The notes beneath the pieces were generated by a model that worked only from the letters and a program-made list of their open reading frames with translations, had not been told where the DNA came from and did not search any database. Below, one piece after another: positions 1 to 64,000 of a stretch of DNA of 64,000 nucleotides (the stretch's first letter is position 1; every line of letters starts with the position of its first letter). The position numbers and the translations under genes are program-made. The stretch lies in the NCBI GenBank assembly GCA_963807605.1, contig CAWECG010000003.1, positions 704,001-768,000 on the forward strand, read 5' to 3'. The stretch is from Candidatus Bathyarchaeota archaeon (GTDB taxonomy: Archaea; Thermoproteota; Bathyarchaeia; 40CM-2-53-6; RBG-13-38-9).

Positions 1-151
1 TGTGAACGAAAACATCCTTAATACTCTCGAAACTCAAGCCTCGATTCCTTGTGAACTCTTCTTCAGACATATTCTCGAAGGCATGGAGGAGTCCGTCCCG
101 CTCCTTCTTGAAGTAATCAAACATATCCTGATAATCCAGCAAACCAAACAC
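1..151 (-). CDS. DinB/YfiT-like family protein (5' part; runs off window start)
   Basis: Manual translation LLDYQDMFDYFKKERDGLLHAFENMSEEEFTRNRGLSFESIKDVFVH fits the DinB N-terminal pattern (..eef......SI.d...H); start GTG 151 or TTG 142. Confidence 0.65.
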   Translation of the reverse strand, partial: MFGLLDYQDMFDYFKKERDGLLHAFENMSEEEFTRNRGLSFESIKDVFVH

Positions 152-448
152 CAACCAAACATCTACAGGTATTGCTAGATGAATTCTTAACCTCTACCGT
201 CGGCAACACGCGCGCGTAATCTTAGGCCTTAGACGCATTCAACATGAGACGTCGCGGCGCCTTCGCCGTCGAATGTGAAGTTGGGATGTTGTAGGCCGAA
301 TTTCAATTTGAGAATTTCGCTTCAACACCCCATCGACGTCGAACGATTATTTATCGACTTGCTACGCATTTGCCAAGACAATTCGACAACAGGAACGACT
401 TGTTGTTGGTGTCTGTTCTTCGATCATCCGCTAGATCAGGATCCTAAT

Positions 449-1180
449 TTATGGTTCTTGAAGTATACGTTGCTTGTTGCCAAACCGGTTATGGTGCGCG
501 AAATCTTCTACATTACGGCGCACTCTCATGTATTTAGTTGGCGCAGAGATGGGGTAGCCTAAGCGGCAGGTAAAGGCAATTTTCATGTATTCGGGGATAT
601 CGAGAATTCTCTTCACTTCTTTCTCGACGGCGTTCGCACTGAAGGCACTCATTATGTGAAAGCTAATCCCTAGGGACTGGGCCATGAGCCACATGTTCTC
701 CATTACGCAGCCAAGACTCATAATGCCCAAAACATCCCCCTCTGAACCAGGTGCTCTCTTCCTGGAGTCATGGATCACTATCAGAAGCATCGGACTGTCC
801 CGAATGATTTCTTGCAGGGATCTGGTCCCTCTCTCACGAACGACTTCATCCAGCTTTGCAGGATTAGTCCATGACGGCGGGAACATGGCGGCGAGGAGTC
901 CAACCTTCTTTTGGAGTAACTCTTTTTCCGAGAATGAGAGCTGCTGATAGTTCTCCCGAATGAACTCTTCCGAGATCGGGGACTTGATCCTTCCTATCTT
1001 CTCCAGAAGCTTCTTGTCGTCTACGACGAGAATCTTGAAGTTCTGCATGTTGTGGGCCGTGGGCGCCCAGCGCGCCGCCTCAAGGATCTGCCTTACATCC
1101 TGCTTACTCACAGGGCGCTCCCGATCGAAGGGAACCCTCGACGAATGCCTTTCCTCGATGAGCTTCACGATATTAGTCAT
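449..1180 (-). CDS. Nitroreductase family protein
   Basis: RHSSR..F, ARWAPTAHNMQNF, LGCVMENMWLMAQSLG, LGYP motifs. Confidence 0.9.
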   Translation of the reverse strand: MTNIVKLIEERHSSRVPFDRERPVSKQDVRQILEAARWAPTAHNMQNFKILVVDDKKLLEKIGRIKSPISEEFIRENYQQLSFSEKELLQKKVGLLAAMFPPSWTNPAKLDEVVRERGTRSLQEIIRDSPMLLIVIHDSRKRAPGSEGDVLGIMSLGCVMENMWLMAQSLGISFHIMSAFSANAVEKEVKRILDIPEYMKIAFTCRLGYPISAPTKYMRVRRNVEDFAHHNRFGNKQRILQEP

Positions 1181-1460
1181 GACGACCCTCCCACCTTCAG
1201 AATCGCAACTTCTCACTGCCTAGCATATTAACTCGACGAGTAAGGGAGTTCTAGCGCGCGCTAAAAGAAGAATAATCACATCAGTAGAGGAGTAGATCTC
1301 TTCTAATCAGGACCCTCTCGCATAACCGAGAATTCCTACATCCACTTTTCCGTAACGCGCGTTTACGATCCTACGATAAGGGAAGGGTTCAACTGATGTC
1401 ACTATTCTCTCCCTACAAATACTCACGCACTACCTTTGATAAATCGTGGTTTGTATGCGG

Positions 1461-2474
1461 CTATGTCCCAGCCCGCGTTTTCTTAAGATCGAGAGCACGA
1501 AGTACTCTTTCTGGCGTAATAGGTAGTTCGTCGATCCACACACCCACGGCATCGTACACTGCATTCATAATCGCTGGCGATGGCGCGTTGGCTGTAAACT
1601 CCCCGATTCCTTTTACACCATACGGTCCGCCAGTAGATGGGCACTCGTAGATCCCTGCTACCAATTCAGGAACATCCATCACTGATGGAATGACATAGTC
1701 ACCAAGATTCTCAGGCTGCCACTTGAGCTCAGGATAGTATGGATGTAGATGTTCCATCAAGGCAGCGCCCATGCCCATCACCGCGCCACCCTCAATCTGG
1801 CCCTCAACTAGCATTGGATTTATTGCCTTACCAGCATCTACAACAGACGTAAGCTTGAGCACATCGACCACACCAGTCTCCGTGTCCACTTCTACTTCCG
1901 CTTGCACTGCGGTCCATGCAAGTGTTGTGAACGGGTCGATTCTACCTGTCACTGGATCAAGCTTAGAAGCAGGTCGCATGAAGTATCCGTTCCCAATAAG
2001 CGCCTTACCCAGCTCATATATCGCCTTGTTCGCGATAGCATCAATGTTCACACAACGCTCCGGTGATCCTCTGACAAAGATCTTACCTTTCTGAGCTACT
2101 AGATCTTTTGTTGAAACATCTAGATCTTCGGCTGCCACTTCAAACAGGATCGATCGCACTTGACGGGCCGCGTTCACCACGGCATTGCCCGTCATATACG
2201 TTACGCGGCTCGCAATACTGCCTGCACAGTGTGGACAGGTGTCAGTATCCCGATTCAGAACGTTGACTTGATCATACCCGATTCCTAACTCTTCGGCCGC
2301 CATCTGCGCCAACACGGTTTTACAGCCTTGGCCGACATCTGTTGATCCCACAATCAGATCCGCGGTACCATCGGGTTTGATCTTGATGATGGCATGACTT
2401 GGATCTCCGCCGCCAGTGAATCCTGTTGGATATAGCCCAACAGCAATTCCTTTACCTTTTTTCTTCATATTCAA
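1461..2474 (-). CDS. Xanthine dehydrogenase family molybdopterin subunit, C-terminal/medium chain (NdhM-like)
   Basis: DVGQG, GQIEGG..MG.G, GPYGVKGIGE motifs; split Mo subunit. Confidence 0.9.
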   Translation of the reverse strand: MNMKKKGKGIAVGLYPTGFTGGGDPSHAIIKIKPDGTADLIVGSTDVGQGCKTVLAQMAAEELGIGYDQVNVLNRDTDTCPHCAGSIASRVTYMTGNAVVNAARQVRSILFEVAAEDLDVSTKDLVAQKGKIFVRGSPERCVNIDAIANKAIYELGKALIGNGYFMRPASKLDPVTGRIDPFTTLAWTAVQAEVEVDTETGVVDVLKLTSVVDAGKAINPMLVEGQIEGGAVMGMGAALMEHLHPYYPELKWQPENLGDYVIPSVMDVPELVAGIYECPSTGGPYGVKGIGEFTANAPSPAIMNAVYDAVGVWIDELPITPERVLRALDLKKTRAGT

Positions 2475-3823
2475 TCATACCTCTTCGATGAAGACATGTT
2501 CTTTAGTTTGTGTGGCAAATCGACACCCGCTTTTTGCGCCAGACTCTGCATGACCTCTATCAATGCAACGCTGTCCACAGAACTCTGGGTCGGTGTCAGA
2601 TCGCCCTCACGATAAGCGTTTATGAAACGAATTTCCCAAGGATCTATTCCCAAACAGGTTGCGATCTTGTTCATCTGGATCTCGGTCGAGAAGGTGCTAG
2701 GTGTGAGGCCAAAGCCTCGCATAGAACTGGACGGAGGCTTGTTTGTTAATACGCAGGATACTTCAATGTCGACGTTTGGTATTAAGTACGGCCCTGTAGC
2801 GTAGTAGGCATACTTGTCCACAACGTAGGGGTTCATTCCTAGATATCCCCCGGCTTCGCGGGTGCTCTGAATCTGACGTGCAACGATGCGTCCGTTCTTC
2901 TTGACGCCATCCTTGATTCTGATATTCCATGCACCTCGATAAGAAGAGTAGAGTAGCTCTTCTTCACGTGTCCAACGCCACTTCACAGGCCGGCCTGTTT
3001 TCAGCGCTACTACAGCAGTCACATGATCGGATTGAATGTCATTCTTTCCACCAAAGCCCCCGCCTATTGTCCCGCCTACAAAACATATCTTGTTAAGAGG
3101 CATCTGCAAGATGTTGCTGAGCATCCTTTGATGCCAGTAGGGTGCTTGGCTCATGCTATAGATTGTTAGTTTGCCGTTGGCTTCTGGCACAGCCACGCTG
3201 ACCTGCGGCTCCATCTGGGCATGTTCGAAAGTAGGATGTTTGTATTCCCCTTCGACAATCTCATCTGCCTGTCTAAATCCGGCATCTATATCGCCAAAGG
3301 TGATCTTTCGGCAAGGATTCCCGTCAACCATATAGACGTTGCCTTCCGGGCTCACTTTCGGGCTATCCGGCTCCATTGCTCTTAACGGATCAAACACGCC
3401 TTCCTGCTCCTCAATATCCACTTCAACTTGACCAACTGCCTCAAGGGCCGTATCCTCATCCACCGCCGCTACTGCGACGATGGGCTCACCTTTGAAGCGA
3501 ACAGAATCTTCGGCAAGAACTGGCTGGTCTTGAACACAGGGTCCAAACTTGTTGTTTGGGACATCACGCCCCGTGATTACTCCCACTACTCCCGGTGTCT
3601 TCTCCGCCTTACTGACATCGATGTTCTTGATAATTCCCTTGAACACTGGACTCCTGAAGACCTTAATGTACAACACGTCTGGAAAAAGTATGTCGTCTAC
3701 AAACTTGGTTCTTCCAGTGACATGATCTAAACCGTCATAACGCTTCTCTCTTCTACCCACGACGTTCAGAGTCTCTTTCGCATGTTCTAGATGTGTTAGC
3801 ACCTGCAATCTTGTCCACCTCAT
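2471..3823 (-). CDS. Xanthine dehydrogenase family molybdopterin subunit, N-terminal/large chain (NdhL-like)
   Basis: Hammerhead domain, HAQMEP, GGGFGGK, MRGFG motifs. Confidence 0.9.
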   Translation of the reverse strand: MRWTRLQVLTHLEHAKETLNVVGRREKRYDGLDHVTGRTKFVDDILFPDVLYIKVFRSPVFKGIIKNIDVSKAEKTPGVVGVITGRDVPNNKFGPCVQDQPVLAEDSVRFKGEPIVAVAAVDEDTALEAVGQVEVDIEEQEGVFDPLRAMEPDSPKVSPEGNVYMVDGNPCRKITFGDIDAGFRQADEIVEGEYKHPTFEHAQMEPQVSVAVPEANGKLTIYSMSQAPYWHQRMLSNILQMPLNKICFVGGTIGGGFGGKNDIQSDHVTAVVALKTGRPVKWRWTREEELLYSSYRGAWNIRIKDGVKKNGRIVARQIQSTREAGGYLGMNPYVVDKYAYYATGPYLIPNVDIEVSCVLTNKPPSSSMRGFGLTPSTFSTEIQMNKIATCLGIDPWEIRFINAYREGDLTPTQSSVDSVALIEVMQSLAQKAGVDLPHKLKNMSSSKRYD

Positions 3824-4305
3824 CTATAGTTAATACTGGCTTCTCCCATTTCTTTAGCAGCAGCCATTACCGAATCTATAATCTTCACATAGCCTGTACA
3901 GCGGCAGAGATTGCCTGATAATGCTTCTTTGACTTCTTCTCTTGTGGGGTTAGGATTTTCGTCAAGCAATGCTTTGGCTGCGAGGATCATTCCTGGAGTG
4001 CAAAAGCCACATTGAGCACCGTAATGTTCGTGGAAAGCTTTCTGAAGAGGATGTAATGCTCTCAGTTTACGCAACCCTTCTATTGTGATAACGCTTTTTC
4101 CCTGAGTAGTCAGCGCATTAGTGATGCAGGACTTGACTAGGCGACCATCTAGAAGGACTGAACAACAGCCGCAGTCGCCGGTGTTGCAGCCGATTTTGGG
4201 GCTTGTGATGCTGAGTTCGTCCCGCAACACCTCAAGCAGGCTTGTGTCTGCCTCCACTTCCACTTTGTGAGACCGATCATTCACATTCAGTACGAGTGTG
4301 TACAC
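3820..4305 (-). CDS. 2Fe-2S small subunit (CoxS/NdhS-like)
   Basis: GCNTGDCGCC, QCGFCTPG, NLCRCTGY. Confidence 0.95.
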   Translation of the reverse strand: MYTLVLNVNDRSHKVEVEADTSLLEVLRDELSITSPKIGCNTGDCGCCSVLLDGRLVKSCITNALTTQGKSVITIEGLRKLRALHPLQKAFHEHYGAQCGFCTPGMILAAKALLDENPNPTREEVKEALSGNLCRCTGYVKIIDSVMAAAKEMGEASINYR

Positions 4306-4321
4306 TTGTGTCTTCCTCCTT

Positions 4322-5170
4322 TTATTTCGCCAGCTCTTCCAGAAGGCCTTTCACTAGCGCTCTTGTGGCTCGTCTCCGATACCACGCCGTCGCTCGCACA
4401 TCATCTATGGGACTGGTTTCTTCTGCCGCCATTTTCGCTACAGATTCCATTAGGCGAGTATTCAATTGCCTGCCCTCTAACAGATCGGCTGCCTTCTTGG
4501 CTAGGATTGGTGTGGGCGCCACCGCGCATAGGGCGATCCTTGTTTTGCTGCATTTGCCGTTGTCGAATCTTGCTGAAATCGCCCCCGCGACTACGGAGAG
4601 TGTTTCTGCCTGTCGGCGACCAAGCTTCCGATACGCCCATTTCGTATTGATATCGGGTGTTGGTATAATCACTTCTTTCAACAGTTCATCTGGACTTAGC
4701 ACAGTCTTTCCAGGCCCCTTAAAGAATTCTTCGATTGGAATCATCCTTTCGCCCCTCTTTGAGGTTAGCCTTAGCGATGCTCCCAAGGCAAGCAATGGTA
4801 CTGCTGAATCGGCTGCTGGAGATGCATTTGCTAGGTTTCCACCGATCGTTGCTGAGTTCCTGATTGCCGGTCCGGCAATATGGCGAACAGCCTCTACTAA
4901 TAGTGGTATTTTCTCTTGCACTGATTCTGATCGTGTGATATCTGTTAGGGGGGTCGCCGCCCCGATTATGATATTGGTTTCTTCCAACTTGATGTAGTTC
5001 AGCCCACATCCTCCAATGTGGACCAGTACTTCTGGAGCGGTTAGCCTTCGATTGAGTTTGACCATCACGTCTGTGCCGCCGGCTAGGATCTTGGCCTTAT
5101 CTCCATATTGTGCCAGCATATCATAGGCATCCTGCAGGTCGCGTGCGTTGTGAAAGGCTATTTTGGCCAC
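4322..5170 (-). CDS. FAD-binding subunit (CoxM/NdhF-like)
   Basis: AGGTD, IRNSATIGGNL, DDVRATAWYR. Confidence 0.95.
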   Translation of the reverse strand: MAKIAFHNARDLQDAYDMLAQYGDKAKILAGGTDVMVKLNRRLTAPEVLVHIGGCGLNYIKLEETNIIIGAATPLTDITRSESVQEKIPLLVEAVRHIAGPAIRNSATIGGNLANASPAADSAVPLLALGASLRLTSKRGERMIPIEEFFKGPGKTVLSPDELLKEVIIPTPDINTKWAYRKLGRRQAETLSVVAGAISARFDNGKCSKTRIALCAVAPTPILAKKAADLLEGRQLNTRLMESVAKMAAEETSPIDDVRATAWYRRRATRALVKGLLEELAK

Positions 5171-5424
5171 TTTGTATCTACCTACGAAATCATCAATGTT
5201 TTTTGGCTTTAAACTTATTTAGAGCAACGGCGTAGAAAGAGCCTTCCGCGCGCCAATGCATGCTTGGTCCTCTTCTTCCTTTCTCCTGAGACACGCATTA
5301 ATTGCGTCAGGATGACCTAGATACGACGGCACCATGTAACGCGCGCGTTGCTCCCTTTCTTGGCGGAAGCTAATCATTTATTCGTAGTTTGGATTTATAC
5401 ATATTCACGATATGACGGATACGT

Positions 5425-6810
5425 TTGATCTTGTTCGCCAAGATTAGCTATGACAAGGGGACAATTCTGGTCAGAGGTGATGTGCATGTCCCTAACTCAA
5501 GTTGGGATTCTCGCTCAGGCGCCTACAGGGCGATGGGACTATACTACAGGGAGATCATCGATTACCTCAATCTAAGTGGCATCCAGTATAGCGATGAGGC
5601 ACTTGATCTGCTTCCATGTCCTCATCTACACTGTAAGGTGAGAATGCGAAGTTACCAGGAGGAGGCTTTGAGTGCGTGGCTCAAGGCTGGGAGACGAGGT
5701 GTGGTCGTGCTTCCTACCGGTTCTGGCAAGACAGTTATTGGAGTGGGAGCTATCTCGAGGCTAGACGTTCCGGCGATAGTGATTGTTCCGACGTTGGATC
5801 TGGTGGAGCAGTGGAGGCGGGTCCTCTCAAGAGAGTTTGAGGTTGAGGTTGGTGCTTATGGGGGTGGAGAGAGTGTTCTGAGGCCGCTGACCGTCTCAAC
5901 CTATGACTCTGCCTACCTACGGGTTATTGAGCTTGGGAACAGGTTTGGATTGATGATCCTTGATGAGGTTCATCATCTTCCAGCTATGGGCTTCCGCAAT
6001 ATCGCCGAGATGTTTGCGTCACCGTATAGGATGGGTTTAACAGCTACCTATGAGCGGGAAGATAATCTCCATTTGGATCTGCCGCGGTTGGTTGGAGGAA
6101 AAGTCTACGAACTCGCTGTTCAAGATTTGGCCGGTCGACACCTTTCAGAGTACGATCTTGAGAGAATCTATGTCGAACTGACTCCGGAGGAAGAGGCTGA
6201 GTATAATGGAAAGTATAAGGTCTTCAGAGACTTCTTGGCGAGTCGCGGACTGGTGCTAAGGACTCCGACGGATTTTACTCACTTCATAATGCGGACAGGT
6301 AGAGATCCAGCTGCGAGAGAAGCGCTCCTTGCCAGGAATAGAGCGCTGGACATAGCCCTGAACTCTCAGTCAAAGCTTGAAGCCCTGAAGAAGATCCTGT
6401 TGGAGAATCCGTCCGATTCGACCATTATCTTCACTCAACATAACAAGCTCGTGCACAGAATCGCTAGAGACTTTCTCATCCCATGCATAACATATATGAC
6501 GCCCAAGGATGAGCGGACGGAGATCCTTGACAGTTTTCGAGATGGCAAGTATAGGCTGGTTGTGACATCAAAGGTTCTTGATGAGGGTGTTGACATTCCG
6601 GATGCAGCCCGAGCAATCATACTGAGTGGCACAGGAAGTTCAAGGGAGTTCATACAGCGCTTAGGCAGGATCTTGAGGAAGAGAGAAGGCAAGAGGGCGA
6701 AGCTAGTTGAGATTGTCTCGAGAGAGACAGTTGAGACCCGTATGAGCTGGAGGCGTAAGAGGAAGTGGAGGGAAGATGCTACCGTCGAACCTTCTGATAA
6801 CCCGATCTAG
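5425..6810 (+). CDS. xpb: XPB/Rad25-like SF2 helicase
   Basis: LPTGSGKT, DEVHH, GLTAT, DEGVD, QRLGRILR; overlaps downstream DUF790 gene as in archaeal XPB-Bax1. Confidence 0.9.
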   Translation: MILFAKISYDKGTILVRGDVHVPNSSWDSRSGAYRAMGLYYREIIDYLNLSGIQYSDEALDLLPCPHLHCKVRMRSYQEEALSAWLKAGRRGVVVLPTGSGKTVIGVGAISRLDVPAIVIVPTLDLVEQWRRVLSREFEVEVGAYGGGESVLRPLTVSTYDSAYLRVIELGNRFGLMILDEVHHLPAMGFRNIAEMFASPYRMGLTATYEREDNLHLDLPRLVGGKVYELAVQDLAGRHLSEYDLERIYVELTPEEEAEYNGKYKVFRDFLASRGLVLRTPTDFTHFIMRTGRDPAAREALLARNRALDIALNSQSKLEALKKILLENPSDSTIIFTQHNKLVHRIARDFLIPCITYMTPKDERTEILDSFRDGKYRLVVTSKVLDEGVDIPDAARAIILSGTGSSREFIQRLGRILRKREGKRAKLVEIVSRETVETRMSWRRKRKWREDATVEPSDNPI

Positions 6811-8326
6811 GGCAGGCAAGATCAAGCCAGTCTACTGTCCAATCGACAATCGTCACCTGGATCTAGCATCTGATCTAATAGAGGCCTTCAGCAAGAATAT
6901 TGGGAGAAGGAAAGGGGAGCTACTTAATTTTCTGGAACGATTCGAGGGTCTGGGCTACGATTATAGATTGATACGTGGACTGTCCACCCTCCTTGAGCGG
7001 AGATGCACCTTCGACGTCAAAAGCCAAGTCGACCAGAGAGAAGCTAGAAGAATAGTCTTCACGGAAGCGAACAGATACCCGCTTGTAGCAACAGAAGAGA
7101 TGAAGAGTGCTGTTCTGTCAAAGGCAGCCTCCATATTGAATGTTGCAGCTGCGGATCTCGAAGCCTCATTGTGGAGTGACCTGGATGAAGAGCTAATAGT
7201 GAAAGAGTTCAGCCCTATGGCAGCTGAAGAGCTGCTCAAGTTATACAATATGAGTCTGACGCAGACACTCATGTTCAAAGCCACCAGAATTGAGTTCCAG
7301 GTTGCGGCAAACTACAAAGAGATCTTTAGACGGATCAAATTTCTAGGCCTAATGTATACTATAGAAGAAGACGTTGGATCACTCAAGGTTTCAGTAGACG
7401 GTCCAATGTCACTATTCAAACTTACTGAAAGATATGGCACATCATTTGCGAAGCTTCTCCCATCGATAGTTGAGGCTAAAGAGTGGAGGCTCAAAGCAAC
7501 AATAGTCGCTGGCCAGAAACACTCGCCCCGAATACTCCAACTGGAGCTGAACAGCAACAATCTCAGTAACATAATTACGTCACAGAGTCTTGAGCGAGAA
7601 GAGGGATGGGTCTTTGACAGCTCTGTGGAGGAGAAGTTTGCGAGAAGCTTCAGTGTTCTTGGAACTGGCTGGAGATTGGTGAGGGAGCCTGAGGCGCTAG
7701 TTGTTGGAAGGCAGGTAATGATCCCAGACTTCGGCTTTGAGAAGGCTGGGATGAAAGCCTACTTGGAGGTCGTTGGCTTCTGGACCGAGGACTACTTGGA
7801 GAAGAAGATTCAGAAGCTCAAACAGCTCCGTGCCAAAAACATGATTATCGCCGTTGACAAGACTTTAGGCTATTCAAGATTCAAGAAGTTGGGGATGGAG
7901 ATTCTATTCTACGAGAGAGAGGTTCCAGTAAGGCCCATCATGGACTACCTGAGAGGCATAGAAAAGGAAAACATAGCAAAGCAGGTTGAAGCCTTGATGG
8001 GCGTTGAGTTACGACTGCAAGACGATGTGGTTCCTCTTCAAAAGTTGACGGAGGAGCTTCAGACATCAAAGGCAGCCCTTAAGCGTAGACTGCAGAATGT
8101 TCCCTTGAAAGGTTACAGACTGATTGGTGATGACCTGGTCTCTGAGAACAAACTGGAAGATGTCGATAGGAGATTAAGTCAACTGGGAGAGGCAAAGCTC
8201 TCAACAGCATCAGGACTCATGCAAGAGATGGGCATAGAAAATCCTCAGGAAGTGCTTGAAGCCTTAGGTTACAGTATAAAATGGCATGGTCTGGATCAAG
8301 ATAAAGCGCAAGTCTACAAAGAATAG
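6776..8326 (+). CDS. bax1: Bax1 / DUF790 endonuclease
   Basis: MLPSNLL start, DGP.SLF...ERYG, FDSSVEEKF, IPDF, EVVGFWT..YL.KK. Confidence 0.9.
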   Translation: MLPSNLLITRSRAGKIKPVYCPIDNRHLDLASDLIEAFSKNIGRRKGELLNFLERFEGLGYDYRLIRGLSTLLERRCTFDVKSQVDQREARRIVFTEANRYPLVATEEMKSAVLSKAASILNVAAADLEASLWSDLDEELIVKEFSPMAAEELLKLYNMSLTQTLMFKATRIEFQVAANYKEIFRRIKFLGLMYTIEEDVGSLKVSVDGPMSLFKLTERYGTSFAKLLPSIVEAKEWRLKATIVAGQKHSPRILQLELNSNNLSNIITSQSLEREEGWVFDSSVEEKFARSFSVLGTGWRLVREPEALVVGRQVMIPDFGFEKAGMKAYLEVVGFWTEDYLEKKIQKLKQLRAKNMIIAVDKTLGYSRFKKLGMEILFYEREVPVRPIMDYLRGIEKENIAKQVEALMGVELRLQDDVVPLQKLTEELQTSKAALKRRLQNVPLKGYRLIGDDLVSENKLEDVDRRLSQLGEAKLSTASGLMQEMGIENPQEVLEALGYSIKWHGLDQDKAQVYKE

Positions 8327-8424
8327 AATACGATAGCGCGCGCCACTCGAAGCCCAGGCTCGCATTGTCGGAAGTTGCTTATTCGAGTGTTAGTGCTATG
8401 TTGTATATGAGAGGTGACTAATGT

Positions 8425-8535
8425 ATGGCAGGCAAGAGAAGTAGGGGAGCTAAGAAAGCGTGGACGGCTAGTAGAGAGAGGAAGGTGGCGAAAGCACGCG
8501 AGAAGAAGAAAGAACGCAAAGCCGCCCTTTTCTGA
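8425..8535 (+). CDS. Small Lys/Arg-rich protein (36 aa), unknown
   Basis: MAGKRSRGAKKAWTASRERKVAKAREKKKERKAALF; GAGGTGA RBS 7 nt upstream; followed by GAGGGGG-TACA-CCCCCTC hairpin. Confidence 0.6.
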   Translation: MAGKRSRGAKKAWTASRERKVAKAREKKKERKAALF

Positions 8536-8612
8536 GGGGGTACACCCCCTCCCGGTGAATGTCGATGGCCAACAGTCTTACGCACTAGCGCACGCTATCT
8601 GAACCTTATTAA

Positions 8613-8719
8613 TGGCGGGCCCGCGGGGATTTGAACCCCGGACCTTTAGCTTTCGCCTGTATGATTAGGAGGCTCAGCCAAACCTGCCTACTGCTCTATC
8701 CATACTGAGCTACGGGCCC
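8613..8719 (-). tRNA. tRNA-Arg(CCT) with two introns (15 nt at ~29/30 and 14 nt at 37/38), CCA encoded
   Basis: Removing two inserts gives a 78-nt cloverleaf GGGCCCGTAGCTCAGTATGGATAGAGCAGTAGCCTCCTAAGCTAAAGGTCCGGGGTTCAAATCCCCGCGGGCCCGCCA. Confidence 0.85.
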
Positions 8720-8876
8720 TACAACGATTCCAGCGGTCTGACAGTGGCAACCAGCTATGGCTATTCCTCTCTAAAAGGACTTCCACACCTAATCAACCTT
8801 GTCTGGACTTAGAAACTGGACGATGGTTGTTAGTCCGAAAGCGCACGCTAGCAATGACAATCAACAAATGCGGCCA

Positions 8877-10079
8877 TCATTCTTTCCGAGATTTCTCTAG
8901 AAGACTCTTGACTCGGAGTTGCCTAAAGAATTCAAGAGCAAATCCAGCTGTTACTTCCAGTCTTTCTGGCCTCATAATGCTAGGAATATCTAGTGGGGTG
9001 TGATATCGCAAATCGGATCCGCAATTAGCTATCCAGATGGAGGGAATTCCTCTTTCAGCGAATAGACGTTGATCACTGCCAGGGCGTGGAGGCGTGTTCC
9101 AACAATCGACTACGACACCCATCTGCTCAGTTATCGTCTGACAAAAAGCCCTTATGTCAGCCGTCACCCCCACCTCAACTTTGCTCCGATCAGATCCGAC
9201 TGTGTCCAAGTTGATGATCGCATTAATATCACTCAAATCTTGTTGATGACGTTCAACATAACCAGCAGATCCCCAGAGACCGAGTTCTTCACCACTGAAC
9301 AAGACACATTCGAAACCCGTCTCTTCGCTACGGGTTAGTTCACGGGCCAACTCCACAATAGTTGCTACACCAGCAGCATTATCCATTGCGTGAATACCGT
9401 TCCAGAGACTGTCGTAGTGGGCTGACAATAATATGCGCGGGCCCGCGAGGTTGGATGGACGCCCGATGAGATTCTGACCCTCCTTCCATTCCATTCTGCC
9501 ATCGGTCTGAAGGGTTGCTTCCACATGTTCGCCAGACTGCAGACGAGGAATAATCTTACGACCGTCTTCTCCTCCAATACATACGCTAGGTATGCTGCCT
9601 GGTTTTCGATCCAGCCGACCAGAGCCGCATCGAATGGTGTTGTCTTGAAGGGTAGTGACCGAGATTAATCCTAGTGCACCAGTTGCCTCTGCTGCGGTGT
9701 AGGCTAAGAATGATCTCATGTTATCTGAGACTAGTATTGATTCGGTCAGGTCTATGCCTTGAGTTTTAAGTTTGGCGATTTCCTCTTGTGTGCCAGCTCC
9801 ACAATACGCAAGGGGTGCAGTCACCGGCTTCCTAGCGAAAGCCGCATTGACTAAGGGTTCGCAGTCAAGCCTTCTTCCATCGAGGTGGAGTGATACACTT
9901 TTTGTTTCATAAGACAAATAGCTGAAAGACTCCGTCTCTGCTTGAAGGCCAATTTCTTCAAGCCGTGAAAGAATGTAATCTCTAGCTTTTGCAAGGCCGT
10001 CCGTGCCCATATAGCGCGATCCAAAGCTGCAAATGGTTTCGACAATAGAATAGATCTCTTGACCACTAATCGATCCCAT
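8877..10079 (-). CDS. M28 family aminopeptidase with PA domain
   Basis: SAHYDS, AMDNAAG, SGEELGLWGS, NLD, SD..F, YHT..D. Confidence 0.9.
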   Translation of the reverse strand: MGSISGQEIYSIVETICSFGSRYMGTDGLAKARDYILSRLEEIGLQAETESFSYLSYETKSVSLHLDGRRLDCEPLVNAAFARKPVTAPLAYCGAGTQEEIAKLKTQGIDLTESILVSDNMRSFLAYTAAEATGALGLISVTTLQDNTIRCGSGRLDRKPGSIPSVCIGGEDGRKIIPRLQSGEHVEATLQTDGRMEWKEGQNLIGRPSNLAGPRILLSAHYDSLWNGIHAMDNAAGVATIVELARELTRSEETGFECVLFSGEELGLWGSAGYVERHQQDLSDINAIINLDTVGSDRSKVEVGVTADIRAFCQTITEQMGVVVDCWNTPPRPGSDQRLFAERGIPSIWIANCGSDLRYHTPLDIPSIMRPERLEVTAGFALEFFRQLRVKSLLEKSRKE

Positions 10080-10204
10080 AAATCATCTCACCTAGTCGAA
10101 CAATCAACCCTGCTCAAATGACATGCAGTTATAGTGAATGTTAGAAATAGTTCTCACCATTTAGGATTCCGCGCATCATAAAGGTCATTTCACTTGTCTA
10201 TTGC

Positions 10205-12064
10205 TTAGGATTGCAGAAATTGCTCTATCTCTGTTTCAGCGTTGTCTGCTTTGATGAATATCGGTACGTTTTCCATTCCTGTTGCCGTATAGCTTGATAG
10301 TAGCCACTCGCCAGGCGCAAACTCCAGTGTCTTTTCAAGTATGCCTTGGTCGATGGTGAAGGTGTTGCTGACGAGGCTTCGATCATACGGTCTGGGCAGG
10401 GGACCAACAAGGTAGGTGTGCAACTGTTGGAGAGCGTTAGTGTTCAAATACGCTATTCTTTGAGTTGCCACGCATCCTCCCAGTCCATATTTTCTGCCCT
10501 GACGGAGCAAAGTCTCGATCTGTGCGGTGCATCTACTCTCAATTCCTCTTGCCTTATCATAAGCTGGAATAAACTCCTGAGCCTCATCGAAGACGAAGAG
10601 TATAGGCGGTTCCACTCTAAATTCACGTTTTCTTCCTATCAGAATCATCTTCGACAGATCTATGGCTAAGGACTTTACAGTGTTCGGATCTACAATAGAG
10701 AGACAGATGATTCTGCAGTCGCCTTCAATAAGCTTGGCTATGGCTTGCGTAGTGTAGCCTTCATCGGTTTCTTCTATCTTCGATGAAAGGCTGTCTTTCA
10801 GTGAGTCCCTCGTCTGCGCCCATGTGTAGAGGCCCCCGCTCTTCCATATCTTGTATTTCTCAACGATGGCAAGGGCTTTTGCGCTTAGGAATTCAACGAA
10901 CTTCTCGTCTATTGATTTTCCGCGCTCGATCTTCTTCTCTCTTAGATATTCTAGTATAGCTCTGTTGATTGCGTCTAATGCTTCGAGGCTTGTGGCTCGG
11001 TCCGAATTCTCTGACCTCAACAGGTCAAGCTGATGAAGGACATCATCATACGTAATCACGCTTGAGATTGCTTCGGCGTAGCATCCGACTTTGTCCTGAT
11101 TCAGTATATCCTCAAAGGTCTTCCTAGCCTTAACATTCTTCTCAAAGCCTCTCGGCTTAACAACAACCTTGTAGAACTGGTCACCATCCTGGACAGGCGT
11201 CTCCAGGATGATCTTCGAAGGAATCTTTGGGTCTGAAAGTACGTCTTGGAGAAGGAACGGGTACTCCATGGACACGTCGAAGATAACGATCTTCGTATCT
11301 TTGGTGTGATAGATCAGTCTGCGCAGAATACTCGATAGGAGATTCGATTTTCCGGCACCCGTGAACGCAAAGATCCCAAAATGATAACGGACGAGTCTTT
11401 CAAAATCAACATAGATGGGTATCTTCTCTTCTTCATTCTCGAACATCTTGATCGTGCCAAGTCGCGGATCCTCACGTGCAACTGAACTAGTCTTGATCGT
11501 CTTCCACTGGAGGCCCATCCTCTCCAGAACGGGCTTGTTATACATCTGGTGAATAGTATCCTTATTCAGAATGTGAACGCTTTCAGCTATGACCGGGTAG
11601 GTGAAGCCTTTCTGATACTGCGCGTCGCCTCCACCATCAACAATCAGGTCATAATTGAGCGGTATAGCTGCGAGCTGAATCATCATCGTAGCTTTATCGT
11701 CTGTAGCCCAGTCCTCAACCGACTGCTGAATAATCTCAAACTGGTAGGGATAGTAGCTATGTTCAGACAAGCCCGTCAAGCCGTAGTGTTCAGGACTTAT
11801 ACGGGAGATCTCAAGAAGTGTGAATCGTCTTCCGTCGTGGCGGCTAGCCTTGAAGTTGCGCACAGCAAGGAGCATACCTTCCTCAAGTAGGCCCATCAGA
11901 TCCTTCTGATACTCAGCTTTGATCCGACAGTCATATTTGGCTGAGATCCCGGTTGTCTCTGATGGTGCCTCTGTCTTTCTCACGGCTAGAACAGAACTTA
12001 ATCTGGCGATGAATCGGCCGTCGAAATCGGTGAAGAATTTCTTATCATCTGCGTGCGTACTCAA
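10205..12064 (-). CDS. herA: HerA/FtsK-family ATPase
   Basis: Walker A FTGAGKSN, VFDEAQEF, RQGRKYGLG..ATQR; directly downstream of NurA-domain gene. Confidence 0.85.
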   Translation of the reverse strand: MSTHADDKKFFTDFDGRFIARLSSVLAVRKTEAPSETTGISAKYDCRIKAEYQKDLMGLLEEGMLLAVRNFKASRHDGRRFTLLEISRISPEHYGLTGLSEHSYYPYQFEIIQQSVEDWATDDKATMMIQLAAIPLNYDLIVDGGGDAQYQKGFTYPVIAESVHILNKDTIHQMYNKPVLERMGLQWKTIKTSSVAREDPRLGTIKMFENEEEKIPIYVDFERLVRYHFGIFAFTGAGKSNLLSSILRRLIYHTKDTKIVIFDVSMEYPFLLQDVLSDPKIPSKIILETPVQDGDQFYKVVVKPRGFEKNVKARKTFEDILNQDKVGCYAEAISSVITYDDVLHQLDLLRSENSDRATSLEALDAINRAILEYLREKKIERGKSIDEKFVEFLSAKALAIVEKYKIWKSGGLYTWAQTRDSLKDSLSSKIEETDEGYTTQAIAKLIEGDCRIICLSIVDPNTVKSLAIDLSKMILIGRKREFRVEPPILFVFDEAQEFIPAYDKARGIESRCTAQIETLLRQGRKYGLGGCVATQRIAYLNTNALQQLHTYLVGPLPRPYDRSLVSNTFTIDQGILEKTLEFAPGEWLLSSYTATGMENVPIFIKADNAETEIEQFLQS

Positions 12065-13913
12065 CTTCAGCCCTCCGCTCCCGGAAAGTATGCATGTAGA
12101 ATGTGAACCTTCGCAACTTAGGATTATTCATCAGCATATGACCAGTTGCATCTATAAGCCCATTCACCCTTGACCTCTGCCCCTTCGCAATCTTGTCAGC
12201 GATGAATAGAGCTTTGTTGTGTCCGAAGACCTCTGGAATGCTGCGGGCACCCATCGCCTTCAGAATTATCATCACAAGATTCTGCACTTTATTCGGAATT
12301 GTCTTGTCTCGATAGAGAATTGGTTCGATAGGCTCGGTTGCTCCTCCATACCGGTGTTTGAAGGAAACAGTCTGATCACCATCAAATTCAGGATGAACCA
12401 GCCGATCGATGAAGAGAACGTTACTTCGCAGCTGAGGATCACTCTTAGCCTCGTCAAGCTGGACATAGCTCTTAACGAATATCCGTTCAGCAATGATTCG
12501 GTTGCTGATGGCGCCGCTGACGAAGCCTTCTCTACCTTCAAAGTCTGGAACAATCATGCGAAATGCGCAATCATACTCAATGAGACTCCAAGGAGTAGGA
12601 ATCTTATGATAGTTAAAGAGGCTCATCGCCTGAAGAAGCATCCTATCAGTGCTCGGAATATCTGTTAGCCTATCTTTGTCAGCCTTCCACAGACCTGCGT
12701 TCACACAAACGGGGACTAGATGGTTCTGGAAATCTCGAGCAGTAGTGTCCTTAGTTATGCCTAGTAAGAGAACCCTGCGTGCCCAACACTCTTCGATAAT
12801 CATATAGAAGCAGTAGAGGGTGAGAAAGGCAAGATCCTGCGTTGTCAACCAGTAATAGTGGTCGCCTTTCTTGATGCGCATGGGGTTGCCTGATGTGGAT
12901 TCGAATAGATTGTCTCCTAAGGTTAGGACAAGTTTCTTGATGCGTTCCCAACTTTTGGCATATCGTGGATTAATTGAATAACTTCCCCCGCTCTCAATAA
13001 GATAGCCTTCATCAACAGACTTGCCAAGGTATTTCAAAAGACGATTTCTGCGTTCTTCACCATCGACTCCCAGCTCTTTGCAGATTTGTTCAGCCTTCAC
13101 TGGTTTCGCTTTCGATTCCAAATAGAAGATGGTTGCGTACCGAATGTAGTCTCCTCTTGCTGGTGGAGTGTGAAGCTTAGAATTAACGACGTGATGTCTA
13201 CCATAGCCCATCTCGTTAATGTCTGTGGGGACGCCGTCGATCTCGAAGCCACAAATAATTCCATCAGTCTTCCAGTGAGAACGCTTGGAAGTATCATACA
13301 TGAGGGCGGTATGCATAGCAGAGAGGCTCCTGTCAAGAAAGAGGATCCTAACATCTTCTTCCACAATCATCTTGTAAGCGAGAAACAACTCTGAAAAGGT
13401 CATAATCCAGTTGGCTATCGTGGAATTGTCAACCACAGCCTGCTCGGTCAGGGCGTCAGTGACAGCCATCAGTCCAGGTTCCGCCGCAGTTGCGATCCTC
13501 TGGTCCACCTCATGGATCCTGTCAACATAAATGGGAATGCAACTCGACACTCCCCGGCCGCGCTCAATGAACCCAGTCGCATACTCTACATGCGGAGGCG
13601 TATTCTCTCTGAACTCCATAGTACCTGACGCCGCGTAGGATCCTCCCCAAAATACTGCCAATCCTGCAACTAGCTGCTGATCTTGAGAACCGTCAACCGC
13701 TGCAAACTTGACACGAGCAGACCCAAACAACCGAAGAGCTGTCTCGTAAGCCTTGGAAACATCGAACCCAGTGACTAGAAGCTCAGATAACAAGCCCTCG
13801 TACAGATCTTTCGCCGATTCGAGTTTGTTCTTAGACTCTTCTACCTGATCTTCAGCTCCCGCTCGAAGAACACTACCTAACCGTTTAACATGCATGCTTA
13901 GAATAGAAGACAT
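12045..13913 (-). CDS. nurA: NurA-domain nuclease, long form with internal wHTH-like insertion
   Basis: FAAVDGS, LFLDRSLS, GITKD, C-terminal GHNKALFIADK; overlaps herA by 20 nt. Confidence 0.75.
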   Translation of the reverse strand: MSSILSMHVKRLGSVLRAGAEDQVEESKNKLESAKDLYEGLLSELLVTGFDVSKAYETALRLFGSARVKFAAVDGSQDQQLVAGLAVFWGGSYAASGTMEFRENTPPHVEYATGFIERGRGVSSCIPIYVDRIHEVDQRIATAAEPGLMAVTDALTEQAVVDNSTIANWIMTFSELFLAYKMIVEEDVRILFLDRSLSAMHTALMYDTSKRSHWKTDGIICGFEIDGVPTDINEMGYGRHHVVNSKLHTPPARGDYIRYATIFYLESKAKPVKAEQICKELGVDGEERRNRLLKYLGKSVDEGYLIESGGSYSINPRYAKSWERIKKLVLTLGDNLFESTSGNPMRIKKGDHYYWLTTQDLAFLTLYCFYMIIEECWARRVLLLGITKDTTARDFQNHLVPVCVNAGLWKADKDRLTDIPSTDRMLLQAMSLFNYHKIPTPWSLIEYDCAFRMIVPDFEGREGFVSGAISNRIIAERIFVKSYVQLDEAKSDPQLRSNVLFIDRLVHPEFDGDQTVSFKHRYGGATEPIEPILYRDKTIPNKVQNLVMIILKAMGARSIPEVFGHNKALFIADKIAKGQRSRVNGLIDATGHMLMNNPKLRRFTFYMHTFRERRAEVEYARR

Positions 13914-14116
13914 TTCTGCCCACCATACTGAATTCCAGCTTAAGTAGACTACTGATCGCTGAAACTAGTCGAGACCGATGTAGAGTAGTGTCTGGCGTAA
14001 AAGATAAGCTATCAGCCATCCAATGCGCGCGTACCAGCAACAAAGAGTCCGCGCAATCTTCAACACACAAAGACTATAGATAGTGTCACTTCATATCCAG
14101 AATTCAGGTGGTCTGC

Positions 14117-14869
14117 ATGAAATTGCAAGGTAAAGTCACAATCATTACGGGCGCTGGGCGTGGCATAGGACGAGCAACAGCAAGAATGTTCGCACAAGAA
14201 GGAGCCAAGATTGTGATAAATTACAGCAAGTCAGAGAAGGAGGCCTACAGCTTGGCTAGCGAGATCGATAATGGAGGCGGAGAAACACTAGTTGTAAAGG
14301 CAGATGTCTCAAAAGCAGATGAAGTCAAGAAGATGATTCAGAAGACCATTGCGAAGTTCGGTCGAATAGATATCCTCGTGAACAATGCAGGCATAGCAAT
14401 CCCCGCAGCCTTCCTTGACTCTACAGAAGAGATTTGGGACCGGACAATGGATGTAAACTTGAAGGGTGCCTATCTATGTTCAAAAGAAGTTGCGCCGATA
14501 ATGCTCAACCAAAAGAGCGGGAAGATAATCAATATAGCTTCGGTTTCTGGAATGGCTGAAAGGACTGCGGTCAATAACACTGCCTACGTCGTCTCCAAGG
14601 CTGGCGTGATAGGTCTAACTCGATCCCTTGCGGTAAATTTGAGTCCACATGTAAATGTCAACGCTATCTGTCCAGGCCTTATCGATACCGATATGGTAGA
14701 AGCCACTTTCACGCCTGAAAAGAAGACAATGGCGATTCAGGAATATCTTCTAAAGAGAATGGGAAAACCGGAAGAAATAGCCAGCGCTGCCCTGTTTTTG
14801 GCATCGGGCGACTCAGACTTCATAACAGGAGAAATACTGACAGTCGCCGGCGGTAAGGCAATGAGATAG
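14117..14869 (+). CDS. SDR family oxidoreductase (FabG-like)
   Basis: TGAGRGIG, NNAG, YVVSK. Confidence 0.95.
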   Translation: MKLQGKVTIITGAGRGIGRATARMFAQEGAKIVINYSKSEKEAYSLASEIDNGGGETLVVKADVSKADEVKKMIQKTIAKFGRIDILVNNAGIAIPAAFLDSTEEIWDRTMDVNLKGAYLCSKEVAPIMLNQKSGKIINIASVSGMAERTAVNNTAYVVSKAGVIGLTRSLAVNLSPHVNVNAICPGLIDTDMVEATFTPEKKTMAIQEYLLKRMGKPEEIASAALFLASGDSDFITGEILTVAGGKAMR

Positions 14870-14924
14870 AACTAATAGTCTATGTCTGCGCCAAACGCGC
14901 GTCTAGAAAACAGCGCTCTCTTCG

Positions 14925-16187
14925 TTACGAAGTCATGTTGCCCTTTGTCTTTGGGTATGGCACCAATAGTATCGTCAGCAAGGCAATCCCAAGCAGTACG
15001 TATGATAGAATGAATGCCCAGTAGTAGCTTTGGTATGCATCGTAGATCAGACCCGCAGCAACTGGACCGGCAGCCCCGCAACCCATGAAAACGAAGTTCA
15101 TTAGGCCAAAAATGACACCGTACGAAACCAAGCCAAAGGTTCTACTTACAGCCAAAGACATGAAAGGTAGCCAGCAACCCATGCTCAGCCCGAATATGAT
15201 GGCATAGAGTATCAGCACGATTATGGGTATTGCTGATTTCATAGTCATTAGTAGTGTGATTGACGTTACCTGAGTGCCGATTCCCATGACGAGAATGTAC
15301 TTCGCCTGTACATGATCACCCAGCCAACCAAAAACAAATTTGCCTACTCCACTGCCAAAACCGGCCAGACTCATGACTGAGGCGGTCGCAGCTATTGGAA
15401 AGCCAATGCCTTGCAGATACGGTACCTGACTTTGTAAGATTGCATTATTAGACACGGTAAATGCGGCCAAGGCAATCATCAACAACCAGAAGGTGGGCGT
15501 TCTCGAAGCCATTTTGAGGTTTAGACCCATCTCAGGCGTAGCAGTTAGCGGGGTCTCATCATTCGTCTGAGGTGTTTCAACACCATCAGGCAGAAGGCCC
15601 ATCTCGGCTGGATTTGATTTGATTATTAGAAGTGCCAAAGGAGCGATAATCAAAGTGGTCAGAAGCCCAGATATGACACAGGTATTCCGCCAACCGAAGG
15701 CAGGAATGAGGAAGGCTCCAATAATCGGTGGCACAACAGAGCCACCGACGCCGATACCAGTGCCCACAATACCGATAGCCCAACCACGTCGTTTCCGAAA
15801 CCATTTACTAATGACCGTGCTTGCCGGCACCACCCCAATGGCAGCGGAACCTACACCCAAGAAAATCGAAAACAAGTAGAATTGCCAAAGTTCTCTAATA
15901 ATACTGATAAGGATGAAGCCAAGTCCCAACAGAGACGCGCCGGCGGCGATAACATTTCTCTCTCCATAACGCGAGATTAACCGACCAATAAAGGGCGAAG
16001 CTACTCCTATCGATAGATAGACTATGGTAATAATAGTCATTATTCCTGCCCTACTCCAAGCAAATTCATCCTGAAGAGGTTTCACGTAAAAACTGAAAGA
16101 ATACATAATGAAGCCATTCCAGAAAATCTGGCATAGAAAGACAAGCAAAATTATCCAGTAACCATAGAAGAACTTCTTTTCAGCCAT
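14925..16187 (-). CDS. MFS transporter (OFA/MCT-like)
   Basis: FFYGYWII start, WFRKRRGWAIG, about 12 TM segments. Confidence 0.9.
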   Translation of the reverse strand: MAEKKFFYGYWIILLVFLCQIFWNGFIMYSFSFYVKPLQDEFAWSRAGIMTIITIVYLSIGVASPFIGRLISRYGERNVIAAGASLLGLGFILISIIRELWQFYLFSIFLGVGSAAIGVVPASTVISKWFRKRRGWAIGIVGTGIGVGGSVVPPIIGAFLIPAFGWRNTCVISGLLTTLIIAPLALLIIKSNPAEMGLLPDGVETPQTNDETPLTATPEMGLNLKMASRTPTFWLLMIALAAFTVSNNAILQSQVPYLQGIGFPIAATASVMSLAGFGSGVGKFVFGWLGDHVQAKYILVMGIGTQVTSITLLMTMKSAIPIIVLILYAIIFGLSMGCWLPFMSLAVSRTFGLVSYGVIFGLMNFVFMGCGAAGPVAAGLIYDAYQSYYWAFILSYVLLGIALLTILLVPYPKTKGNMTS

Positions 16188-16351
16188 GCCCTTTCGTCCG
16201 ACAGCCTGAACTAAAAAGCCTTCGCGCGCCTATCATCGCGCGCGCAAATCCCCATAGTTCGTTTAGCATTATCTTGACGACGATGCCGCTCATATCATTG
16301 AGTGTGTGCGAGTGGCAACCTTGATTTAGAAAAACGTTTTCCCAACAAGCG

Positions 16352-16684
16352 TTACTGCTCTAAATCTTTCTTCATTTCCAAAAATTCTTCTCTGCTAATT
16401 TCGCCCCTAGCGTACCTTCTTCTGAGAATTCTAATCTCACGCTCTCCATCCCAATGTCCATGATGCCATGGCCATCTGAATATCCAACTGAGGAACCAAA
16501 GTAGAAATAAGAGCGCTACTAGTTTCCAAATCCAGCTTGAAAAGAGTACCGGCTGTTGAGCCCCGCCGAATATTCCATTAGAAATAACACCAAGTATTAT
16601 TGCAATGACAATCAGGCCAAATGCTATTCTGAAAACAAAGGTCATCCAAAATCTTCCAGAGAACCAATCATCTTCATGTACCAT
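16352..16684 (-). CDS. SHOCT-domain membrane protein
   Basis: 2 TMs plus ILRRRYARGEISREEF. Confidence 0.85.
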   Translation of the reverse strand: MVHEDDWFSGRFWMTFVFRIAFGLIVIAIILGVISNGIFGGAQQPVLFSSWIWKLVALLFLLWFLSWIFRWPWHHGHWDGEREIRILRRRYARGEISREEFLEMKKDLEQ

Positions 16685-16789
16685 GTTTTGAGTTGGGCAG
16701 CCATTCCTTAAAAATACATCGAAGTTGACGCACGTAGGGTCGATTCAAATGCTTCAAACTTGAATGTTGCATTGAGCTAGGCGGGCGCG

Positions 16790-17569
16790 TTATTGTATCA
16801 CGAAGAAGTGGAAGAGAACAACAAGAAGAATACGGTAAACGCCGAAAGGAATGAAATTTCTCTTCCCCACATAACCTATGAAAAGTCTGATCGCAACAAG
16901 GGCGACCAAGAAAGATATGACGAACCCTGTCAAGATCATACCAACCTGACCTGACGAAAATTCTCCTGCAGAGTTTACCAAGTCAAATCCAGAAGCAGCT
17001 ATCATCGTAGGAACAGCTAACAAGAAAGAGAACAGCACCACTGTCTTTCGCTTCATTCCTAGCGCTAATCCACATATGATCGTGGGTGCAGATCTTGAGG
17101 TACCTGGTATGATGGCGATGGACTGAAGAAGCCCGATAAGCAAACAATACTTGTATGGTATTCTAGAAATGTCATCTAATGTTGATCTTTCACGATAGAA
17201 CAGTTCAAAGATTACCAGAAATACTCCACCAAGCAGAAGCGCCCACAGTACGACCTGCGAATTACCTAACAGTACCCCTTTGTAAATCCTGTAAAGTGCA
17301 AATCCGATAATCGCTGTAGGCATAAAAGCCACGATTATGCGTTTCAAGATATTCCAGTCAAGAAAGCGTCTCCAATAGGAAACGACCACGGCGAGAATCG
17401 AACCAAACTCAAGCGATAACTCATAACTCTTAACGAACTCAGTCTGTGCAATCTTCAGAATCGCTGCTGCCAGAATCATGTGGCCACTGGAAGATACAGG
17501 TAGGAACTCTGTGAGTCCTTGAATGATTGCCAGAATAATAGCACTTATTATGTCCATGACTTTATGCAT
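16790..17569 (-). CDS. uppP: Undecaprenyl-diphosphate phosphatase (BacA family)
   Basis: QGLTEFLPVSSSGH, PGTSRS, F..YR motifs. Confidence 0.9.
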   Translation of the reverse strand: MHKVMDIISAIILAIIQGLTEFLPVSSSGHMILAAAILKIAQTEFVKSYELSLEFGSILAVVVSYWRRFLDWNILKRIIVAFMPTAIIGFALYRIYKGVLLGNSQVVLWALLLGGVFLVIFELFYRERSTLDDISRIPYKYCLLIGLLQSIAIIPGTSRSAPTIICGLALGMKRKTVVLFSFLLAVPTMIAASGFDLVNSAGEFSSGQVGMILTGFVISFLVALVAIRLFIGYVGKRNFIPFGVYRILLVVLFHFFVIQ

Positions 17570-17779
17570 CCCACCGATTGTTTTCGTATGAAGGAAATAC
17601 TACGCGACATAAAAGCTCAGCTGAACTGATAATTGTCGTACTTGCTTCTTGTGCGTGTCAAGAAACGATCCAACACTACGCCAAGTCTTTTTTGCATACC
17701 ACACGTATACGTAATCGCCTAAAGAGGAAGCTCATAGTAAACTACATATTTCACTCGAATGCATTCCGTACTGATTGCT

Positions 17780-18172
17780 ATGGCTTTTGAACAAGAGATG
17801 TTGGAAGAGTTAAGAAAGATCCGTGAAGCAGTGTCGCCAAAACCCGCTCCACCCGAAACTCCGCCCAAAGGAGTCTGGGCAGAATTCTTGGATTTCATTG
17901 GAAAAGCAGGCGTCTTGGGTCTGGCGGTAGGCTTCATCATGGGCACCTACATCGGCAAGGTAGTCTCAGCGCTAGTGAGCGATATCATCATGCCGGTCCC
18001 GGGGGCCTTTGTGGGCAACGGAGACTGGCGGAAAGCAGTCCTGCAACTGCCGATTGCTAATGGAATGAACTTCGCTCTCGGCGACTTCGTAGGGGTCATT
18101 ATAGACTTCCTGATCGTTGCCGCTGTTATCTTCTTCATCGTAAAATATGCGAAGAAGATCGGGTTGAAGTAA
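17780..18172 (+). CDS. mscL: Large-conductance mechanosensitive channel family
   Basis: EF..F....V.GLAVGFI.G, LVSDIIMP, G.F...IIDFLIVA. Confidence 0.85.
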   Translation: MAFEQEMLEELRKIREAVSPKPAPPETPPKGVWAEFLDFIGKAGVLGLAVGFIMGTYIGKVVSALVSDIIMPVPGAFVGNGDWRKAVLQLPIANGMNFALGDFVGVIIDFLIVAAVIFFIVKYAKKIGLK

Positions 18173-18431
18173 CTTAAGGACTAAGGAGCGCGCGCGATCG
18201 AACCGTAGCATTTACACCAATCTTTGCAAAATCAATTACGTAGTGAATTTAGAAATCTCGCTTGGGCATGATATCAGAGTGTTTTTACAGTGAGCTGACT
18301 TCGAGACCTTTCACGTAAAAGCCGTTGTCACCTTGCTTTTCTTCATGCCATAGACGTAAACACGTGCCCTTCGTGTGTTCTTTGTAAGTCTTAAGAAGTC
18401 ATGAGAGGATAAGGTTGGGCGGTAGATACGT

Positions 18432-18890
18432 TTGCCTACTTGCAACAAATGTGGAACATACAATGCGGATGGATCTAGTTTCTGTATGAATTGCGGATCA
18501 AATCTACTGACGAAAGTTGTATATCCACAGTCAACACAGCCTCAAGAACCCTATGGTAAAGATAGCGTCACAATAGATCATCCTCTCAAACTTACTATTG
18601 AATTTCAGGAACCTGCCTCTAGGCTTGAGTTATTTGTAAGAATAATCCTCCTAATCGTATATGGGATAGTTGCAGGTGTCTGGGGATTCATTGCTGAACT
18701 AGTGACCATCATCCAGTGGTTTTACATTCTGATCAAGGGCAAAAGAAGTCTGCGCTTATGGAATTTTGTCCTAGGTTACTTCAGCTACAGTGCTAGGGTG
18801 TCAAGCTACAGCCTCTTACTGACGGACAGGAGACCGCCGATCAGCGCGCACGCGCTTCGACTCACTGGTACATTGAAAAAGAGAAACTAA
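18432..18890 (+). CDS. Zinc-ribbon + DUF4389 membrane protein; 3' end joined at a CG motif
   Basis: CNKCG..FCMNCG; SRLELFVR..QWFYIL..G.R..LTDRRPPIS followed at once by AGCGCGCACGCGCT. Confidence 0.75.
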   Translation: MPTCNKCGTYNADGSSFCMNCGSNLLTKVVYPQSTQPQEPYGKDSVTIDHPLKLTIEFQEPASRLELFVRIILLIVYGIVAGVWGFIAELVTIIQWFYILIKGKRSLRLWNFVLGYFSYSARVSSYSLLLTDRRPPISAHALRLTGTLKKRN

Positions 18891-18897
18891 TCTCCTA

Positions 18898-19569
18898 GTG
18901 ATGGATGAAATAAACGTGACCTTCACGGGCCTTTGGCGCGCCCGCATACTCCTATTACCAGGGGGCCGCGACACTTATCGTGGCCAGGTTCTGCAAGAAA
19001 TGTGGCAAGAAACATTAGTTCACACACGAGTGCGTGCTGACGAGATAAGGAGTCTATTACTAAAGGACTACGTGAGCTATCTAAAGGAACATCGATGGGG
19101 GATTATAGACGGTGTAATTCTACAGCCTCTGGTGTATCATGTCTTAACAAAACTGGAAAACAGTTATGCTACGATTGCCGCTCTGCTCCTATACTTACCA
19201 TTCAAGATAGTAAAACTTCGCAGCACTTTCTTAGTGGCATACCGAGATTCTAGAGATCTTAGTGACTACAGAAGAATTGTGAGATATCTTATTATTTTAC
19301 CAAGGGAGTTTGCTGGTTTCATTGCAAGTTATGGCGTAGATGCTATTCTGCATTACTCTTTTCTTAGGAACGTATTCAATTCCTTTGGCATTAGAAGTGC
19401 TTTGGAAGTAGGTGAAAAAACGACGGCTGATACAGTCACTTCTAGCAGTGAAACTTTTGAGAGATTTTTTGTTGAGGAATTGCCAGGGGCTCTTGAAAGA
19501 GTAACCAGCAACGTTGTTACACATCCTTTCACAATCAAACTGGTAAAAATAATCAGGGGACTTCGATAA
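18898..19569 (+). CDS. Hypothetical protein (true start probably near 19030)
   Basis: 223-codon ORF; its 5' part crosses a CG motif and a zinc-ribbon relic in another frame. Confidence 0.45.
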   Translation: MMDEINVTFTGLWRARILLLPGGRDTYRGQVLQEMWQETLVHTRVRADEIRSLLLKDYVSYLKEHRWGIIDGVILQPLVYHVLTKLENSYATIAALLLYLPFKIVKLRSTFLVAYRDSRDLSDYRRIVRYLIILPREFAGFIASYGVDAILHYSFLRNVFNSFGIRSALEVGEKTTADTVTSSSETFERFFVEELPGALERVTSNVVTHPFTIKLVKIIRGLR

Positions 19570-19714
19570 CGCATTAATGTGTTCACGCGTGTGTATCAAA
19601 GGATAGACAAGAAAGCCGTGAAAACATAAAACAATGAAGCCAGTATCTGATGGTCTAGATATGTCAACCTAGGTCGGTACTGAACTATGGGCCCCTAATA
19701 TTCTAGCGCGCGCG

Positions 19715-20078
19715 CTTTACGTCCTCCTCCCTGAAGGGGTTTATCTGTATGATGCGAAAGGGAATCAGCTAACACCCGTGCTGGCTGAAGACCTTCGAAC
19801 AAAGGCGACGACTCAGGAATTTATGAAAGAAGCGCCAGTACATCTACCTTTGTTGCAGACTACGCCAAATTTAGAATGATTCCCAGTCCCAGAAGGAGCT
19901 TTATTCTGCCGTTCACACGGGGTTTATCGGCCAGAATGTGTACCTGTATTGCACCTCCGAAGGACTAGGCGCCCGCTTCTATGCTAGCATTGACCAAGCT
20001 TCACTGAAAGATAGTTTGAAACTCCGGGAGGATCAAGCAATCGTTTTTGCTCAAGCAGTTGGGTATCCGAAAGAATAA
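19715..20078 (+). pseudogene. 5'-truncated SagB/ThcOx-type nitroreductase with 2 frameshifts
   Basis: LYVLLPEGVYLYDAKGNQL..EDLR..APVHL / FVADY / YSAVHTGFIGQNVYLYCTSEGLG...IVFAQAVGYPKE*; begins right at TAGCGCGCGCGC. Confidence 0.8.
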
Positions 20079-20091
20079 TGCGCACACGCAC

Positions 20092-21263
20092 TCATTGTGT
20101 AGCTTTCCAAGCTAGAGCAACGTAAATCAGCTGAGGCAAAGCTATCGACAAGATCAACGCCAAATTAAAGCCGTAATTTGTTATCATGAAACCTGAAACA
20201 GTAGGTGCTGCTGCTCCACTCATAGTTGCTATGCCTTGCGTAATCCCAGTCGCTGAGCCCATACGCGTATCCTCAACACAATCTTGGACAGCGGATATAG
20301 CAAGATTCCAGTATGCAAAAGATGTAAAACCAAACATTCCCGATAAAACTATCAAGCCAGTAGATCCCAAGTAACCTGAGAAATAAAGTAGCCCGAGAAC
20401 AAAGCTCAAAAATCCTGAAGTCAGAATGCTAATGGTTCTACTGATTTTATCTGCCAAGATACCGAAAAAAGTTGCACCTAAGACCCCAGTCAGAGCATAC
20501 AAACCAAAGGCAAATCCTGCCTCTGAAAGATCAAAATTCCACACTCTGACAAGATAGGTCGGAGCCCAAGCAGTAAATGCAACGAAGGCAAAATTTGCCA
20601 CGGCAATACCCGCACAAAGAAATACTACATGGCGATTATTCAAGAAATCCCATCTCTTCTCTACAGGCCTATCTTTTATCTCGTTTACAGAGTGTTTGAA
20701 TCCAAAAATCCGCCATAGAAGAATAGACACGCCCAGGGCCAGTATTCCCACTAGGTTGAAGGGACTTCGCCATCCAAACTTCATTGTCAGTATTGCTAGA
20801 GTCCACGATCCCACTAGTCCTCCCAAAGCATAGAGGCTGTTCGTAATTCCAATTAGGGTATCCCTAGAAGAAGGCATGACATCGCCTGCGTACGCATAGA
20901 TGGCAACAGTGAAGACCCCCGCTCCTACGCCAACCATAAAGAGGCAAATCAGTAGTGCCGCATACCCGACAGAATATCCTCCAAGAAATATCCCAACTGA
21001 CAAAATTGTGAACCCTGAGGATATAGCGACATTTTTTCCCATCCTATCCGATAGTGGCCCACTAAAGGCCATCGATACTGCCATAGCTAGTAAGAGTGAT
21101 GATAGAATGGCCCCCCCTCGGTCTCAGTAAGAGACCATTCATGCATGACTTCAGGAATAATGATGCCCACGGAAAATCTGAACATCGCCCATATGACGTA
21201 GCCTAGAAATGGCAAAGCGATAATTCGGATGCCGTGTTTTCCCAGACTCACTCTCTTCACCAT
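20092..21263 (-). pseudogene. MFS transporter split by one frameshift in a G7 run (21111-21117)
   Basis: ORFs 21087-21263 and 20092-21084 join into one MFS if the run were G8; may be a sequencing error. Confidence 0.8.
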
Positions 21264-21416
21264 TGAATTCTTGCTGGTAGAGAACTCATTATCTAAAAAA
21301 GATTCAAGGTTAAACACCCGTCTCCGATGTGGTAAGGCAGAGCGTGCGTTATGGAACACTAGAAGAATAAATAAAGCTAAATAAGACCCAGAGAGGGGCT
21401 AACCAGTCATGAGGTT

Positions 21417-22814
21417 ATGTTAATGAGTGATGAAAAACCTAGCGAAGAAAAGAAGGTTGAAGAGAAGACGACTGAAGAGAAGAAGAATATTACTAGACGT
21501 GCCTATCTGAAATACGCTGGCGGCATTGTTGCTGTGGGTGTGATAGCTGCTGCTGGATATGGCGCTTACCAGTTTTACGGAAAGCCTGTGACCCCAAGTG
21601 CCATGAATTCATCTGCAACTCCCACTACGACAAGCACTGGCGGCCAGAAACTGACAGTAAAAGTCGGTGGAACCAAACCCCTAACCAGTATTCAGGCATT
21701 ACAAGGCATAGATGAAAATCGTGGACTACAAATCTGGGCGAATAGATGGGTCAACGACCAAGGCGGAATAAAGGCTGGAGACGGGAACACATACGAGGTA
21801 GAATTAGACATCTACAATGACGAGTCAAAGCCTGAGAATGTCAGCAGATTCTATGAGAAACTCATCAGCGAGGATAAAGTCGACTTCCTGATGGGACCCA
21901 TCTGGGCACCACTTGGCCAAGCTACGGTTGCTGCAGTGGAGAAATATCATAAACTGGAGATTTACGGTAACGCTGTCTTCGACCCAACACAGTGGAAAGA
22001 TTGGAAATACGTAATGATGGTGATTACAAATGGACCCGACTATTTGAACATCCTAACCAAAATGATCATCAACAAAGTTTTACCTCAAGATCCAGATGCA
22101 AAGGATATAGCGATAGTTTACACCGACGATGCATTTGGAAACGTAGCTGGATCATATGGCCTCCAGTGGGCAAAGCAGCAGCCTCAACTCAATGTAGTTT
22201 ACAGTGAAAAGGTATCTTTCGATTCAACAGATTTTACTCCGGTACTCACGAAGGTCAAAGCAGCCAATCCATCGATACTCCTATTCGAAGCCGGTTCGAA
22301 AGCCCCACTGGTTGCTAAGAATGTTCGAGAGATTGGATTGGATCTGAAACTACTGTATTGCGGTACCTACAGTGTGTTCCAACAGTATTACGATGGTCTG
22401 GGTCCCAAGTACGGCGAAAATCTAATCTCGATAACTCAGTGGGTTCCAGGAGAGAACTACCCATCCACCTATGGACCAACAGAAGACTGGTTCCTTTCAA
22501 CATTCAAGAAGGACTACAATGGGGCAACGCCTCAGTACACAGCAGGAACAGGTTTCACGCAAGGCCTCATCTTGCAAGCGGCCATGGAGAAATGCAGCAA
22601 ACCACTGGACTCCGATGCAATGAGACAGGCGGTTGGTGGAGTAAGCTTCACCGGTTTCTTCGGGGATATAGCATTTGACCCGGTAACAGGCTGGCAGACA
22701 GGCCACCAGATGTCGGCGCTCCAGTGGCAGGATGGCAAACCAGTCTGCGTCTACCCAGACAAAGTTGCAAAGGCATCACTAAGATATCCCATGGCGAAAT
22801 GGTCCACGCTCTAG
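21417..22814 (+). CDS. Branched-chain amino acid (LivJ/K-type) ABC substrate-binding protein with Tat-like signal
   Basis: TRRAYLK twin-arginine plus TM; YNDESKPE, KVDFLMGP, TDFTPVL, QWQDGK. Confidence 0.85.
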   Translation: MLMSDEKPSEEKKVEEKTTEEKKNITRRAYLKYAGGIVAVGVIAAAGYGAYQFYGKPVTPSAMNSSATPTTTSTGGQKLTVKVGGTKPLTSIQALQGIDENRGLQIWANRWVNDQGGIKAGDGNTYEVELDIYNDESKPENVSRFYEKLISEDKVDFLMGPIWAPLGQATVAAVEKYHKLEIYGNAVFDPTQWKDWKYVMMVITNGPDYLNILTKMIINKVLPQDPDAKDIAIVYTDDAFGNVAGSYGLQWAKQQPQLNVVYSEKVSFDSTDFTPVLTKVKAANPSILLFEAGSKAPLVAKNVREIGLDLKLLYCGTYSVFQQYYDGLGPKYGENLISITQWVPGENYPSTYGPTEDWFLSTFKKDYNGATPQYTAGTGFTQGLILQAAMEKCSKPLDSDAMRQAVGGVSFTGFFGDIAFDPVTGWQTGHQMSALQWQDGKPVCVYPDKVAKASLRYPMAKWSTL

Positions 22815-22824
22815 ACAACAAATT

Positions 22825-22845
22825 CCCCTTTTCTTTCTTTTTCTT
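22825..22845 (+). terminator. Archaeal oligo-T terminator
   Basis: CCCCTTTTCTTTCTTTTTCTT just after the SBP stop and just before a CG motif. Confidence 0.55.
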
Positions 22846-23169
22846 AAGCGCGCAAGCTTTCAGAACTCTATCCGAAACAGAGCGACCTTAGACTGCGGGC
22901 TGTCTAACTGCTTATGAGGCTCTGAGAGTGAGGCCCTCGGAGACAGAGCTGCCTGGACAGAGAGCTTGACCCAGAATCTTATGCGATGAGCAGGTTACTT
23001 GGAAAACTAGAACTCCGCCGCTATGACTCGCGAACGAGATGTAATTGACTAAAATAAGTGACTCTGACAAGGGGTTGAGTAATTCAAACCTAGAGAAGGT
23101 AGGGACCTAGCGCGTTACCGATGTTGAAACGTATTTTGTCTTTGTCTCCATCGACTTGGTGAAGATTCA

Positions 23170-23632
23170 TTGAGTGTAGCTCCATACGTTCCATCGCCTG
23201 AGAATGTCATTCGAGAGATGCTTGACATTTCCCGCCTCAAAGAGGGAGAGGTTCTCTATGACCTTGGTTGTGGGGACGGAGGCATAGTCATAATCGCGGC
23301 TAGAGACTATCTGGCTAAGGCCTATGGAGTGGAGATTAGAAAGGATTCTTGTGGCTACAGCCCGAAGGCAACTCAACAATTACGGTTTACATGGAAAGGC
23401 CAAGATTATCCGAAGAGATCTCTTTAAAGTTGACATATCCAAAGCAGACGTAGTAACCCTGTACCTTACTTCCGTCGCGAACGACAAACTCAAACCTAAG
23501 CTTAAGAAAGAGCTTAGACCAAACACGAGGGTCGTATCCCATGACTTCTTAATCTCAGGATGGCAGCCATCCGAGGTCTCCAATGAACTGCGTGGCCACA
23601 CCATATATCTGTACAGAATTGCTTCATTCTAG
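23170..23632 (+). pseudogene. Class I SAM methyltransferase (DOT1/aKMT-like), frameshift near 23346
   Basis: APYVPSP..YDLGCGDG..YGVEI in one frame, ADVVTLYL..RVVSHDF in the next. Confidence 0.8.
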
Positions 23633-23799
23633 GCAAAGTCGTTTCAAAACGCACGCGCGAACAGGCAGTTTAGAGCGCTAGCTTATGACCTGGAAGATAA
23701 TTCATCTGACATGCGTGCCACGCTTGTAAATTAACTGAAAACAAACCGACATGTCTTATGCGCGCGTAACCTTAAGCGCGCGCTATGTCTTGCTGGTCT

Positions 23800-24681
23800 T
23801 TAGTTGATTTGAACAGTCCGTTGCACGTCTTGTCCCATCGATTCAGCTATGTGGTAGAGTTTTTCAATTCTCTTCTTAGTTTGCGGGTGTGTCGAAAAGA
23901 GTGAGACCAATGTTGAAGAACTGAATGGGTTCACGATGTAAAGCTGAGCCGTTGCAGGGTTTCCCTTTATGTTCTTGTTCTTTTTCCATGCTTCCATCTT
24001 TTGCAGGGCGGACGCGAGTGCCAGAGGCTTGTGTGAGACCTTAGCCCCTCCTTCATCAGCCGCATATTCTCGCGTCCGAGAGATAGCTAGTTGCACAAGA
24101 ATTGCAGCGATTGGGGCAAGAATCAGCATCAGTAATGCGGCCATGCCGTTATCATTTCTATCGCTTCGTTGTCCATAACCATAAGCAGGTGCAATGAACA
24201 TTCCAAACCGGGCGAGATAGGTTATCGCACCTGCGATCGTTGCCACAACAACGGATGTCAAAGTATCATAGTTCTTCACATGTATAAGTTCATGTGATAG
24301 CACTGCCTCAAGCTCATCCTTGTTAATCATGTTTAAGATGCCCGAGTGAACGCAGACAGTCGCGTGACCCGGACTCCTTCCCGTCGCGAAGGCGTTGGGA
24401 ACCGAGCTATTTGCTACCGCAACCTTCGGTTTAGGAATCCCCATTCGCTGAGCCAAACCAGCCACAATAGAGTGAAGCTCTGGAGCCTCACTCTCAGAAA
24501 CCACATGTGCCCCCATCATCCTCGTTACAATCTTGTCACTCATTAAATAGATTCCAAAGTTCATGATGAACACAAGAAGTAGGGCTGTTATCGGTGATAC
24601 GCCAAGTACCACTGAGAGACCAAATAGAAAACCTGTAAGAAGAGCAAAGAGCAAGCCAGTCTTTATAATATTCCAAAACAC
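23800..24681 (-). CDS. htpX: Zinc metalloprotease HtpX (M48)
   Basis: PNAFATGR, HELIH, SRTREYAAD, FSTHP. Confidence 0.95.
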   Translation of the reverse strand: MFWNIIKTGLLFALLTGFLFGLSVVLGVSPITALLLVFIMNFGIYLMSDKIVTRMMGAHVVSESEAPELHSIVAGLAQRMGIPKPKVAVANSSVPNAFATGRSPGHATVCVHSGILNMINKDELEAVLSHELIHVKNYDTLTSVVVATIAGAITYLARFGMFIAPAYGYGQRSDRNDNGMAALLMLILAPIAAILVQLAISRTREYAADEGGAKVSHKPLALASALQKMEAWKKNKNIKGNPATAQLYIVNPFSSSTLVSLFSTHPQTKKRIEKLYHIAESMGQDVQRTVQIN

Positions 24682-24798
24682 GGTTTAGTCACATTGGCGT
24701 ACGAGTTAAACTAGTGCTCCTGCAACATGTCTGGTTTAAATATTTCGTTAAACTCGCGCCTAACTCTACACACTGCATACACGATACACTAATTTAGC

Positions 24799-25035
24799 CT
24801 AGAATTGCCAGCCTTTCTTGCTTACACGATCTTCCAACAACTTTCTGCAGAGGTCTGCCTCTCCATCCCAGCCATCAGCCTCTTCCTCAAGGTTCTCAGA
24901 CTTCTTCAGCGCGACCTCACCTAGCACAATTCCACATTTTCCACATACAACTTCACCATCTGGAGCCACGATAATGTTAGTTTGGTCTTGGTTTCCACAT
25001 TCACATTTCCAGATCTTGACCGTTTTCAATTCCAC
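24799..25035 (-). CDS. Small TFIIB-type zinc-ribbon protein
   Basis: CECG...GEVVCGKCGIVL without cyclin folds. Confidence 0.7.
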   Translation of the reverse strand: MELKTVKIWKCECGNQDQTNIIVAPDGEVVCGKCGIVLGEVALKKSENLEEEADGWDGEADLCRKLLEDRVSKKGWQF

Positions 25036-25386
25036 TACCCTGAAGCCTGGAGTACCTTGGGATCATATCATATAAACTCCTGACTTTCCTGAAAGTGTTG
25101 CTGTATCCATCAGCTTACGCGCGGGTGTAGATCTTGTTAATGGCAGCGCAAGATCATGCCAACCGATATGTCTGCTTGCTAACATGGACTAATCTGAGTC
25201 TGTATACATTGGAATGGGCTGTGGCGATTTCTTCTTTGCTCCTGTTGCCGAACTCGGCAAGAAAGGGGGACGGATTAGACCTTGATGTTAAGTGCAAATC
25301 CGTTAGGCGTGGTTCGGAGGTCAAGCGTTATTAGGGATCAATTCCTAATTGAGAGTAATTAACCACTTGAGATGTGTGACAGACTG

Positions 25387-25944
25387 ATGCCGATTATTGA
25401 AAGTGGCTCCGGCGAAATTGAAGGGCTGTTGAATGTAGCTAAGCTCATGCTAATTTCTGCAAGGACAGCTCCCAAATCGGGGGGAAGAGACGATGTGGAG
25501 ACACTCCTTGTATACGGGGAAGACAAGGATAAGATCGCTCAAGAGATGGAGAAGATAGGAAAGGAACGCAATGTTCCGGGCTTCCTACGCGACGGGAAGA
25601 ATGTGAGAGACTCGACAGCGATTGTTCTCATAGGTGTGGAAGGGACTAAGAGTTTCGGTCTAGACTGTGGAGGGTGCGGTTATGCAAACTGCGACGCATT
25701 CAACAAGGCGAAACGCTCGAAGGGCTTAGACTTCGCAGGCCCCAACTACATCTTCAAGAGCCTTGATATGGGCATCGCATTAGGATCAGCGGTCAAAACT
25801 GCAATGGACCATAACGTTGACAACAGAATAATGTACCGAATCGGAACCGCAGCCATAAGGCTTAGGCTTACCAAGAAGTCAAGTATCGTCATGGGGATAC
25901 CTATTTCTTCTAAGGGCAAAGCCATCTATTTCGACAGGTCATGA
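25387..25944 (+). CDS. DUF2148 ferredoxin-domain protein
   Basis: SARTAPK..G.D, CGGCGY..C, D.GIALGSA, VDNRIMY. Confidence 0.85.
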   Translation: MPIIESGSGEIEGLLNVAKLMLISARTAPKSGGRDDVETLLVYGEDKDKIAQEMEKIGKERNVPGFLRDGKNVRDSTAIVLIGVEGTKSFGLDCGGCGYANCDAFNKAKRSKGLDFAGPNYIFKSLDMGIALGSAVKTAMDHNVDNRIMYRIGTAAIRLRLTKKSSIVMGIPISSKGKAIYFDRS

Positions 25945-26208
25945 AAAGCGTACCAGTACAAACCTATCGACCTGAGCCTAGAACAACTGCCCATTTTTTC
26001 TAATCTGTTAACTTAAACAATGATATTACTCTACAGCACGCATTTCTATCTCGGCTAGAGACATAACGCGCGCTAGCTCCTCCGAATTTCAAAACCCCTA
26101 GGTGGTTCAGACGGAGTACAAGTGGATTGCACTCGTAATTACCACTGTCGGGACATGCGCGCGCATAATATTCGCTTTTGAAAGCTAAAACATATCAAGT
26201 TCCATGAG

Positions 26209-27042
26209 TTGTTAGCAGTTGAACAAAGGCTTTCAAATGTGATAGAACGAGAAGTCGAGTGCAAATCTCTGCTTAACAAAAGTCACCTCGAAGACTACTG
26301 CATCAACCCATACATAGGATGTCAACATGCTTGCATGTACTGCTACGCTAATTCCTACACCCAAAAATTCTCGAACCACACGGAATCTTGGGGAGATTTT
26401 GTCGACATCAAAATCAATGCACCTATTGTTCTTGAAAGAGAGATAATAAGAAAACCTAAAGGTACTATTTTCTTCAGCTCCTTAACGGATGCATATCAAC
26501 CAATTGAGCGAGAATATGAGTTGACAAGAAGGTTACTCCTTATTGTGCTCAAGCATCAATTTCCAGTATCGATACAGACAAAGTCCTCTCTTATCATAAG
26601 AGATTTAGACCTCCTCCAAAAGTTCGACAAATGTGAAGTCGGGTTCACAATAACAACGGCAAATGACAATCTGAGAAGGCTATTCGAACCATACTCCTCA
26701 TCCGTCGAGGAGAGAATCTCGGCTATCAAGAAACTAAAGGAAAAAGGTGTGAAGACATTTGTTTTCTTCGGGCCTATTCTTCCACATATCTCAGATCAGA
26801 ACCTCGAAGAGTATTTTCAACAGATTGCAGGTGCCGGTACAGATTACATCTATATTGATCGATTGAATTTGAAGCCAGGTCTATGGATAAAAATCGAAAG
26901 ATTCCTTCAGAGCAACTTTCCACATCTTCACAAGGACTGGCAAGACATACTCCTAGGAAGAAGTGACTACTACCAGAACTTCAAAATGAAGGCGGATAAC
27001 GTATGCAAAGAGTTAAGATTGGAATGTAGGTTCTGCTTTTGA
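26209..27042 (+). CDS. Radical SAM protein, SplB-like
   Basis: NPYIGCQHACMYCYA, TDAYQP.E, TKS....RD. Confidence 0.9.
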   Translation: MLAVEQRLSNVIEREVECKSLLNKSHLEDYCINPYIGCQHACMYCYANSYTQKFSNHTESWGDFVDIKINAPIVLEREIIRKPKGTIFFSSLTDAYQPIEREYELTRRLLLIVLKHQFPVSIQTKSSLIIRDLDLLQKFDKCEVGFTITTANDNLRRLFEPYSSSVEERISAIKKLKEKGVKTFVFFGPILPHISDQNLEEYFQQIAGAGTDYIYIDRLNLKPGLWIKIERFLQSNFPHLHKDWQDILLGRSDYYQNFKMKADNVCKELRLECRFCF

Positions 27043-27095
27043 AAGCACGCGTTAAGACGGCGTGACGACTACACTAAAGGACCGAGAGATGTAGG

Positions 27096-27866
27096 TTGGT
27101 CTCCAAGACTGCCGCTACGCTAGGTCGTCATCGAAAACTCGCCGTAGTAGTCCTGATATTTATCTTGGCCATGTTGTTCTCACTCGAATACCTCGAAGAC
27201 ATTGCGGAGATAGGTGGCACTCAAGGAACTCAATTACTAGTTTCCTTTGCAGCCTCTCTGCAAATTGGTGCTATTGGTTTCGCTTCTAGTGCTGGTTACG
27301 GTGGCATATTCATCTTAATGTTGCTGGAGGCTGCGGCTTTGCCCGTGCCTAGCGAGATAATCTTGCCCTTTGCAGGGTATTTGGTTTGGAAAGGGACTCT
27401 AAGTTTCTGGCCTGTGGTATTGTTGAGTGTTGTTGCAGCGCTTATCGGGTCTTTCGTAGACTATTATATTGGATGGATAATTGGTGCGCCTCTTCTTACA
27501 TCAAAAAAGATACCATTCGTTAGTTCTGATCATCTTCAAAGAATTCACATGTGGTTCAATCGCTATGGAACTGGGGCTGTGGCTCTTTTCCGTTTGGTTC
27601 CAGCAGCGAGAGTTCTTATCTCATTTCCAGCCGGAGCCTATAGGATGAGCAGGCCAAAATTTGTAATATACACTGCTCTAGGTTGTCTGACTTGGAATTT
27701 TATACTTGTCTATTTAGGTTGGTTGCTTGGATCATCTTGGAGTAGAGTCGTTGAAGCCTTCAGATATTTAGATCTCGTCGCCTACGCTCTTCTTATCCTT
27801 CTTTCAGCTTACGTTTGCTGGATCCTAGCGTTAAAAAGTCAATGGTTTCAACGCAGATCTTGGTGA
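27096..27866 (+). CDS. DedA family membrane protein
   Basis: LE...LPVPSE..LPFAG, RL.P..R..ISFPAG. Confidence 0.9.
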   Translation: MVSKTAATLGRHRKLAVVVLIFILAMLFSLEYLEDIAEIGGTQGTQLLVSFAASLQIGAIGFASSAGYGGIFILMLLEAAALPVPSEIILPFAGYLVWKGTLSFWPVVLLSVVAALIGSFVDYYIGWIIGAPLLTSKKIPFVSSDHLQRIHMWFNRYGTGAVALFRLVPAARVLISFPAGAYRMSRPKFVIYTALGCLTWNFILVYLGWLLGSSWSRVVEAFRYLDLVAYALLILLSAYVCWILALKSQWFQRRSW

Positions 27867-28048
27867 TTACACGCGCCTTGGAAATATGTGCACTACCTTG
27901 AGCGCGCGCTCACCTTTGTATTCCGATGTCATCTCCATTCTCTAGGGTCGAAGGTTGCATCGCAACCGCCTTCTCTATTATTAGTGTGTGCGGCCTCCTC
28001 GAGCCTCAGAGCTTGTTCTATCTCGGGTGAACTGAAAAGCGCCTGTGT

Positions 28049-28597
28049 CTACCTCCGCCATTTCTTTTTGATTGGCATTGCGAAGATTTCCCGGATTTCT
28101 AATCTTTTTTGTATGTCTGGGCCAAGCATATCGGCCGTCGACGTTGCTCTAACAATAGCAGCTGAGTCGGAGCCGCCTCCTGTGCCGCCCACCGCAATCA
28201 CATCCTGTCCGGGAGGAGTTATCCCCTTATCCACCGCGATGAGAACCACCTCGACACAGACTTTCATCCCCTGACCGAAGGTGTAAAATGTATTTCTGAC
28301 CAAATCCTTTCCAACCTCATGTAGGGGCAGATAGTTCTCAAAATTGCAGATGGTCACCCCTCGATTCCTAAGCTCTTTAATATTTTCAGGCGCAATCTTT
28401 TTCCATGAAACTGCTATCAACTTTGCTTTTTCCCTAAGAGCCTTGCCGAATTGAATCGCAGTCTTACCCGTTGAGCTGGCTATGATAACGGTCTTAATTC
28501 CTGTCTCATCGATTTTCTCAGAAACTGCCTGAATCACAGATTCAGTATTCTTAGAACCGGGCTCATCAAAACACAAAGTCTTACTGATCCTATTCAT
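28049..28597 (-). CDS. Pyruvate kinase C-terminal-like (MTH1675-type) protein
   Basis: F.EPG..NT, ASSTGKTA, GQGMKVCVE...A.D.G, GGTGGG.D.A. Confidence 0.85.
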   Translation of the reverse strand: MNRISKTLCFDEPGSKNTESVIQAVSEKIDETGIKTVIIASSTGKTAIQFGKALREKAKLIAVSWKKIAPENIKELRNRGVTICNFENYLPLHEVGKDLVRNTFYTFGQGMKVCVEVVLIAVDKGITPPGQDVIAVGGTGGGSDSAAIVRATSTADMLGPDIQKRLEIREIFAMPIKKKWRR

Positions 28598-28809
28598 TTT
28601 CACCCATCCTCCTTGAAGGCCTCGCATGACCCTTCAAGGATAAAATGTTTTCACTTGGTTATTCCCATCAGCTCTTGAAACCTTATATGTGCAAGTGCCA
28701 GGTTCACAAACACGAGCCATGACCTCTTTTCACCAAGGCGCGCCAAAACTAAAAGTATAAAATGCCCCGTCGGACTCAGCGTGAGAAAGAAGATACGGGT
28801 CGGGGTCGC

Positions 28810-29781
28810 GTGATAAACAGAGTCTACTCGAATCTGTACCGGATCGAAGTTCCTCTTCCACAGAATCCCCTCAGAGCCACCAATTCCTATGTCATTAAGG
28901 GCCAAGATCGGAATCTGATAATTGACACAGGCTTTAATCTACCAGAATGTATGAATGCAATGCGCTCAGGACTGAATGAACTTGATGTCTCTCTAAGAGA
29001 GACAGACTTTTTCATAACACATATGCATTCAGATCACCTAGATCTCCTGTGGGCTCTCCCTACAGCCTCCTCGACAATATACCTCAGCAAGCCAGACGCC
29101 GAAACCGTAAGATCAAGTGACAAGTGGGTTGAGGTTAGGCGACATTTCGCCCGCATAAGCGGCTTCCCAGAAAATGTTCTTCAGGAGATTATCGAAAAGT
29201 ATTCCCCTCACAGACACCGTCGAGGCGATCCGCCGAAATTCACGACCATCAAGGAAGGAGACAAAATAAGCATCAATGAGTTTGTATTCGAATGTGTGGA
29301 GACTCCCGGCCACAGTAAAGGCCACATGTGTCTTTATGAATCGGAGAGAAAAATCCTCTTTTCAGGAGATCATATACTTAAGGGCATCTCTCCCAACATC
29401 TCGCTATGGCAATATGATTGGAATCCCCTTGAGAGGTATCTGGAAAGCCTAGACAAAATGTATAAGTTTGATGTAGAACTCGTCCTGCCTGGTCATAGGA
29501 GTCCCTTTAAGGACTGCAAAAAGAGGATTGAAGAACTCAAAAACCACCATCAGATAAGGATTAAGGAGATTTTATCTATTTTAGGAAATGAAGGTAAGGA
29601 TGCCTTCAAGATTGCGTCAGAAATGAGTTGGGATATGACCTACGACTCTTGGGACCTATTCCCGCCTCCGCAGAAATTATTCGCTACCACAGAAGCCCTA
29701 TCTCACCTGAAATTTCTCGACGACAAAGGCTTGGTACATAGACAGATGCATGACCAAAGAATGTTATTTTCACTGAAATAG
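28810..29781 (+). CDS. MBL-fold metallohydrolase with C-terminal wHTH
   Basis: THMHSDH, TPGHS.GH, SGDH, PGH, E..SHL. Confidence 0.9.
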   Translation: MINRVYSNLYRIEVPLPQNPLRATNSYVIKGQDRNLIIDTGFNLPECMNAMRSGLNELDVSLRETDFFITHMHSDHLDLLWALPTASSTIYLSKPDAETVRSSDKWVEVRRHFARISGFPENVLQEIIEKYSPHRHRRGDPPKFTTIKEGDKISINEFVFECVETPGHSKGHMCLYESERKILFSGDHILKGISPNISLWQYDWNPLERYLESLDKMYKFDVELVLPGHRSPFKDCKKRIEELKNHHQIRIKEILSILGNEGKDAFKIASEMSWDMTYDSWDLFPPPQKLFATTEALSHLKFLDDKGLVHRQMHDQRMLFSLK

Positions 29782-29814
29782 AATGAAGAGTACGCGTGCT
29801 CGTAGTATATGTAT

Positions 29815-30210
29815 TTACAGTATATCTTTCTTAAAATCTAGCGAGATCGAGTTCACACAGTATCTTTTGCCAGTTGGAGGGGGGCCGTCGTCAAACAGAT
29901 GTCCTAGATGACTTCCACATTTCTTGCACACAACCTCTATGCGATTCATTCCAAAACTATGGTCTGGGTGGAGTTCAACAGCATCTTGTGAAACATCAAA
30001 AAAGCTTGGCCAACCGGTTCCAGAGTTGTATTTCTTGTCCGACTCAAACAATTTGTTACCACAACCCTTGCAAAAATAGACTCCTTTGCCCTTATTATCG
30101 TAGTATTTTCCTGTAAAAGCTGGTTCCGTCCCTTTTTCTCTTAGGACGTGATACTCTTCAGGTGTCAACTTTCGTCTCCATTCTTCTTCGGATGACCTAT
30201 TTGTTGTCAT
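29815..30210 (-). CDS. msrB: Peptide methionine (R)-sulfoxide reductase
   Basis: GTE..F.G, SGTGWPSF, HLGHLFDDGP, RYCVNS. Confidence 0.95.
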   Translation of the reverse strand: MTTNRSSEEEWRRKLTPEEYHVLREKGTEPAFTGKYYDNKGKGVYFCKGCGNKLFESDKKYNSGTGWPSFFDVSQDAVELHPDHSFGMNRIEVVCKKCGSHLGHLFDDGPPPTGKRYCVNSISLDFKKDIL

Positions 30211-30346
30211 CGTTCATACGCACCGAAGTACTAGTTAGGTTAGGGATTTCATCAATAAAGATGATTCCCTTAGTGCCGGTAACGACTGACGAACACATTA
30301 CACGTGCGTGATTTTGCTTATTACCACAACCGCGCGTTCATTTTGA

Positions 30347-30745
30347 CTAGAGTTTATTTCTAACCTCAGGGAAGTCATGTTTGGATGTTCTTATCGTCTT
30401 ATGCAAAGCTGATAGTACTATGGCTTTATTTTCGCAGAAGGGCCTATGTTCTGTGTCCCGTTTCACTGTAATGCATTCCCCTCGATTCAGGACTACTTTG
30501 AATTCCTTGGTCTCCAAAGTAAAGCTGCCCTCAAGGACTAGAAAGAATTCATCTCTTGGATGCGTGTGCCAGAGAAAAGTACCTTTGAATAAGGCTATTC
30601 TTACAAGGTATTCTCCGTCCAGCTCTGCCAAATCAAATGGTGAGAAGGCGTCTAATGTAGCAGCTATTTTATGAACGTTGTATCTCTCACTTGACATACC
30701 AATTCCACGCATAATGTCGGTATTCTTTTCACAATGCCCTAGCAT
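30347..30745 (-). CDS. Cupin domain protein
   Basis: F.WH.H..DEFF.VLEG, EHRP. Confidence 0.85.
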   Translation of the reverse strand: MLGHCEKNTDIMRGIGMSSERYNVHKIAATLDAFSPFDLAELDGEYLVRIALFKGTFLWHTHPRDEFFLVLEGSFTLETKEFKVVLNRGECITVKRDTEHRPFCENKAIVLSALHKTIRTSKHDFPEVRNKL

Positions 30746-30913
30746 TTATTGAATTTTTCCATATTACATAGAGTCAGTCGCGCGTGGGCCATACCGATTT
30801 CTAAACCAATAGTTCCGACCGTCGATGAATCAATTCTGAGAAAAGCTCGTAGTGTGACGACGGTCATGTTTTTAAGTTGAGAGAGCAGAACATCTAATTG
30901 GAGTAGCCTAATT

Positions 30914-31237
30914 ATGTTGTATGAGTGGCGAGTCTATGAGGTGTTGCCCGGCAAGATGGGCGAGTTGCATGCCCGGTTCCAGAACATCACATTGAAGTTT
31001 TTCGAGAAACATGGTATCAAGGTCGTTGGTTTCTGGGAGGCGGTCATCGGGGTGACGAACACATTATACTATATGCTCGTCTGGGAGAACATGGCACAAA
31101 GAGAGAAAGTGTGGAATTCCTTCCAGTCGGATCCTGCGTGGATCAAGGCTCGACAAGAGACGGAAAAGGAGGGCCCAATTGTCCAGAGAGTTGTCAACAC
31201 CCTTCTAAGCCCGACACCATACTCTTCTATGAGATAA
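30914..31237 (+). CDS. NIPSNAP family protein
   Basis: YE.R.Y..PGK, L.Y...W, F..DP.W, L.PTPYS. Confidence 0.9.
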   Translation: MLYEWRVYEVLPGKMGELHARFQNITLKFFEKHGIKVVGFWEAVIGVTNTLYYMLVWENMAQREKVWNSFQSDPAWIKARQETEKEGPIVQRVVNTLLSPTPYSSMR

Positions 31238-31427
31238 GTGGGCCCTATGAGGTATCTATCACGCGTGCTGCAAACGATTTTGTGACCTTTGACTTTCCTT
31301 ATAGCAATTCGCGCTGGATGGGTGTTTAGCAGACTACCCGAGCACTACAACCTCTCCTTCAATCAAACGCGCACGTAAAACCTAAGATCAACGAAGCCTT
31401 CTTCATCTTTGCTGATACATCTACCAC

Positions 31428-32090
31428 TTGGATAGCGAGGAAGTACGAATGGTCAGAAAGATTGCCTTGCAAGTTCTTCCCGAAACTCTAGAAAGAGACC
31501 TTGAAAGATACAGACAGACGGCTATAGAGTTAGGCGCAACAGATGCGAAGATAATCCCATCCAGTCAAGTGATAATTGATGAGAGAGTTCGCTTGAAGTG
31601 CATCTACCCGAAATGTAAATGGTATGGAACAAACATCAACTGCCCTCCATATGCAGTCGATCTAGAGACAATGAAAAAAGCATTGATCAAATACAATCGT
31701 GCGATCTTCTTTATGCTAGAGACGCCCTCAAAAGATTTCGTCGGACCTGACGTAGTGAAACTAGGAACGCATGTTAAGTGGACAAGAAAAGTGTATGAAA
31801 TTACCTCAAGGATCGAGGCTGCAGCCTTTTATGATGGCTACCATCTTGCGACGGGATTCGCAGGCGGCCCATGCAAATCTATCTTCTGTCCCGATGAGGA
31901 TTGCTCAGCCCTGAAGACGGGAACTGGATGCAGACATTACCTGAAATCGCGCTCCGCTATGGAGGGCGTTGGAATGGATGTCTTCACTATGGCGACTAGG
32001 ACAGGTTGGGAAGTATATCCATGTGGCGCCAGTCTGAAGCCCGAAGACGTTCCTCACGGAATCAGATGTGGATTGATTCTGATATACTAA
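31428..32090 (+). CDS. DUF2284 predicted metal-binding protein
   Basis: RVRLKC..PKC..YG....CPP, GGPC, MEGVGMDV. Confidence 0.85.
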   Translation: MDSEEVRMVRKIALQVLPETLERDLERYRQTAIELGATDAKIIPSSQVIIDERVRLKCIYPKCKWYGTNINCPPYAVDLETMKKALIKYNRAIFFMLETPSKDFVGPDVVKLGTHVKWTRKVYEITSRIEAAAFYDGYHLATGFAGGPCKSIFCPDEDCSALKTGTGCRHYLKSRSAMEGVGMDVFTMATRTGWEVYPCGASLKPEDVPHGIRCGLILIY

Positions 32091-32230
32091 GACTTGAGAT
32101 CTTATGAAAACTCGGTTTCTACTTCATCTATAATAGAGACTCCTTGAACTAGACACATTTTGAGAGAACAAAGCGCGCCGTGGATGATCTGAGCATGTAC
32201 CAGAGAGGAGTGTATTGGTGTGTGTGAACA

Positions 32231-34063
32231 ATGAGTGTAGCCGAACCGATTCTCGATTATGTCGAGTCTATCCGAACTGAGGCGTCCATCTCTCGTTCCA
32301 CTAATATGTTTAAGAATCTTCTCAGATATCACAAACCATTTATTCCCATCGTAATTGTTATTCTTGTTCTGGCAGCTGTCAGATCATATGCATTCATACT
32401 TGAGCCGCTGTATACCGCGGAGATAATTGATGAGGTAATCATTCAAGGCAAAAATGATCTCCTTTTAGGACTCGTATTGAAAATAGTGGCTGCCACAGGA
32501 GCTTATGCGGCACTCAACTTTGCAATAACGTATATTCAAGGTTATGTCGCACAACTCATCCTAAGGAACGTAAGATCAGACTATTACGCCTCTTTGCAAT
32601 CTAAGTCGTTCAAGTTTTACGATTCTACAGCTGTAGGGGACCTTGTGTCAAGAGCTACGATGGATCTACAGGGTGTAGAAGATTTTCTTAAAACATGGAT
32701 GGGAGTCTCAGCACACGCAATTTTCACTGGAATTCTGATGTTTATGGTAATGTACTCTATTAATCCTATAATGGCCCTGATAGCTGCGTTGCCTTTAGTG
32801 TTAATTTTCTATTTTCTAGCTCGACTTCAGATCAAGACCATGCCTCTATTCAGGAAAATGAATCTAATTCTAGGCAGGCTTGGTGCCTATGTGCAACAGA
32901 ACATTCTTGGAATGAAGGTTGTGCGAATATTCGAGAGAGAGGCAGAGATGGAAAAGGGATTTAGACAGGTTGAAGACCGATTTGTAGACATAGCGATCAC
33001 AGCCGGTAAACTTCAATCTAAATATATGCCGAGCTCCCCCGCCATTCTAACTCTTGGAATAGCACTAGTGTATCTTTACGGTGGTAATCTAATAGCTTCA
33101 CCATCATCTATCTTAACAATAGGAGAGCTGACACTCTTTGCCAGATATATGACGAGATTGACTATTCCACTTCGTGATTTGAGTGTGCTTGTTGGCGTCT
33201 GGGTAAATGCCTCAGCTGGACTAGAAAGAATCTTCGAGATCATGAAACGCCAAATAGAGGTCGAAGACAACCCCAACGCCAAGAACCTCGTCATAACCAT
33301 TGGCAAAGTGGAATTCAGAGATGTAACCTTCGGATATGCAAAGGATAAACCTGTATTGAGAAATGTAAGTTTCACAATTAGTCCAGGCGAGAGAATAGCA
33401 ATTCTCGGCTCCACAGGATCAGGAAAAACATCCCTGATCTATCTTATTCCGAGGTTCTATGATGTTGATTCCGGAAAAATACTGATCGATGATGTAGATG
33501 TCCGAAGTTTCAGACTTTCTTCTTTGAGGAAACAAATAGGCCTAGTGATGCAGAACGTATTCATCTTCACAGGCACTATCAGGAATAATATTGCATTCGG
33601 CAAACCTAATGCATCACTTGACGAGGTCATATCCGCAGCTAAGCTTGCTAAAATGCATGACTTCATAGAGGCACTTCCGGAAGGTTACAACACAATTGTC
33701 GGCGAAAGGGGAATAACACTCTCAGGCGGTCAAAGGCAGAGAATGACTATTGCTAGAACGCTTCTAACGAATCCAAGAATTTTGATTCTTGATGATTCCC
33801 TCTCCTTTGTGGATGCGAGGACTGAGAAGGACATTCAGGAAGCTATAGAGAAAGCCATGGAAGGCAGAACCTGCTTCATGATCGCTCAAAGACTATCAAC
33901 CATAAAGAACGCTGATAGAATAATGTTGCTTGACGAAGGCGAGATTGTTGAATTTGGGACACACCGTGAACTTCTAGCCAAGGGAGGCATATACAAGCGG
34001 ATATACGAGACACAGTTCCTTGAGAAGGACCCTGAACTGACACTTCAGACCGAGGAGAAATAA
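32231..34063 (+). CDS. ABC exporter subunit (TMD+NBD), consensus half
   Basis: GSTGSGKT, LSGGQRQR, ILDD. Confidence 0.95.
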   Translation: MSVAEPILDYVESIRTEASISRSTNMFKNLLRYHKPFIPIVIVILVLAAVRSYAFILEPLYTAEIIDEVIIQGKNDLLLGLVLKIVAATGAYAALNFAITYIQGYVAQLILRNVRSDYYASLQSKSFKFYDSTAVGDLVSRATMDLQGVEDFLKTWMGVSAHAIFTGILMFMVMYSINPIMALIAALPLVLIFYFLARLQIKTMPLFRKMNLILGRLGAYVQQNILGMKVVRIFEREAEMEKGFRQVEDRFVDIAITAGKLQSKYMPSSPAILTLGIALVYLYGGNLIASPSSILTIGELTLFARYMTRLTIPLRDLSVLVGVWVNASAGLERIFEIMKRQIEVEDNPNAKNLVITIGKVEFRDVTFGYAKDKPVLRNVSFTISPGERIAILGSTGSGKTSLIYLIPRFYDVDSGKILIDDVDVRSFRLSSLRKQIGLVMQNVFIFTGTIRNNIAFGKPNASLDEVISAAKLAKMHDFIEALPEGYNTIVGERGITLSGGQRQRMTIARTLLTNPRILILDDSLSFVDARTEKDIQEAIEKAMEGRTCFMIAQRLSTIKNADRIMLLDEGEIVEFGTHRELLAKGGIYKRIYETQFLEKDPELTLQTEEK

Positions 34064-35899
34064 ATGTCAAGTCCCTTCGGCGTTTTCTCAACAGCATATG
34101 AGGAATCTAGGAAACGGACGAACTCTGACAGGATTCTCTTAGGCAGAATATACAAATACGCTGGTCCGAACAAGAGAAATCTCCAAGCAGGCGTAACTGC
34201 TATTGTACTCAGTTCAATAACAGGGCTATTCTCACCATATTTGCACATGATCGCCATAGATCAAATAATTCAACCGAAGAATCTTTCAGGGTTCCTTTGG
34301 TGGATTCCTCTTTTCGTGTTCGTGACGATAAGTAGCTATTTGTTTCAGTACCTTCAAGTCTTCCAGATGAGGATTGTCGGAGAAAATGTCGTAGCTAGGA
34401 TGAGGGATGAGATGATGGCCCGACAGCAAGTGATCTCCCTCAGATACTTCTCCGAGGGAGAAATTGGAAGAATTATGTCAAGACTCGTAAATGACGCCAA
34501 TAACGTCAGAATATTTCTACGCATGGGATTGACGAGTATTGTTGTAGATACAGCTTCAATTCTAGGCTCGTTGATCATGATATTCATCCTCAACGTAAAG
34601 CTTGCTTTCATAGCTGTTGGCATTCTTCCAGTCGCAATAGTTGTGGGGTGGTTTTTAGGTAACTACTCAAGAAGAGCCTACAGAAGATCGCTCTCGAGCC
34701 TTGCGGGATTAGCCGGTCGAATACAAGAAAACCTCTCAGGCATGAAAGTGATAAAATCGTTTGCGCGTGAGCAAGAGACAGCAAGAGAATTTGAGAAAGT
34801 TCACAGTCAAACTGTTAAGGCAAACCTTAGAACGGTCAAGATTTCAGCTTCGTATCAACCCGCAGTCCTCTGTATGAGGGTAGTTGGCACCGCACTAATA
34901 CTCTGGTTTGGTGCGATTATGGTCCAAAGCGGAGAGATCAGCTTAGGAACGCTTGTGGCATTTACAGAGTACCAGTTCTTGTACTTCTTGCCATTTATAG
35001 ATCTGACAACGGTCTACGACCAATATCAGTCAGCCATGGCTGCGCTTGAGAGAATGTTCGACTTAATTGATACAGAGGTCGAAGTCAAGGATCCACCTCC
35101 ATCCAAAAAAGTAGAAATCGATACGATAAGGAATATTGGATTCGAGAATGTCACTTTTGGGTATGACCCTAGCAATCCAGTAGTTAGGGAGGTAAGTTTC
35201 ACCCTTGAGGGAGAGAAGAAACTTGCCATAGTTGGACCGACCGGTGCAGGAAAAAGTACAATAATAAATCTTCTGGCAAGATTTTATGATCCGCTTGACG
35301 GGAAAATAACTATCAACGGTGAAGATGCTAGGAATATTGGATTATACAACCTCCGCGAACACATGGGAATAGTTCTTCAAGATTCTTTTCTCTTTCCGAT
35401 AAGTATCAAGAACAATATCAGATTCGGAAGGCCTGACGCATCCGACGATGAAGTGGTCCAAGTAGCCAAGGCCGTTGGTGCACATCAATTCATAATGACG
35501 CTACCGGGAAGCTATGACTATGTAATACAGGAGGAGTCTTCAAACGTCTCGATAGGACAAAGGCAGCTGATAAGCTTCGCTCGGACCCTTTTGATGAATC
35601 CCCAACTCCTTATTCTTGACGAGGCCACCTCAAGTATCGATCCCTACACTGAACTTGTCATACAAAATGCGTTGAGGAGGCTTCTTCAAAACAGGCTGGC
35701 AATAATAATCGCACATAGACTCTCAACAATAAGACTCTGCGATGAAATCATAGTCATAGATGAGGGGAGGATAGTGGAAAGAGGAACGCACGTGGAGCTT
35801 ATGAAGAAGGGGGGGCTGTACAGCTCGTTTTATAGAATGCAGTTTAAAGAGGAGGAGGGCTTCGAAATGTTGGACACCCTTGCACAATCCCGACCGTGA
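34064..35899 (+). CDS. ABC exporter subunit (TMD+NBD), heterodimer partner
   Basis: GPTGAGKST, VSIGQRQ, LDEATS, AHRL. Confidence 0.95.
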   Translation: MSSPFGVFSTAYEESRKRTNSDRILLGRIYKYAGPNKRNLQAGVTAIVLSSITGLFSPYLHMIAIDQIIQPKNLSGFLWWIPLFVFVTISSYLFQYLQVFQMRIVGENVVARMRDEMMARQQVISLRYFSEGEIGRIMSRLVNDANNVRIFLRMGLTSIVVDTASILGSLIMIFILNVKLAFIAVGILPVAIVVGWFLGNYSRRAYRRSLSSLAGLAGRIQENLSGMKVIKSFAREQETAREFEKVHSQTVKANLRTVKISASYQPAVLCMRVVGTALILWFGAIMVQSGEISLGTLVAFTEYQFLYFLPFIDLTTVYDQYQSAMAALERMFDLIDTEVEVKDPPPSKKVEIDTIRNIGFENVTFGYDPSNPVVREVSFTLEGEKKLAIVGPTGAGKSTIINLLARFYDPLDGKITINGEDARNIGLYNLREHMGIVLQDSFLFPISIKNNIRFGRPDASDDEVVQVAKAVGAHQFIMTLPGSYDYVIQEESSNVSIGQRQLISFARTLLMNPQLLILDEATSSIDPYTELVIQNALRRLLQNRLAIIIAHRLSTIRLCDEIIVIDEGRIVERGTHVELMKKGGLYSSFYRMQFKEEEGFEMLDTLAQSRP

Positions 35900-36161
35900 T
35901 CTACGTAGGAGTGCACACTATTCGATTGTAAAGTCGCGTTATACGACGGTTTCGCGCGCTTCACTTCCGCTTGTAGTGTTGATTACCTGAGATGGAGACG
36001 ATTGATCAGTTGGCCTCCGCTTTTTCTTAAGGACGAAAACCCCGGCGAGCGCGCGCTAAAGTAATAGGACCTTACCATTACTTGATCACCGCCAAGTTAT
36101 AGCTTGAAGTTGGAAAGAAGGGCATGTGACGAAGACCGGATACTGCAGTCAATGTTTGCGA

Positions 36162-36644
36162 TCAAATATCTTTATACATTACGACCATGTGCCTGCCCGG
36201 ACCGTTGTAGTCCTTCACGGCTTTGACGCCGTCTAGATCTATCAGATCTCCCTCTTCAGAGAGTTTGAAACCTAGATTATGATGAAAGCTTAATGAATGC
36301 TTGTTTATGGGGTTAATTATCAAGCAAGCCTTGCGACAGCCCATTTTACTCACAACTTCAAAGAATCTGTTGTAGAGGTCTGTCGCAATCTTCCTTCTCC
36401 TCATCTCAGGAATGACGCATACGTCGTGTAGGTATGCTATGGCGGAGTCCAGCTGTGAGACCCATCCAAGAAGAAAGCCCACAATCTTGTCCTCATCTTC
36501 CGCTATCAGACAAGTATTGGCGAAATATCTTGTGAGGTCATGGTAGATGGAATCTCTTTCAACAGGCATTGGTGCACAGCTGGCTGCGATGCCCATTATT
36601 TCCAGAAAGTCTTCCTCTCGCACGCTTCTAATTCTTATCGTCAC
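36162..36644 (-). CDS. GNAT acetyltransferase
   Basis: V.PE.RRR..A, N..S..FH..LGF, DYNGPG. Confidence 0.85.
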   Translation of the reverse strand: MTIRIRSVREEDFLEIMGIAASCAPMPVERDSIYHDLTRYFANTCLIAEDEDKIVGFLLGWVSQLDSAIAYLHDVCVIPEMRRRKIATDLYNRFFEVVSKMGCRKACLIINPINKHSLSFHHNLGFKLSEEGDLIDLDGVKAVKDYNGPGRHMVVMYKDI

Positions 36645-36782
36645 CAGGGAGAACCTCCAAACTATTGCACAGATAATTAGCCGGTCTCTACTCTAAACTG
36701 ACTCGTAAAAAGAAGTAAGAGACACGTTTTCTTTAGGCTTTCTACTTTCTAGGCGCGCTAGCTATCGCTTATAGCCGACAAT

Positions 36783-36965
36783 TCAGAATAACATGAAGAA
36801 TAGTGCCGAAAAAACTAAGGAAATGATAGCCGTAAAACCTGTACTGAAAGAGTTTACAAACTCGTTATTCAGCGCGCGCGCTTTCCTCAAAAACTCAGCC
36901 ACACCGATCACAAGAAAAACATAAAAAGTTAACGCGATGCCCAGAATATCTCCCAGATAATCCAT
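36783..36965 (-). pseudogene. Internally deleted phytol/dolichol-kinase-like + DUF92 gene, joined at a (CG)5 palindrome
   Basis: N-term MDYLGDILGIALTFYVFLVIGVAEFLRK, junction ARA = GCGCGCGCG, C-term LNNEFVN...(DUF92-like end). Confidence 0.6.
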
Positions 36966-37079
36966 GCGATACGACCCCTTTTCTTGTCAAGAAAAGCATG
37001 ATCTAGGATCTTACATTAATGTCAAACCCTGCTCACTCTTTGGTGATCTCGCTGTTGACGCCCTGATAATGGAGGCTTC

Positions 37080-37676
37080 TTATTTTAGGTAGAGTTGTAT
37101 TTGCAAAAGCGTTAATCCAACAGTTAGTAGCGCGCCTGCTGCCACCTGGTTCAGGTCGTGTGCTCCGAGTTTGAGCCTAGCCCAGCCGATAGGAAAAATC
37201 AGCGCAAAAAATGGAACCATTATTGCTCCGAGCTGGAGGAGTAGAAAGGTAGCTGGACCTGTCAGTCCTGAAGCGTGTATACTTATCTTCCATGTCTGGC
37301 TTATCATCATCATAACAATAGAGTTGACTATGTAACATGCCATCAGAGCAATCAAGCTTTGGGGCGCTTGGACGATTACGAGAATGATTATACCTGCAAC
37401 GCAGCTGGCGATTGCTGCGATGAACGGTTTTGTACGTGTTCTTCTGTCCGACGCATACATATCCGGAATAATGCCTCTCTTCACCATAAGGCGGATCATG
37501 ACAAGTGGGAAAAAGCATGCAAACACTGAGGTTATGACTAGCAGCAATAACGTCGAGGAGGGGTGGATGGAGAGGATGAGAATTGTAAATGCGTACAATG
37601 CGGTGAAGGGCGCGTTGAAGACTGCCGATATTGCTTCAGCAATTCTCACTTGTGTATCCTTCAGATCGATCCACAC
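37080..37676 (-). CDS. PAP2-related membrane protein
   Basis: R..R..P, WKIS.HA.G, WAR..L.AH...QV..G. Confidence 0.8.
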   Translation of the reverse strand: MWIDLKDTQVRIAEAISAVFNAPFTALYAFTILILSIHPSSTLLLLVITSVFACFFPLVMIRLMVKRGIIPDMYASDRRTRTKPFIAAIASCVAGIIILVIVQAPQSLIALMACYIVNSIVMMMISQTWKISIHASGLTGPATFLLLQLGAIMVPFFALIFPIGWARLKLGAHDLNQVAAGALLTVGLTLLQIQLYLK

Positions 37677-37820
37677 GCATTGCAGTATGTCCTTTGAACC
37701 GGATATGGTTCGAGGCTTTTCTCTCTTTCTTCAAGACTGTTTTAATCTGCTACGAAGACAGACTTAGCTCTAGATTCCTCAGACCATGATAGTAGTGAGG
37801 TGGGCTAAATGCACGCGCTT

Positions 37821-39185
37821 TCATAGTCTGCTTGGGGCAGGGGATATGAATCCCTCTTTCTCCAGTACTTTCAATGACTTCTGATATTTGGATATCCGAC
37901 GCTCGGCGCTTTCTCTCAAAGCCTCGAAGCCTAGTTTCACTCTGGCTAGTCCAGTGTCCACTGCGGCTTTTCCTACGGCAGCCGCCACTCTTGGATACAG
38001 GGCTGAGTTCGCCATTGAAGGTATGATAATGTCCTCTCTTAGGCCCTGCTCTTTAGCACATTTCGCTATTTCATGAGCCGCTGAGAGCATCATAGCTGTG
38101 TTTATGCCTCTTGCTCTTACATCAAGGATGCCCCGAAAGACCCCTGGAAAGGCTATTGAGTTGTTGACTTGGTTAGGATAGTCTGGTCGTCCTGTGGCAA
38201 CTATCTTAGCTCCAGCTTTCGTTGCTTCTTCTGGAAGTATTTCTGGTACTGGATTGGCCAAGGCGAAGACTACCGGTTTATCGGCCATCATTGAGATCAT
38301 GTCTCCAGTTATCACTCCTGGTCCGGGTTGGGATAGACCGATAACTACATCCGCCCCCTTGAAGGCATCGTGAATTCCACCCTTGACTCCTTTCTTGTTT
38401 GTTATCTTAGCCATTTGAGCCTTGTATTTGTCCAGATCTCCTCTCTCATCATAGATGACCCCCTTGCTATCTACCATAAGGATATTTTCAGACTTGACTC
38501 CGGCTTCGATCAGTAACCTTGTTACGCCTATGGCTGCGGTGCCAGCGCCAATGACAGTGACGCGAAGTGCACTCAGCTTCTTTCCTACAACTTCTAGTGC
38601 ATTCAGTAGACCCGCAAGGACGACTATGGCTGTTCCCTGATAGTCGTCGTAAAACACGGGGGTTTCCAGTTCCTTCGTTAGTCTTTCAAATATGTAGAAG
38701 GACTTTGGGGCATCTATATCCTCTAGGTTGATTCCGCCGAATGATGGTGCAATCCATTTAGTCGCCTGCACTATCTCATCCGGGTCCTGTGTTGAGAGGC
38801 ATATCGGGAAGGCGTCAACATCGCCTAGGTATTTGAAGATAAGAGCCTTGCCCTCCATCACCGGTAGCCCAGCCCTTCCAATGTTACCGAGTCCCATAAC
38901 TCTCGAACCATCTGTGACGATAGCGACCATGTTCCCTACGTTAGTGTACTCGAAAACTTTCTCCGGATCCTTTTCAATCTCTTTGCAGGGATCAGCTACC
39001 CCCGGGGTATACCACACTGCAAAGTCTTCAAAAGACTTGACTGGAACTTTGGATGTTATAGCCAGCTTTCCTCGGTAGAACTTATGCCACTCATTCGCTA
39101 TCTTTCCATAGGGTTTGGACATTGCCTCTTTCATCAAGATGTGATACTGTGCCCCTTGATATCTTTCTTCTGGACACACTGACAT
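37821..39185 (-). CDS. NAD(P)-dependent malic enzyme
   Basis: WYTPGVA, PVMEGKA, FGGINLEDI, GAGTAA, NQVNN. Confidence 0.95.
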   Translation of the reverse strand: MSVCPEERYQGAQYHILMKEAMSKPYGKIANEWHKFYRGKLAITSKVPVKSFEDFAVWYTPGVADPCKEIEKDPEKVFEYTNVGNMVAIVTDGSRVMGLGNIGRAGLPVMEGKALIFKYLGDVDAFPICLSTQDPDEIVQATKWIAPSFGGINLEDIDAPKSFYIFERLTKELETPVFYDDYQGTAIVVLAGLLNALEVVGKKLSALRVTVIGAGTAAIGVTRLLIEAGVKSENILMVDSKGVIYDERGDLDKYKAQMAKITNKKGVKGGIHDAFKGADVVIGLSQPGPGVITGDMISMMADKPVVFALANPVPEILPEEATKAGAKIVATGRPDYPNQVNNSIAFPGVFRGILDVRARGINTAMMLSAAHEIAKCAKEQGLREDIIIPSMANSALYPRVAAAVGKAAVDTGLARVKLGFEALRESAERRISKYQKSLKVLEKEGFISPAPSRL

Positions 39186-39319
39186 TGGCCGTTGGGATCT
39201 CTGTCATCAGATTCACGTCATTCGACGAGACACAAGATCCGCCGTAGGGGAAAAGACGCAAAAGTGAAGTCTTCAAGCCATTATTGCTTGGTTTGGATGA
39301 TTATGCACGGCGCGTTCTT

Positions 39320-39454
39320 ATGAAGCCTGAAGAAAAAGAAAGATCCCCCATCTGTAAATGTGCAAATTGCGGTCAAATAATCGAATTCTGCACTAGGGAC
39401 AATCCCTGCCCGATTTGTGGTAGCTCTTCATTCACAGTTGAATACAGCAAATAA
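39320..39454 (+). CDS. Zinc-ribbon microprotein (44 aa)
   Basis: MKPEEKERSPICKCANCGQIIEFCTRDNPCPICGSSSFTVEYSK; two CxxC motifs. Confidence 0.6.
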   Translation: MKPEEKERSPICKCANCGQIIEFCTRDNPCPICGSSSFTVEYSK

Positions 39455-39550
39455 CAGATAATTCAGCTAAAATCCTTGTTCATAGTTCGCCAGAATCTCC
39501 ACGAAGAGCCGTAGCCCTCGATCTCACGGGCTAGCATGATCATTGTGGAG

Positions 39551-40060
39551 TCAGTTTGCTCTGAGCTCCTTGAATGCTAATTCGACAGCTTCTGTAACGG
39601 AATCCGCTGATAGAATCTCGTCCCCATCAATTACTGCCCCTGCCATCCTCTCAGCAATGCCTCCTGAGGATCTTAACGCGATAACCTTCTTGCCAGCCTT
39701 CAGTGCTAACCCAATCTCTGACAGGGTCCCAGCGCCTCCGTGTACTGCAATCACCACGTTAGCAGACCTGACGTTTATCGCGTTTCTTGCGTCTCCCATA
39801 CCGGTTACTACGAAAATGTCAAGGTATGGGTTAGCGTCTTTCTCAGACCCAGGGAGGATCCCAACTGTAAGGCCCTTGCTATCTTTTGCCCCCTTGCAAA
39901 CGGCCTCCATGACGCCACCTCTGCCGCCAGTGATGAGGACGGCTCCCCCACTTGCTATGGCCCGCCCTAATTCCTCAGCCATCTCATAGACTCTTGAGGG
40001 AATTTTACCGCTACTCCCAATAACGGCAATCTGCTTCATTTCTACGGCCTCTTCATCCAC
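39551..40060 (-). CDS. LOG family / TIGR00725 Rossmann-fold protein
   Basis: TGGRGGVMEA, TVGILP, ARN..N, GGAGTLSE. Confidence 0.9.
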   Translation of the reverse strand: MDEEAVEMKQIAVIGSSGKIPSRVYEMAEELGRAIASGGAVLITGGRGGVMEAVCKGAKDSKGLTVGILPGSEKDANPYLDIFVVTGMGDARNAINVRSANVVIAVHGGAGTLSEIGLALKAGKKVIALRSSGGIAERMAGAVIDGDEILSADSVTEAVELAFKELRAN

Positions 40061-40295
40061 CTGTCTAGTTCTTGCTGACTTACTAGCTGCAATAGGAATA
40101 TAGGACTATTATCGGCTGAAAATTAAACCGTGAAATCATGAAATAGTAAAGTCTTCAAGTCATACACGCGAGTTACTGCCAGAATAATTACCCAAGATCT
40201 CTTCTTCGTCCTTATGTTTAGTCACTCGTTACGCCCCGACCTATTTGTGCGTGCATGCATGCTCAACCTTTTAGTCTCCGTAATTTTAAGTAAGC

Positions 40296-41606
40296 TTGGT
40301 GCTTAGAGTGCTCAGGCAGCGGTCTTCCGTGTTTTCTCTTGAGCTTTTTTCTCGTTGCGGGTGCCTCACTCTAGCTCTTATGCTCTTGATTGCGGCATCT
40401 TCTCCTCAAGGTTTTGCTCAAAACATATCGAACAAAGTGGTTGTTGTGAATTTCTCCTATAACGTTGACCCTGGAACGACATCTCTTGTAAACAGAGTTG
40501 TGAAGTTGGCTGAAAGTGAACGCGTCTCAGCCATAGTCATACAGATTAACACTCCCGGGGGCCTGCTGAAGGACACCCTCTCCATCATTTCCAGTATTAG
40601 TCAAGCAAACGAATCAGGTGTGCCCACCTACGCCTATGTTCCACCAAATTCTTTGGCCGCCTCTGCCGGTAGCTACATTGCCCAAGCGACCAACCGGATA
40701 ATCATGGGTGAGGGTTCAGTAATAGGTCCGTCAACCGCGATAGTCGTCGGCGGATCCCCTCTTGAGCAGAACCATACCGAAGCAGCTGCACTCAAACTGA
40801 TGGTAAGCTTAGCGACAAGATGGGGTAGAAATGCGACAAGCGCTTACAACATGGTCTACTCAGACCAAGCCTACTCGGCAGAAGAAGCCTACCGCAACCA
40901 TCTTGTTAATGGTATTGCTAACTCCTTGACTGAAGCTCTTGACAAGCTAGGGCTTTCAGGTAAAGAAGTTGTCATTGTGGAAGAGAATGCTTACGAGCAA
41001 TTCCTTAGCGCGGTCAGCAACCCCATCCTAGCTGGAATACTTGTAATGCTCGGAGTACTCGCCATAGTTATAGATCTCTATCATCCTACTGTACTTCTTA
41101 CAGTTGCAGGAGTCCTCTCCCTTGTTGCAGGACTGGTAGGGGTAGAAGTAGTTGGGGCTTCAATCTTGGGCTTCTTGATAATAGTGATAGGCGCAGCGAT
41201 GTTACTTCTAGAACTCAAATTAGGACACGGATTTATGATGATGATTGGAGTCTTAGCTGGAACAATAGGCGTTTACCTACTAGCCCAGGGGCTTTACTAT
41301 TATGGTTCTTCACCTATCAATCTCTGGGCTCAGACAGAACTCTTCAGCTTAGTTCTTGCGGGTATATTGGGCGGATTGTATATGAAGTGGATAATTGGTC
41401 CACTCAGGCGTAGACCAGCTCTGGTAGGTCCGGAGTCATTAGTAGGGAAAACCAGCATCGCTGTGACGAATCTCTCACCAGAGGGCGAGGTCAGGGTTGA
41501 TGGCATAATCTGGCGGGCAAGAAGTATCTCTGGTAACGTGGTTGCGGGAGAGAGCGTGAAAGTCAGATCTAGGGAGGGATTGGTTCTCTTGGTGGAAAAG
41601 AAATGA
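40296..41606 (+). CDS. nfeD: NfeD membrane-bound serine protease
   Basis: NTPGG, AASAG, TMs, C-terminal OB fold G.V.V.G..W.A. Confidence 0.9.
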   Translation: MVLRVLRQRSSVFSLELFSRCGCLTLALMLLIAASSPQGFAQNISNKVVVVNFSYNVDPGTTSLVNRVVKLAESERVSAIVIQINTPGGLLKDTLSIISSISQANESGVPTYAYVPPNSLAASAGSYIAQATNRIIMGEGSVIGPSTAIVVGGSPLEQNHTEAAALKLMVSLATRWGRNATSAYNMVYSDQAYSAEEAYRNHLVNGIANSLTEALDKLGLSGKEVVIVEENAYEQFLSAVSNPILAGILVMLGVLAIVIDLYHPTVLLTVAGVLSLVAGLVGVEVVGASILGFLIIVIGAAMLLLELKLGHGFMMMIGVLAGTIGVYLLAQGLYYYGSSPINLWAQTELFSLVLAGILGGLYMKWIIGPLRRRPALVGPESLVGKTSIAVTNLSPEGEVRVDGIIWRARSISGNVVAGESVKVRSREGLVLLVEKK

Positions 41607-41656
41607 CGTTAGGGTTCGAGAACCCTAATAAGAAAACAAGTTCCTATTGAGATGTA

Positions 41657-42517
41657 GTGGTGAGGTATTCTTTGGATCCAATTGTGGCTGTTGAAGCTTT
41701 CGTCGCGTTGGTCGTACTAGTCATCCTATTAAGTGGAATTAGAATTCTGAAGGAATGGCAAAGGGCACCAGTCCTTACACTCGGAAGATACCGAGGGCTC
41801 AAGGGACCGGGAGTAGTCTACATTGCGCCTTTCATAAGCAAAATTCCCGCCATAATATCGACCCGCCTTCAAGTGATGTCCTTCAAGACAGAGCAGACCC
41901 TGACTAAGGATAATGTTCCGGTGGTGGTTGACTCCGTCATGTACTTTCAACCCACTGATATTGAAAAGATTGTTCTGAGCGTGGAGGACTATTTTATGGC
42001 AACTCAGTTGGCAGCACAGACTACTCTTCGAGAAGTTATTGGTCAGACAACCTTCGACGAATTGTTAATAGAACGCGAGAAGGTAGGCGTAATTGCACGG
42101 GGGATAATCGACAGCAAGACAGAAGCATGGGGAGTCAAGGTAACATCTGTGGAGATCAAAGATGTTGCGATTCCACCAAGCCTACAAGACGCAATGTCAA
42201 GACAAGCCCAAGCTGAACGCGAAAGACGTGCAAGAGTAACACTCGCGCTTGCTGAATTCGAAGCCGCCCAGAAAATGGTCGATGCAGCGAATCTCTACAA
42301 AGATAACAACAGAGCTTTCGAGCTTCGATGGATGAATATAATATACGAGCTGGGGCTTCAAGGACGCAACACTATCATGTTGATACCGTCAAATATTCCC
42401 ACGGCAGGAGCAAGCATAGCTCCTAGGATCCCTCCTGTCGGAGTGTACGGCATCAAAGACTTGGCAAATAAGGGCAAATCCTCTTCAGACAACCCAGAAG
42501 ACAACGAAAAACAATGA
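41657..42517 (+). CDS. SPFH/stomatin (slipin) protein
   Basis: TKDNV.V.VD, AQTTLR..IG, QAQAERERRA. Confidence 0.9.
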   Translation: MVRYSLDPIVAVEAFVALVVLVILLSGIRILKEWQRAPVLTLGRYRGLKGPGVVYIAPFISKIPAIISTRLQVMSFKTEQTLTKDNVPVVVDSVMYFQPTDIEKIVLSVEDYFMATQLAAQTTLREVIGQTTFDELLIEREKVGVIARGIIDSKTEAWGVKVTSVEIKDVAIPPSLQDAMSRQAQAERERRARVTLALAEFEAAQKMVDAANLYKDNNRAFELRWMNIIYELGLQGRNTIMLIPSNIPTAGASIAPRIPPVGVYGIKDLANKGKSSSDNPEDNEKQ

Positions 42518-43009
42518 CAAGGAAGAGTGATCGCTTCATTTCCACGTGTGTGCAGGCCGTACAGAAGAAAGAGATTATGTCAGGAAGATCATCAGTCTGA
42601 AAGATCGCTAGTCCCGCATGTGCCACCAACAATAATACGTGCCCGTGCAGTAACTGTTTCAGTGAGTGGGTCTGCATATAAGCGATGCCCACCTGATACT
42701 TTCAGGTAGAGAAAAGTGGTGAACAAAAGAAATCCAACCAGAGAAACAATAACAATACACGTAGTGCTAAGGGGAAAATTAAAAGAGTGACTCTCAAAAC
42801 TCAAAGACATGGGACTCGTAACAACCAACACAGACGCAGTATCACAGGGCATAATTCTGCTCTATGAGAGACACGCTGACAAGATAAAAGAACCAGAAAC
42901 AAGTAGAAACATGAGAAACCCCCTGGCACCCTACCCTAGTGGATTAAACATGTCTAACACTACATATGTAGTACTGTATTACATATGTAGAGCCTCTAAG
43001 CATGTAGCC

Positions 43010-43127
43010 TGTCGGAATATTCGGACTTTACACTCAGACAGCCAATTTGTTTAGGTTCTAAGGTTTTGAATGCTAGGATGTCTAGGGTCTAAGGTTGTGA
43101 ATGTGTCCAAATTAAGATGCTCTCACC
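43010..43127 (+). repeat. ~118 bp direct repeat, copy 1 (copy 2 at 61542-61663)
   Basis: TGTCGGAATATTCG..TTTACACTCAGACAGCCAATTTGTTTAGGTTCTAAGGTTTTGAATGCTAGGATGTCTAGGGTCTAAGGTTGTGAAT..GTGTCCAAATTAAGATGC.CTCACC. Confidence 0.95.
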
Positions 43128-43359
43128 AGCTAGGGACACACACAGACAAAAAATAGTCTGCTCTAACGGTTCAAATTAGGGTGATCTCACTAGCTAGGGG
43201 GGATAGAATCTGGCTGTTTTGTGTGCTCACGTGGATGCTGGTTTTTTGACGTGGACATCCACATGGACATTTCTGGAGTGAATAGCGCACGATCCCATTA
43301 CTTAAGACCAAGATCCACAACGGATTTATTGGAACTTAGGCATTTTCTGTCGACGGTAC

Positions 43360-43950
43360 ATGACTCAGGTTTTCATGTCCCACACCAAGCTAGACAAAGA
43401 ATTCTGTAATCTATTCGATAACGCGTGTGCCCGCGTCGGCATCAAAGCCTTTCGATCTGAGTTTGAGACAATTCCGCTACCTGCATGGGAGACCATTCGC
43501 GATGAAATTAGGAGATCGTCGGCGATGTTCCTCCTTATCGGGAGGGAGTTGGTAAATATGCAAGAGAAATCATGTCGCGAGTCCGAAGCAGGACGGACTT
43601 GGAAACATACTCAAAACTGGATTGTTTACGAGGTTGGCTTAGCATGCCAGCAAGGCATAGATGTCTGGGTTCTATGCGACAATGTTGCAATCAATTTTCC
43701 GGTCCCTTACTTCAATCATTATCAACCTTTCGCAGGTGACATAAGATGGCTAAAAATGGTTCTTGACTAGTACTTAAGGGACATAGAAAACACGCCTCCC
43801 TCTCTGCGGCCATGGTCAAGTCCATATGTCCGCATATTCAAACATCTCAATGAAGCTTGCGAAATGGAATTCGCCTTTTGGGCATATGATCACTCTCGAC
43901 CGTTCGAGGTTCGGTGCCCGCAATGTCTAAAAATTATGAGGTTTGGATAA
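43360..43950 (+). pseudogene. TIR-like domain + C-terminal zinc finger, interrupted by in-frame TAG (43768-43770)
   Basis: VFMSH, W..YE.GLA TIR motif; frame continues 59 codons to CPQC..FG*. Confidence 0.65.
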
Positions 43951-44833
43951 GTGCGCTCTTCTGAGCATACGGAGATCTTATCCTGCAAATAGCTATGGCT
44001 CGTCTTTTTTGCAGACTCAACAGTTCGACTCGATTCGATATCGCCTCCTTGGAATAGGCCTTAGGAAATCGGGGGTTGAGAAAGCTGTTTGGTCTTGTTT
44101 CTTTCGATTCGCATGGAGAAGCTTCTAGACGCTCTCGAACTCCGTGTAGGCGCCAGGCTTGCGCCGGTAGAGAAAGAGAAGACATCTCCTTGAGCCTAGC
44201 GCTGCAGAACTCTCGACGTCTAGTTGTTTCTCAAGGTTAAGCTGGTAGAGTTGTTTCAGAGCTTGTGGGATCCCTTTTAAGATAATAGTAGCAGACGGTC
44301 ACATCTTTGCCTGCAGCTATTCCTTTCGGGCAGTAGGCGCGGGTATGCTGGCAGGTATCGCAGAGAGTCAGGGTTAGCATCTCCTCTTCGATTTCTTCGG
44401 CCTCCCCATCCACCTGTGATCCATAGACAAAGAGATTTGCAGTCCAGAGCCCACATCTTGCAGGATTCAGTGATAACACTTTGCATAAGAGTCCAGCCAA
44501 GCAGCGCCGTGACGATCAACGGCTCGAACTCACCCTGCTACGCAGAGACATGTGGCGCCACGCACACAACGATAAAGACCGGAAAGAAGTCGTAGCAGCC
44601 AGCGACTATAGCCTGCATCCAAGGATCCCAACCGTTGCGGCGACGTTCTGGTTCAAGCTTCAGGTATGCGCATCCAGCCCTGACCACACCCTACCCAGCA
44701 CCGCCCACGGATCCGTACAGCCGAGGATCCTGGACTGAACTGATTGATAAGCTGCCTAAGAGAAAGAAGGATAAGGATACTTCAGTCATTTAGGTTATAC
44801 TGCCTTGCTCTACGGAGACGTGAGGTGAGAAAA

Positions 44834-44991
44834 ATGCCGAAATGTGCAAAGTGTGGAAGCGAATTAGTTAGTGACAAAGACATGGTCGGTCAAGAACCTA
44901 AAATCGGAATGGGGAAAATCCGCCTGAGAGAAAACAGTACAGGTGCATGAACGAGAAATGTGAATTACGAAATTATCCTCAGTCAGGATGA
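44834..44991 (+). pseudogene. Small zinc-finger protein with one frameshift
   Basis: GAGGTGA RBS; MPKCAKCG... then YRCMNEKC in the next frame; restored by one extra G in GGGG near 44910. Confidence 0.5.
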
Positions 44992-45556
44992 TTGATCTCT
45001 GTGAGGGTCTGGCTTTATCCTTCTTACCTTCAGAGGGCTGGAACTCTTCGAGCATTTTTTCTATTTGCGTTCTTAGTTTGTCTCTGGTACCGTCGATTAG
45101 TTTAAGCCAATCATCCTGCCACTTCTTAATTCGGCGCGATGTTTCGAGCTCGCCTGATTCCTCTTGTTTAGGGATAATAGATTCTTTGAGAGGGTCAGTC
45201 ATTAGAAGATAATTGAGCTGTGGACCCAACACAGCGTCATACAAAGTAATTAGCTCATTCAGGTATCTAATTCGTATGCGTATATCGGTCATCGTCTTGG
45301 CCAAGTCTGGACGATGCAATGCCAACGCCACAGGGTTTAATGGCCTATCATCATAGGTCAGCTTGGCCAAATGATATTCGTGAATCTTCAGCAGATCCAC
45401 ATTGGCTGTCATGTCGGAGATCCATGCTGAGATTAGTTGTTTTCCGAGTTTCTTCTCTTTCCGTGATTCAAAAACAAATTCTTTCAGACCAACAATTATG
45501 AAAGCAACGACTGCTGAGATTAACGCGGATAGAATAGTTACGTTGACCGCGTCCAT
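44864..45556 (-). CDS. Hypothetical protein with N-terminal TM
   Basis: 230-aa ORF, hydrophobic N-terminus, helical body. Confidence 0.55.
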   Translation of the reverse strand: MDAVNVTILSALISAVVAFIIVGLKEFVFESRKEKKLGKQLISAWISDMTANVDLLKIHEYHLAKLTYDDRPLNPVALALHRPDLAKTMTDIRIRIRYLNELITLYDAVLGPQLNYLLMTDPLKESIIPKQEESGELETSRRIKKWQDDWLKLIDGTRDKLRTQIEKMLEEFQPSEGKKDKARPSQRSIILTEDNFVIHISRSCTCTVFSQADFPHSDFRFLTDHVFVTN

Positions 45557-45708
45557 TCGAACCCAAGCTGTCTTATCCTTTGTGTGTAAGTTAGCTTTTC
45601 AGTTTTCGCATCAGGACCTTGCGGTTGGTGAGCTAAAGTCCGCCGTTTACCTTGTATCATGCCCTTTTATCTGTCACCTGAGCTCTGACCTATAGAAATG
45701 GTGCAATC

Positions 45709-46491
45709 ATGTCTGGGAAGATATTAGAGCGCTTGGTCTCCTGGCTGCGAGATCTCAGAAGAAGGATCAGGCGTCTTGATGTGTTCACTTGTGTTTCCGT
45801 TGTTGTAGTGCTTGCATTTTTTGGCTACTTCCTACTTGCCAATTTAAGCGACTTTAGAAGCCAAGCCCAGATACTATTTGCATTCGCGTCTGTTTTACTG
45901 ACTATCGGCTTAGTCTATTCTAACCTGGTTCAACGTCCGGCGTCAAGATTTCTATCTATCTCGGTTGGACCTGTGGATCGTAATGATTTAGAGGAAGGAT
46001 ACAAGGCAACACTCTATGAGAGCCAACTTGTGACAGCCCCCCCTTTTCCTCCTGAATTAATCGAGTACAGGCTGATTCAACCTCATGCCAAAGTTGTCAA
46101 ATTCTTCCCTCGTGTTGTTCAGGAGATCCGATGTAAGACAACACCCCGCCAACTCAGAGTGGCGATCGACATCACCAATATCGGCCATTTCATGACAAGC
46201 ATCCATGAGTACGAAGTGGAGGAGTCTCCTGGCTCCAGACAGACCTACGTCGCGAGACTTGATCTTCCACACCAGAAACGGGAAACCCTGAGTCATGATT
46301 TTCCTAAAGAGGGGGGGTTGAGTCAGGGGTTCTATAAGATCAGGTTGACTGCAATCGCGGCCACGCAGGAGTTGTTGGAGACGGTGTGGCTGTGGATCTC
46401 GAAAGACAAGAAAACAATACGTTGGTGTAGCAAGAAGAACCCGCTGGAGAAATGTGCGCACATGTCAATTGTTAGTCCTCCTGTTCGATGA
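45709..46491 (+). CDS. Hypothetical membrane protein (2 TMs + beta-rich domain)
   Basis: 260-aa ORF. Confidence 0.55.
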   Translation: MSGKILERLVSWLRDLRRRIRRLDVFTCVSVVVVLAFFGYFLLANLSDFRSQAQILFAFASVLLTIGLVYSNLVQRPASRFLSISVGPVDRNDLEEGYKATLYESQLVTAPPFPPELIEYRLIQPHAKVVKFFPRVVQEIRCKTTPRQLRVAIDITNIGHFMTSIHEYEVEESPGSRQTYVARLDLPHQKRETLSHDFPKEGGLSQGFYKIRLTAIAATQELLETVWLWISKDKKTIRWCSKKNPLEKCAHMSIVSPPVR

Positions 46492-46641
46492 GCCGCTTAA
46501 CCTCAGATGCCCGGAGCTTCAGCCAGTCCCCAGCCGCTAGCGACCGTCTGCCGAAGAGAAAGAAGGATCCCTAGTAGATTGGTACGTTGTATCGGTCGTT
46601 CTCAAGAAGGCTTCTGATCTTCTTGACTACTGGCCACCGAT

Positions 46642-47054
46642 TGGTAGGTTCAATGGGATTTGAACCCACGAGTCGTGGGAGTAATGACCATTGCAAAGCC
46701 AAGGTGTCCCACACCCGATGTTTGGGTTTCCCACACCCTCTCATAATGTTCCCTCAAAATGGTGGGCCCGGAGGGATTCGAACCCTCGAATATCGTGGGT
46801 TCTGGCTGCTCCCAGCGAAGCTTTGGAAGGTTTGGCAACCCCCGCACATTTTTTGGGCGGGGGTAAGGCTCTCCAAACCGCCGTTTCGGCAAGTTCGCCG
46901 CACCTCACCCTCCGCGTGCATCAGACTACCTCACAACATCCTAATACCGTTACCGAAGCTGCTGCTCGTCGGTGAGCAACTCCTTATCTTACCAGCCAGT
47001 CTGCACCCTCGAAAACCACTTCGCTGGAACTTGCTGGCTTGCGAGGGCAACCAG
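46642..47054 (-). ncRNA. Candidate large structured ncRNA with two tRNA-like T-arm/ACCA 3' modules
   Basis: At least 8 helices with G-U pairs favouring the minus strand; T-arms at 46771-46787 and 46653-46669, each followed by a 7-nt acceptor strand and ACCA. Confidence 0.6.
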
Positions 47055-47255
47055 TGTGACAAAATCCAAATCTTAGCGTGAAGAGAATTCACTTAGATTC
47101 CAAGTTTGATTAAGTTCCCGGTCTCCAAAACCTCCAAATGCTCGGGGTGAAGCGTCAGCAGTCAAAACGAGTAACTGCTCAGACCACTTTGTCGCTGGCT
47201 ATCCTCCAACACCTTTTAGCACTCGATTGCCATAGTATGCGTGAGGATCAGCGAT

Positions 47256-47465
47256 ATGGGTAAGTTCAAGGAATTGCGCGATCAGCTCGACCAAGTTGAC
47301 AAGAGGCAGGAGAAGGCTGCTAGAGCATTTGCGACTAAACTAGATCAGCACGCTAGAAAAGTGAGCACGGACATTAACCGAGAATCGAAGAAAAATGCGC
47401 AGAGAATCGTTAAGCTGGAGAAACGTGTTGTCGATCTAGAACGCCGGTTGCGAAAAGCGAAGTAA
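47256..47465 (+). CDS. Small coiled-coil protein
   Basis: Heptad pattern RIVKLEKRVVDLERRL. Confidence 0.55.
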   Translation: MGKFKELRDQLDQVDKRQEKAARAFATKLDQHARKVSTDINRESKKNAQRIVKLEKRVVDLERRLRKAK

Positions 47466-47772
47466 CCAGGCCTATGGGCAGTTCATTGCTAAATAGGGTA
47501 ACGTCACGTTGTCGTCTGCTGCGTTTGCCTGTAAGTCGGCTGCTTGAAGAACAGTTCTAATCCTGCTCCCAGAACCGCCCCACAGTGATCGGATCGGGGG
47601 GATATTCAGTCGCCATGTTTCTTGCCAGCACATATCCAGTTGTTTCGACAAATTCAACCTTAGTAAATATGCCGTAAGCTTCTGCTGTCTCGCTAGGTCT
47701 TATATGCACTGCAGGCCGAATTCAAAAGCTTGGCTACTTGGGAGGGGGTGAGTCGGAAATGGAAGTCGAAAG

Positions 47773-47988
47773 TTGCCTTGTTGGGCGCGGGCTCTGGCGG
47801 TCGTGGTAGGGTTAGTTACGCTTGTGGCTGGATTCCTCGTGTTGGTGTTTCCAGCACTAGGTCTTCTCTTTGTCGTGTATATTCTAGCATTTGCACTGAT
47901 ACTCCTCGGCGTAGAGAGGCTTGGAATGGGTATCACGGGTCACGCCTACACGGTTACGGCTAAGAGTAAAGAACCAGCAAAAACCTGA
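47773..47988 (+). pseudogene. C-terminal fragment of a DUF308/HdeD-like membrane protein
   Basis: R.L...VG...L.AG..V...P..G......LAFALI..G.ERL..GI.G. Confidence 0.5.
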
Positions 47989-48088
47989 TGCACATCTATG
48001 CATTATCGGACCCTCCAGAGAACTCGTCGCTCTCCCATCCCTAATGTTTTGTCATCCTATCTACACCACTCACCATTTGTGACAGATT

Positions 48089-48241
48089 TCAAACGGAAAA
48101 CCGCAATGTGACTGCACCAAACTCGTCTACAAACTTTCTGGAAGGCAACGGCAACCTCTCATAGCGTGTCTTTACAAGGTACATCATTCCACTAATTGCC
48201 TGCAACGGATTACGCAGGTCATGCCCAACCATCGCCGCAGT
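48089..48241 (-). pseudogene. Histidine kinase H-box fragment
   Basis: TAAMVGHDLRNPLQAI with no sensor or HATPase domain. Confidence 0.65.
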
Positions 48242-48567
48242 ACTCTGGCTAGTCTTCAAGCTCGGCAAAGTAGCCGACGCATACACGGAGAAACTGAGAA
48301 CAAAGTAAGAAAAACAGTTCAAGAACCAACGACGACTCAAGACTGAGCTAGAGAGTCTTGGCCGCCCTCTATCATTTCTTTTTTCACACTCGCGAATTGG
48401 TGCCTTATTGAAATCAACAACCTCAGCCTGAGTAACTATGTTTCATACTGGCTATGACGAAGCATTGAGTGAACCAAGTCAGACGTTCGCCTTCAAGGTA
48501 AGGTCAGCTTATTCGGATGCTCTGCGACGATTCAAGTTCGCCGTAGTGCCTCTCTCTTGGTGGGGAA

Positions 48568-50115
48568 TCAGGTGTAGTCCAGAATGGTTGTCTTTTTGCT
48601 TGCTGTTCGTACTCCTGTCTGGCTGATGCGGTTGAGGATCGAACGCATCTTTTGCTCTTTGCGGAGGCTGCTCCAATAGTAGGCTTCGTCAACTGTGTCT
48701 TCAGCCATCAAGACTGTGACCTTGCCAATCCTGGTTCTTCCAGTTCTCCCCCTTCGCTGAATGGTTCGTATTTCGGATGGCACTGCTTCATAGAAGATGA
48801 CGTGGTCTACATCCGGAACGTGTAGGCCTTCTTCGCCTATGCTTGTGGTTACGAGGATATTGAACTTGCCAGATTTGAAGTCCTCCAACGTTTGCACTTG
48901 CTCCTTCTGGGATAGGCCTCGGCCGGAATCCTCGCCCGTTGCGTGGCCGACGAAGCGAACTGGGCGAGAGCCCTCCTGTTCTAGTCTCGTTACGATCAGC
49001 TCTACGGTGTCTCGATATTGCGTGAACACGATAATGCGACTGGTTTGATTCGACCTTAATTGTTCAATGATCAAGTCGGAGAGGACGTTCAATTTCGGAT
49101 GTGACGTGTGAATGTTATCGGTTAGCTGGATGGCTGTTTGAACTCGGGGATCTTTCAGCAGGCTTTTGATGGTTCGTTTAGGATTCTCCGACATGCGGCT
49201 GAAGTACTGCCTCAGGTTCTGGATGTCTTGCGTTTCAAGCAGTTCAATGCCGTGGAGCAGGGAGATGGCTTGCGCTTGCAGTGTTAGGGCAGCGAAGATG
49301 TAACCCGAACGTCTCTTCCGGAGCCTAATGATTAGCTGCTGTCTGAGGTCTAGGAGTAGTTTCTTTGGGATTAATTCAATGTTCGGGAGGACTTTCATGG
49401 ATTTGAGTTTCTGTATCTTCTCCTCGCTGACGCTTCTAAGTAGGCGGCTTACTTCCCGGTAGCTTTCGGGCAGCGGGACACGTTTCCAATCTATTACGAT
49501 TGAGTGAACGTAAGGTTGAATGTCCTCGTCGTATTCAGATCGGACTTCAACCTGTTTGATGAAGAGGTTCTCGCAGACCATCTGAATCTGCTCCTTCTTC
49601 CCCCCAGGTGAAGCGGTCAAACCAAGAATGAGCGGGTTAGTCGCAGACTGCTGATACTTCAAAGCGAGTTGCGTGTAATCATAGTCCTTCACGCATCTAT
49701 GCGCCTCATCGAAAACCATCAAACAGACATCCGAAAGCCCGTAACGGCCTGCTCGCACATCGTTCGCAATGACTTGCGGCGTGGCAAAGATGAAGTTGGA
49801 TTCAGCCCAGACCTTCTGCCTTCTATCAGCGGGTATCTGACCAGTTAAGTGATTGCAGATCGATTTAGTGAAATGGCTGCTGAAAACGGCATGATGCTGA
49901 ACCACCAGCGGTCTTGTTGGAGCCAGAACCACAACCTTACCGTCTGCCCGTTCTCCCACCCTCTTCTCAGCCACCAAGATCGCAATCACCGTCTTCCCCA
50001 AGCCTGTGGGCAACACGACGAGCGTGTTTGCTTTCGACGCTACCTCTGAAATGTGTATCTGGTACTCTCTGCTTTCCACGACGCTCAACCTCTCTTGGGA
50101 GAAGGACTCGTGCAT
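48568..50115 (-). CDS. Hef/FANCM-Mph1 family helicase (no ERCC4 nuclease domain)
   Basis: REYQ, PTGLGKT, DEAHR, GLTASPG, EEGL, QRRGRTGR; C-terminal PIP-like KTTILDY. Confidence 0.9.
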   Translation of the reverse strand: MHESFSQERLSVVESREYQIHISEVASKANTLVVLPTGLGKTVIAILVAEKRVGERADGKVVVLAPTRPLVVQHHAVFSSHFTKSICNHLTGQIPADRRQKVWAESNFIFATPQVIANDVRAGRYGLSDVCLMVFDEAHRCVKDYDYTQLALKYQQSATNPLILGLTASPGGKKEQIQMVCENLFIKQVEVRSEYDEDIQPYVHSIVIDWKRVPLPESYREVSRLLRSVSEEKIQKLKSMKVLPNIELIPKKLLLDLRQQLIIRLRKRRSGYIFAALTLQAQAISLLHGIELLETQDIQNLRQYFSRMSENPKRTIKSLLKDPRVQTAIQLTDNIHTSHPKLNVLSDLIIEQLRSNQTSRIIVFTQYRDTVELIVTRLEQEGSRPVRFVGHATGEDSGRGLSQKEQVQTLEDFKSGKFNILVTTSIGEEGLHVPDVDHVIFYEAVPSEIRTIQRRGRTGRTRIGKVTVLMAEDTVDEAYYWSSLRKEQKMRSILNRISQTGVRTASKKTTILDYT

Positions 50116-50210
50116 GCTAGAGTGGGTGAGTCACATTTTGCTTTGGCTCTCCTGAACTCACTCAACCGTTAGTTTGCTGGAACTATTGATAGGAACTATC
50201 GCAAATACTG

Positions 50211-50891
50211 TCAAGGCTCATGGAAACAGTCCTCCACAAATTGCTTGACCTTCGTGGAGGCATCAGGCTTGATCGGGGGACCGTGACCTGGGAGAAGACA
50301 GGCGTAGGACAATCCCGAGATTTTCCTGATTGACTCCTTCGCTCTTTCCAAGTCAAGGGTCATTGGAGGAAGTCTAAGAGATCCGCTTTCTGTTGTTCTA
50401 AGAGCATCCCCGACGAGTAAGGCTTCGCCGGGAATGTACACTGAAACGCTTCCATCAGTATGACCCGGAGTGTGGATTATCGTCACGCCGTCTATCTTGT
50501 CGGAATCTTTCAAGAGCACGTCTGGCTTGACTGGACTGAATCTTATGAACACGCCCATGACCTTGAGAACGAGCCCTACGGCGCCTTTGACCTCCTTGAG
50601 CTTCTTCTCCCCGGAGAGCCTGGGTGCATCAGCTTCATGAATAGCGACTTTGGCATTCGTCAGCTCCTTCAGCTTTGCAACGCTTCCCGAATGGTCGATG
50701 TCTGGATGTGTCAGAATTATGGTGCTTATTGATGAGGGCTCAATGCCCAAGCGTTTTGTGTAATCTAGAATCCTCGCATCGTTCCCAGGCATTCCAGTAT
50801 CCACGATTATGGCTTCGTCTTGGGAATGAATGAGATACGAGTTTGCGCCTCTGACACTCGGTATAAGATGGATACCTTTTGCTACTTCCAT
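50211..50891 (-). CDS. MBL-fold metallohydrolase
   Basis: THPDIDH, HTPGHT.G, GD, PGHG. Confidence 0.9.
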   Translation of the reverse strand: MEVAKGIHLIPSVRGANSYLIHSQDEAIIVDTGMPGNDARILDYTKRLGIEPSSISTIILTHPDIDHSGSVAKLKELTNAKVAIHEADAPRLSGEKKLKEVKGAVGLVLKVMGVFIRFSPVKPDVLLKDSDKIDGVTIIHTPGHTDGSVSVYIPGEALLVGDALRTTESGSLRLPPMTLDLERAKESIRKISGLSYACLLPGHGPPIKPDASTKVKQFVEDCFHEP

Positions 50892-50984
50892 GTTTCAGCC
50901 CGTCTCTCAATGTCTTAAGTTGAGTCGTGCTTCCTTTTCAGACTTGTGAATCCAAGGAATCTGAAAGCCGGGTTGTAGTTATGG

Positions 50985-51559
50985 ATGGACAACCGGGAGA
51001 TAGCCGATTTCGTAAGGAAGATGAAACCTACCGATCATGTCGTCATGTTCTATTCAAAACCTGAAGACAAGCGTGAAGTGTTGTTCACTTTCCTCAAGGC
51101 TGGCTTGGATCAAGGTAAGGCGGCTGCATACGTGGCAACGCAGGAGTCTCCGGATGAGATCAGGCATGCTATGCAAGCTTTTGGCATAGATGTAGGGCAG
51201 CTTGAGAACCGGGAGCCTTGCACGTTTTCTCATACAAGGACTTGTACTTCAAGGGAGGCAGCTTCAGCATACCGAACGTGATGGGTATTTGGAAGACGCT
51301 CTATGCAGATGCCACAGCGAGGGGATTCAAGGGATTCAGGGCAGCGGGGGAGATGGCATGTTTCTTCAAGGAGAAGGCGCTGGAGTTTGTCGAGTATGAG
51401 AGGGCGCTTGGTAGGGCATTTAGTATGCCTTTGGAGGGCATCTGCGCCTATGACTCGAACTATCTAGTCGACAAAGGAGAACTCTTCCTAGACCTGATCA
51501 AGGCGCATAGCTCTGTAATCATCACAGGCCCGACGAGCGGCGTCGCAAGCAGCATCTGA
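50985..51559 (+). pseudogene. MEDS (DcmR-like) sensory domain protein, frameshift near 51210
   Basis: H...FY, GL..G..A.Y / G.RAAGEM, YE, ICAYD, H; restored by one G in the GGG run. Confidence 0.75.
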
Positions 51560-51561
51560 CA

Positions 51562-51720
51562 GCCATCCTTACTGTACCGCCTCCTCCGTCCGCAAGACCG
51601 GTCGGCGGCGTCGTGGAACCCGTCAACAAACTTACACTTCTCACACCATATTTGGTCGTCTTCGGAGTGGTCGCGGCTGTTGCAGTCGTCATCGTGACGG
51701 ATAGGAAACGCAGAAAACTC
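51562..51720 (+). pseudogene. Orphan C-terminal surface-protein sorting/anchor segment
   Basis: PPPSARPVGGVVEPVNKLTLLTPYL-TM-RKRRK with no start. Confidence 0.5.
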
Positions 51721-51721
51721 A

Positions 51722-51916
51722 CAAAACATAGTGGCCCACGTGATTCACCCGAAAGATCACATAGTAATAATGGCTGCAGTCGATGAGCACGGAACCTTCA
51801 ACCTTGATACAGTCATGAATACTGTTGTGATCGATGATACGTTTCCAATTCACTATCTCAATGCGATCATGAACTCAAAACTGACCTCCTGGTTCACTTA
51901 CGTCTTCATTTACAAC
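51722..51916 (+). pseudogene. Fragment of an N6-adenine methyltransferase specificity (TaqI_C-like) domain
   Basis: QNIVAH..P.DHI.IMA, LDTV, YL.AI.NSKL..W. Confidence 0.45.
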
Positions 51917-52197
51917 GTCTACCTCACCATAAGAGAATGGCATATACTGACTTCAGAGATGCAAAATGTCAGAGGAGGCGGCACCTCTCTCTAATAGCTC
52001 CAAGATACACACTAGCCCCCCCTACGGGATTCATTAGGGTCTATAAGAATGATACCACACAATAATTGAGGGCTTTTCTGAAACGAGGTACAGCATGCGT
52101 GATTGCTGTTAGCGATATCATTGGAAAGCGCAGAGAACAGAGTGCTGAGAGCGTACTCTAAAACAGATTCAATAGAGACGCTCTTGTAGTACAAGGT

Positions 52198-53097
52198 GTG
52201 GAAATAATTCCCGCTTACATTAAATCGTGCCGGAATGGGGATCTGAAGAAGAGCAAAGAGAAGCTCTCGATTTTGCTCGAGAAGTGTGAGCTCTGCCCCC
52301 GAAAATGTCACGTAAATCGATTGAAAGATGAAAGAGGTTATTGCCGGTCCGGAAAGGACTTAATCGTCTCAAGCTACGGCCCACATTTTGGAGAAGAAGA
52401 GCCTCTAGTTGGCACAGGTGGCTCTGGAACTGTATTCTTGACGAACTGCAACCTCCTCTGCGTCTACTGTCAAAACTATGACATAAGCCACCTCGGCTAC
52501 GGTCACCCCACAAGTGAACAGAAAGCTGCTGAATACATGATCCACCTACAGAAGCAGGGCTGTCACAATATCAATCTCGTAACCCCCACACACTTCACCC
52601 CACAACTCGTTGAGGCGATAGAAATGGCAATTCCGAAAGGACTGTACTTGCCAATAGTCTGGAACTGTGGCGGCTATGAAAACGCTGAGACAATAAAATT
52701 GTTAGAAGGTATCGCCGACATCTACATGCCAGACATGAAATATGGATCCGAAGATTCTGCAAGAAAATACTCTGATGCTCCAGACTACTTTGAGCGCTGC
52801 GAGGAGTCAATAAGGGAAATGCATCGCCAAGTCGGTGATCTAATAATTGAAGACGGAATCGCCAAGAGAGGTCTCTTGATAAGGCATCTGGTCTTACCCA
52901 ACAATGCTGCACATAGCAGGGAAGTCTTGAAATTCATTGCAGAGGAGATCTCCAAGAATACCTACATCAATATAATGGATCAGTATAGGCCTGAGTACAA
53001 AGCATACGATTGCAAGGAATTAGGCAGACGCCCGACGCTCAAAGAGTATACAGAAGTAGTGAGAATTGCAGAGGAGTTGGGATTAAAGAGAGTTTAG
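52198..53097 (+). CDS. PflX-like radical SAM protein
   Basis: CELCPRKC, HFGEE, CNLLCVYCQN, DIYMPD.KY, RHLVLP. Confidence 0.9.
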   Translation: MEIIPAYIKSCRNGDLKKSKEKLSILLEKCELCPRKCHVNRLKDERGYCRSGKDLIVSSYGPHFGEEEPLVGTGGSGTVFLTNCNLLCVYCQNYDISHLGYGHPTSEQKAAEYMIHLQKQGCHNINLVTPTHFTPQLVEAIEMAIPKGLYLPIVWNCGGYENAETIKLLEGIADIYMPDMKYGSEDSARKYSDAPDYFERCEESIREMHRQVGDLIIEDGIAKRGLLIRHLVLPNNAAHSREVLKFIAEEISKNTYINIMDQYRPEYKAYDCKELGRRPTLKEYTEVVRIAEELGLKRV

Positions 53098-53169
53098 ACG
53101 CTCAGACACACTCGATGAACGTTGTGAAAAGCGCGAATGTAAAGGTATTCGCAATCTGTATTTTTGATT

Positions 53170-54903
53170 TCAGCACGGTAATTTTTCGGTAGGCGGCATT
53201 AATGATTGAGGTAATGCTTCTTTGAACCAAGATGGCATAGATGTCCAGCATCTCTTGACTAGTCTATTAAAACTGCCATCGACAACATAGAATCTCGCTT
53301 TGTCGTCTTCAGCTCTTATTGCACGGCCGTAGGCTTGGATGACTTCCAGCATCGCTTGGTTATCGTACCACTGATGGTACCCCAGGTCTAGGCGTCTTTT
53401 GACACGTCTGTCACTCAGGTCGGGGAATGGCACTTTCAAGAGAATCTGGGCGTCGCACACGTCGTATTTCCAGTCCTGGCCTTCGGCGAAAGCCACGGAC
53501 ACGAACACCTTTCCACGTGAGCGCTTCCAATCATCAAGCCTCGCTTGGCGATCTCTACTTGTATGAACAATGAGTCTAGACTTCAGGTCCTCTCCGATAT
53601 ACTCTGCAAGCCATTGTTGGTGATGGTAACTATGGCAGTGTATAGCTACGTTTCCAGGTTCGCTTCTCAATATCGTCTCTACGTTACGTAGGGCGTCCTG
53701 CTTATTTTTATCCCATTCCTCTCTTGACAAAGGTCCTACAGCCATGTCTATTATAGGTCTGTTCTGAACTGGAAACGTGCTGGGAACATCTAGGAAGCAA
53801 ATCTCATCCTCCGTTAGCATGTCTTGGAGGCCTGTCAACTCTACATATTCCTGCGGGTCGAGAATCGTGGCTGAAGAAATAATATAGTATTCGGCTCGTT
53901 TCCAAACCAGCTCCTTCATAAACTGTTTTGCGAAGACAGGCTGCACCATCAACTTGTCGTTTTGGACTTGGAATATCCACTCACTCTTCGACGAATCGTA
54001 GAGATCATGATTTGAAATGAAGCGCTCAATCTTCTTCAAGTCTTCAGCCTGTAAGACTGATAGCCCAGTGGTTTCGGCGATTCTAGAAGCTTGCTTCTTG
54101 ATCGCCACTAATTGTTCTTTGATTCTTTGAAGAAGTTCCTTCATCTGGGTCTCCGTCTTGACTTTACGTAATTGGGGGAGTAACTTGTTGTAGACATCCC
54201 AAGGTATCGTAAACGGATCTACCCGTACTGAAATCTGGTTTAGACATTGTTCCTCGATATTGTGAGCCTCGTCAAGTATGAGTAAGCTCCTCCTTCCCAA
54301 AGATGACTCGACTTGACCTTCTGTCTGACCTTCCGCGATGAGGTATGCGAAGCTTAGCAACACGCTCTGCGCATTAACGGCTTTCATCTTCTGGATCCAG
54401 TAGCGACATACTCTGAAGCGCTCGCAAGTGTAATCTTCAGTCACGCATCTCCCTGCGTCAACACTTCGATCTGGCTGATGGTAGCACCAGTAGTTCTGTC
54501 GACCTTTAATCTCGACAAATATTGAACGTAAAAGTGGATCACAAAGTATCTGATCGATCAGAACCAGTTGTGGAGTTGCGTAGAAAGACTTCGTTACGGA
54601 GCAGAAGGCAGCGTTCACGTAGGACTTACCGAAACCTGTTGGTGCGGCTAAGATGAAGCATCTCTTTCCAGTTTTGAATGCTTCGACGACCTTGGCTACG
54701 ATCTCTTTCTGATATTCTCTGAGTGAGGGACTTGGAAAATTATTGAGTACATCATCCATGTCCAGATCTGAAGGAGATTTCACCAGCGTCGACCTTTGGA
54801 ATGTCCTGCTTGTCGGTGTCGAAGCGGTGCAACGATTTGGACACTTATTCCAGCCGGGGGGCATGTATCTGCCGCAGCTGGGGCAGAACTTCACCAAGAC
54901 CAA
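53170..54903 (-). CDS. DinG/XPD (Rad3)-family helicase with N-terminal zinc ribbon
   Basis: APTGFGKS, KGRQNYWC Fe-S cysteines, DEAH, SSAT, KVPFP, QAYGRAIR. Confidence 0.85.
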   Translation of the reverse strand: MVLVKFCPSCGRYMPPGWNKCPNRCTASTPTSRTFQRSTLVKSPSDLDMDDVLNNFPSPSLREYQKEIVAKVVEAFKTGKRCFILAAPTGFGKSYVNAAFCSVTKSFYATPQLVLIDQILCDPLLRSIFVEIKGRQNYWCYHQPDRSVDAGRCVTEDYTCERFRVCRYWIQKMKAVNAQSVLLSFAYLIAEGQTEGQVESSLGRRSLLILDEAHNIEEQCLNQISVRVDPFTIPWDVYNKLLPQLRKVKTETQMKELLQRIKEQLVAIKKQASRIAETTGLSVLQAEDLKKIERFISNHDLYDSSKSEWIFQVQNDKLMVQPVFAKQFMKELVWKRAEYYIISSATILDPQEYVELTGLQDMLTEDEICFLDVPSTFPVQNRPIIDMAVGPLSREEWDKNKQDALRNVETILRSEPGNVAIHCHSYHHQQWLAEYIGEDLKSRLIVHTSRDRQARLDDWKRSRGKVFVSVAFAEGQDWKYDVCDAQILLKVPFPDLSDRRVKRRLDLGYHQWYDNQAMLEVIQAYGRAIRAEDDKARFYVVDGSFNRLVKRCWTSMPSWFKEALPQSLMPPTEKLPC

Positions 54904-55401
54904 GCACCGTCAATCATACTAGACGCTCATCCCGAAGTCCAACGAAGCTTTTCTTATATCGGCTCGCGTTTGTCTTCCCGTTTGGGTTTAGTGTTAGACT
55001 CAGATCCACACTTAGGCCTCTTCAAGACTAGGTTAAGGGGATGCCATTCGAAGACTCCCCGGTATGGGTTTTCCTCCATGAACTTCTTGAGAGGATTCTT
55101 AGCCATGGTCGAGTCTCATGATCCCAAACGCGTTAACATGAGCGTTTAAGAATCATCTGTCGAGCTTAAAGACATTCTCAAAATTTTGTGTCAGTAATCA
55201 CCTATATGATGGCGTGAATATGATGTGTAAAACGCCGCTCCCACCACGTTCTATCAGGCTGTTATCTAGGGACAGCTTTATGATTTTGTCGTAGGATGGC
55301 GCACGCTGTGTCTTCAGAAAAAAATTTTCTAGAGAGGAACGTGGAAAGAGGAGAAGGGCGCTATGTTTTCAAAGATCTAGGAAATCTATCAAGTCAACGC
55401 G

Positions 55402-55683
55402 TTACCCGTAATAATACTGTTGGCCGTACTGGTATGGGCTAGCGTACTGCTGTGGGTAATAGTACTGTTGTTGTGGATAGTACTGCGGACTATATTGTTG
55501 GGGAGGATAACAGCCCTGTGGAGAGCAATACTGTTGCGGATAATAGTACTGCGAATAGTATTGTGAATGGACAGGACATGAAACGCAAGTGCACTGAGTA
55601 CCTTGTGGATAGCCCCAGTAGGGCGTCTGAGGTGGCCTGTTCCAATACATGTATGGGTTATAACTCAAATCTCTCACTGACAT
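55402..55683 (-). CDS. Q/Y/P-rich low-complexity small protein
   Basis: Repeated YPQQY/QYY units; CTCVSCPVH motif. Confidence 0.6.
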   Translation of the reverse strand: MSVRDLSYNPYMYWNRPPQTPYWGYPQGTQCTCVSCPVHSQYYSQYYYPQQYCSPQGCYPPQQYSPQYYPQQQYYYPQQYASPYQYGQQYYYG

Positions 55684-55849
55684 AGACTCTTGTCTAGGTG
55701 ACTTAAAAGGGATTTTAGTCTTAAACCGAATATTGGAATGAGAAACCCACTGACAGTTTAGCATGAACGTTCAATGTGTGCGCCAGCAAGAATCTATTGA
55801 AAGACTTATTCAAGTTTAGAGAGTCATTGATACTTGAAAGGGAACCTGT

Positions 55850-57115
55850 ATGACAGGCTGGTCTCCCAGTATGTTCAAGCCAGATTCTGAGCCTGGCAAA
55901 AACGTCTACGATAGACTGTTCATGTGCCTGTTGTTGGCATTTCTTGTCATTGGGTTTTTGTGGCTTGACAAACCTAATAATGCCCTCATATTCGACGAGA
56001 AATACTATGTCAATGCAGCAAGGAACATTCTCAAGTTACGGCAGAACCCCGATATCTATCCTGATGCCACGCCGGGATTGGATCCGAATCGTGAGCACCC
56101 ATTCCTTGGAAAAGGCATCATTGCGTTTTCTATGATGATCTTGGGAGATAACGCATGGGGATGGAGAACAGCCAGCGTCATATTCGGAACTGTTGCGCTC
56201 TTAGCCTTCTACGTGCTTGTTAAGAGACTCTCACGTAGGGGTGACCTCGCGTTATTTGCAGCATTACTTTTTGCACTCAGTAACCTCTTCTATGTGCATA
56301 GTCGCATCGCAACCTTGGATATTTTCCTGTTGGCCTTTATGCTTGTGGGTTTTTACTGGTATGAGGTTGGCAGACCGTCTCTTAGTGGTTTCTTCTTGGC
56401 TTTGGCCACTCTATCAAAACTAAATGGACTATTCGGTTTCGCAGCAATCCTCGTATTCCATTGTGCTAATCTCTTCATCAAATCAAGAGAGACTAAGAAA
56501 TTCGATTGGAGGTCGCTGCTAGGTTGGCTCGAAAAATACGCTCTGCCTTACTTTATGTCAGTCATCATACTTTTCACGATTTTTGATAGAATATGGGTGG
56601 GCTATAACAATCCATTAAACCACCTATCCTACATCTACGACTACTACACTACTTTAACAAGGCCGACGCCATCCGGTATTGAGAGTTATCCTTGGCAGTG
56701 GCTTGTTAATGAGGTTAAGATACCCTACCTAACTGTAAACATTGATGTTCGTTACGGGGAGCTGGTCAGCAACCGCCTTGTCATAGCTTTTGAGGGAGCC
56801 ATCAACCCACTTGTGATATACTTGGCAATTCCGGCAGTAGCTTACTCTGCATATGCAGCCTACAGAAGGGTGGAGAAGACCGCCCTGTTTAATGTGATAT
56901 GGTTCGTAACAACTTACCTGCCATGGTATCCCATGTCGATCATCGGCCACCGGATAATGTACCTGTTCTATTTCCTCCCGACGTTGCCCAGCGTCTGTCT
57001 CGCAATAGCCTATGTTTTCTTCGATCGGAATGCTGATAGAATTGTGTCTCTGACTTATCTATTTGCGGTGTTTCTGGGTTTCGTGATGCTCTTTCCATTC
57101 AAGCAAGTCCCTTAG
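55850..57115 (+). CDS. PMT-like (GT39) phospholipid-carrier glycosyltransferase
   Basis: FDEKYYV, EHP.LGK, WR, SR...LD, S.PWQW, YLFY. Confidence 0.85.
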   Translation: MTGWSPSMFKPDSEPGKNVYDRLFMCLLLAFLVIGFLWLDKPNNALIFDEKYYVNAARNILKLRQNPDIYPDATPGLDPNREHPFLGKGIIAFSMMILGDNAWGWRTASVIFGTVALLAFYVLVKRLSRRGDLALFAALLFALSNLFYVHSRIATLDIFLLAFMLVGFYWYEVGRPSLSGFFLALATLSKLNGLFGFAAILVFHCANLFIKSRETKKFDWRSLLGWLEKYALPYFMSVIILFTIFDRIWVGYNNPLNHLSYIYDYYTTLTRPTPSGIESYPWQWLVNEVKIPYLTVNIDVRYGELVSNRLVIAFEGAINPLVIYLAIPAVAYSAYAAYRRVEKTALFNVIWFVTTYLPWYPMSIIGHRIMYLFYFLPTLPSVCLAIAYVFFDRNADRIVSLTYLFAVFLGFVMLFPFKQVP

Positions 57116-57338
57116 TTCATGATGCACTGGGATTTTGGAGAATCTTCTGATGTGCTCCTATCAAAGAGATTAAAGAACAGCATCAAGACTCCTTTATGGA
57201 CTTCTTCCGTTCAAGCGTTCTTGTCCTGATGTAAGCCCGCGCCACCCCATGGGGAGGTGCGGGATGTATGATCGCCCGCTAGGTCACCATGGCAATGACC
57301 TGTCAACCAACTGCCATTGTATTAGTATGTGCGGGAGT

Positions 57339-57869
57339 CTATTTGACAGATACTTTATGTTTCTTTGTTTCGGTCGGTATCTTCTTCGGAACTCTCACTT
57401 CAAGCATTCCGTTATTTAGCGCCGCCTCTGCCTTGTCGGGTATGACTTCTTCAGGAAATGTTAGATTTCTGTGGAACCGAGAGTATCCACGCTCCTTGCG
57501 GACGTACCCCTCCTTCTCTTCATCTATCTTTGTCTTGGTTTCGGCTGATATCTCAATGCCTTTGGGTGTAACGGTTACGTCGATTTGCTCCTTAGGTACG
57601 CCTGGCATCTCAGCAGAAACTCGGTACTCCTTGCCAGCATCGATCAGATCTGCAAAGGGCTCTCTGACATCAGGTAGTTCAAACCAGGGGAAAGCGATCT
57701 TCGGCCAAGTGGAACGGATTGGGATCAGCATAGAGTCAAACCGTCTCCTGAATTCATCGACCATCCCGTCAATCTCACCTAAGAACTCGGAGGGTCTCCA
57801 AGGAACAATCTCGCCCTTTCCTACCTCCTCCTTCTTCTTAACGGAAATCTTCTCCTTTTTAGCAACCAT
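57339..57869 (-). CDS. Hsp20/alpha-crystallin small heat shock protein
   Basis: AEMPGV.K..I, ER....F.R...P, A...NG.L.V..PK; GGAGGTG RBS. Confidence 0.95.
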   Translation of the reverse strand: MVAKKEKISVKKKEEVGKGEIVPWRPSEFLGEIDGMVDEFRRRFDSMLIPIRSTWPKIAFPWFELPDVREPFADLIDAGKEYRVSAEMPGVPKEQIDVTVTPKGIEISAETKTKIDEEKEGYVRKERGYSRFHRNLTFPEEVIPDKAEAALNNGMLEVRVPKKIPTETKKHKVSVK

Positions 57870-58170
57870 AGTTTCACACCTCCTTTCAATAGAGATTGTA
57901 TTGGCGATTACCAGATTCGCCACGACTAGGTATAATGTGCGGCGGCATGTAAATCTAACTGCAACTGAGTAGACTTCAGCCTGAAGCTATCAACGCCTAA
58001 AAAATGTCTACCCCAAAGTTATTCTGCACCATCTCGATAGTCTGACCAGCCCAGCCAATAGAACTCGTGGCGGTTTTCAGTTGACTGAGTTTGAGACACA
58101 TGTGAAACAAATCATTCAACGTACTTACAAGCGCGCGCTAACCAACATAATTACGCAAACAAGAAATCCA

Positions 58171-58839
58171 TCATTCTTCTTCAAAATTCGATATATCCAC
58201 AAACCAGTGATCGTTACGTTGAATTATTCCCTTATTTACTAATTTAATTCGTTGTCTGAATAGTGGTCCATTCGTAACGAAGGTGTGATATTCTCCGTTC
58301 TCTCCACATGCATCTATTCTCTTACTTTTTAGATATTCAAGAAACTCTCTATCGATGTTGTGACCCAGCCATTTTCTTTCAATCAGGTTCGATTTTGCGC
58401 TCAGAACCATGGCCTCAAAGCCTGAATCTAAGAATCCTGTGAAAATGTCTTCTGTATTTATCTTCCACAAGGGTTCCAATGGTTCAACTCCGATCTCGCT
58501 GCAGACTCTTTCAACCCAGTCTCTGTGTTCTTGAAGATATATGTCCCCGAACACCATTCCTTCGACTCCTTCTTCAACTAGACTCCCGACAGCTTCTTTG
58601 AATTTTTCTTCGTAATTGTTCCTAGCAGTCTCTTTTTGTAATAGTGAGATATGCATTGACTTTGCTTGTTCGGCAACTAGATTTGGAGTTCCATGAAACG
58701 AGACGCGTCTGTATTCTTGAGAGATGAAATTGACCAAGTAGCTAACCTTATGACCTTGCTGGACGGCTTTGTAGCAGGCGAAACAGCCATCCTTACCGCC
58801 ACTCCATGATGCAGCGACTATCACGATCCCAGACCTCAA
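58171..58839 (-). CDS. Diphthine-ammonia ligase (Dph6/MJ0570)-family ATPase
   Basis: SWSGGKD, FGDI, PLW, CGENGEYHTFV. Confidence 0.9.
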   Translation of the reverse strand: MRSGIVIVAASWSGGKDGCFACYKAVQQGHKVSYLVNFISQEYRRVSFHGTPNLVAEQAKSMHISLLQKETARNNYEEKFKEAVGSLVEEGVEGMVFGDIYLQEHRDWVERVCSEIGVEPLEPLWKINTEDIFTGFLDSGFEAMVLSAKSNLIERKWLGHNIDREFLEYLKSKRIDACGENGEYHTFVTNGPLFRQRIKLVNKGIIQRNDHWFVDISNFEEE

Positions 58840-59295
58840 TTCTTAGTACTGCCTTGTTGAAATGCGGATTATAAGCAGTAAGATATTCAATAGATTTACG
58901 CAGGTGTCCCCCAAGAGAATGATGAGATCGAAAGATGGCATATGGCCGTCAAGAGCAACGAAGAGCTTAAAGCGATTGCTGCTCGTGTTGCCTTGCAGGC
59001 TGAAGCATCTATGCGAGACAACAACAGCACACTGAGTATGTTAGATAGGCGCAGAATCATATAGCTTAGCAATTCTTACAAGTAGAAGCGAATAACCTTT
59101 CCAACGATCGACTTCACGTCAAACCGAGTCTCCGACAACAGTTATACGGTCTGACCGGCCTGACAACCCCCATTCGTAACTATGTTTTATAACCGATTAG
59201 AGCGATCTATATTCGATTAGTAACATAGGTCGCGTAGACATCTTCACTCCAATTCACAAAGCCATCCGTTAGCGCGCGCTAGGAAGATATGTCGA

Positions 59296-60072
59296 ATGGC
59301 TCAAAACATAGATCCGGTATATTTTCTTCAGCCAGTCATCACAGTTTTGTTCACCGTCGCCCTTGTTGTTTATTGGCACTACAGACGGAGTTTCACAAGA
59401 GGTGTGCTCATCTATTCTGCTCTTGCATATGTTGGGGCGATGGCGGCCAAAGTGATTGTCCAAGTCGTGACATTCGGTGCCTTCCAAGCACGCTTCAGCG
59501 ATAACGCCGCAGTTCTTGGAACTTACTTCGGGGCTCAAACAGTGCTCTTCGAAGTTGGTGGAGCATTCTTGGTGGCGGTATGGGCAGTTTCTCGAGCCAA
59601 AATGAACGCTAAGGACGCTGAAGGCTATGGACTCGGCCTCGCAATGTGGGAAAACGCGGGTTACTTGGGAACTCTCGGGTTAGTTAGCCTGATCACAATT
59701 TATGTGGTGTTGGCCTCCGGCAGCCCGGTTACACAAGAATTCTATTCGAGCCTGATCAGCACTCGGCCCGACCTCTTCTATCCTCCGTCGCAAGCTTTAC
59801 CCTTGATCGGATACGCCTTAATGGAGCGGGTGACCTCGCTTCTATTTCATTTTTCTTGGGGATGGCTCTGCCTTCTTGCAGCATATATGCATAAGAGATT
59901 CTATTTTCTGCTAGCTTTGCCGATGGGTTTAGTCGACTTCCTAGTGCCGTTTGCAGCTAGTCTCACAATTCCAGTTTTTGAGATGCTAATCTTTGTCCTT
60001 GGGTTATGTGCTTTAGCACTAACTTGGGCTGTCACAAGGAACCTACGAGATGGTCCTTTAAAACAAGACTAG
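59296..60072 (+). CDS. YhfC/PrsW-like intramembrane protease family protein
   Basis: FE, YGLG...WE, ER...H motifs in a multi-TM protein. Confidence 0.65.
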   Translation: MAQNIDPVYFLQPVITVLFTVALVVYWHYRRSFTRGVLIYSALAYVGAMAAKVIVQVVTFGAFQARFSDNAAVLGTYFGAQTVLFEVGGAFLVAVWAVSRAKMNAKDAEGYGLGLAMWENAGYLGTLGLVSLITIYVVLASGSPVTQEFYSSLISTRPDLFYPPSQALPLIGYALMERVTSLLFHFSWGWLCLLAAYMHKRFYFLLALPMGLVDFLVPFAASLTIPVFEMLIFVLGLCALALTWAVTRNLRDGPLKQD

Positions 60073-60253
60073 CGAAAGATCATCTTGTGATTACCGCTGG
60101 TCAGGGTAGGGAGATTCGTGCACCAATTTACCGTATGGCGCGCTGAGGACATATGCCACTGTAGCTCTCCTGGAAAGAAAAGACATCGCATCCGAACAAT
60201 CCCCTATCAGAAACAAGCCTGAAACCTCTCAGCCCGGTCTTTAGCGCGATCTC

Positions 60254-61213
60254 TTAACCTTGAAGCCCAGAATCGCCATAGAGAACCTTTAGAAGTTCTA
60301 TAAGTTTTTCGTCCCTCCACCTAGCAATCTCATCGGGATGCTTCTCTTGGAGGAGCTTCATCTTTCTAATCCCGTTGATAATCTTCCTCTCCGCCTGTGA
60401 GGGTATGGAAGTCCAAGTGGCGAGTGTTCTCCATCGAGCTGCCATCGCAGGTCCTAGATGGTGGAGATAGTATTCTATCCCGCCTTTTCCGCCTCCAAGA
60501 TGGTAGCTCAGGTGAGGGCCGAGTATCGCCCAGCGGATTCCTGGGCCGGCTGAAACAGCCTTATCAATGTCTTCCAGCTCCGCAACATCTTTGTAAACCA
60601 AATCAATTGCCTCTCTCCAAAGGGCTGCTGCCAAACGGTTTCCTATGGTTCCCGACATCTCCTTTTTCTGTACAACAGCGACCTTACCGAGTTTGGTCAT
60701 AAACTCTTTCGTTGCCTTTACAGTCTCAGGGGAGGTCTTTTTCCCAGGTATGATCTCGACTAGGGGCATAAGGTGGGGCGGATTCCATGGATGAGCGATA
60801 ATGCATCGTGCGGGTTTCTTGGTTGCCTTCTGTACTAAAGTCATCTTGAGAGTTGAGCTACTGCTGGCGAGTATTGTTTCTGGTGGTGCGATTGCGTCCA
60901 AAGATTTGAAGACCTTTTTCTTAGCTTGATAGCTTTCATATACCGATTCTTGGACGTAGTCAGTTTCAGCCACCGCTTCCTCGAGGTTTGATGTAATTCT
61001 AATCCTTCCCAGACAGTCTTCAACTGTTTTATCCTTGAGAATCCCTTTCTCGGAGAGAAACTTGAGGTTCTGCGTAATCTGTGACAGCCCCTGCTCAAGG
61101 GTCTCCTTCCTCAAATCTTGAAGAGTAATTTCATAGCCTTTCCATGAAAAGAACGTAGCCCAGCTATGGCCAATCAGGCCGGCTCCAATACAAGAAATCT
61201 TCTTAATGTCCAT
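60254..61213 (-). CDS. 3-hydroxyacyl-CoA dehydrogenase family (gulonate/carnitine dehydrogenase-like)
   Basis: GAGLIG, QESV.E, ASSSS, HP.NPP, GPG.RWA..GP. Confidence 0.9.
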   Translation of the reverse strand: MDIKKISCIGAGLIGHSWATFFSWKGYEITLQDLRKETLEQGLSQITQNLKFLSEKGILKDKTVEDCLGRIRITSNLEEAVAETDYVQESVYESYQAKKKVFKSLDAIAPPETILASSSSTLKMTLVQKATKKPARCIIAHPWNPPHLMPLVEIIPGKKTSPETVKATKEFMTKLGKVAVVQKKEMSGTIGNRLAAALWREAIDLVYKDVAELEDIDKAVSAGPGIRWAILGPHLSYHLGGGKGGIEYYLHHLGPAMAARWRTLATWTSIPSQAERKIINGIRKMKLLQEKHPDEIARWRDEKLIELLKVLYGDSGLQG

Positions 61214-61424
61214 CTGTTCCTCAACCTGTTTTGAGAATTCTACGCACGCAAAAAGCGTGGAACATCAATTGACTATATTATGCTTATTACAATTCAGGGA
61301 TTAATCTATTGCATGACTTCGTACTCCAGAGTTCTAACAAACTGGGTGCGCTAAGCAGATAATGCGAAAAGCGATGACTAGCTTCATGAGGAGTAAAAAC
61401 CTAGTCCGCTAGCCAGAAGATAGG

Positions 61425-61524
61425 TGGTGCGGGGAGTGGGATTCGCGCACCAATTTACTAGTAAATTTCCTGCCCGCCACGAGTACTCAATCAGAGCTGC
61501 GGGTTCAACTCCCGCCCAGTCCAC
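61425..61524. other. Two tRNA 3'-end relics (att-like): minus 61425-61445 and plus 61499-61524
   Basis: Minus CGAATCCCACTCCCCGCACCA; plus GCGGGTTCAACTCCCGCCCAGTCCAC; neither has a 5' half. Confidence 0.65.
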
Positions 61525-61541
61525 TATTCTGGATTTTAGGG

Positions 61542-61663
61542 TGTCGGAATATTCGAGTTTTACACTCAGACAGCCAATTTGTTTAGGTTCTAAGGTTTTG
61601 AATGCTAGGATGTCTAGGGTCTAAGGTTGTGAATAAAAGTGTCCAAATTAAGATGCGCTCACC
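61542..61663 (+). repeat. Direct repeat, copy 2 (of 43010-43127)
   Basis: Near-identical to copy 1 apart from a few substitutions and a 4-nt insertion. Confidence 0.95.
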
Positions 61664-61883
61664 CATTATCCACCACCAAATAACGTTGACCCATAGTTTT
61701 CTAGGGATAATGGAAAATAGACTAGTGAGTTGCTATGTCAATCAGTCTGAGTTTCGAGCATTATCCTCCCTGCCCTGATTGTGCTAAGAAAGAAGAGATA
61801 GATAAATTGTGGTTGGTCAGGCTGATTCGAGTTCGGACAAGGTCAGATTCTAACCCTTATACAAGCGAGCATCTTACATCAAG

Positions 61884-62294
61884 TTGGTAAAGATGAGTAA
61901 ATCTGATCGTTCAAGAAAAGAGCAAAAAACTCTCGTACCAACTGAACAACCTGTACCAGCTACACAACCTGTTGTTTGGAAACCAGAAGATGTTAAGAAT
62001 TTCATAGAAATGATACGTTCTTTGGGAAAAGAGCTTATCGATTACAAGAACAAGGAATTCGACTACAAGGTTCGAAGACTAGGTTCCGTAGGGGCACATA
62101 ATAGACGAATAACATATTCTCTGCTGTTATTCTTAACTGGACTAATAGTCGTCATGTCCGTGCTAACCTTCTTCGGGAAGGTAAGTGGTGATGCATTGCT
62201 TTTTCTAGCAGGAACAATTACGGGTTATGTCGTTTTAATGATTCAAGCACTTACTTATCCCCTATTCGAAGGCGAACCATCCCAGGAAAGTTGA
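61884..62294 (+). CDS. Hypothetical membrane protein (2 C-terminal TMs)
   Basis: 136-aa ORF. Confidence 0.6.
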   Translation: MVKMSKSDRSRKEQKTLVPTEQPVPATQPVVWKPEDVKNFIEMIRSLGKELIDYKNKEFDYKVRRLGSVGAHNRRITYSLLLFLTGLIVVMSVLTFFGKVSGDALLFLAGTITGYVVLMIQALTYPLFEGEPSQES

Positions 62295-62404
62295 GATAGT
62301 TCAAGATGACCTTTTTTGCTTCTAGACTCTTCTTGATGAGTTCTGCCCACATGTTCTTGTCGAGACTATTATAGATAGACCAGATGAGTAGGACAAAATT
62401 TTCA

Positions 62405-62848
62405 TCATTTACTGACACGCTCTTCTGATGATTTCAACAAAATCAGAGTCACAGGGTCTCCGACTCGCAAACCACTATGAACATACTCCTCCCTAGACAG
62501 AACCCAGTTAACCTCATTGGAACCTCCATTCCGTTGCTGATTAAAGGGATTACCCACAATCATTATCTCCATCAAGCCGGATATTCCTCCTTTGTTGATT
62601 GGAGAAATTATCGGTCTTTCTTGATCAGGATTTTCTTGGTCAAGTTCTATGATTACTAGAAACTTCAGATCGTTTTTTAATGTGACCACTTTGATTGTTC
62701 CAACCTTTTCTATTTGCGTTGTTCTTCTACCTCTTGTTCCATATCTTTCATATAGTCGAAGGCAGCCACCAAACTCTTCAGCTTTCTCCTCCTTCTGGCA
62801 GTACGCCCGCTTGAAATCTTTTGTCCACAGAAGAAGATTCTTCAGCAT
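62405..62848 (-). CDS. Hypothetical protein (start uncertain)
   Basis: ORF ending LSREEY...GLRVGDPVTL. Confidence 0.45.
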   Translation of the reverse strand: MLKNLLLWTKDFKRAYCQKEEKAEEFGGCLRLYERYGTRGRRTTQIEKVGTIKVVTLKNDLKFLVIIELDQENPDQERPIISPINKGGISGLMEIMIVGNPFNQQRNGGSNEVNWVLSREEYVHSGLRVGDPVTLILLKSSEERVSK

Positions 62849-63222
62849 CTGGCACGAATATCGCTACCGTTATTCCAAGTACCCCTGCTATAGCTGCTAA
62901 CGTCAGTTCCGTTTCTTGCTAGGTCTGCCGGTGACTTGCCCTCTAAGGCCTGGTGTGGTCTAACACGGTTGTAGTAGATGTTCTGCATCGAGATTATTGG
63001 CGTCTCTTCCTTCTTCAGTCCACGCATAACCTTCTCCCTATCCCTCTTCGTGCCGTGTAACCGTTCGATGATGTTGTTGTTCATGTCTCCTGCAAGTCTG
63101 ATGTGCCTAATATGTTGAGTTCTCGGAGTCTTCATGGTGTAGAATTCCTTGTTGAAAGCGTTCTTGTATGCGTATAAGCCGTCAGTTACAACCTTCTCTG
63201 GCTTATTAGCATTGGGCCCCAT
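62842..63222 (-). mobile_element. IS6-family-like DDE transposase C-terminal relic
   Basis: P...VTDGL.AY, NN.IER.H...R.R.K.MRG.K, YYN..RPH.AL; N-terminus missing. Confidence 0.75.
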
Positions 63223-63750
63223 CGGTTTTTTTGGAGGCTTGTTTGAGTAAACGGCCGAAGTATTCTCTCGAACACCACACCAGTGATAATAGCGGGGATC
63301 AGACAGGCCAATTACCCGAACAAACCTTAGAAAGCCTCATTCATTTGACCATAGACCGAATTGGACGTCCACGCTGCCGATTAAGTCCCATCCCGAAGAA
63401 ATCGTTTCAAGGCTTCATTATCATCAGCCTGCTTGCGAATTATCTCTGGCAGTTGCTTCTCGAATTCTTCTATCATCATTCTCACCATGCTTTCTAGAGA
63501 TCGAGGGTCTTTCTGCATTATGTTCTTCCGTGAATAACTGTGTACTGTCTTGAGGAAATAGGGATGAAGCTAGCTTCTCTCGACCGAATCTTCGCAGAAT
63601 AGTCCCAACTTTTCTGTGTAAGGAGGGTGGGAAGCCAAGACACCGTACTCTATCAGAACTCCGGAATTGGTTACATATTCGATGCGCCCCCGTCGCGCGC
63701 GCTTGTATGATCACACGACACAAAGATTCTGATAGGCAAGGATTTTCGCC

Positions 63751-63999
63751 TCAGACGACCGATAGCTTCCATGACCAAGGCGCACTGGTCTTGTCCAAAT
63801 ACAGAACGCGGTTTTCTTGCATCGCCTGCTCGATCAGCTGGTCGAAGACCTGTGCCTCAACTACTCCGCGCAAAAGCAGCTCATAGTCATTTACATCGGC
63901 GAATGGGTTTCTCCAATTCGGCAGGTTCTCTTTAATAAGTCGAAGAGCATGAGGATGGAAGGCTGCAGGATCGCCCGTCGTAATAAAATTTACAAGCCA
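63751..63999 (-). CDS. Hypothetical protein, 3' end (continues beyond window)
   Basis: Open frame WLVNFITTGDPAAFHPH...SWKLSVV*. Confidence 0.45.
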   Translation of the reverse strand, partial: WLVNFITTGDPAAFHPHALRLIKENLPNWRNPFADVNDYELLLRGVVEAQVFDQLIEQAMQENRVLYLDKTSAPWSWKLSVV

Positions 64000-64000
64000 G

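Follow-up and report, generated by a model that had tools for sequence, protein, structure and literature searches.

Runs of alternating G and C in a Candidatus Bathyarchaeota genome are a product of DNA joining and not a recognition site that organises gene modules. In the 64,000-nucleotide stretch analysed here (the window) and across the source genome (G000), deletions, tandem duplications, insertions and joins between unrelated segments carry the run as newly added sequence, and the uncut copies do not have it. The runs are probably filler DNA, added in the joining of two ends that share no usable homology.

Abundance and Distribution of the Runs

The word GCGCGCGC was the most over-represented 8-mer of the source genome (298 observed versus 17.5 expected), and 290 of the 320 alternating-GC runs of at least 8 nt (91%) were intergenic, in line with the genome-wide k-mer enrichment that the sequence-only reading had proposed as a check. 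The 15 pure runs of 8–10 nt listed by that reading all start exactly where it placed them (Table 1), and its chance expectation of about one run agrees with an order-3 Markov null (1.47 per window, with a maximum of 4 in 60 simulations). Its figure of about 55 CG-alternating motifs was not reproduced, the count being 36 pure runs of at least 6 nt (19.6 under the null) and 39 sites with at most one mismatch from the 8-mer. The perfect 12-mers that it named are present in the window; they are a by-product, since the palindrome extends no further past the run than it does when left and right flanks are paired at random. Snap-back palindromes were rejected because the arms were not enriched. Genome-wide, the runs vary from 6 to 15 nt, occur in two registers (A-GC and A-CG starts) at 0–24 per 50 kb, and show a length distribution with a sharp peak at 8 and fixed A/T flanks, even-length (symmetrical) runs being commoner than predicted from independent ends. 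Alternating AT runs were not enriched in the source genome, and other stable palindromes are unused.

A run of at least 8 nt was found in 255 of the 2516 gene gaps of the genome (about 10%), and the window contained no run of at least 6 nt between 37136 and 58131 (about 21 kb and 20 genes); the idea that genes are delimited by the motif is thus not sustained. The reported absence from operons holds genome-wide (0/515 tandem gaps of at most 30 bp), but it is a simple effect of gap size. Runs were in excess 0–19 nt past stops (36 versus 21 expected), in part because the motif supplies the stop codon of a cut gene (seven cases), and were scarcer than expected in the 30 nt preceding starts (9 versus 28). 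Among the window positions said to lie near stops, 8336 does closely follow bax1, whereas 16784, 27045 and 20079 are degenerate words and not long runs. A role in regulation or chromatin (as a factor-binding site, a terminator or a histone-positioning signal) would be compatible with the intergenic bias, with the excess after stops and with two close run pairs that could form hairpins; however, runs are equally present in convergent, divergent and tandem gaps, keep no fixed distance to starts, avoid the 30 nt before them and are not conserved at orthologous positions among the relatives compared, and part of the excess is the stops supplied by the motif itself. Such a function is extremely improbable, as the sequence-only reading had also supposed. 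The Rfam search returned a single kind of match, a tRNA.

The motif is patchy among relatives and clusters in the flexible genome. The 8-mer was counted 120–227 times in the motif-rich genomes G003, G004, G007 and G010 and 7 times in the motif-poor G012; G005, with 46% GC, had none, versus 165 and 227 in G007 and G010 with about 36% GC. A metagenome scan with the SDR gene as the query revealed few close relatives. The complete genome G128, taken as that of the cultured Thermofilum adornatum 1910b (PMC3772148), contains scars of the same anatomy as those of G000, and in three other genomes of its genus the motif is nearly absent; T. uzonense is one motif-poor congener. Within genus g52, copy numbers range from 118 in one genome to 0 in another.

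Table 1. Alternating-GC runs, joints and strain differences in the window.
Position	Feature	Basis or remark
209–216	CG run	Homology to G001 and G003 ends 10–20 nt before the run
1254–1261	Run (probable filler) at proven joint	Last donor base is T; one A added
5340–5347	CG run between Mo-enzyme operon and xpb	Sequence
8336–8343	GC run 9 nt past bax1 stop	Sequence
14060–14912	SDR gene segment missing in strain X1	Counter-example: no new run at joint
16223–16245	Run pair (7 + 9 nt)	End of MFS segment, 85% like G003, stopping here
18188–18196	9-nt run after mscL	Sequence
18940–19031	92 bp of open frame lost in strain X6	Sealed by A + 10-nt CG run
19706–19715	10-nt run (probable filler) at proven joint	8 nt in strain X1
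23760–23783	Run pair (7 + 8 nt)	Sequence
26157–26164	8-nt run	Sequence
26894–27901	1008-bp genome-duplicated segment, carries VTT/DedA gene	Homology ends at the run
27869–27994	126 bp lost in strain X5	Sealed by 10-nt GC word, one mismatch
27899–28729	831-bp insert, PK_C-domain gene	Absent from X6; new run at left joint only
27902–27909	GCGCGCGC (probable filler) at proven joint	Left and right flanks match different loci
36049–36056	8-nt run	Sequence
36872–36881	10-nt run	Sequence
58131–58138	8-nt run	Sequence
59272–59279	8-nt run	Sequence
63694–63702	9-nt run	Sequence

Runs as New Sequence at Joints

In G000, 68 of the 360 non-transposon repeat ends carried a run where homology stops, versus 2.75% under the null. 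The earlier suggestion of a linker where pieces of DNA are joined was right. The other copy was run-free at 64 of these 68 joints, and the run was common to both copies at four, the direction of change being known for a subset of joints only. Runs of at least 7 nt with a homologous flank elsewhere had 105 donors without the run and 42 sharing it; about a third of the latter were IS ends and about 25 were non-IS edges. At the joint at 1254, the right flank (1263–1496) is 90–94% like G000 C1:480100–480332, where the donor gene continues run-free, and at 19706 the right flank (19716–20332) is 95% like G000 C1:371936–372554, cut inside a gene with no run at that point. The left flank at 27902 is the end of the 1008-bp duplicate (99.8%), the other copy of which (G000 C3:308298) continues with no GC run, and strain X6 carries the empty site without the run. 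Colinear comparison revealed replacements of 6 bp by 10, 6 by 9 and 17 by 8, and a run also closes deletions of 54, 252 and 1422 bp. Inside an intact gene (G000 C5:32950–33035), nine new letters, AGCGCGCGC, separate the two copies of a perfect 45-bp tandem duplication; at this joint (C5:32981) the direction of change is known and the ancestral state is GC-free. Three of ten chained indels had no homology, target duplication or 7–8 bp microhomology, and all three carried a run (one with a transition); the remaining seven were run-free.

Each end independently follows a rule that was shown statistically: after A the run begins directly, after T an A is added before the run, and a terminal C or G merges into it (16 ends with the run directly after A, 11 with T + A, 9 absorbed and 1 other). 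A single added A was preceded by T in 11 of 12 cases (P = 5 × 10−6).

Alternatively, short pre-existing GC words might be fragile or slippery, with breaks and microhomology joins occurring at them and slippage lengthening them to 8 nt. Alternating GC is the classic Z-forming sequence; moreover, the run is present in both copies at the four joints and about 25 non-IS edges mentioned above, its length varies by 2 nt between strains, and the X6 deletion at 18939 begins within an existing 6-nt run. However, in 42 of 52 donors neither GCG nor CGC lay within 6 nt of the break, and neither the sharp length peak with fixed A/T flanks, nor the lack of AT enrichment, nor the zero count in the GC-richer G005 accords with this explanation, which we consider rather unlikely.

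The model originally advanced, namely, a recombinase that cuts gene modules out at the motif and joins them there again, is very improbable. Many modules do have runs nearby, gene order differs sharply between relatives, and a few joints swap flanks at a shared run, but the run is mostly confined to one copy, 90% of gene gaps are run-free, and breakpoints are arbitrary, with 14 of 71 donor sites inside genes and overlapping copies of one donor stopping at different places. Neighbouring motifs together with their 2-nt flanks were identical in 2 of 190 pairs versus 3.4 expected, on which ground target duplication by a casposon or CRISPR-like element was also rejected. Furthermore, runs lie within conserved gene order in G001 C188, and no integrase was found in three motif-rich genomes (G007, G010 and G046).

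Strain Comparisons

The strain evidence consists of single low-depth contigs, the sealed 92-bp deletion in X6 and the sealed 126-bp deletion in X5 each being seen in one contig (depth 3.5 and 2.7, respectively). The deletion of the SDR segment in X1 (853 bp) is clean; because of it, and because 81% of repeat ends are run-free, the filler route can be at most one of several. The 2-nt difference between strains (10 versus 8 nt at 19706 in X1) indicates that part of the run length is due to slippage. In a contig 99.7% like G001, a new joint was marked by a run. An assembly chimera is excluded, as the sequence-only reading had presumed: an independent 9341-bp short-read contig agrees at 99.99% with positions 8616–17956 of the window and spans several runs, and relatives carry the motif.

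Insertion Sequences in the Runs

Each of the 14 full copies of the two IS5/IS1182-like families lies within a CG run, the flanks being almost always CGC at one end and GCG at the opposite end, and this is also true of G001, G002, G008 and G012. The runs might accordingly be footprints of IS5/IS1182-like elements left by insertion, adjacent deletion or rearrangement and later excision yielding GCGC+GCGC; in favour of this, three of five homologues of IS flanks were run-free. The elements do not, however, occur wherever the runs do: the IS query had no match in the motif-rich G003, G004, G007 and G010 (MAGs often lose repeats, so this is not proof), nor did the complete T. adornatum genome match the run-targeting IS families, although scars are present there, while these families are frequent in motif-poor G012. 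Two homologous empty IS sites already contain the run, footprints cannot account for the T-to-A rule or for the 45-bp tandem duplication, and a doubled 4-bp target was rejected since donors have no GCGC. An origin as IS footprints is thus quite improbable, and two IS families appear to be specialised on the scars as harmless landing sites.

Search for a Responsible Enzyme

None of the candidates profiled in motif-rich and motif-poor genomes tracks the motif, so the recombinase or ligase that had been expected to correlate with it did not emerge. Of the 16 family genomes, G000 alone had Ku, which was also found in four f2 genomes that are poor in the motif. Ku–LigD NHEJ was rejected because the occurrence of Ku does not match that of the scars; in addition, the ligase frame of G000 is split. 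PolX, the number of PolB genes, nucleotidyltransferases, a solo PriS-like AEP (C3:72237) and a further AEP (C3:316908) likewise do not track the motif, and the extra AEP of T. adornatum was found in motif-free G005 and not in G000. The LigD phosphoesterase, nearly universal, does not track the motif either, and an apparent three-gene cluster beside it proved to be acetyl-CoA synthetase. PriX was not found in five genomes, motif-rich or motif-poor, and a tyrosine recombinase (PF00589), not found in motif-rich G007 (96% complete), G010 and G046, is abundant in motif-free genomes. Cas1 was not found in G003, G007 and G010 and is present in motif-free G005. G000 and the full T. adornatum genome share 640 reciprocal best hits, with no obvious unique repair gene in the intersection (subtraction of G005 was partial). 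PriS was present in 25/25 near-complete genomes tested, motif-rich and motif-poor alike, and a PriL-like gene adjoins it in G000; a three-way PriS alignment showed nothing diagnostic.

Comparison with Known Systems

Integron arrays (attC, IntI) resemble the runs in that unrelated accessory genes adjoin at a repeated joint word, but here there is no attC structure, orientation is random, cuts fall inside genes, donors are motif-free and no integrase is needed; whole genes with their own att site in every copy are not what was observed, given the one-copy runs. REP/BIME elements with RAYT are likewise intergenic palindromes in hundreds of copies and IS targets, whereas the present runs are 8–12 nt long with no stem-loop and no GTAG/GATG foot; Tc1/mariner-type footprints are also framed by TA, but the TA here is not a duplicated target, being set by whichever base each end finishes in. 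HIP1 of cyanobacteria (GCGATCGC), linked in print to recombination and transformation, is a similarly hyper-abundant, GC-rich, palindromic and lineage-patchy 8-mer (PMC4390886, PMC5861425). It is, however, a fixed, methyltransferase-tied and quasi-periodic word, unlike these runs, which vary in length and register, are unevenly spread and are new at joints. The fillers of TdT, Pol mu, Pol theta and the LigD polymerase domain (PMC4538821) share the new letters between homology-less ends and the variable flank loss, but are random or flank-copied, whereas here one sequence is used regardless of the flanks.

The closest parallel in archaea is break repair by PriSL of Saccharolobus/Sulfolobus, which proceeds by terminal transfer, annealing on 2–4 GC pairs and extension (PMC12019639, PMC3333859). 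It too is Ku-independent, and PriS and a PriL-like gene are present in G000; its terminal additions create microhomology for annealing on GC pairs, as those proposed here would. Its published insertions are reported only after A or C. Those insertions are mostly 1–2 nt and not alternating (PMC12019639), in contrast to the longer fixed additions of about 8 nt, the T-then-A rule and the hundreds of natural joints here, and the role of PriSL is putative. Among known enzymes, the replicative primase PriSL may nevertheless be the likeliest candidate. Since PriSL belongs to the core machinery, its involvement would account for the lack of any signal in presence/absence profiles, although it leaves unexplained why only some lineages show the run.

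Proposed Mechanism and Significance

The evidence points to runs that mark rejoined broken ends after deletions, duplications and gene transfers, and to repair that uses a filler of fixed sequence. A terminal-transferase-like polymerase may add alternating GC to both 3′ ends, or may copy a tiny template containing TAGC/TACG after pairing by a single base; two self-complementary tails would then anneal over a few GC pairs, and fill-in and ligation would leave mostly 8 bp. Instead of stepwise tailing, a ready-made palindromic duplex could be captured or a small nucleic-acid template (TA-GCGCGCGC-TA) copied. The sharp length of 8 and the excess of even-length runs suit this possibility, and, as every base occurs in both TAGC and TACG, any 3′ end finds a one-base match under the same end rule; but no reverse transcriptase was found in G000, G007, G046 and G128, the 16S locus holds no matching word that would make rRNA a template, the two registers would require two templates, and other stable palindromes are not used. 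Capture or copying of this kind is, on balance, unlikely.

Under filler end joining, scars would be purged from genes and from the 30 nt ahead of their starts and would therefore accumulate between genes; with time they would erode through transitions and change length by 2 nt through slippage, the two IS families would target them, and later rearrangements would occasionally use them as microhomology. It is conceivable, though doubtful, that some TACK archaea own a dedicated end-joining system in which an enzyme, template-free or with a tiny built-in template, writes a fixed self-complementary adaptor that renders any ends compatible. No fixed-sequence filler at natural joints was found in the literature searched, and making any two ends compatible by an enzyme in this way would be a new end-joining chemistry. 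If such a system exists, the adaptor route would drive deletion, duplication and foreign DNA uptake, each event leaving a datable mark. The finding bears on how Ku-less archaea rejoin broken DNA, and its occurrence in cultured T. adornatum and near-absence in three congeners make the question directly testable. In uncultured lineages, the mark allows illegitimate joins and gene acquisitions to be counted and roughly dated.

Alternating CG Runs in the Window and the Genome

The host genome G000 comprises 2.65 Mb in five contigs (C1–C5; the window lies at C3:704001-768000), and pure alternating CG/GC stretches, hereafter runs, are a real feature of it. The host primase had its closest named matches in Bathyarchaeia. 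All 15 pure runs of 8–10 nt in the window were found where the sequence-only reading had placed them, and a Markov null gave 1.47 per window (maximum of 4 in 60 simulations). Its figure of about 55 motifs was replaced by 36 runs of at least 6 nt, and three of the places it cited were degenerate words. GCGCGCGC was the top 8-mer of the genome (298 observed vs. 17.5 expected). Runs of at least 8 nt numbered 320, of which 290 lay between genes, whether these were in tandem, convergent or divergent, and, genome-wide, at no fixed distance from gene starts. Run length peaked at 8 nt (198 runs vs. 127 of 7 nt), an A immediately flanked the run at 503 of 640 run ends, and density ranged from 0 to 24 per 50 kb. 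The view that the motif delimits genes did not hold, as window positions 37136-58131 contained no run of at least 6 nt, and only 255 of the 2516 gaps between genes called by our own script had a run of at least 8 nt. The runs are not chimeras, because an independent short-read contig covered several of those in the window at 99.99% identity.

A dispersed short repeat, CTCACCAGCT followed by a CA tract, was present in about 30 copies and explained much of the CACACACA excess in the genome. About 40 TnpB-only elements of the IS200/IS605 type, belonging to three families, clustered at C4:480-720 kb, a region mostly poor in GC runs.

Runs at Joints Between DNA Segments

Self-comparison of the genome revealed many unrelated duplicated segments that stopped at a run. 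Among 360 repeat ends (identity of at least 88%, large transposon families left out), 68 had a run of at least 6 nt at the end of homology vs. 2.75% at shifted positions; many of the 81% of ends without a run were old or were ends of other elements, and part of the joints were clearly made without filler, i.e., new letters between the joined ends. The proposal of a cassette system at the motif was not supported, since in 64 of the 68 run-marked ends the run was in one copy only, the other continuing into unrelated sequence without GCGC, and donor sites (homologous copies without the run) lay within genes in 14 of 71 cases. Where both flanks came from one donor, the run stood in place of 6, 6 or 17 bp (three cases) or closed a deletion (54, 252 or 1422 bp); the flanks of about 12 further joints matched unrelated loci. 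The clearest joint with a known direction of change is a perfect 45-bp tandem duplication, in-frame within an intact 439-aa gene, the two copies of which are separated by nine new letters, AGCGCGCGC.

Coordinates of joints, repeats and candidate loci
Feature	Position	Description
Runs proven as joints	window 1254, 19706, 27902	homology stops at the run; other copy without run
Tandem duplication	C5:32950-33035	2 × 45 bp
VTT/DedA segment	window 26894-27901	1008 bp
MFS gene	window 14923-16231	
TnpB-only elements L005, L006, L007	C3:2861, C1:597022, C3:1147493	
CTCACCAGCT + CA tract	window ~43000-43280, 61535-61800	
IS family copy L003:301-1442	C1:343571-344712	
IS family copy L004:301-1439	C1:587472-588610	
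Operon L150	C1:589-592 kb	LigD polymerase, Ku, ligase
AEP gene L185:4909-5658	C3:316905-317657	PriS-like, 250 aa
PolB2-like gene set	C3:239262-244244	

The segment carrying the VTT/DedA gene has a 99.8% duplicate elsewhere on the same contig. The MFS gene is 85% identical to that of G003, a genome of another genus, other genes of which show about 72%, and was likely acquired by recent transfer, judging from sequence identity.

Public contigs of other strains were aligned to window positions 12001-32000, each strain joint being represented by one low-depth contig. Deletions of 92 and 126 bp were each closed by new GC words, an empty site for the 831-bp insert starting at 27902 was run-free, and the run at 19706 differed by 2 nt in length between strains; an 853-bp deletion in one contig had no run. 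A contig 99.7% similar to the related genome G001 diverged from it at a new run. Among ten chained indels, a small number, the three without homology, target duplication or 7–8 bp microhomology all had a run, and the remaining seven had none.

Anatomy of the Joint

Neither GCG nor CGC occurred within 6 nt in 42 of the 52 well-aligned run-free donors. In 37 simple joints, donor A led directly into the run (16), donor T was followed by one added A (11), or donor C or G was merged into the run (9), with one other case; of the 12 single added A letters, 11 followed a T (P = 5e-6). Fifteen further joints had at least two added letters, often with A last. The two sides of a joint are independent, since the arms flanking the run were no longer than under random pairing of left and right flanks and neighbouring motifs compared with one another did not match. 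Mutations in decayed run copies were mostly transitions.

Distribution Among Relatives

Among the genomes compared, the motif was lineage-patchy and not tied to GC content: GCGCGCGC hits numbered 325, 227, 165 and 158 in G001, G010, G007 and G004, whereas G005 and G011, from the same family, had 0 and 1. G005, with 46% GC, is a natural negative control for the motif: not one GCGCGCGC occurs in 1.6 Mb, and CG dinucleotides are used less (L163-L166, L295-L305). In a survey of 301 Thermoproteota genomes, AGCGCGCGCT, counted against its reversed control, was strongly enriched in only a few additional lineages, namely, genus g52 (118, 88 and 70 copies, with three congeners having none), G166 (30 vs. 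0) and G128 of family f39 (22 vs. 0). G128 (1,750,259 bp, 46.5% GC) matches Thermofilum adornatum 1910b (PMC3772148) and shows the length peak at 8, A/T flanks and run-marked joints, all as in the host genome. Since MAGs are incomplete and the genomes include non-independent kin, absences mean "not found in those searched".

Two IS families of about 1.13 kb have DUF772 and DDE_Tnp_1 domains and are putatively IS5/IS1182-like, the matches being below curated cut-offs. All 14 full copies in the host genome lay within CG runs, as did relatives in G001, G002, G008 and G012. These families are an unlikely source of runs: searches of four motif-rich MAGs and T. adornatum found none, they were common in motif-poor G012, and two homologous empty sites already had the run. 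On the best reading, they use the scars; a 2-bp duplication is weakly suggested by one empty site. At the L004 copy, the sequences on either side of the insertion point make up a perfect palindrome of 24 bp.

Candidate Mechanism and Enzymes

In the proposed scheme, an alternating GC tail would be added to each DNA end, and the tails of two ends would anneal, followed by fill-in and ligation. Among published chemistries, the archaeal primase PriSL comes closest: it performs terminal transfer, annealing on 2–4 GC pairs and extension across ends, and its error-prone repair of breaks in vivo leaves insertions that follow A or C (PMC12019639, PMC3333859). PriSL may be considered a lead as the maker of runs; PriS occurs in motif-rich and motif-poor genomes alike, and none of the accessory enzymes profiled across these genomes tracked the motif. 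Alternatively, runs may be copied from a small palindromic template, which would yield an identical end-base rule.

Several repair loci were observed. In L150, the ligase frame is split in two, and its Ku is the only one among 16 family genomes. The PriS-like AEP is common across Bathyarchaeia, and several genomes have a stand-alone LigD phosphoesterase 2 kb away from it; the host copy has N-L-D at the expected first catalytic D-x-D. The PolB2-like gene, with a small partner, a RadA-like ATPase and a DUF72 gene, resembles the archaeal PolB2 mutagenesis operon.

Known filler-producing end joining works alike, but the filler here differs in being one single sequence; no description of a sequence-fixed end-joining filler was found in the literature searched. 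Some of the illegitimate joints in this genome carry new, nearly fixed sequence under an end-base rule, and such a sequence-fixed filler is the best reading of the runs and, on balance, a probable one.

Follow-up and report, generated by a model that had tools for sequence, protein, structure and literature searches.

The repair of two-ended DNA breaks without homologous recombination is poorly known for most archaea. The closest precedent, in logic and in method, for the joints described here comes from vertebrates, where the comparison of filled and empty orthologous loci revealed that interstitial telomeric sequences lie at sites of double-strand-break repair, the repeats having been copied from an RNA template by telomerase (PMC2246262, PMC7215372, PMC8537989). 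At the archaeal locus, as in vertebrates, a short defined repeat lies exactly at a repair joint and is recognised by the same filled/empty comparison. The vertebrate repeat is directional and G-rich whereas the archaeal unit is a self-complementary palindrome of 10-12 nt, and unlike the vertebrate insertions it goes with kilobase deletions in a circular chromosome that has no telomeres. The enzymes differ as well. Telomerase acts in the vertebrate case, but no reverse transcriptase is implicated in the archaeal case, for which the candidate is an enzyme of the AEP type and for which RNA templating has not been shown.

Among archaeal repair routes, the closest to the joining proposed here is the microhomology end joining carried out by PriSL of Saccharolobus islandicus, which involves terminal transfer, the annealing of short complementary ends and AEP extension and results in small insertions and deletions (PMC12019639). 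No constant insert is reported in the abstract of that study, whereas the motif described here is a fixed palindrome with a patchy distribution among lineages (PMC12019639). Another system, DRT10, consists of a reverse transcriptase and a non-coding RNA, the internal template of which sets the sequence of a tandem-repeat DNA (bioRxiv 10.1101/2025.10.16.682844). Like the candidate discussed below, DRT10 combines a prokaryotic enzyme with a structured non-coding RNA that dictates a short DNA repeat, but its enzyme is a protein-primed reverse transcriptase that acts in phage defence and is unlinked to chromosomal joints. Over-represented short palindromes that are largely intergenic, as A(GC)nT is, include HIP1 of cyanobacteria and REP/BIME of enterobacteria. 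To our knowledge neither appears as added sequence right at the joint of a deletion whose flanks are unrelated, and no prokaryote is known to us for which the sealing of joints with a sequence-defined palindromic linker has been reported. A full-text search of the literature gave nothing relevant on the motif in archaea.

In this report, a locus from an uncultured archaeon will be discussed that is, in our judgement, probably a clean before-and-after record of an undescribed mode of DNA rejoining. The term window will refer to the whole 64-kb stretch of DNA that was analysed.

The remnant open reading frame and its parent genes

The minus strand of the window contains, at positions 36783-36965, an ORF of 60 amino acids, the ATG start of which was confirmed. 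Codons 29-31 of this ORF (A29-R30-A31) read GCG CGC GCG on the minus strand and are contained in AGCGCGCGCGCT at 36871-36882, a perfect 12-nt palindrome. An earlier note, made from the sequence alone, had reported this ORF with the residues ARA at the palindrome and had assigned its N-terminal half to a phytol/dolichol-kinase-like protein and its C-terminal half to a DUF92-like protein. The ORF is present as described and the protein searches support both assignments. Residues 1-28 align with residues 1-29 of P0003, a protein of 227 aa that carries the JGI name 'phytol kinase' (27/40 identical in the local alignment, pairwise E 1e-14), from which they differ by two substitutions and one absent codon. 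Residues 23-60 align with the C-terminal 38 residues of P0004, a DUF92 protein of 276 aa (27/38 identical, E 1e-13). When the comparison is limited to ORF residues 32-60 and the last 29 residues of P0004, there are four substitutions, one of which (L for M) falls in the join codon, so that 25/29 residues are identical, or 25/28 without the join codon.

The ORF is thus a fusion that holds the remnants of two genes, as identified by the sequence searches and the alignments with P0003 and P0004. The first 28 codons of the kinase-like gene (36882-36965, minus strand) encode one transmembrane helix that ends in EFLRK and are near-identical in product to residues 1-29 of P0003 and to P0005. The last 29 codons and the stop of the DUF92 gene (36783-36871, minus strand) are identical in 84 of 89 nt to positions 1053-1141 of the metagenome contig L034. 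The longer relatives of the ORF that were obtained by protein search are P0003, P0005 (also 227 aa) and P0004, which is identical to the DUF92 protein of L034 (311-1141) and matches PF01940 with an E of 2.4e-70 (DUF92; PF01940, TIGR00297). A further protein, P0002, corresponds to the C-terminal half of a DUF92 protein, and over its last 35 residues it shares 69% identity with ORF residues 24-58. Pfam gave only sub-threshold noise with the ORF and no match with the 29 residues of the DUF92 remnant alone, and the kinase-like parent P0003 matches neither Pfam nor NCBIfam (E <= 0.01-0.1) and is without a relative of solved structure.

The existence of full-length homologues of 60 aa, or a failure of the two halves to match a long parent, would have refuted the reading of the earlier note, and neither was found. 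A word-indexed search of 5.8 billion proteins returned the ORF itself as the sole match among proteins of 33-105 aa, and in an exhaustive HMMER search of 1.84 billion representatives the only matches were the ORF itself and the 131-aa P0002, with no homologue of about 60 aa. The 40 related genomes gave no credible match to the ORF. Each half maps to a long protein, and the genes of the two lie side by side in a close relative. The idea that the ORF is a spurious intergenic frame holding an intergenic motif was dropped after P0002 had been obtained with HMMER and both parents had been found.

The relative in question is L034, a contig of 2,519 nt that was found by a scan of metagenome contigs with P0002 as the query. 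It contains the 3' end of a kinase-like gene (2-289), a spacer of 21 nt, a complete DUF92 gene (311-1141, 276 aa) and a GNAT acetyltransferase gene (1280-1762, 160 aa), all in the same orientation, as well as an intact class I methyltransferase gene (1821-2378, minus strand, 185 aa) that is convergent to the other genes. At 92% identity, the kinase-like gene that is truncated in L034 matches the C-terminus of P0003, and the parental order is therefore kinase, DUF92, GNAT. The relative has the kinase-like and DUF92 pair directly upstream of the same acetyltransferase gene that adjoins the remnant. Judged from these sequences, the parents are two adjacent co-directional genes (227-aa kinase-like, 21-nt spacer, 276-aa DUF92) and no fusion protein is involved. 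The earlier note had inferred that most of an intact kinase-DUF92 fusion gene was lost; the large loss holds, at about 1,360 nt, but the fused parent has to be replaced by two separate genes, which is the only correction that its description needs. A scan of genome contigs for the kinase parent found only kinases of 31-34% identity from other phyla.

A pair formed by the phytol kinase VTE5 and the DUF92 protein VTE6, a phytyl-phosphate kinase, is found in plants and cyanobacteria. VTE6 is named in PMC11926002. The archaeal parents are likewise a kinase-like membrane protein that adjoins a DUF92 protein, and this adjacency is as expected for two successive isoprenoid-alcohol phosphorylations, the archaeal function being inferred. 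The likeness is limited by the lack of a Pfam or NCBIfam model for the kinase-like parent and by the survival of just 28 + 29 codons at this locus.

The source genome (G000) also has a resident pair of kinase-like (237 aa) and DUF92 (272 aa) genes, which is intact and divergently transcribed (L005; C3:1091355-1093018). The resident DUF92 protein has a cysteine-rich insert ahead of its last helix, as in the lost copy. The resident pair is 29% (kinase-like) and 39% (DUF92) identical to the lost pair, and it was rejected as the source of the remnant on account of this low identity to the true parents and of an empty pairwise BLASTP with the ORF. The genes that were lost have the appearance of a divergent second copy of an isoprenoid-alcohol kinase pair, and their loss is plausibly neutral given that the resident pair is intact. 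For the same reason the remnant ORF is most likely functionless, and it is probably a pseudogene-like scar. The start codon of the kinase-like gene and the region upstream of it are kept, so that the remnant could be produced as a two-helix peptide. Relative to L034, the DUF92 part of the remnant has 3 non-synonymous changes and 1 synonymous change, numbers that are too small to judge.

Two joints at the ends of a conserved block

The comparison of L034 with the window by BLASTN resulted in a single block, in which L034 1053-1865 corresponds to window positions 36871-36058 (814 nt, 91.9% identity) and both ends of which abut GC runs. The identity is 94% in the DUF92 remnant, 89-90% in the spacers, 93% in the GNAT gene and 89% in the methyltransferase remnant. 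The GNAT acetyltransferase gene (36162-36644, minus strand; PF00583, E 1.4e-14) is intact, with 145/160 aa identical to the product of L034 1280-1762, and is the synteny anchor of the block.

Junction A is located within the remnant ORF. Here the (GC)5 linker occupies 36872-36881 and together with the flanking A and T makes up the 12-nt palindrome at 36871-36882, and the homology to L034 ends exactly at 36871. The motif is thus precisely at the join, as anticipated by the earlier note, in which it was held to mark a recombination junction. On the minus strand the window reads ...AGG AAA, followed by GCGCGCGCGC and then TG AAT AAC..., and L034 reads ...GGG ATC GCG ATT A followed by TG AAT AAC.... 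The corresponding place in L034 (ATCGCGATTA) has no GC run at the right breakpoint. Between codon 30 of the kinase-like gene and codon 247 of the DUF92 gene, about 1,360 nt are missing and the 10 nt of (GC)5 are present instead. This total is the sum of kinase codons 30-227 (594 nt, the length of the gene being taken from P0003), the kinase stop codon (3 nt), the spacer (21 nt) and the DUF92 gene up to the breakpoint (742 nt). The net loss of 1,350 nt puts the join in frame and leaves an ORF of 60 codons.

For the left side of junction A, only protein sequences of the parents are available. The residues at the breakpoint are K29-R-L in P0003 and K-R-F in P0005, and reasoning from the genetic code indicates that GCGCGC cannot fit K-R-L or K-R-F in any reading frame. 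The residues of the left parents thereby exclude GCGCGC, and the run is new on the left side too, a result that holds at the protein level since there is no DNA from a close relative. What is expected of a deletion scar, namely collinearity of both flanks with an intact relative that still has the genes missing from between them here, is met at the DNA level on the right and at the protein level on the left. The earlier note had left it undecided whether GCGCGC pre-exists at either breakpoint; it is absent from the L034 DNA on the right and excluded by the parental proteins on the left. From these comparisons, the left one being with proteins, the palindrome at junction A is taken to be new sequence and not pre-existing microhomology. 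It could still be that the motif entered first and the deletion occurred afterwards.

Junction B lies at the far end of the 814-nt block. The linker AGCGCGCGCT is at 36048-36057 and the homology to L034 ends at 36058, from where the last 14 codons of the class I methyltransferase gene (KVIGPYHYLITAKL, followed by the stop) extend to 36102 on the plus strand; this gene, of 185 aa, is intact in the relative. L034 has CACGGTTTCT in place of the palindrome, with the intact gene continuing, and the sequence of the window past the palindrome is unrelated to L034. The T that follows the GC core at junction B is not parental, which indicates that the inserted unit takes in the flanking A and T. Two gene-truncating joints are therefore present 814 nt apart, each with a palindrome exactly where the homology to L034 ends. 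With about 320 runs of at least 8 nt in 2.65 Mb, the chance of both block ends falling no more than 2 nt from a run was estimated at <1e-5.

A further GCGCGC is found inside the conserved block at 36753-36758, in the spacer that separates the stop of the DUF92 gene from the start of the GNAT gene (context CTAGCGCGCCTAG). The equivalent in L034 is GCACGC (context CTAGCACGCTTAG), and the site is possibly an older joint of both lineages that has decayed by transitions in the relative.

The surroundings of the block were also considered. Beyond junction B there is a stretch of 89 nt (35960-36048) that is bounded by a second GC run, CGCGCGC (35953-35959), and another 53 nt separate this run from the stop of an ABC-transporter gene (35899). 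Neither stretch occurs elsewhere in the genome, and they may be small fragments that were trapped between joints. On the other side, the minus strand at 37080-37676 encodes a multi-pass membrane protein of 198 aa that belongs to no Pfam family and has orthologues (63-69% identity) with entirely different neighbours in G001 and G002. In these two GTDB relatives, the 198-aa neighbour and the GNAT gene are on separate contigs with unrelated neighbours, and no shared synteny was found. Compared with its kin, the neighbourhood as a whole is a patchwork.

The palindrome in the window, the genome and its relatives

The A(GC)nT mark is spread over the whole genome, for the most part between genes, and its flanks are arbitrary. 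The window contains 15 copies of GCGCGCGC versus 0.33 expected and 45 copies of GCGCGC versus 7.8 expected, both expectations being derived from dinucleotide-preserving shuffles. Across the genome there are 640 alternating G/C runs of at least 6 nt. The 320 runs of at least 8 nt have A at position -1 in 77% and T at position +1 in 80%, with a weaker preference for T at -2 and for A at +2 and, beyond these positions, the background composition. The copies of A(GC)nT number 44, 106 and 5 for n = 3, 4 and 5, and those in the other phase, A(CG)nT, number 25, 30 and 19. Most runs with (GC)4 or more (208/269, 77%) fall outside a crude map of ORFs of at least 70 aa, a map that takes in about 83% of the genome. 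When the genome was compared with itself, a run adjoined 7.0% of the ends of two-copy similarity blocks, versus about 1% at offsets of 30-100 nt, and 5.8% of the ends of multi-copy blocks. The decamer AGCGCGCGCT is present in 106 copies in the source genome, 119 in the congener G001 and 16-63 in at least eight further genomes from the same family; only 0-5 copies are present in two genera of this family and in almost every other family of the order.

Two further observations concern the fate and the occurrence of the motif. A repeat that consists of the end of an NTF2-like gene and a small DUF1059-like ORF is present three times in the genome (C1:572864-573233, C3:844027-844393 and C3:581279-581641). 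Its spacer contains CGCGCGCG in two copies and CGTGCACG in the third, a difference that, read from the sequences, illustrates the decay of old runs by CpG transitions. The JGI protein P0002 derives from the DUF92 gene of another lineage, truncated at residue 160 with MLIENFGFEMFRK-ARA in front. Because A-R-A is what GCGCGCGC(G) encodes, P0002 may represent a second, independent linker-sealed break in the same DUF92 gene, the evidence for which is protein only. The 13 residues ahead of ARA (the N-terminal 16 in all) could not be traced in the genome or protein collection.

The origin of the linker

We consider it likely that the locus is the scar of a gene-pair deletion and that the palindrome is a linker that was written when broken ends were rejoined. 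The simplest reading, which is inferred, is that the linker is added to the ends and the ends are then joined. The comparisons show that the lineage once had a co-directional kinase-like and DUF92 pair directly upstream of the GNAT gene, from which about 1,360 nt were lost. By inference, each broken 3' end would have been given a short tail, A-GCGC(G), and as such tails are self-complementary, any two ends could anneal or be butt-joined and then be sealed. The expected outcome would be A(GC)3-5T with a mode at n = 4. By an arithmetic that is untested, two butt-joined tails of 6 nt would produce A(GC)5T, as at junction A, an overlap of the tails by 2 nt would produce the modal A(GC)4T, as at junction B, and an overlap by 4 nt would produce A(GC)3T. 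Whether the linker is non-templated, templated or the footprint of an element, alternatives that the earlier note had raised, is not decided from this locus alone.

Several other origins of the palindrome can be weighed against the structure of the two joints. A deletion could occur between two (GC)n sites that were already present, either through a site-specific recombinase that treats them like cassette borders or because such tracts are fragile and prone to form Z-DNA or hairpins. The motif is abundant and found at block borders, and the GCGCGC at 36753, which is common to the relative in decayed form, implies that motifs can pre-date later events. The intact relative is without (GC)n at the right breakpoint of junction A and at junction B, however, the left parents have K-R-L or K-R-F, and both breakpoints are within coding sequence. 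Two prior insertions of the motif into intact genes would be needed, which is the very phenomenon to be explained. As the palindrome is new at both joints, recombination between pre-existing sites is excluded for these two events, and overall we regard this origin as improbable. The footprint of a mobile element (IS or MITE), in which insertion and an adjacent deletion are followed by an excision that leaves a target duplication or terminal inverted-repeat bases, appears very improbable to us. The footprints of cut-and-paste elements are inherently palindromic, and the ends of multi-copy blocks do abut the motif in this genome, but the enrichment at the ends of two-copy blocks is at least as strong. 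There is no element or fragment of one at either junction, only A(GC)nT lies between the flanks and the flanking bases are not duplicated; a target duplication would require a pre-existing GCGC(GC), which is absent from the parents, and several rare steps would be needed at each of hundreds of sites. An error of assembly or binning, or a genuine small gene that resembles both families by chance, is hardly credible. The genome is metagenome-derived and transmembrane segments are of low complexity, but both halves are about 90% identical to the parents, in the parental order and orientation and with the same GNAT gene adjoining, no homologues of 60 aa were found in the protein searches, and the motif is abundant in ten independently assembled relatives. 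A repeat of 10 nt is also shorter than the k-mers used by assemblers, which counts against an assembly artefact.

The addition of a linker to broken ends thus remains the preferred reading, and the question becomes how the linker would be made. It may be untemplated, the product of terminal transfer or reiterative slippage by the replicative primase PriSL or another polymerase followed by annealing through the microhomology of the GC tails, an explanation that we view as doubtful. Archaeal PriSL is described as having terminal-transferase and microhomology-annealing activities and a role in double-strand-break repair (PMC12019639). A canonical PriS is encoded in the genome, and most motif-rich relatives have no match to the RNA model described below. 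The sharp form of the product (A first, then GC, with 106 copies of A(GC)4T versus 44 and 5 of the shorter and longer forms) would nevertheless be hard to obtain in this way, and PriSL is present in all archaea whereas the motif is patchy even inside one family.

A templated route can be put forward only tentatively, in which A(GC)nT is written onto broken ends by a small enzyme of the primase family (AEP) that copies a few bases of its own attached structured RNA. If true, such copying would be a telomerase-like reaction carried out by a polymerase that is not a reverse transcriptase, and it would make any two ends sticky. In addition to the canonical PriS, the source genome has three extra PriS-like genes, one of which (297 aa, C3:72237-73127) is the best current candidate for the writer. 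This gene is intact in the two most motif-rich genomes, and only fragments of it are found in three other motif-rich ones. At its 3' end, conservation at the nucleotide level extends past the conserved protein, and a structured RNA of about 90 nt overlaps it (C3:72281-72372). A second copy of the RNA is located outside any ORF (C1:380253-380346), so that the source genome has two copies; the congener G001 has three. The fold of the RNA consists of a 9-bp closing stem, a hairpin with CUGA and GAUGA on its two sides (k-turn-like boxes) and a third stem, with compensatory changes at 7/17 pairs across five copies, and the RNA matches no Rfam family. Four copies have the loop GCGCG-U-AAAAA or CGCGC-U-AA and the fifth has GCGCGC-C-AAAAA, and the loop holds only 5-6 alternating bases. 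Copying of the loop would result in A-CGCGC or A-GCGCG, both phases of which are found in scars, and the U of the loop would account for the A/T that flank the scars.

The linkage of polymerase and RNA is seen twice in this genus, where the RNA overlaps the 3' end of the PriS-like gene on C3 of the source genome and on C47 of G001. Additionally, G031, a genome from another family, has a PriS-like homologue of 42% identity with a weak match to the RNA model at its 3' end; the motif predicted from the loop of that RNA is not enriched in G031. Within the family, the RNA was found in 2 (plus 1 weak) of 10 motif-rich genomes and in 0/6 motif-poor ones, the assemblies being incomplete and the model narrow. 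Overall the RNA models match only this genus and, weakly, G003, G026 and G031. The RNA-templated writer is accordingly only partly supported, a lead and not a result, and there are no expression data. A second PriS-like gene (C3:316908-317654) was considered and rejected, as it is present in motif-free genomes and was not found in several motif-rich ones.

The pairing of Ku with a LigD-type protein for non-homologous end joining is uncommon in archaea. In the source genome, a gene for a LigD-type primase-polymerase domain is directly followed by a Ku gene (C1:590767-591847). Ku-LigD end joining resembles the proposed joining in that arbitrary ends are joined and nucleotides are sometimes added. 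Among the 40 relatives, Ku was found only in one other family (the sister family f2), which is motif-poor (0-2 copies), and it was not found in the motif-rich genomes G001-G004, G007, G009, G010 and G013 (28-119 copies). Since Ku was not found in the other motif-rich genomes and is present in a motif-poor family, Ku-LigD does not explain the motif and was rejected as its source.

The locus represents a single event for which both parents are identified, the breakpoints are exact to the base and a 92%-identical relative is still intact. It supplies what genome-wide statistics cannot, namely that the motif is new at the joint and is not a pre-existing recombination site. The joints described here are among the cleanest evidence for a GC palindrome written at a joint, and the enzyme responsible remains open. 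A statistical oddity thereby becomes a testable reaction, in which the question is which enzyme adds A-GCGC tails to 3' ends. For these archaea, past rearrangements can be traced by A(GC)nT runs, and in genome annotation a short ORF across such a run can be flagged as a gene remnant. If the writer does prove to be a primase that copies RNA, the locus would record two such events, with the intact state that preceded them kept in a relative.
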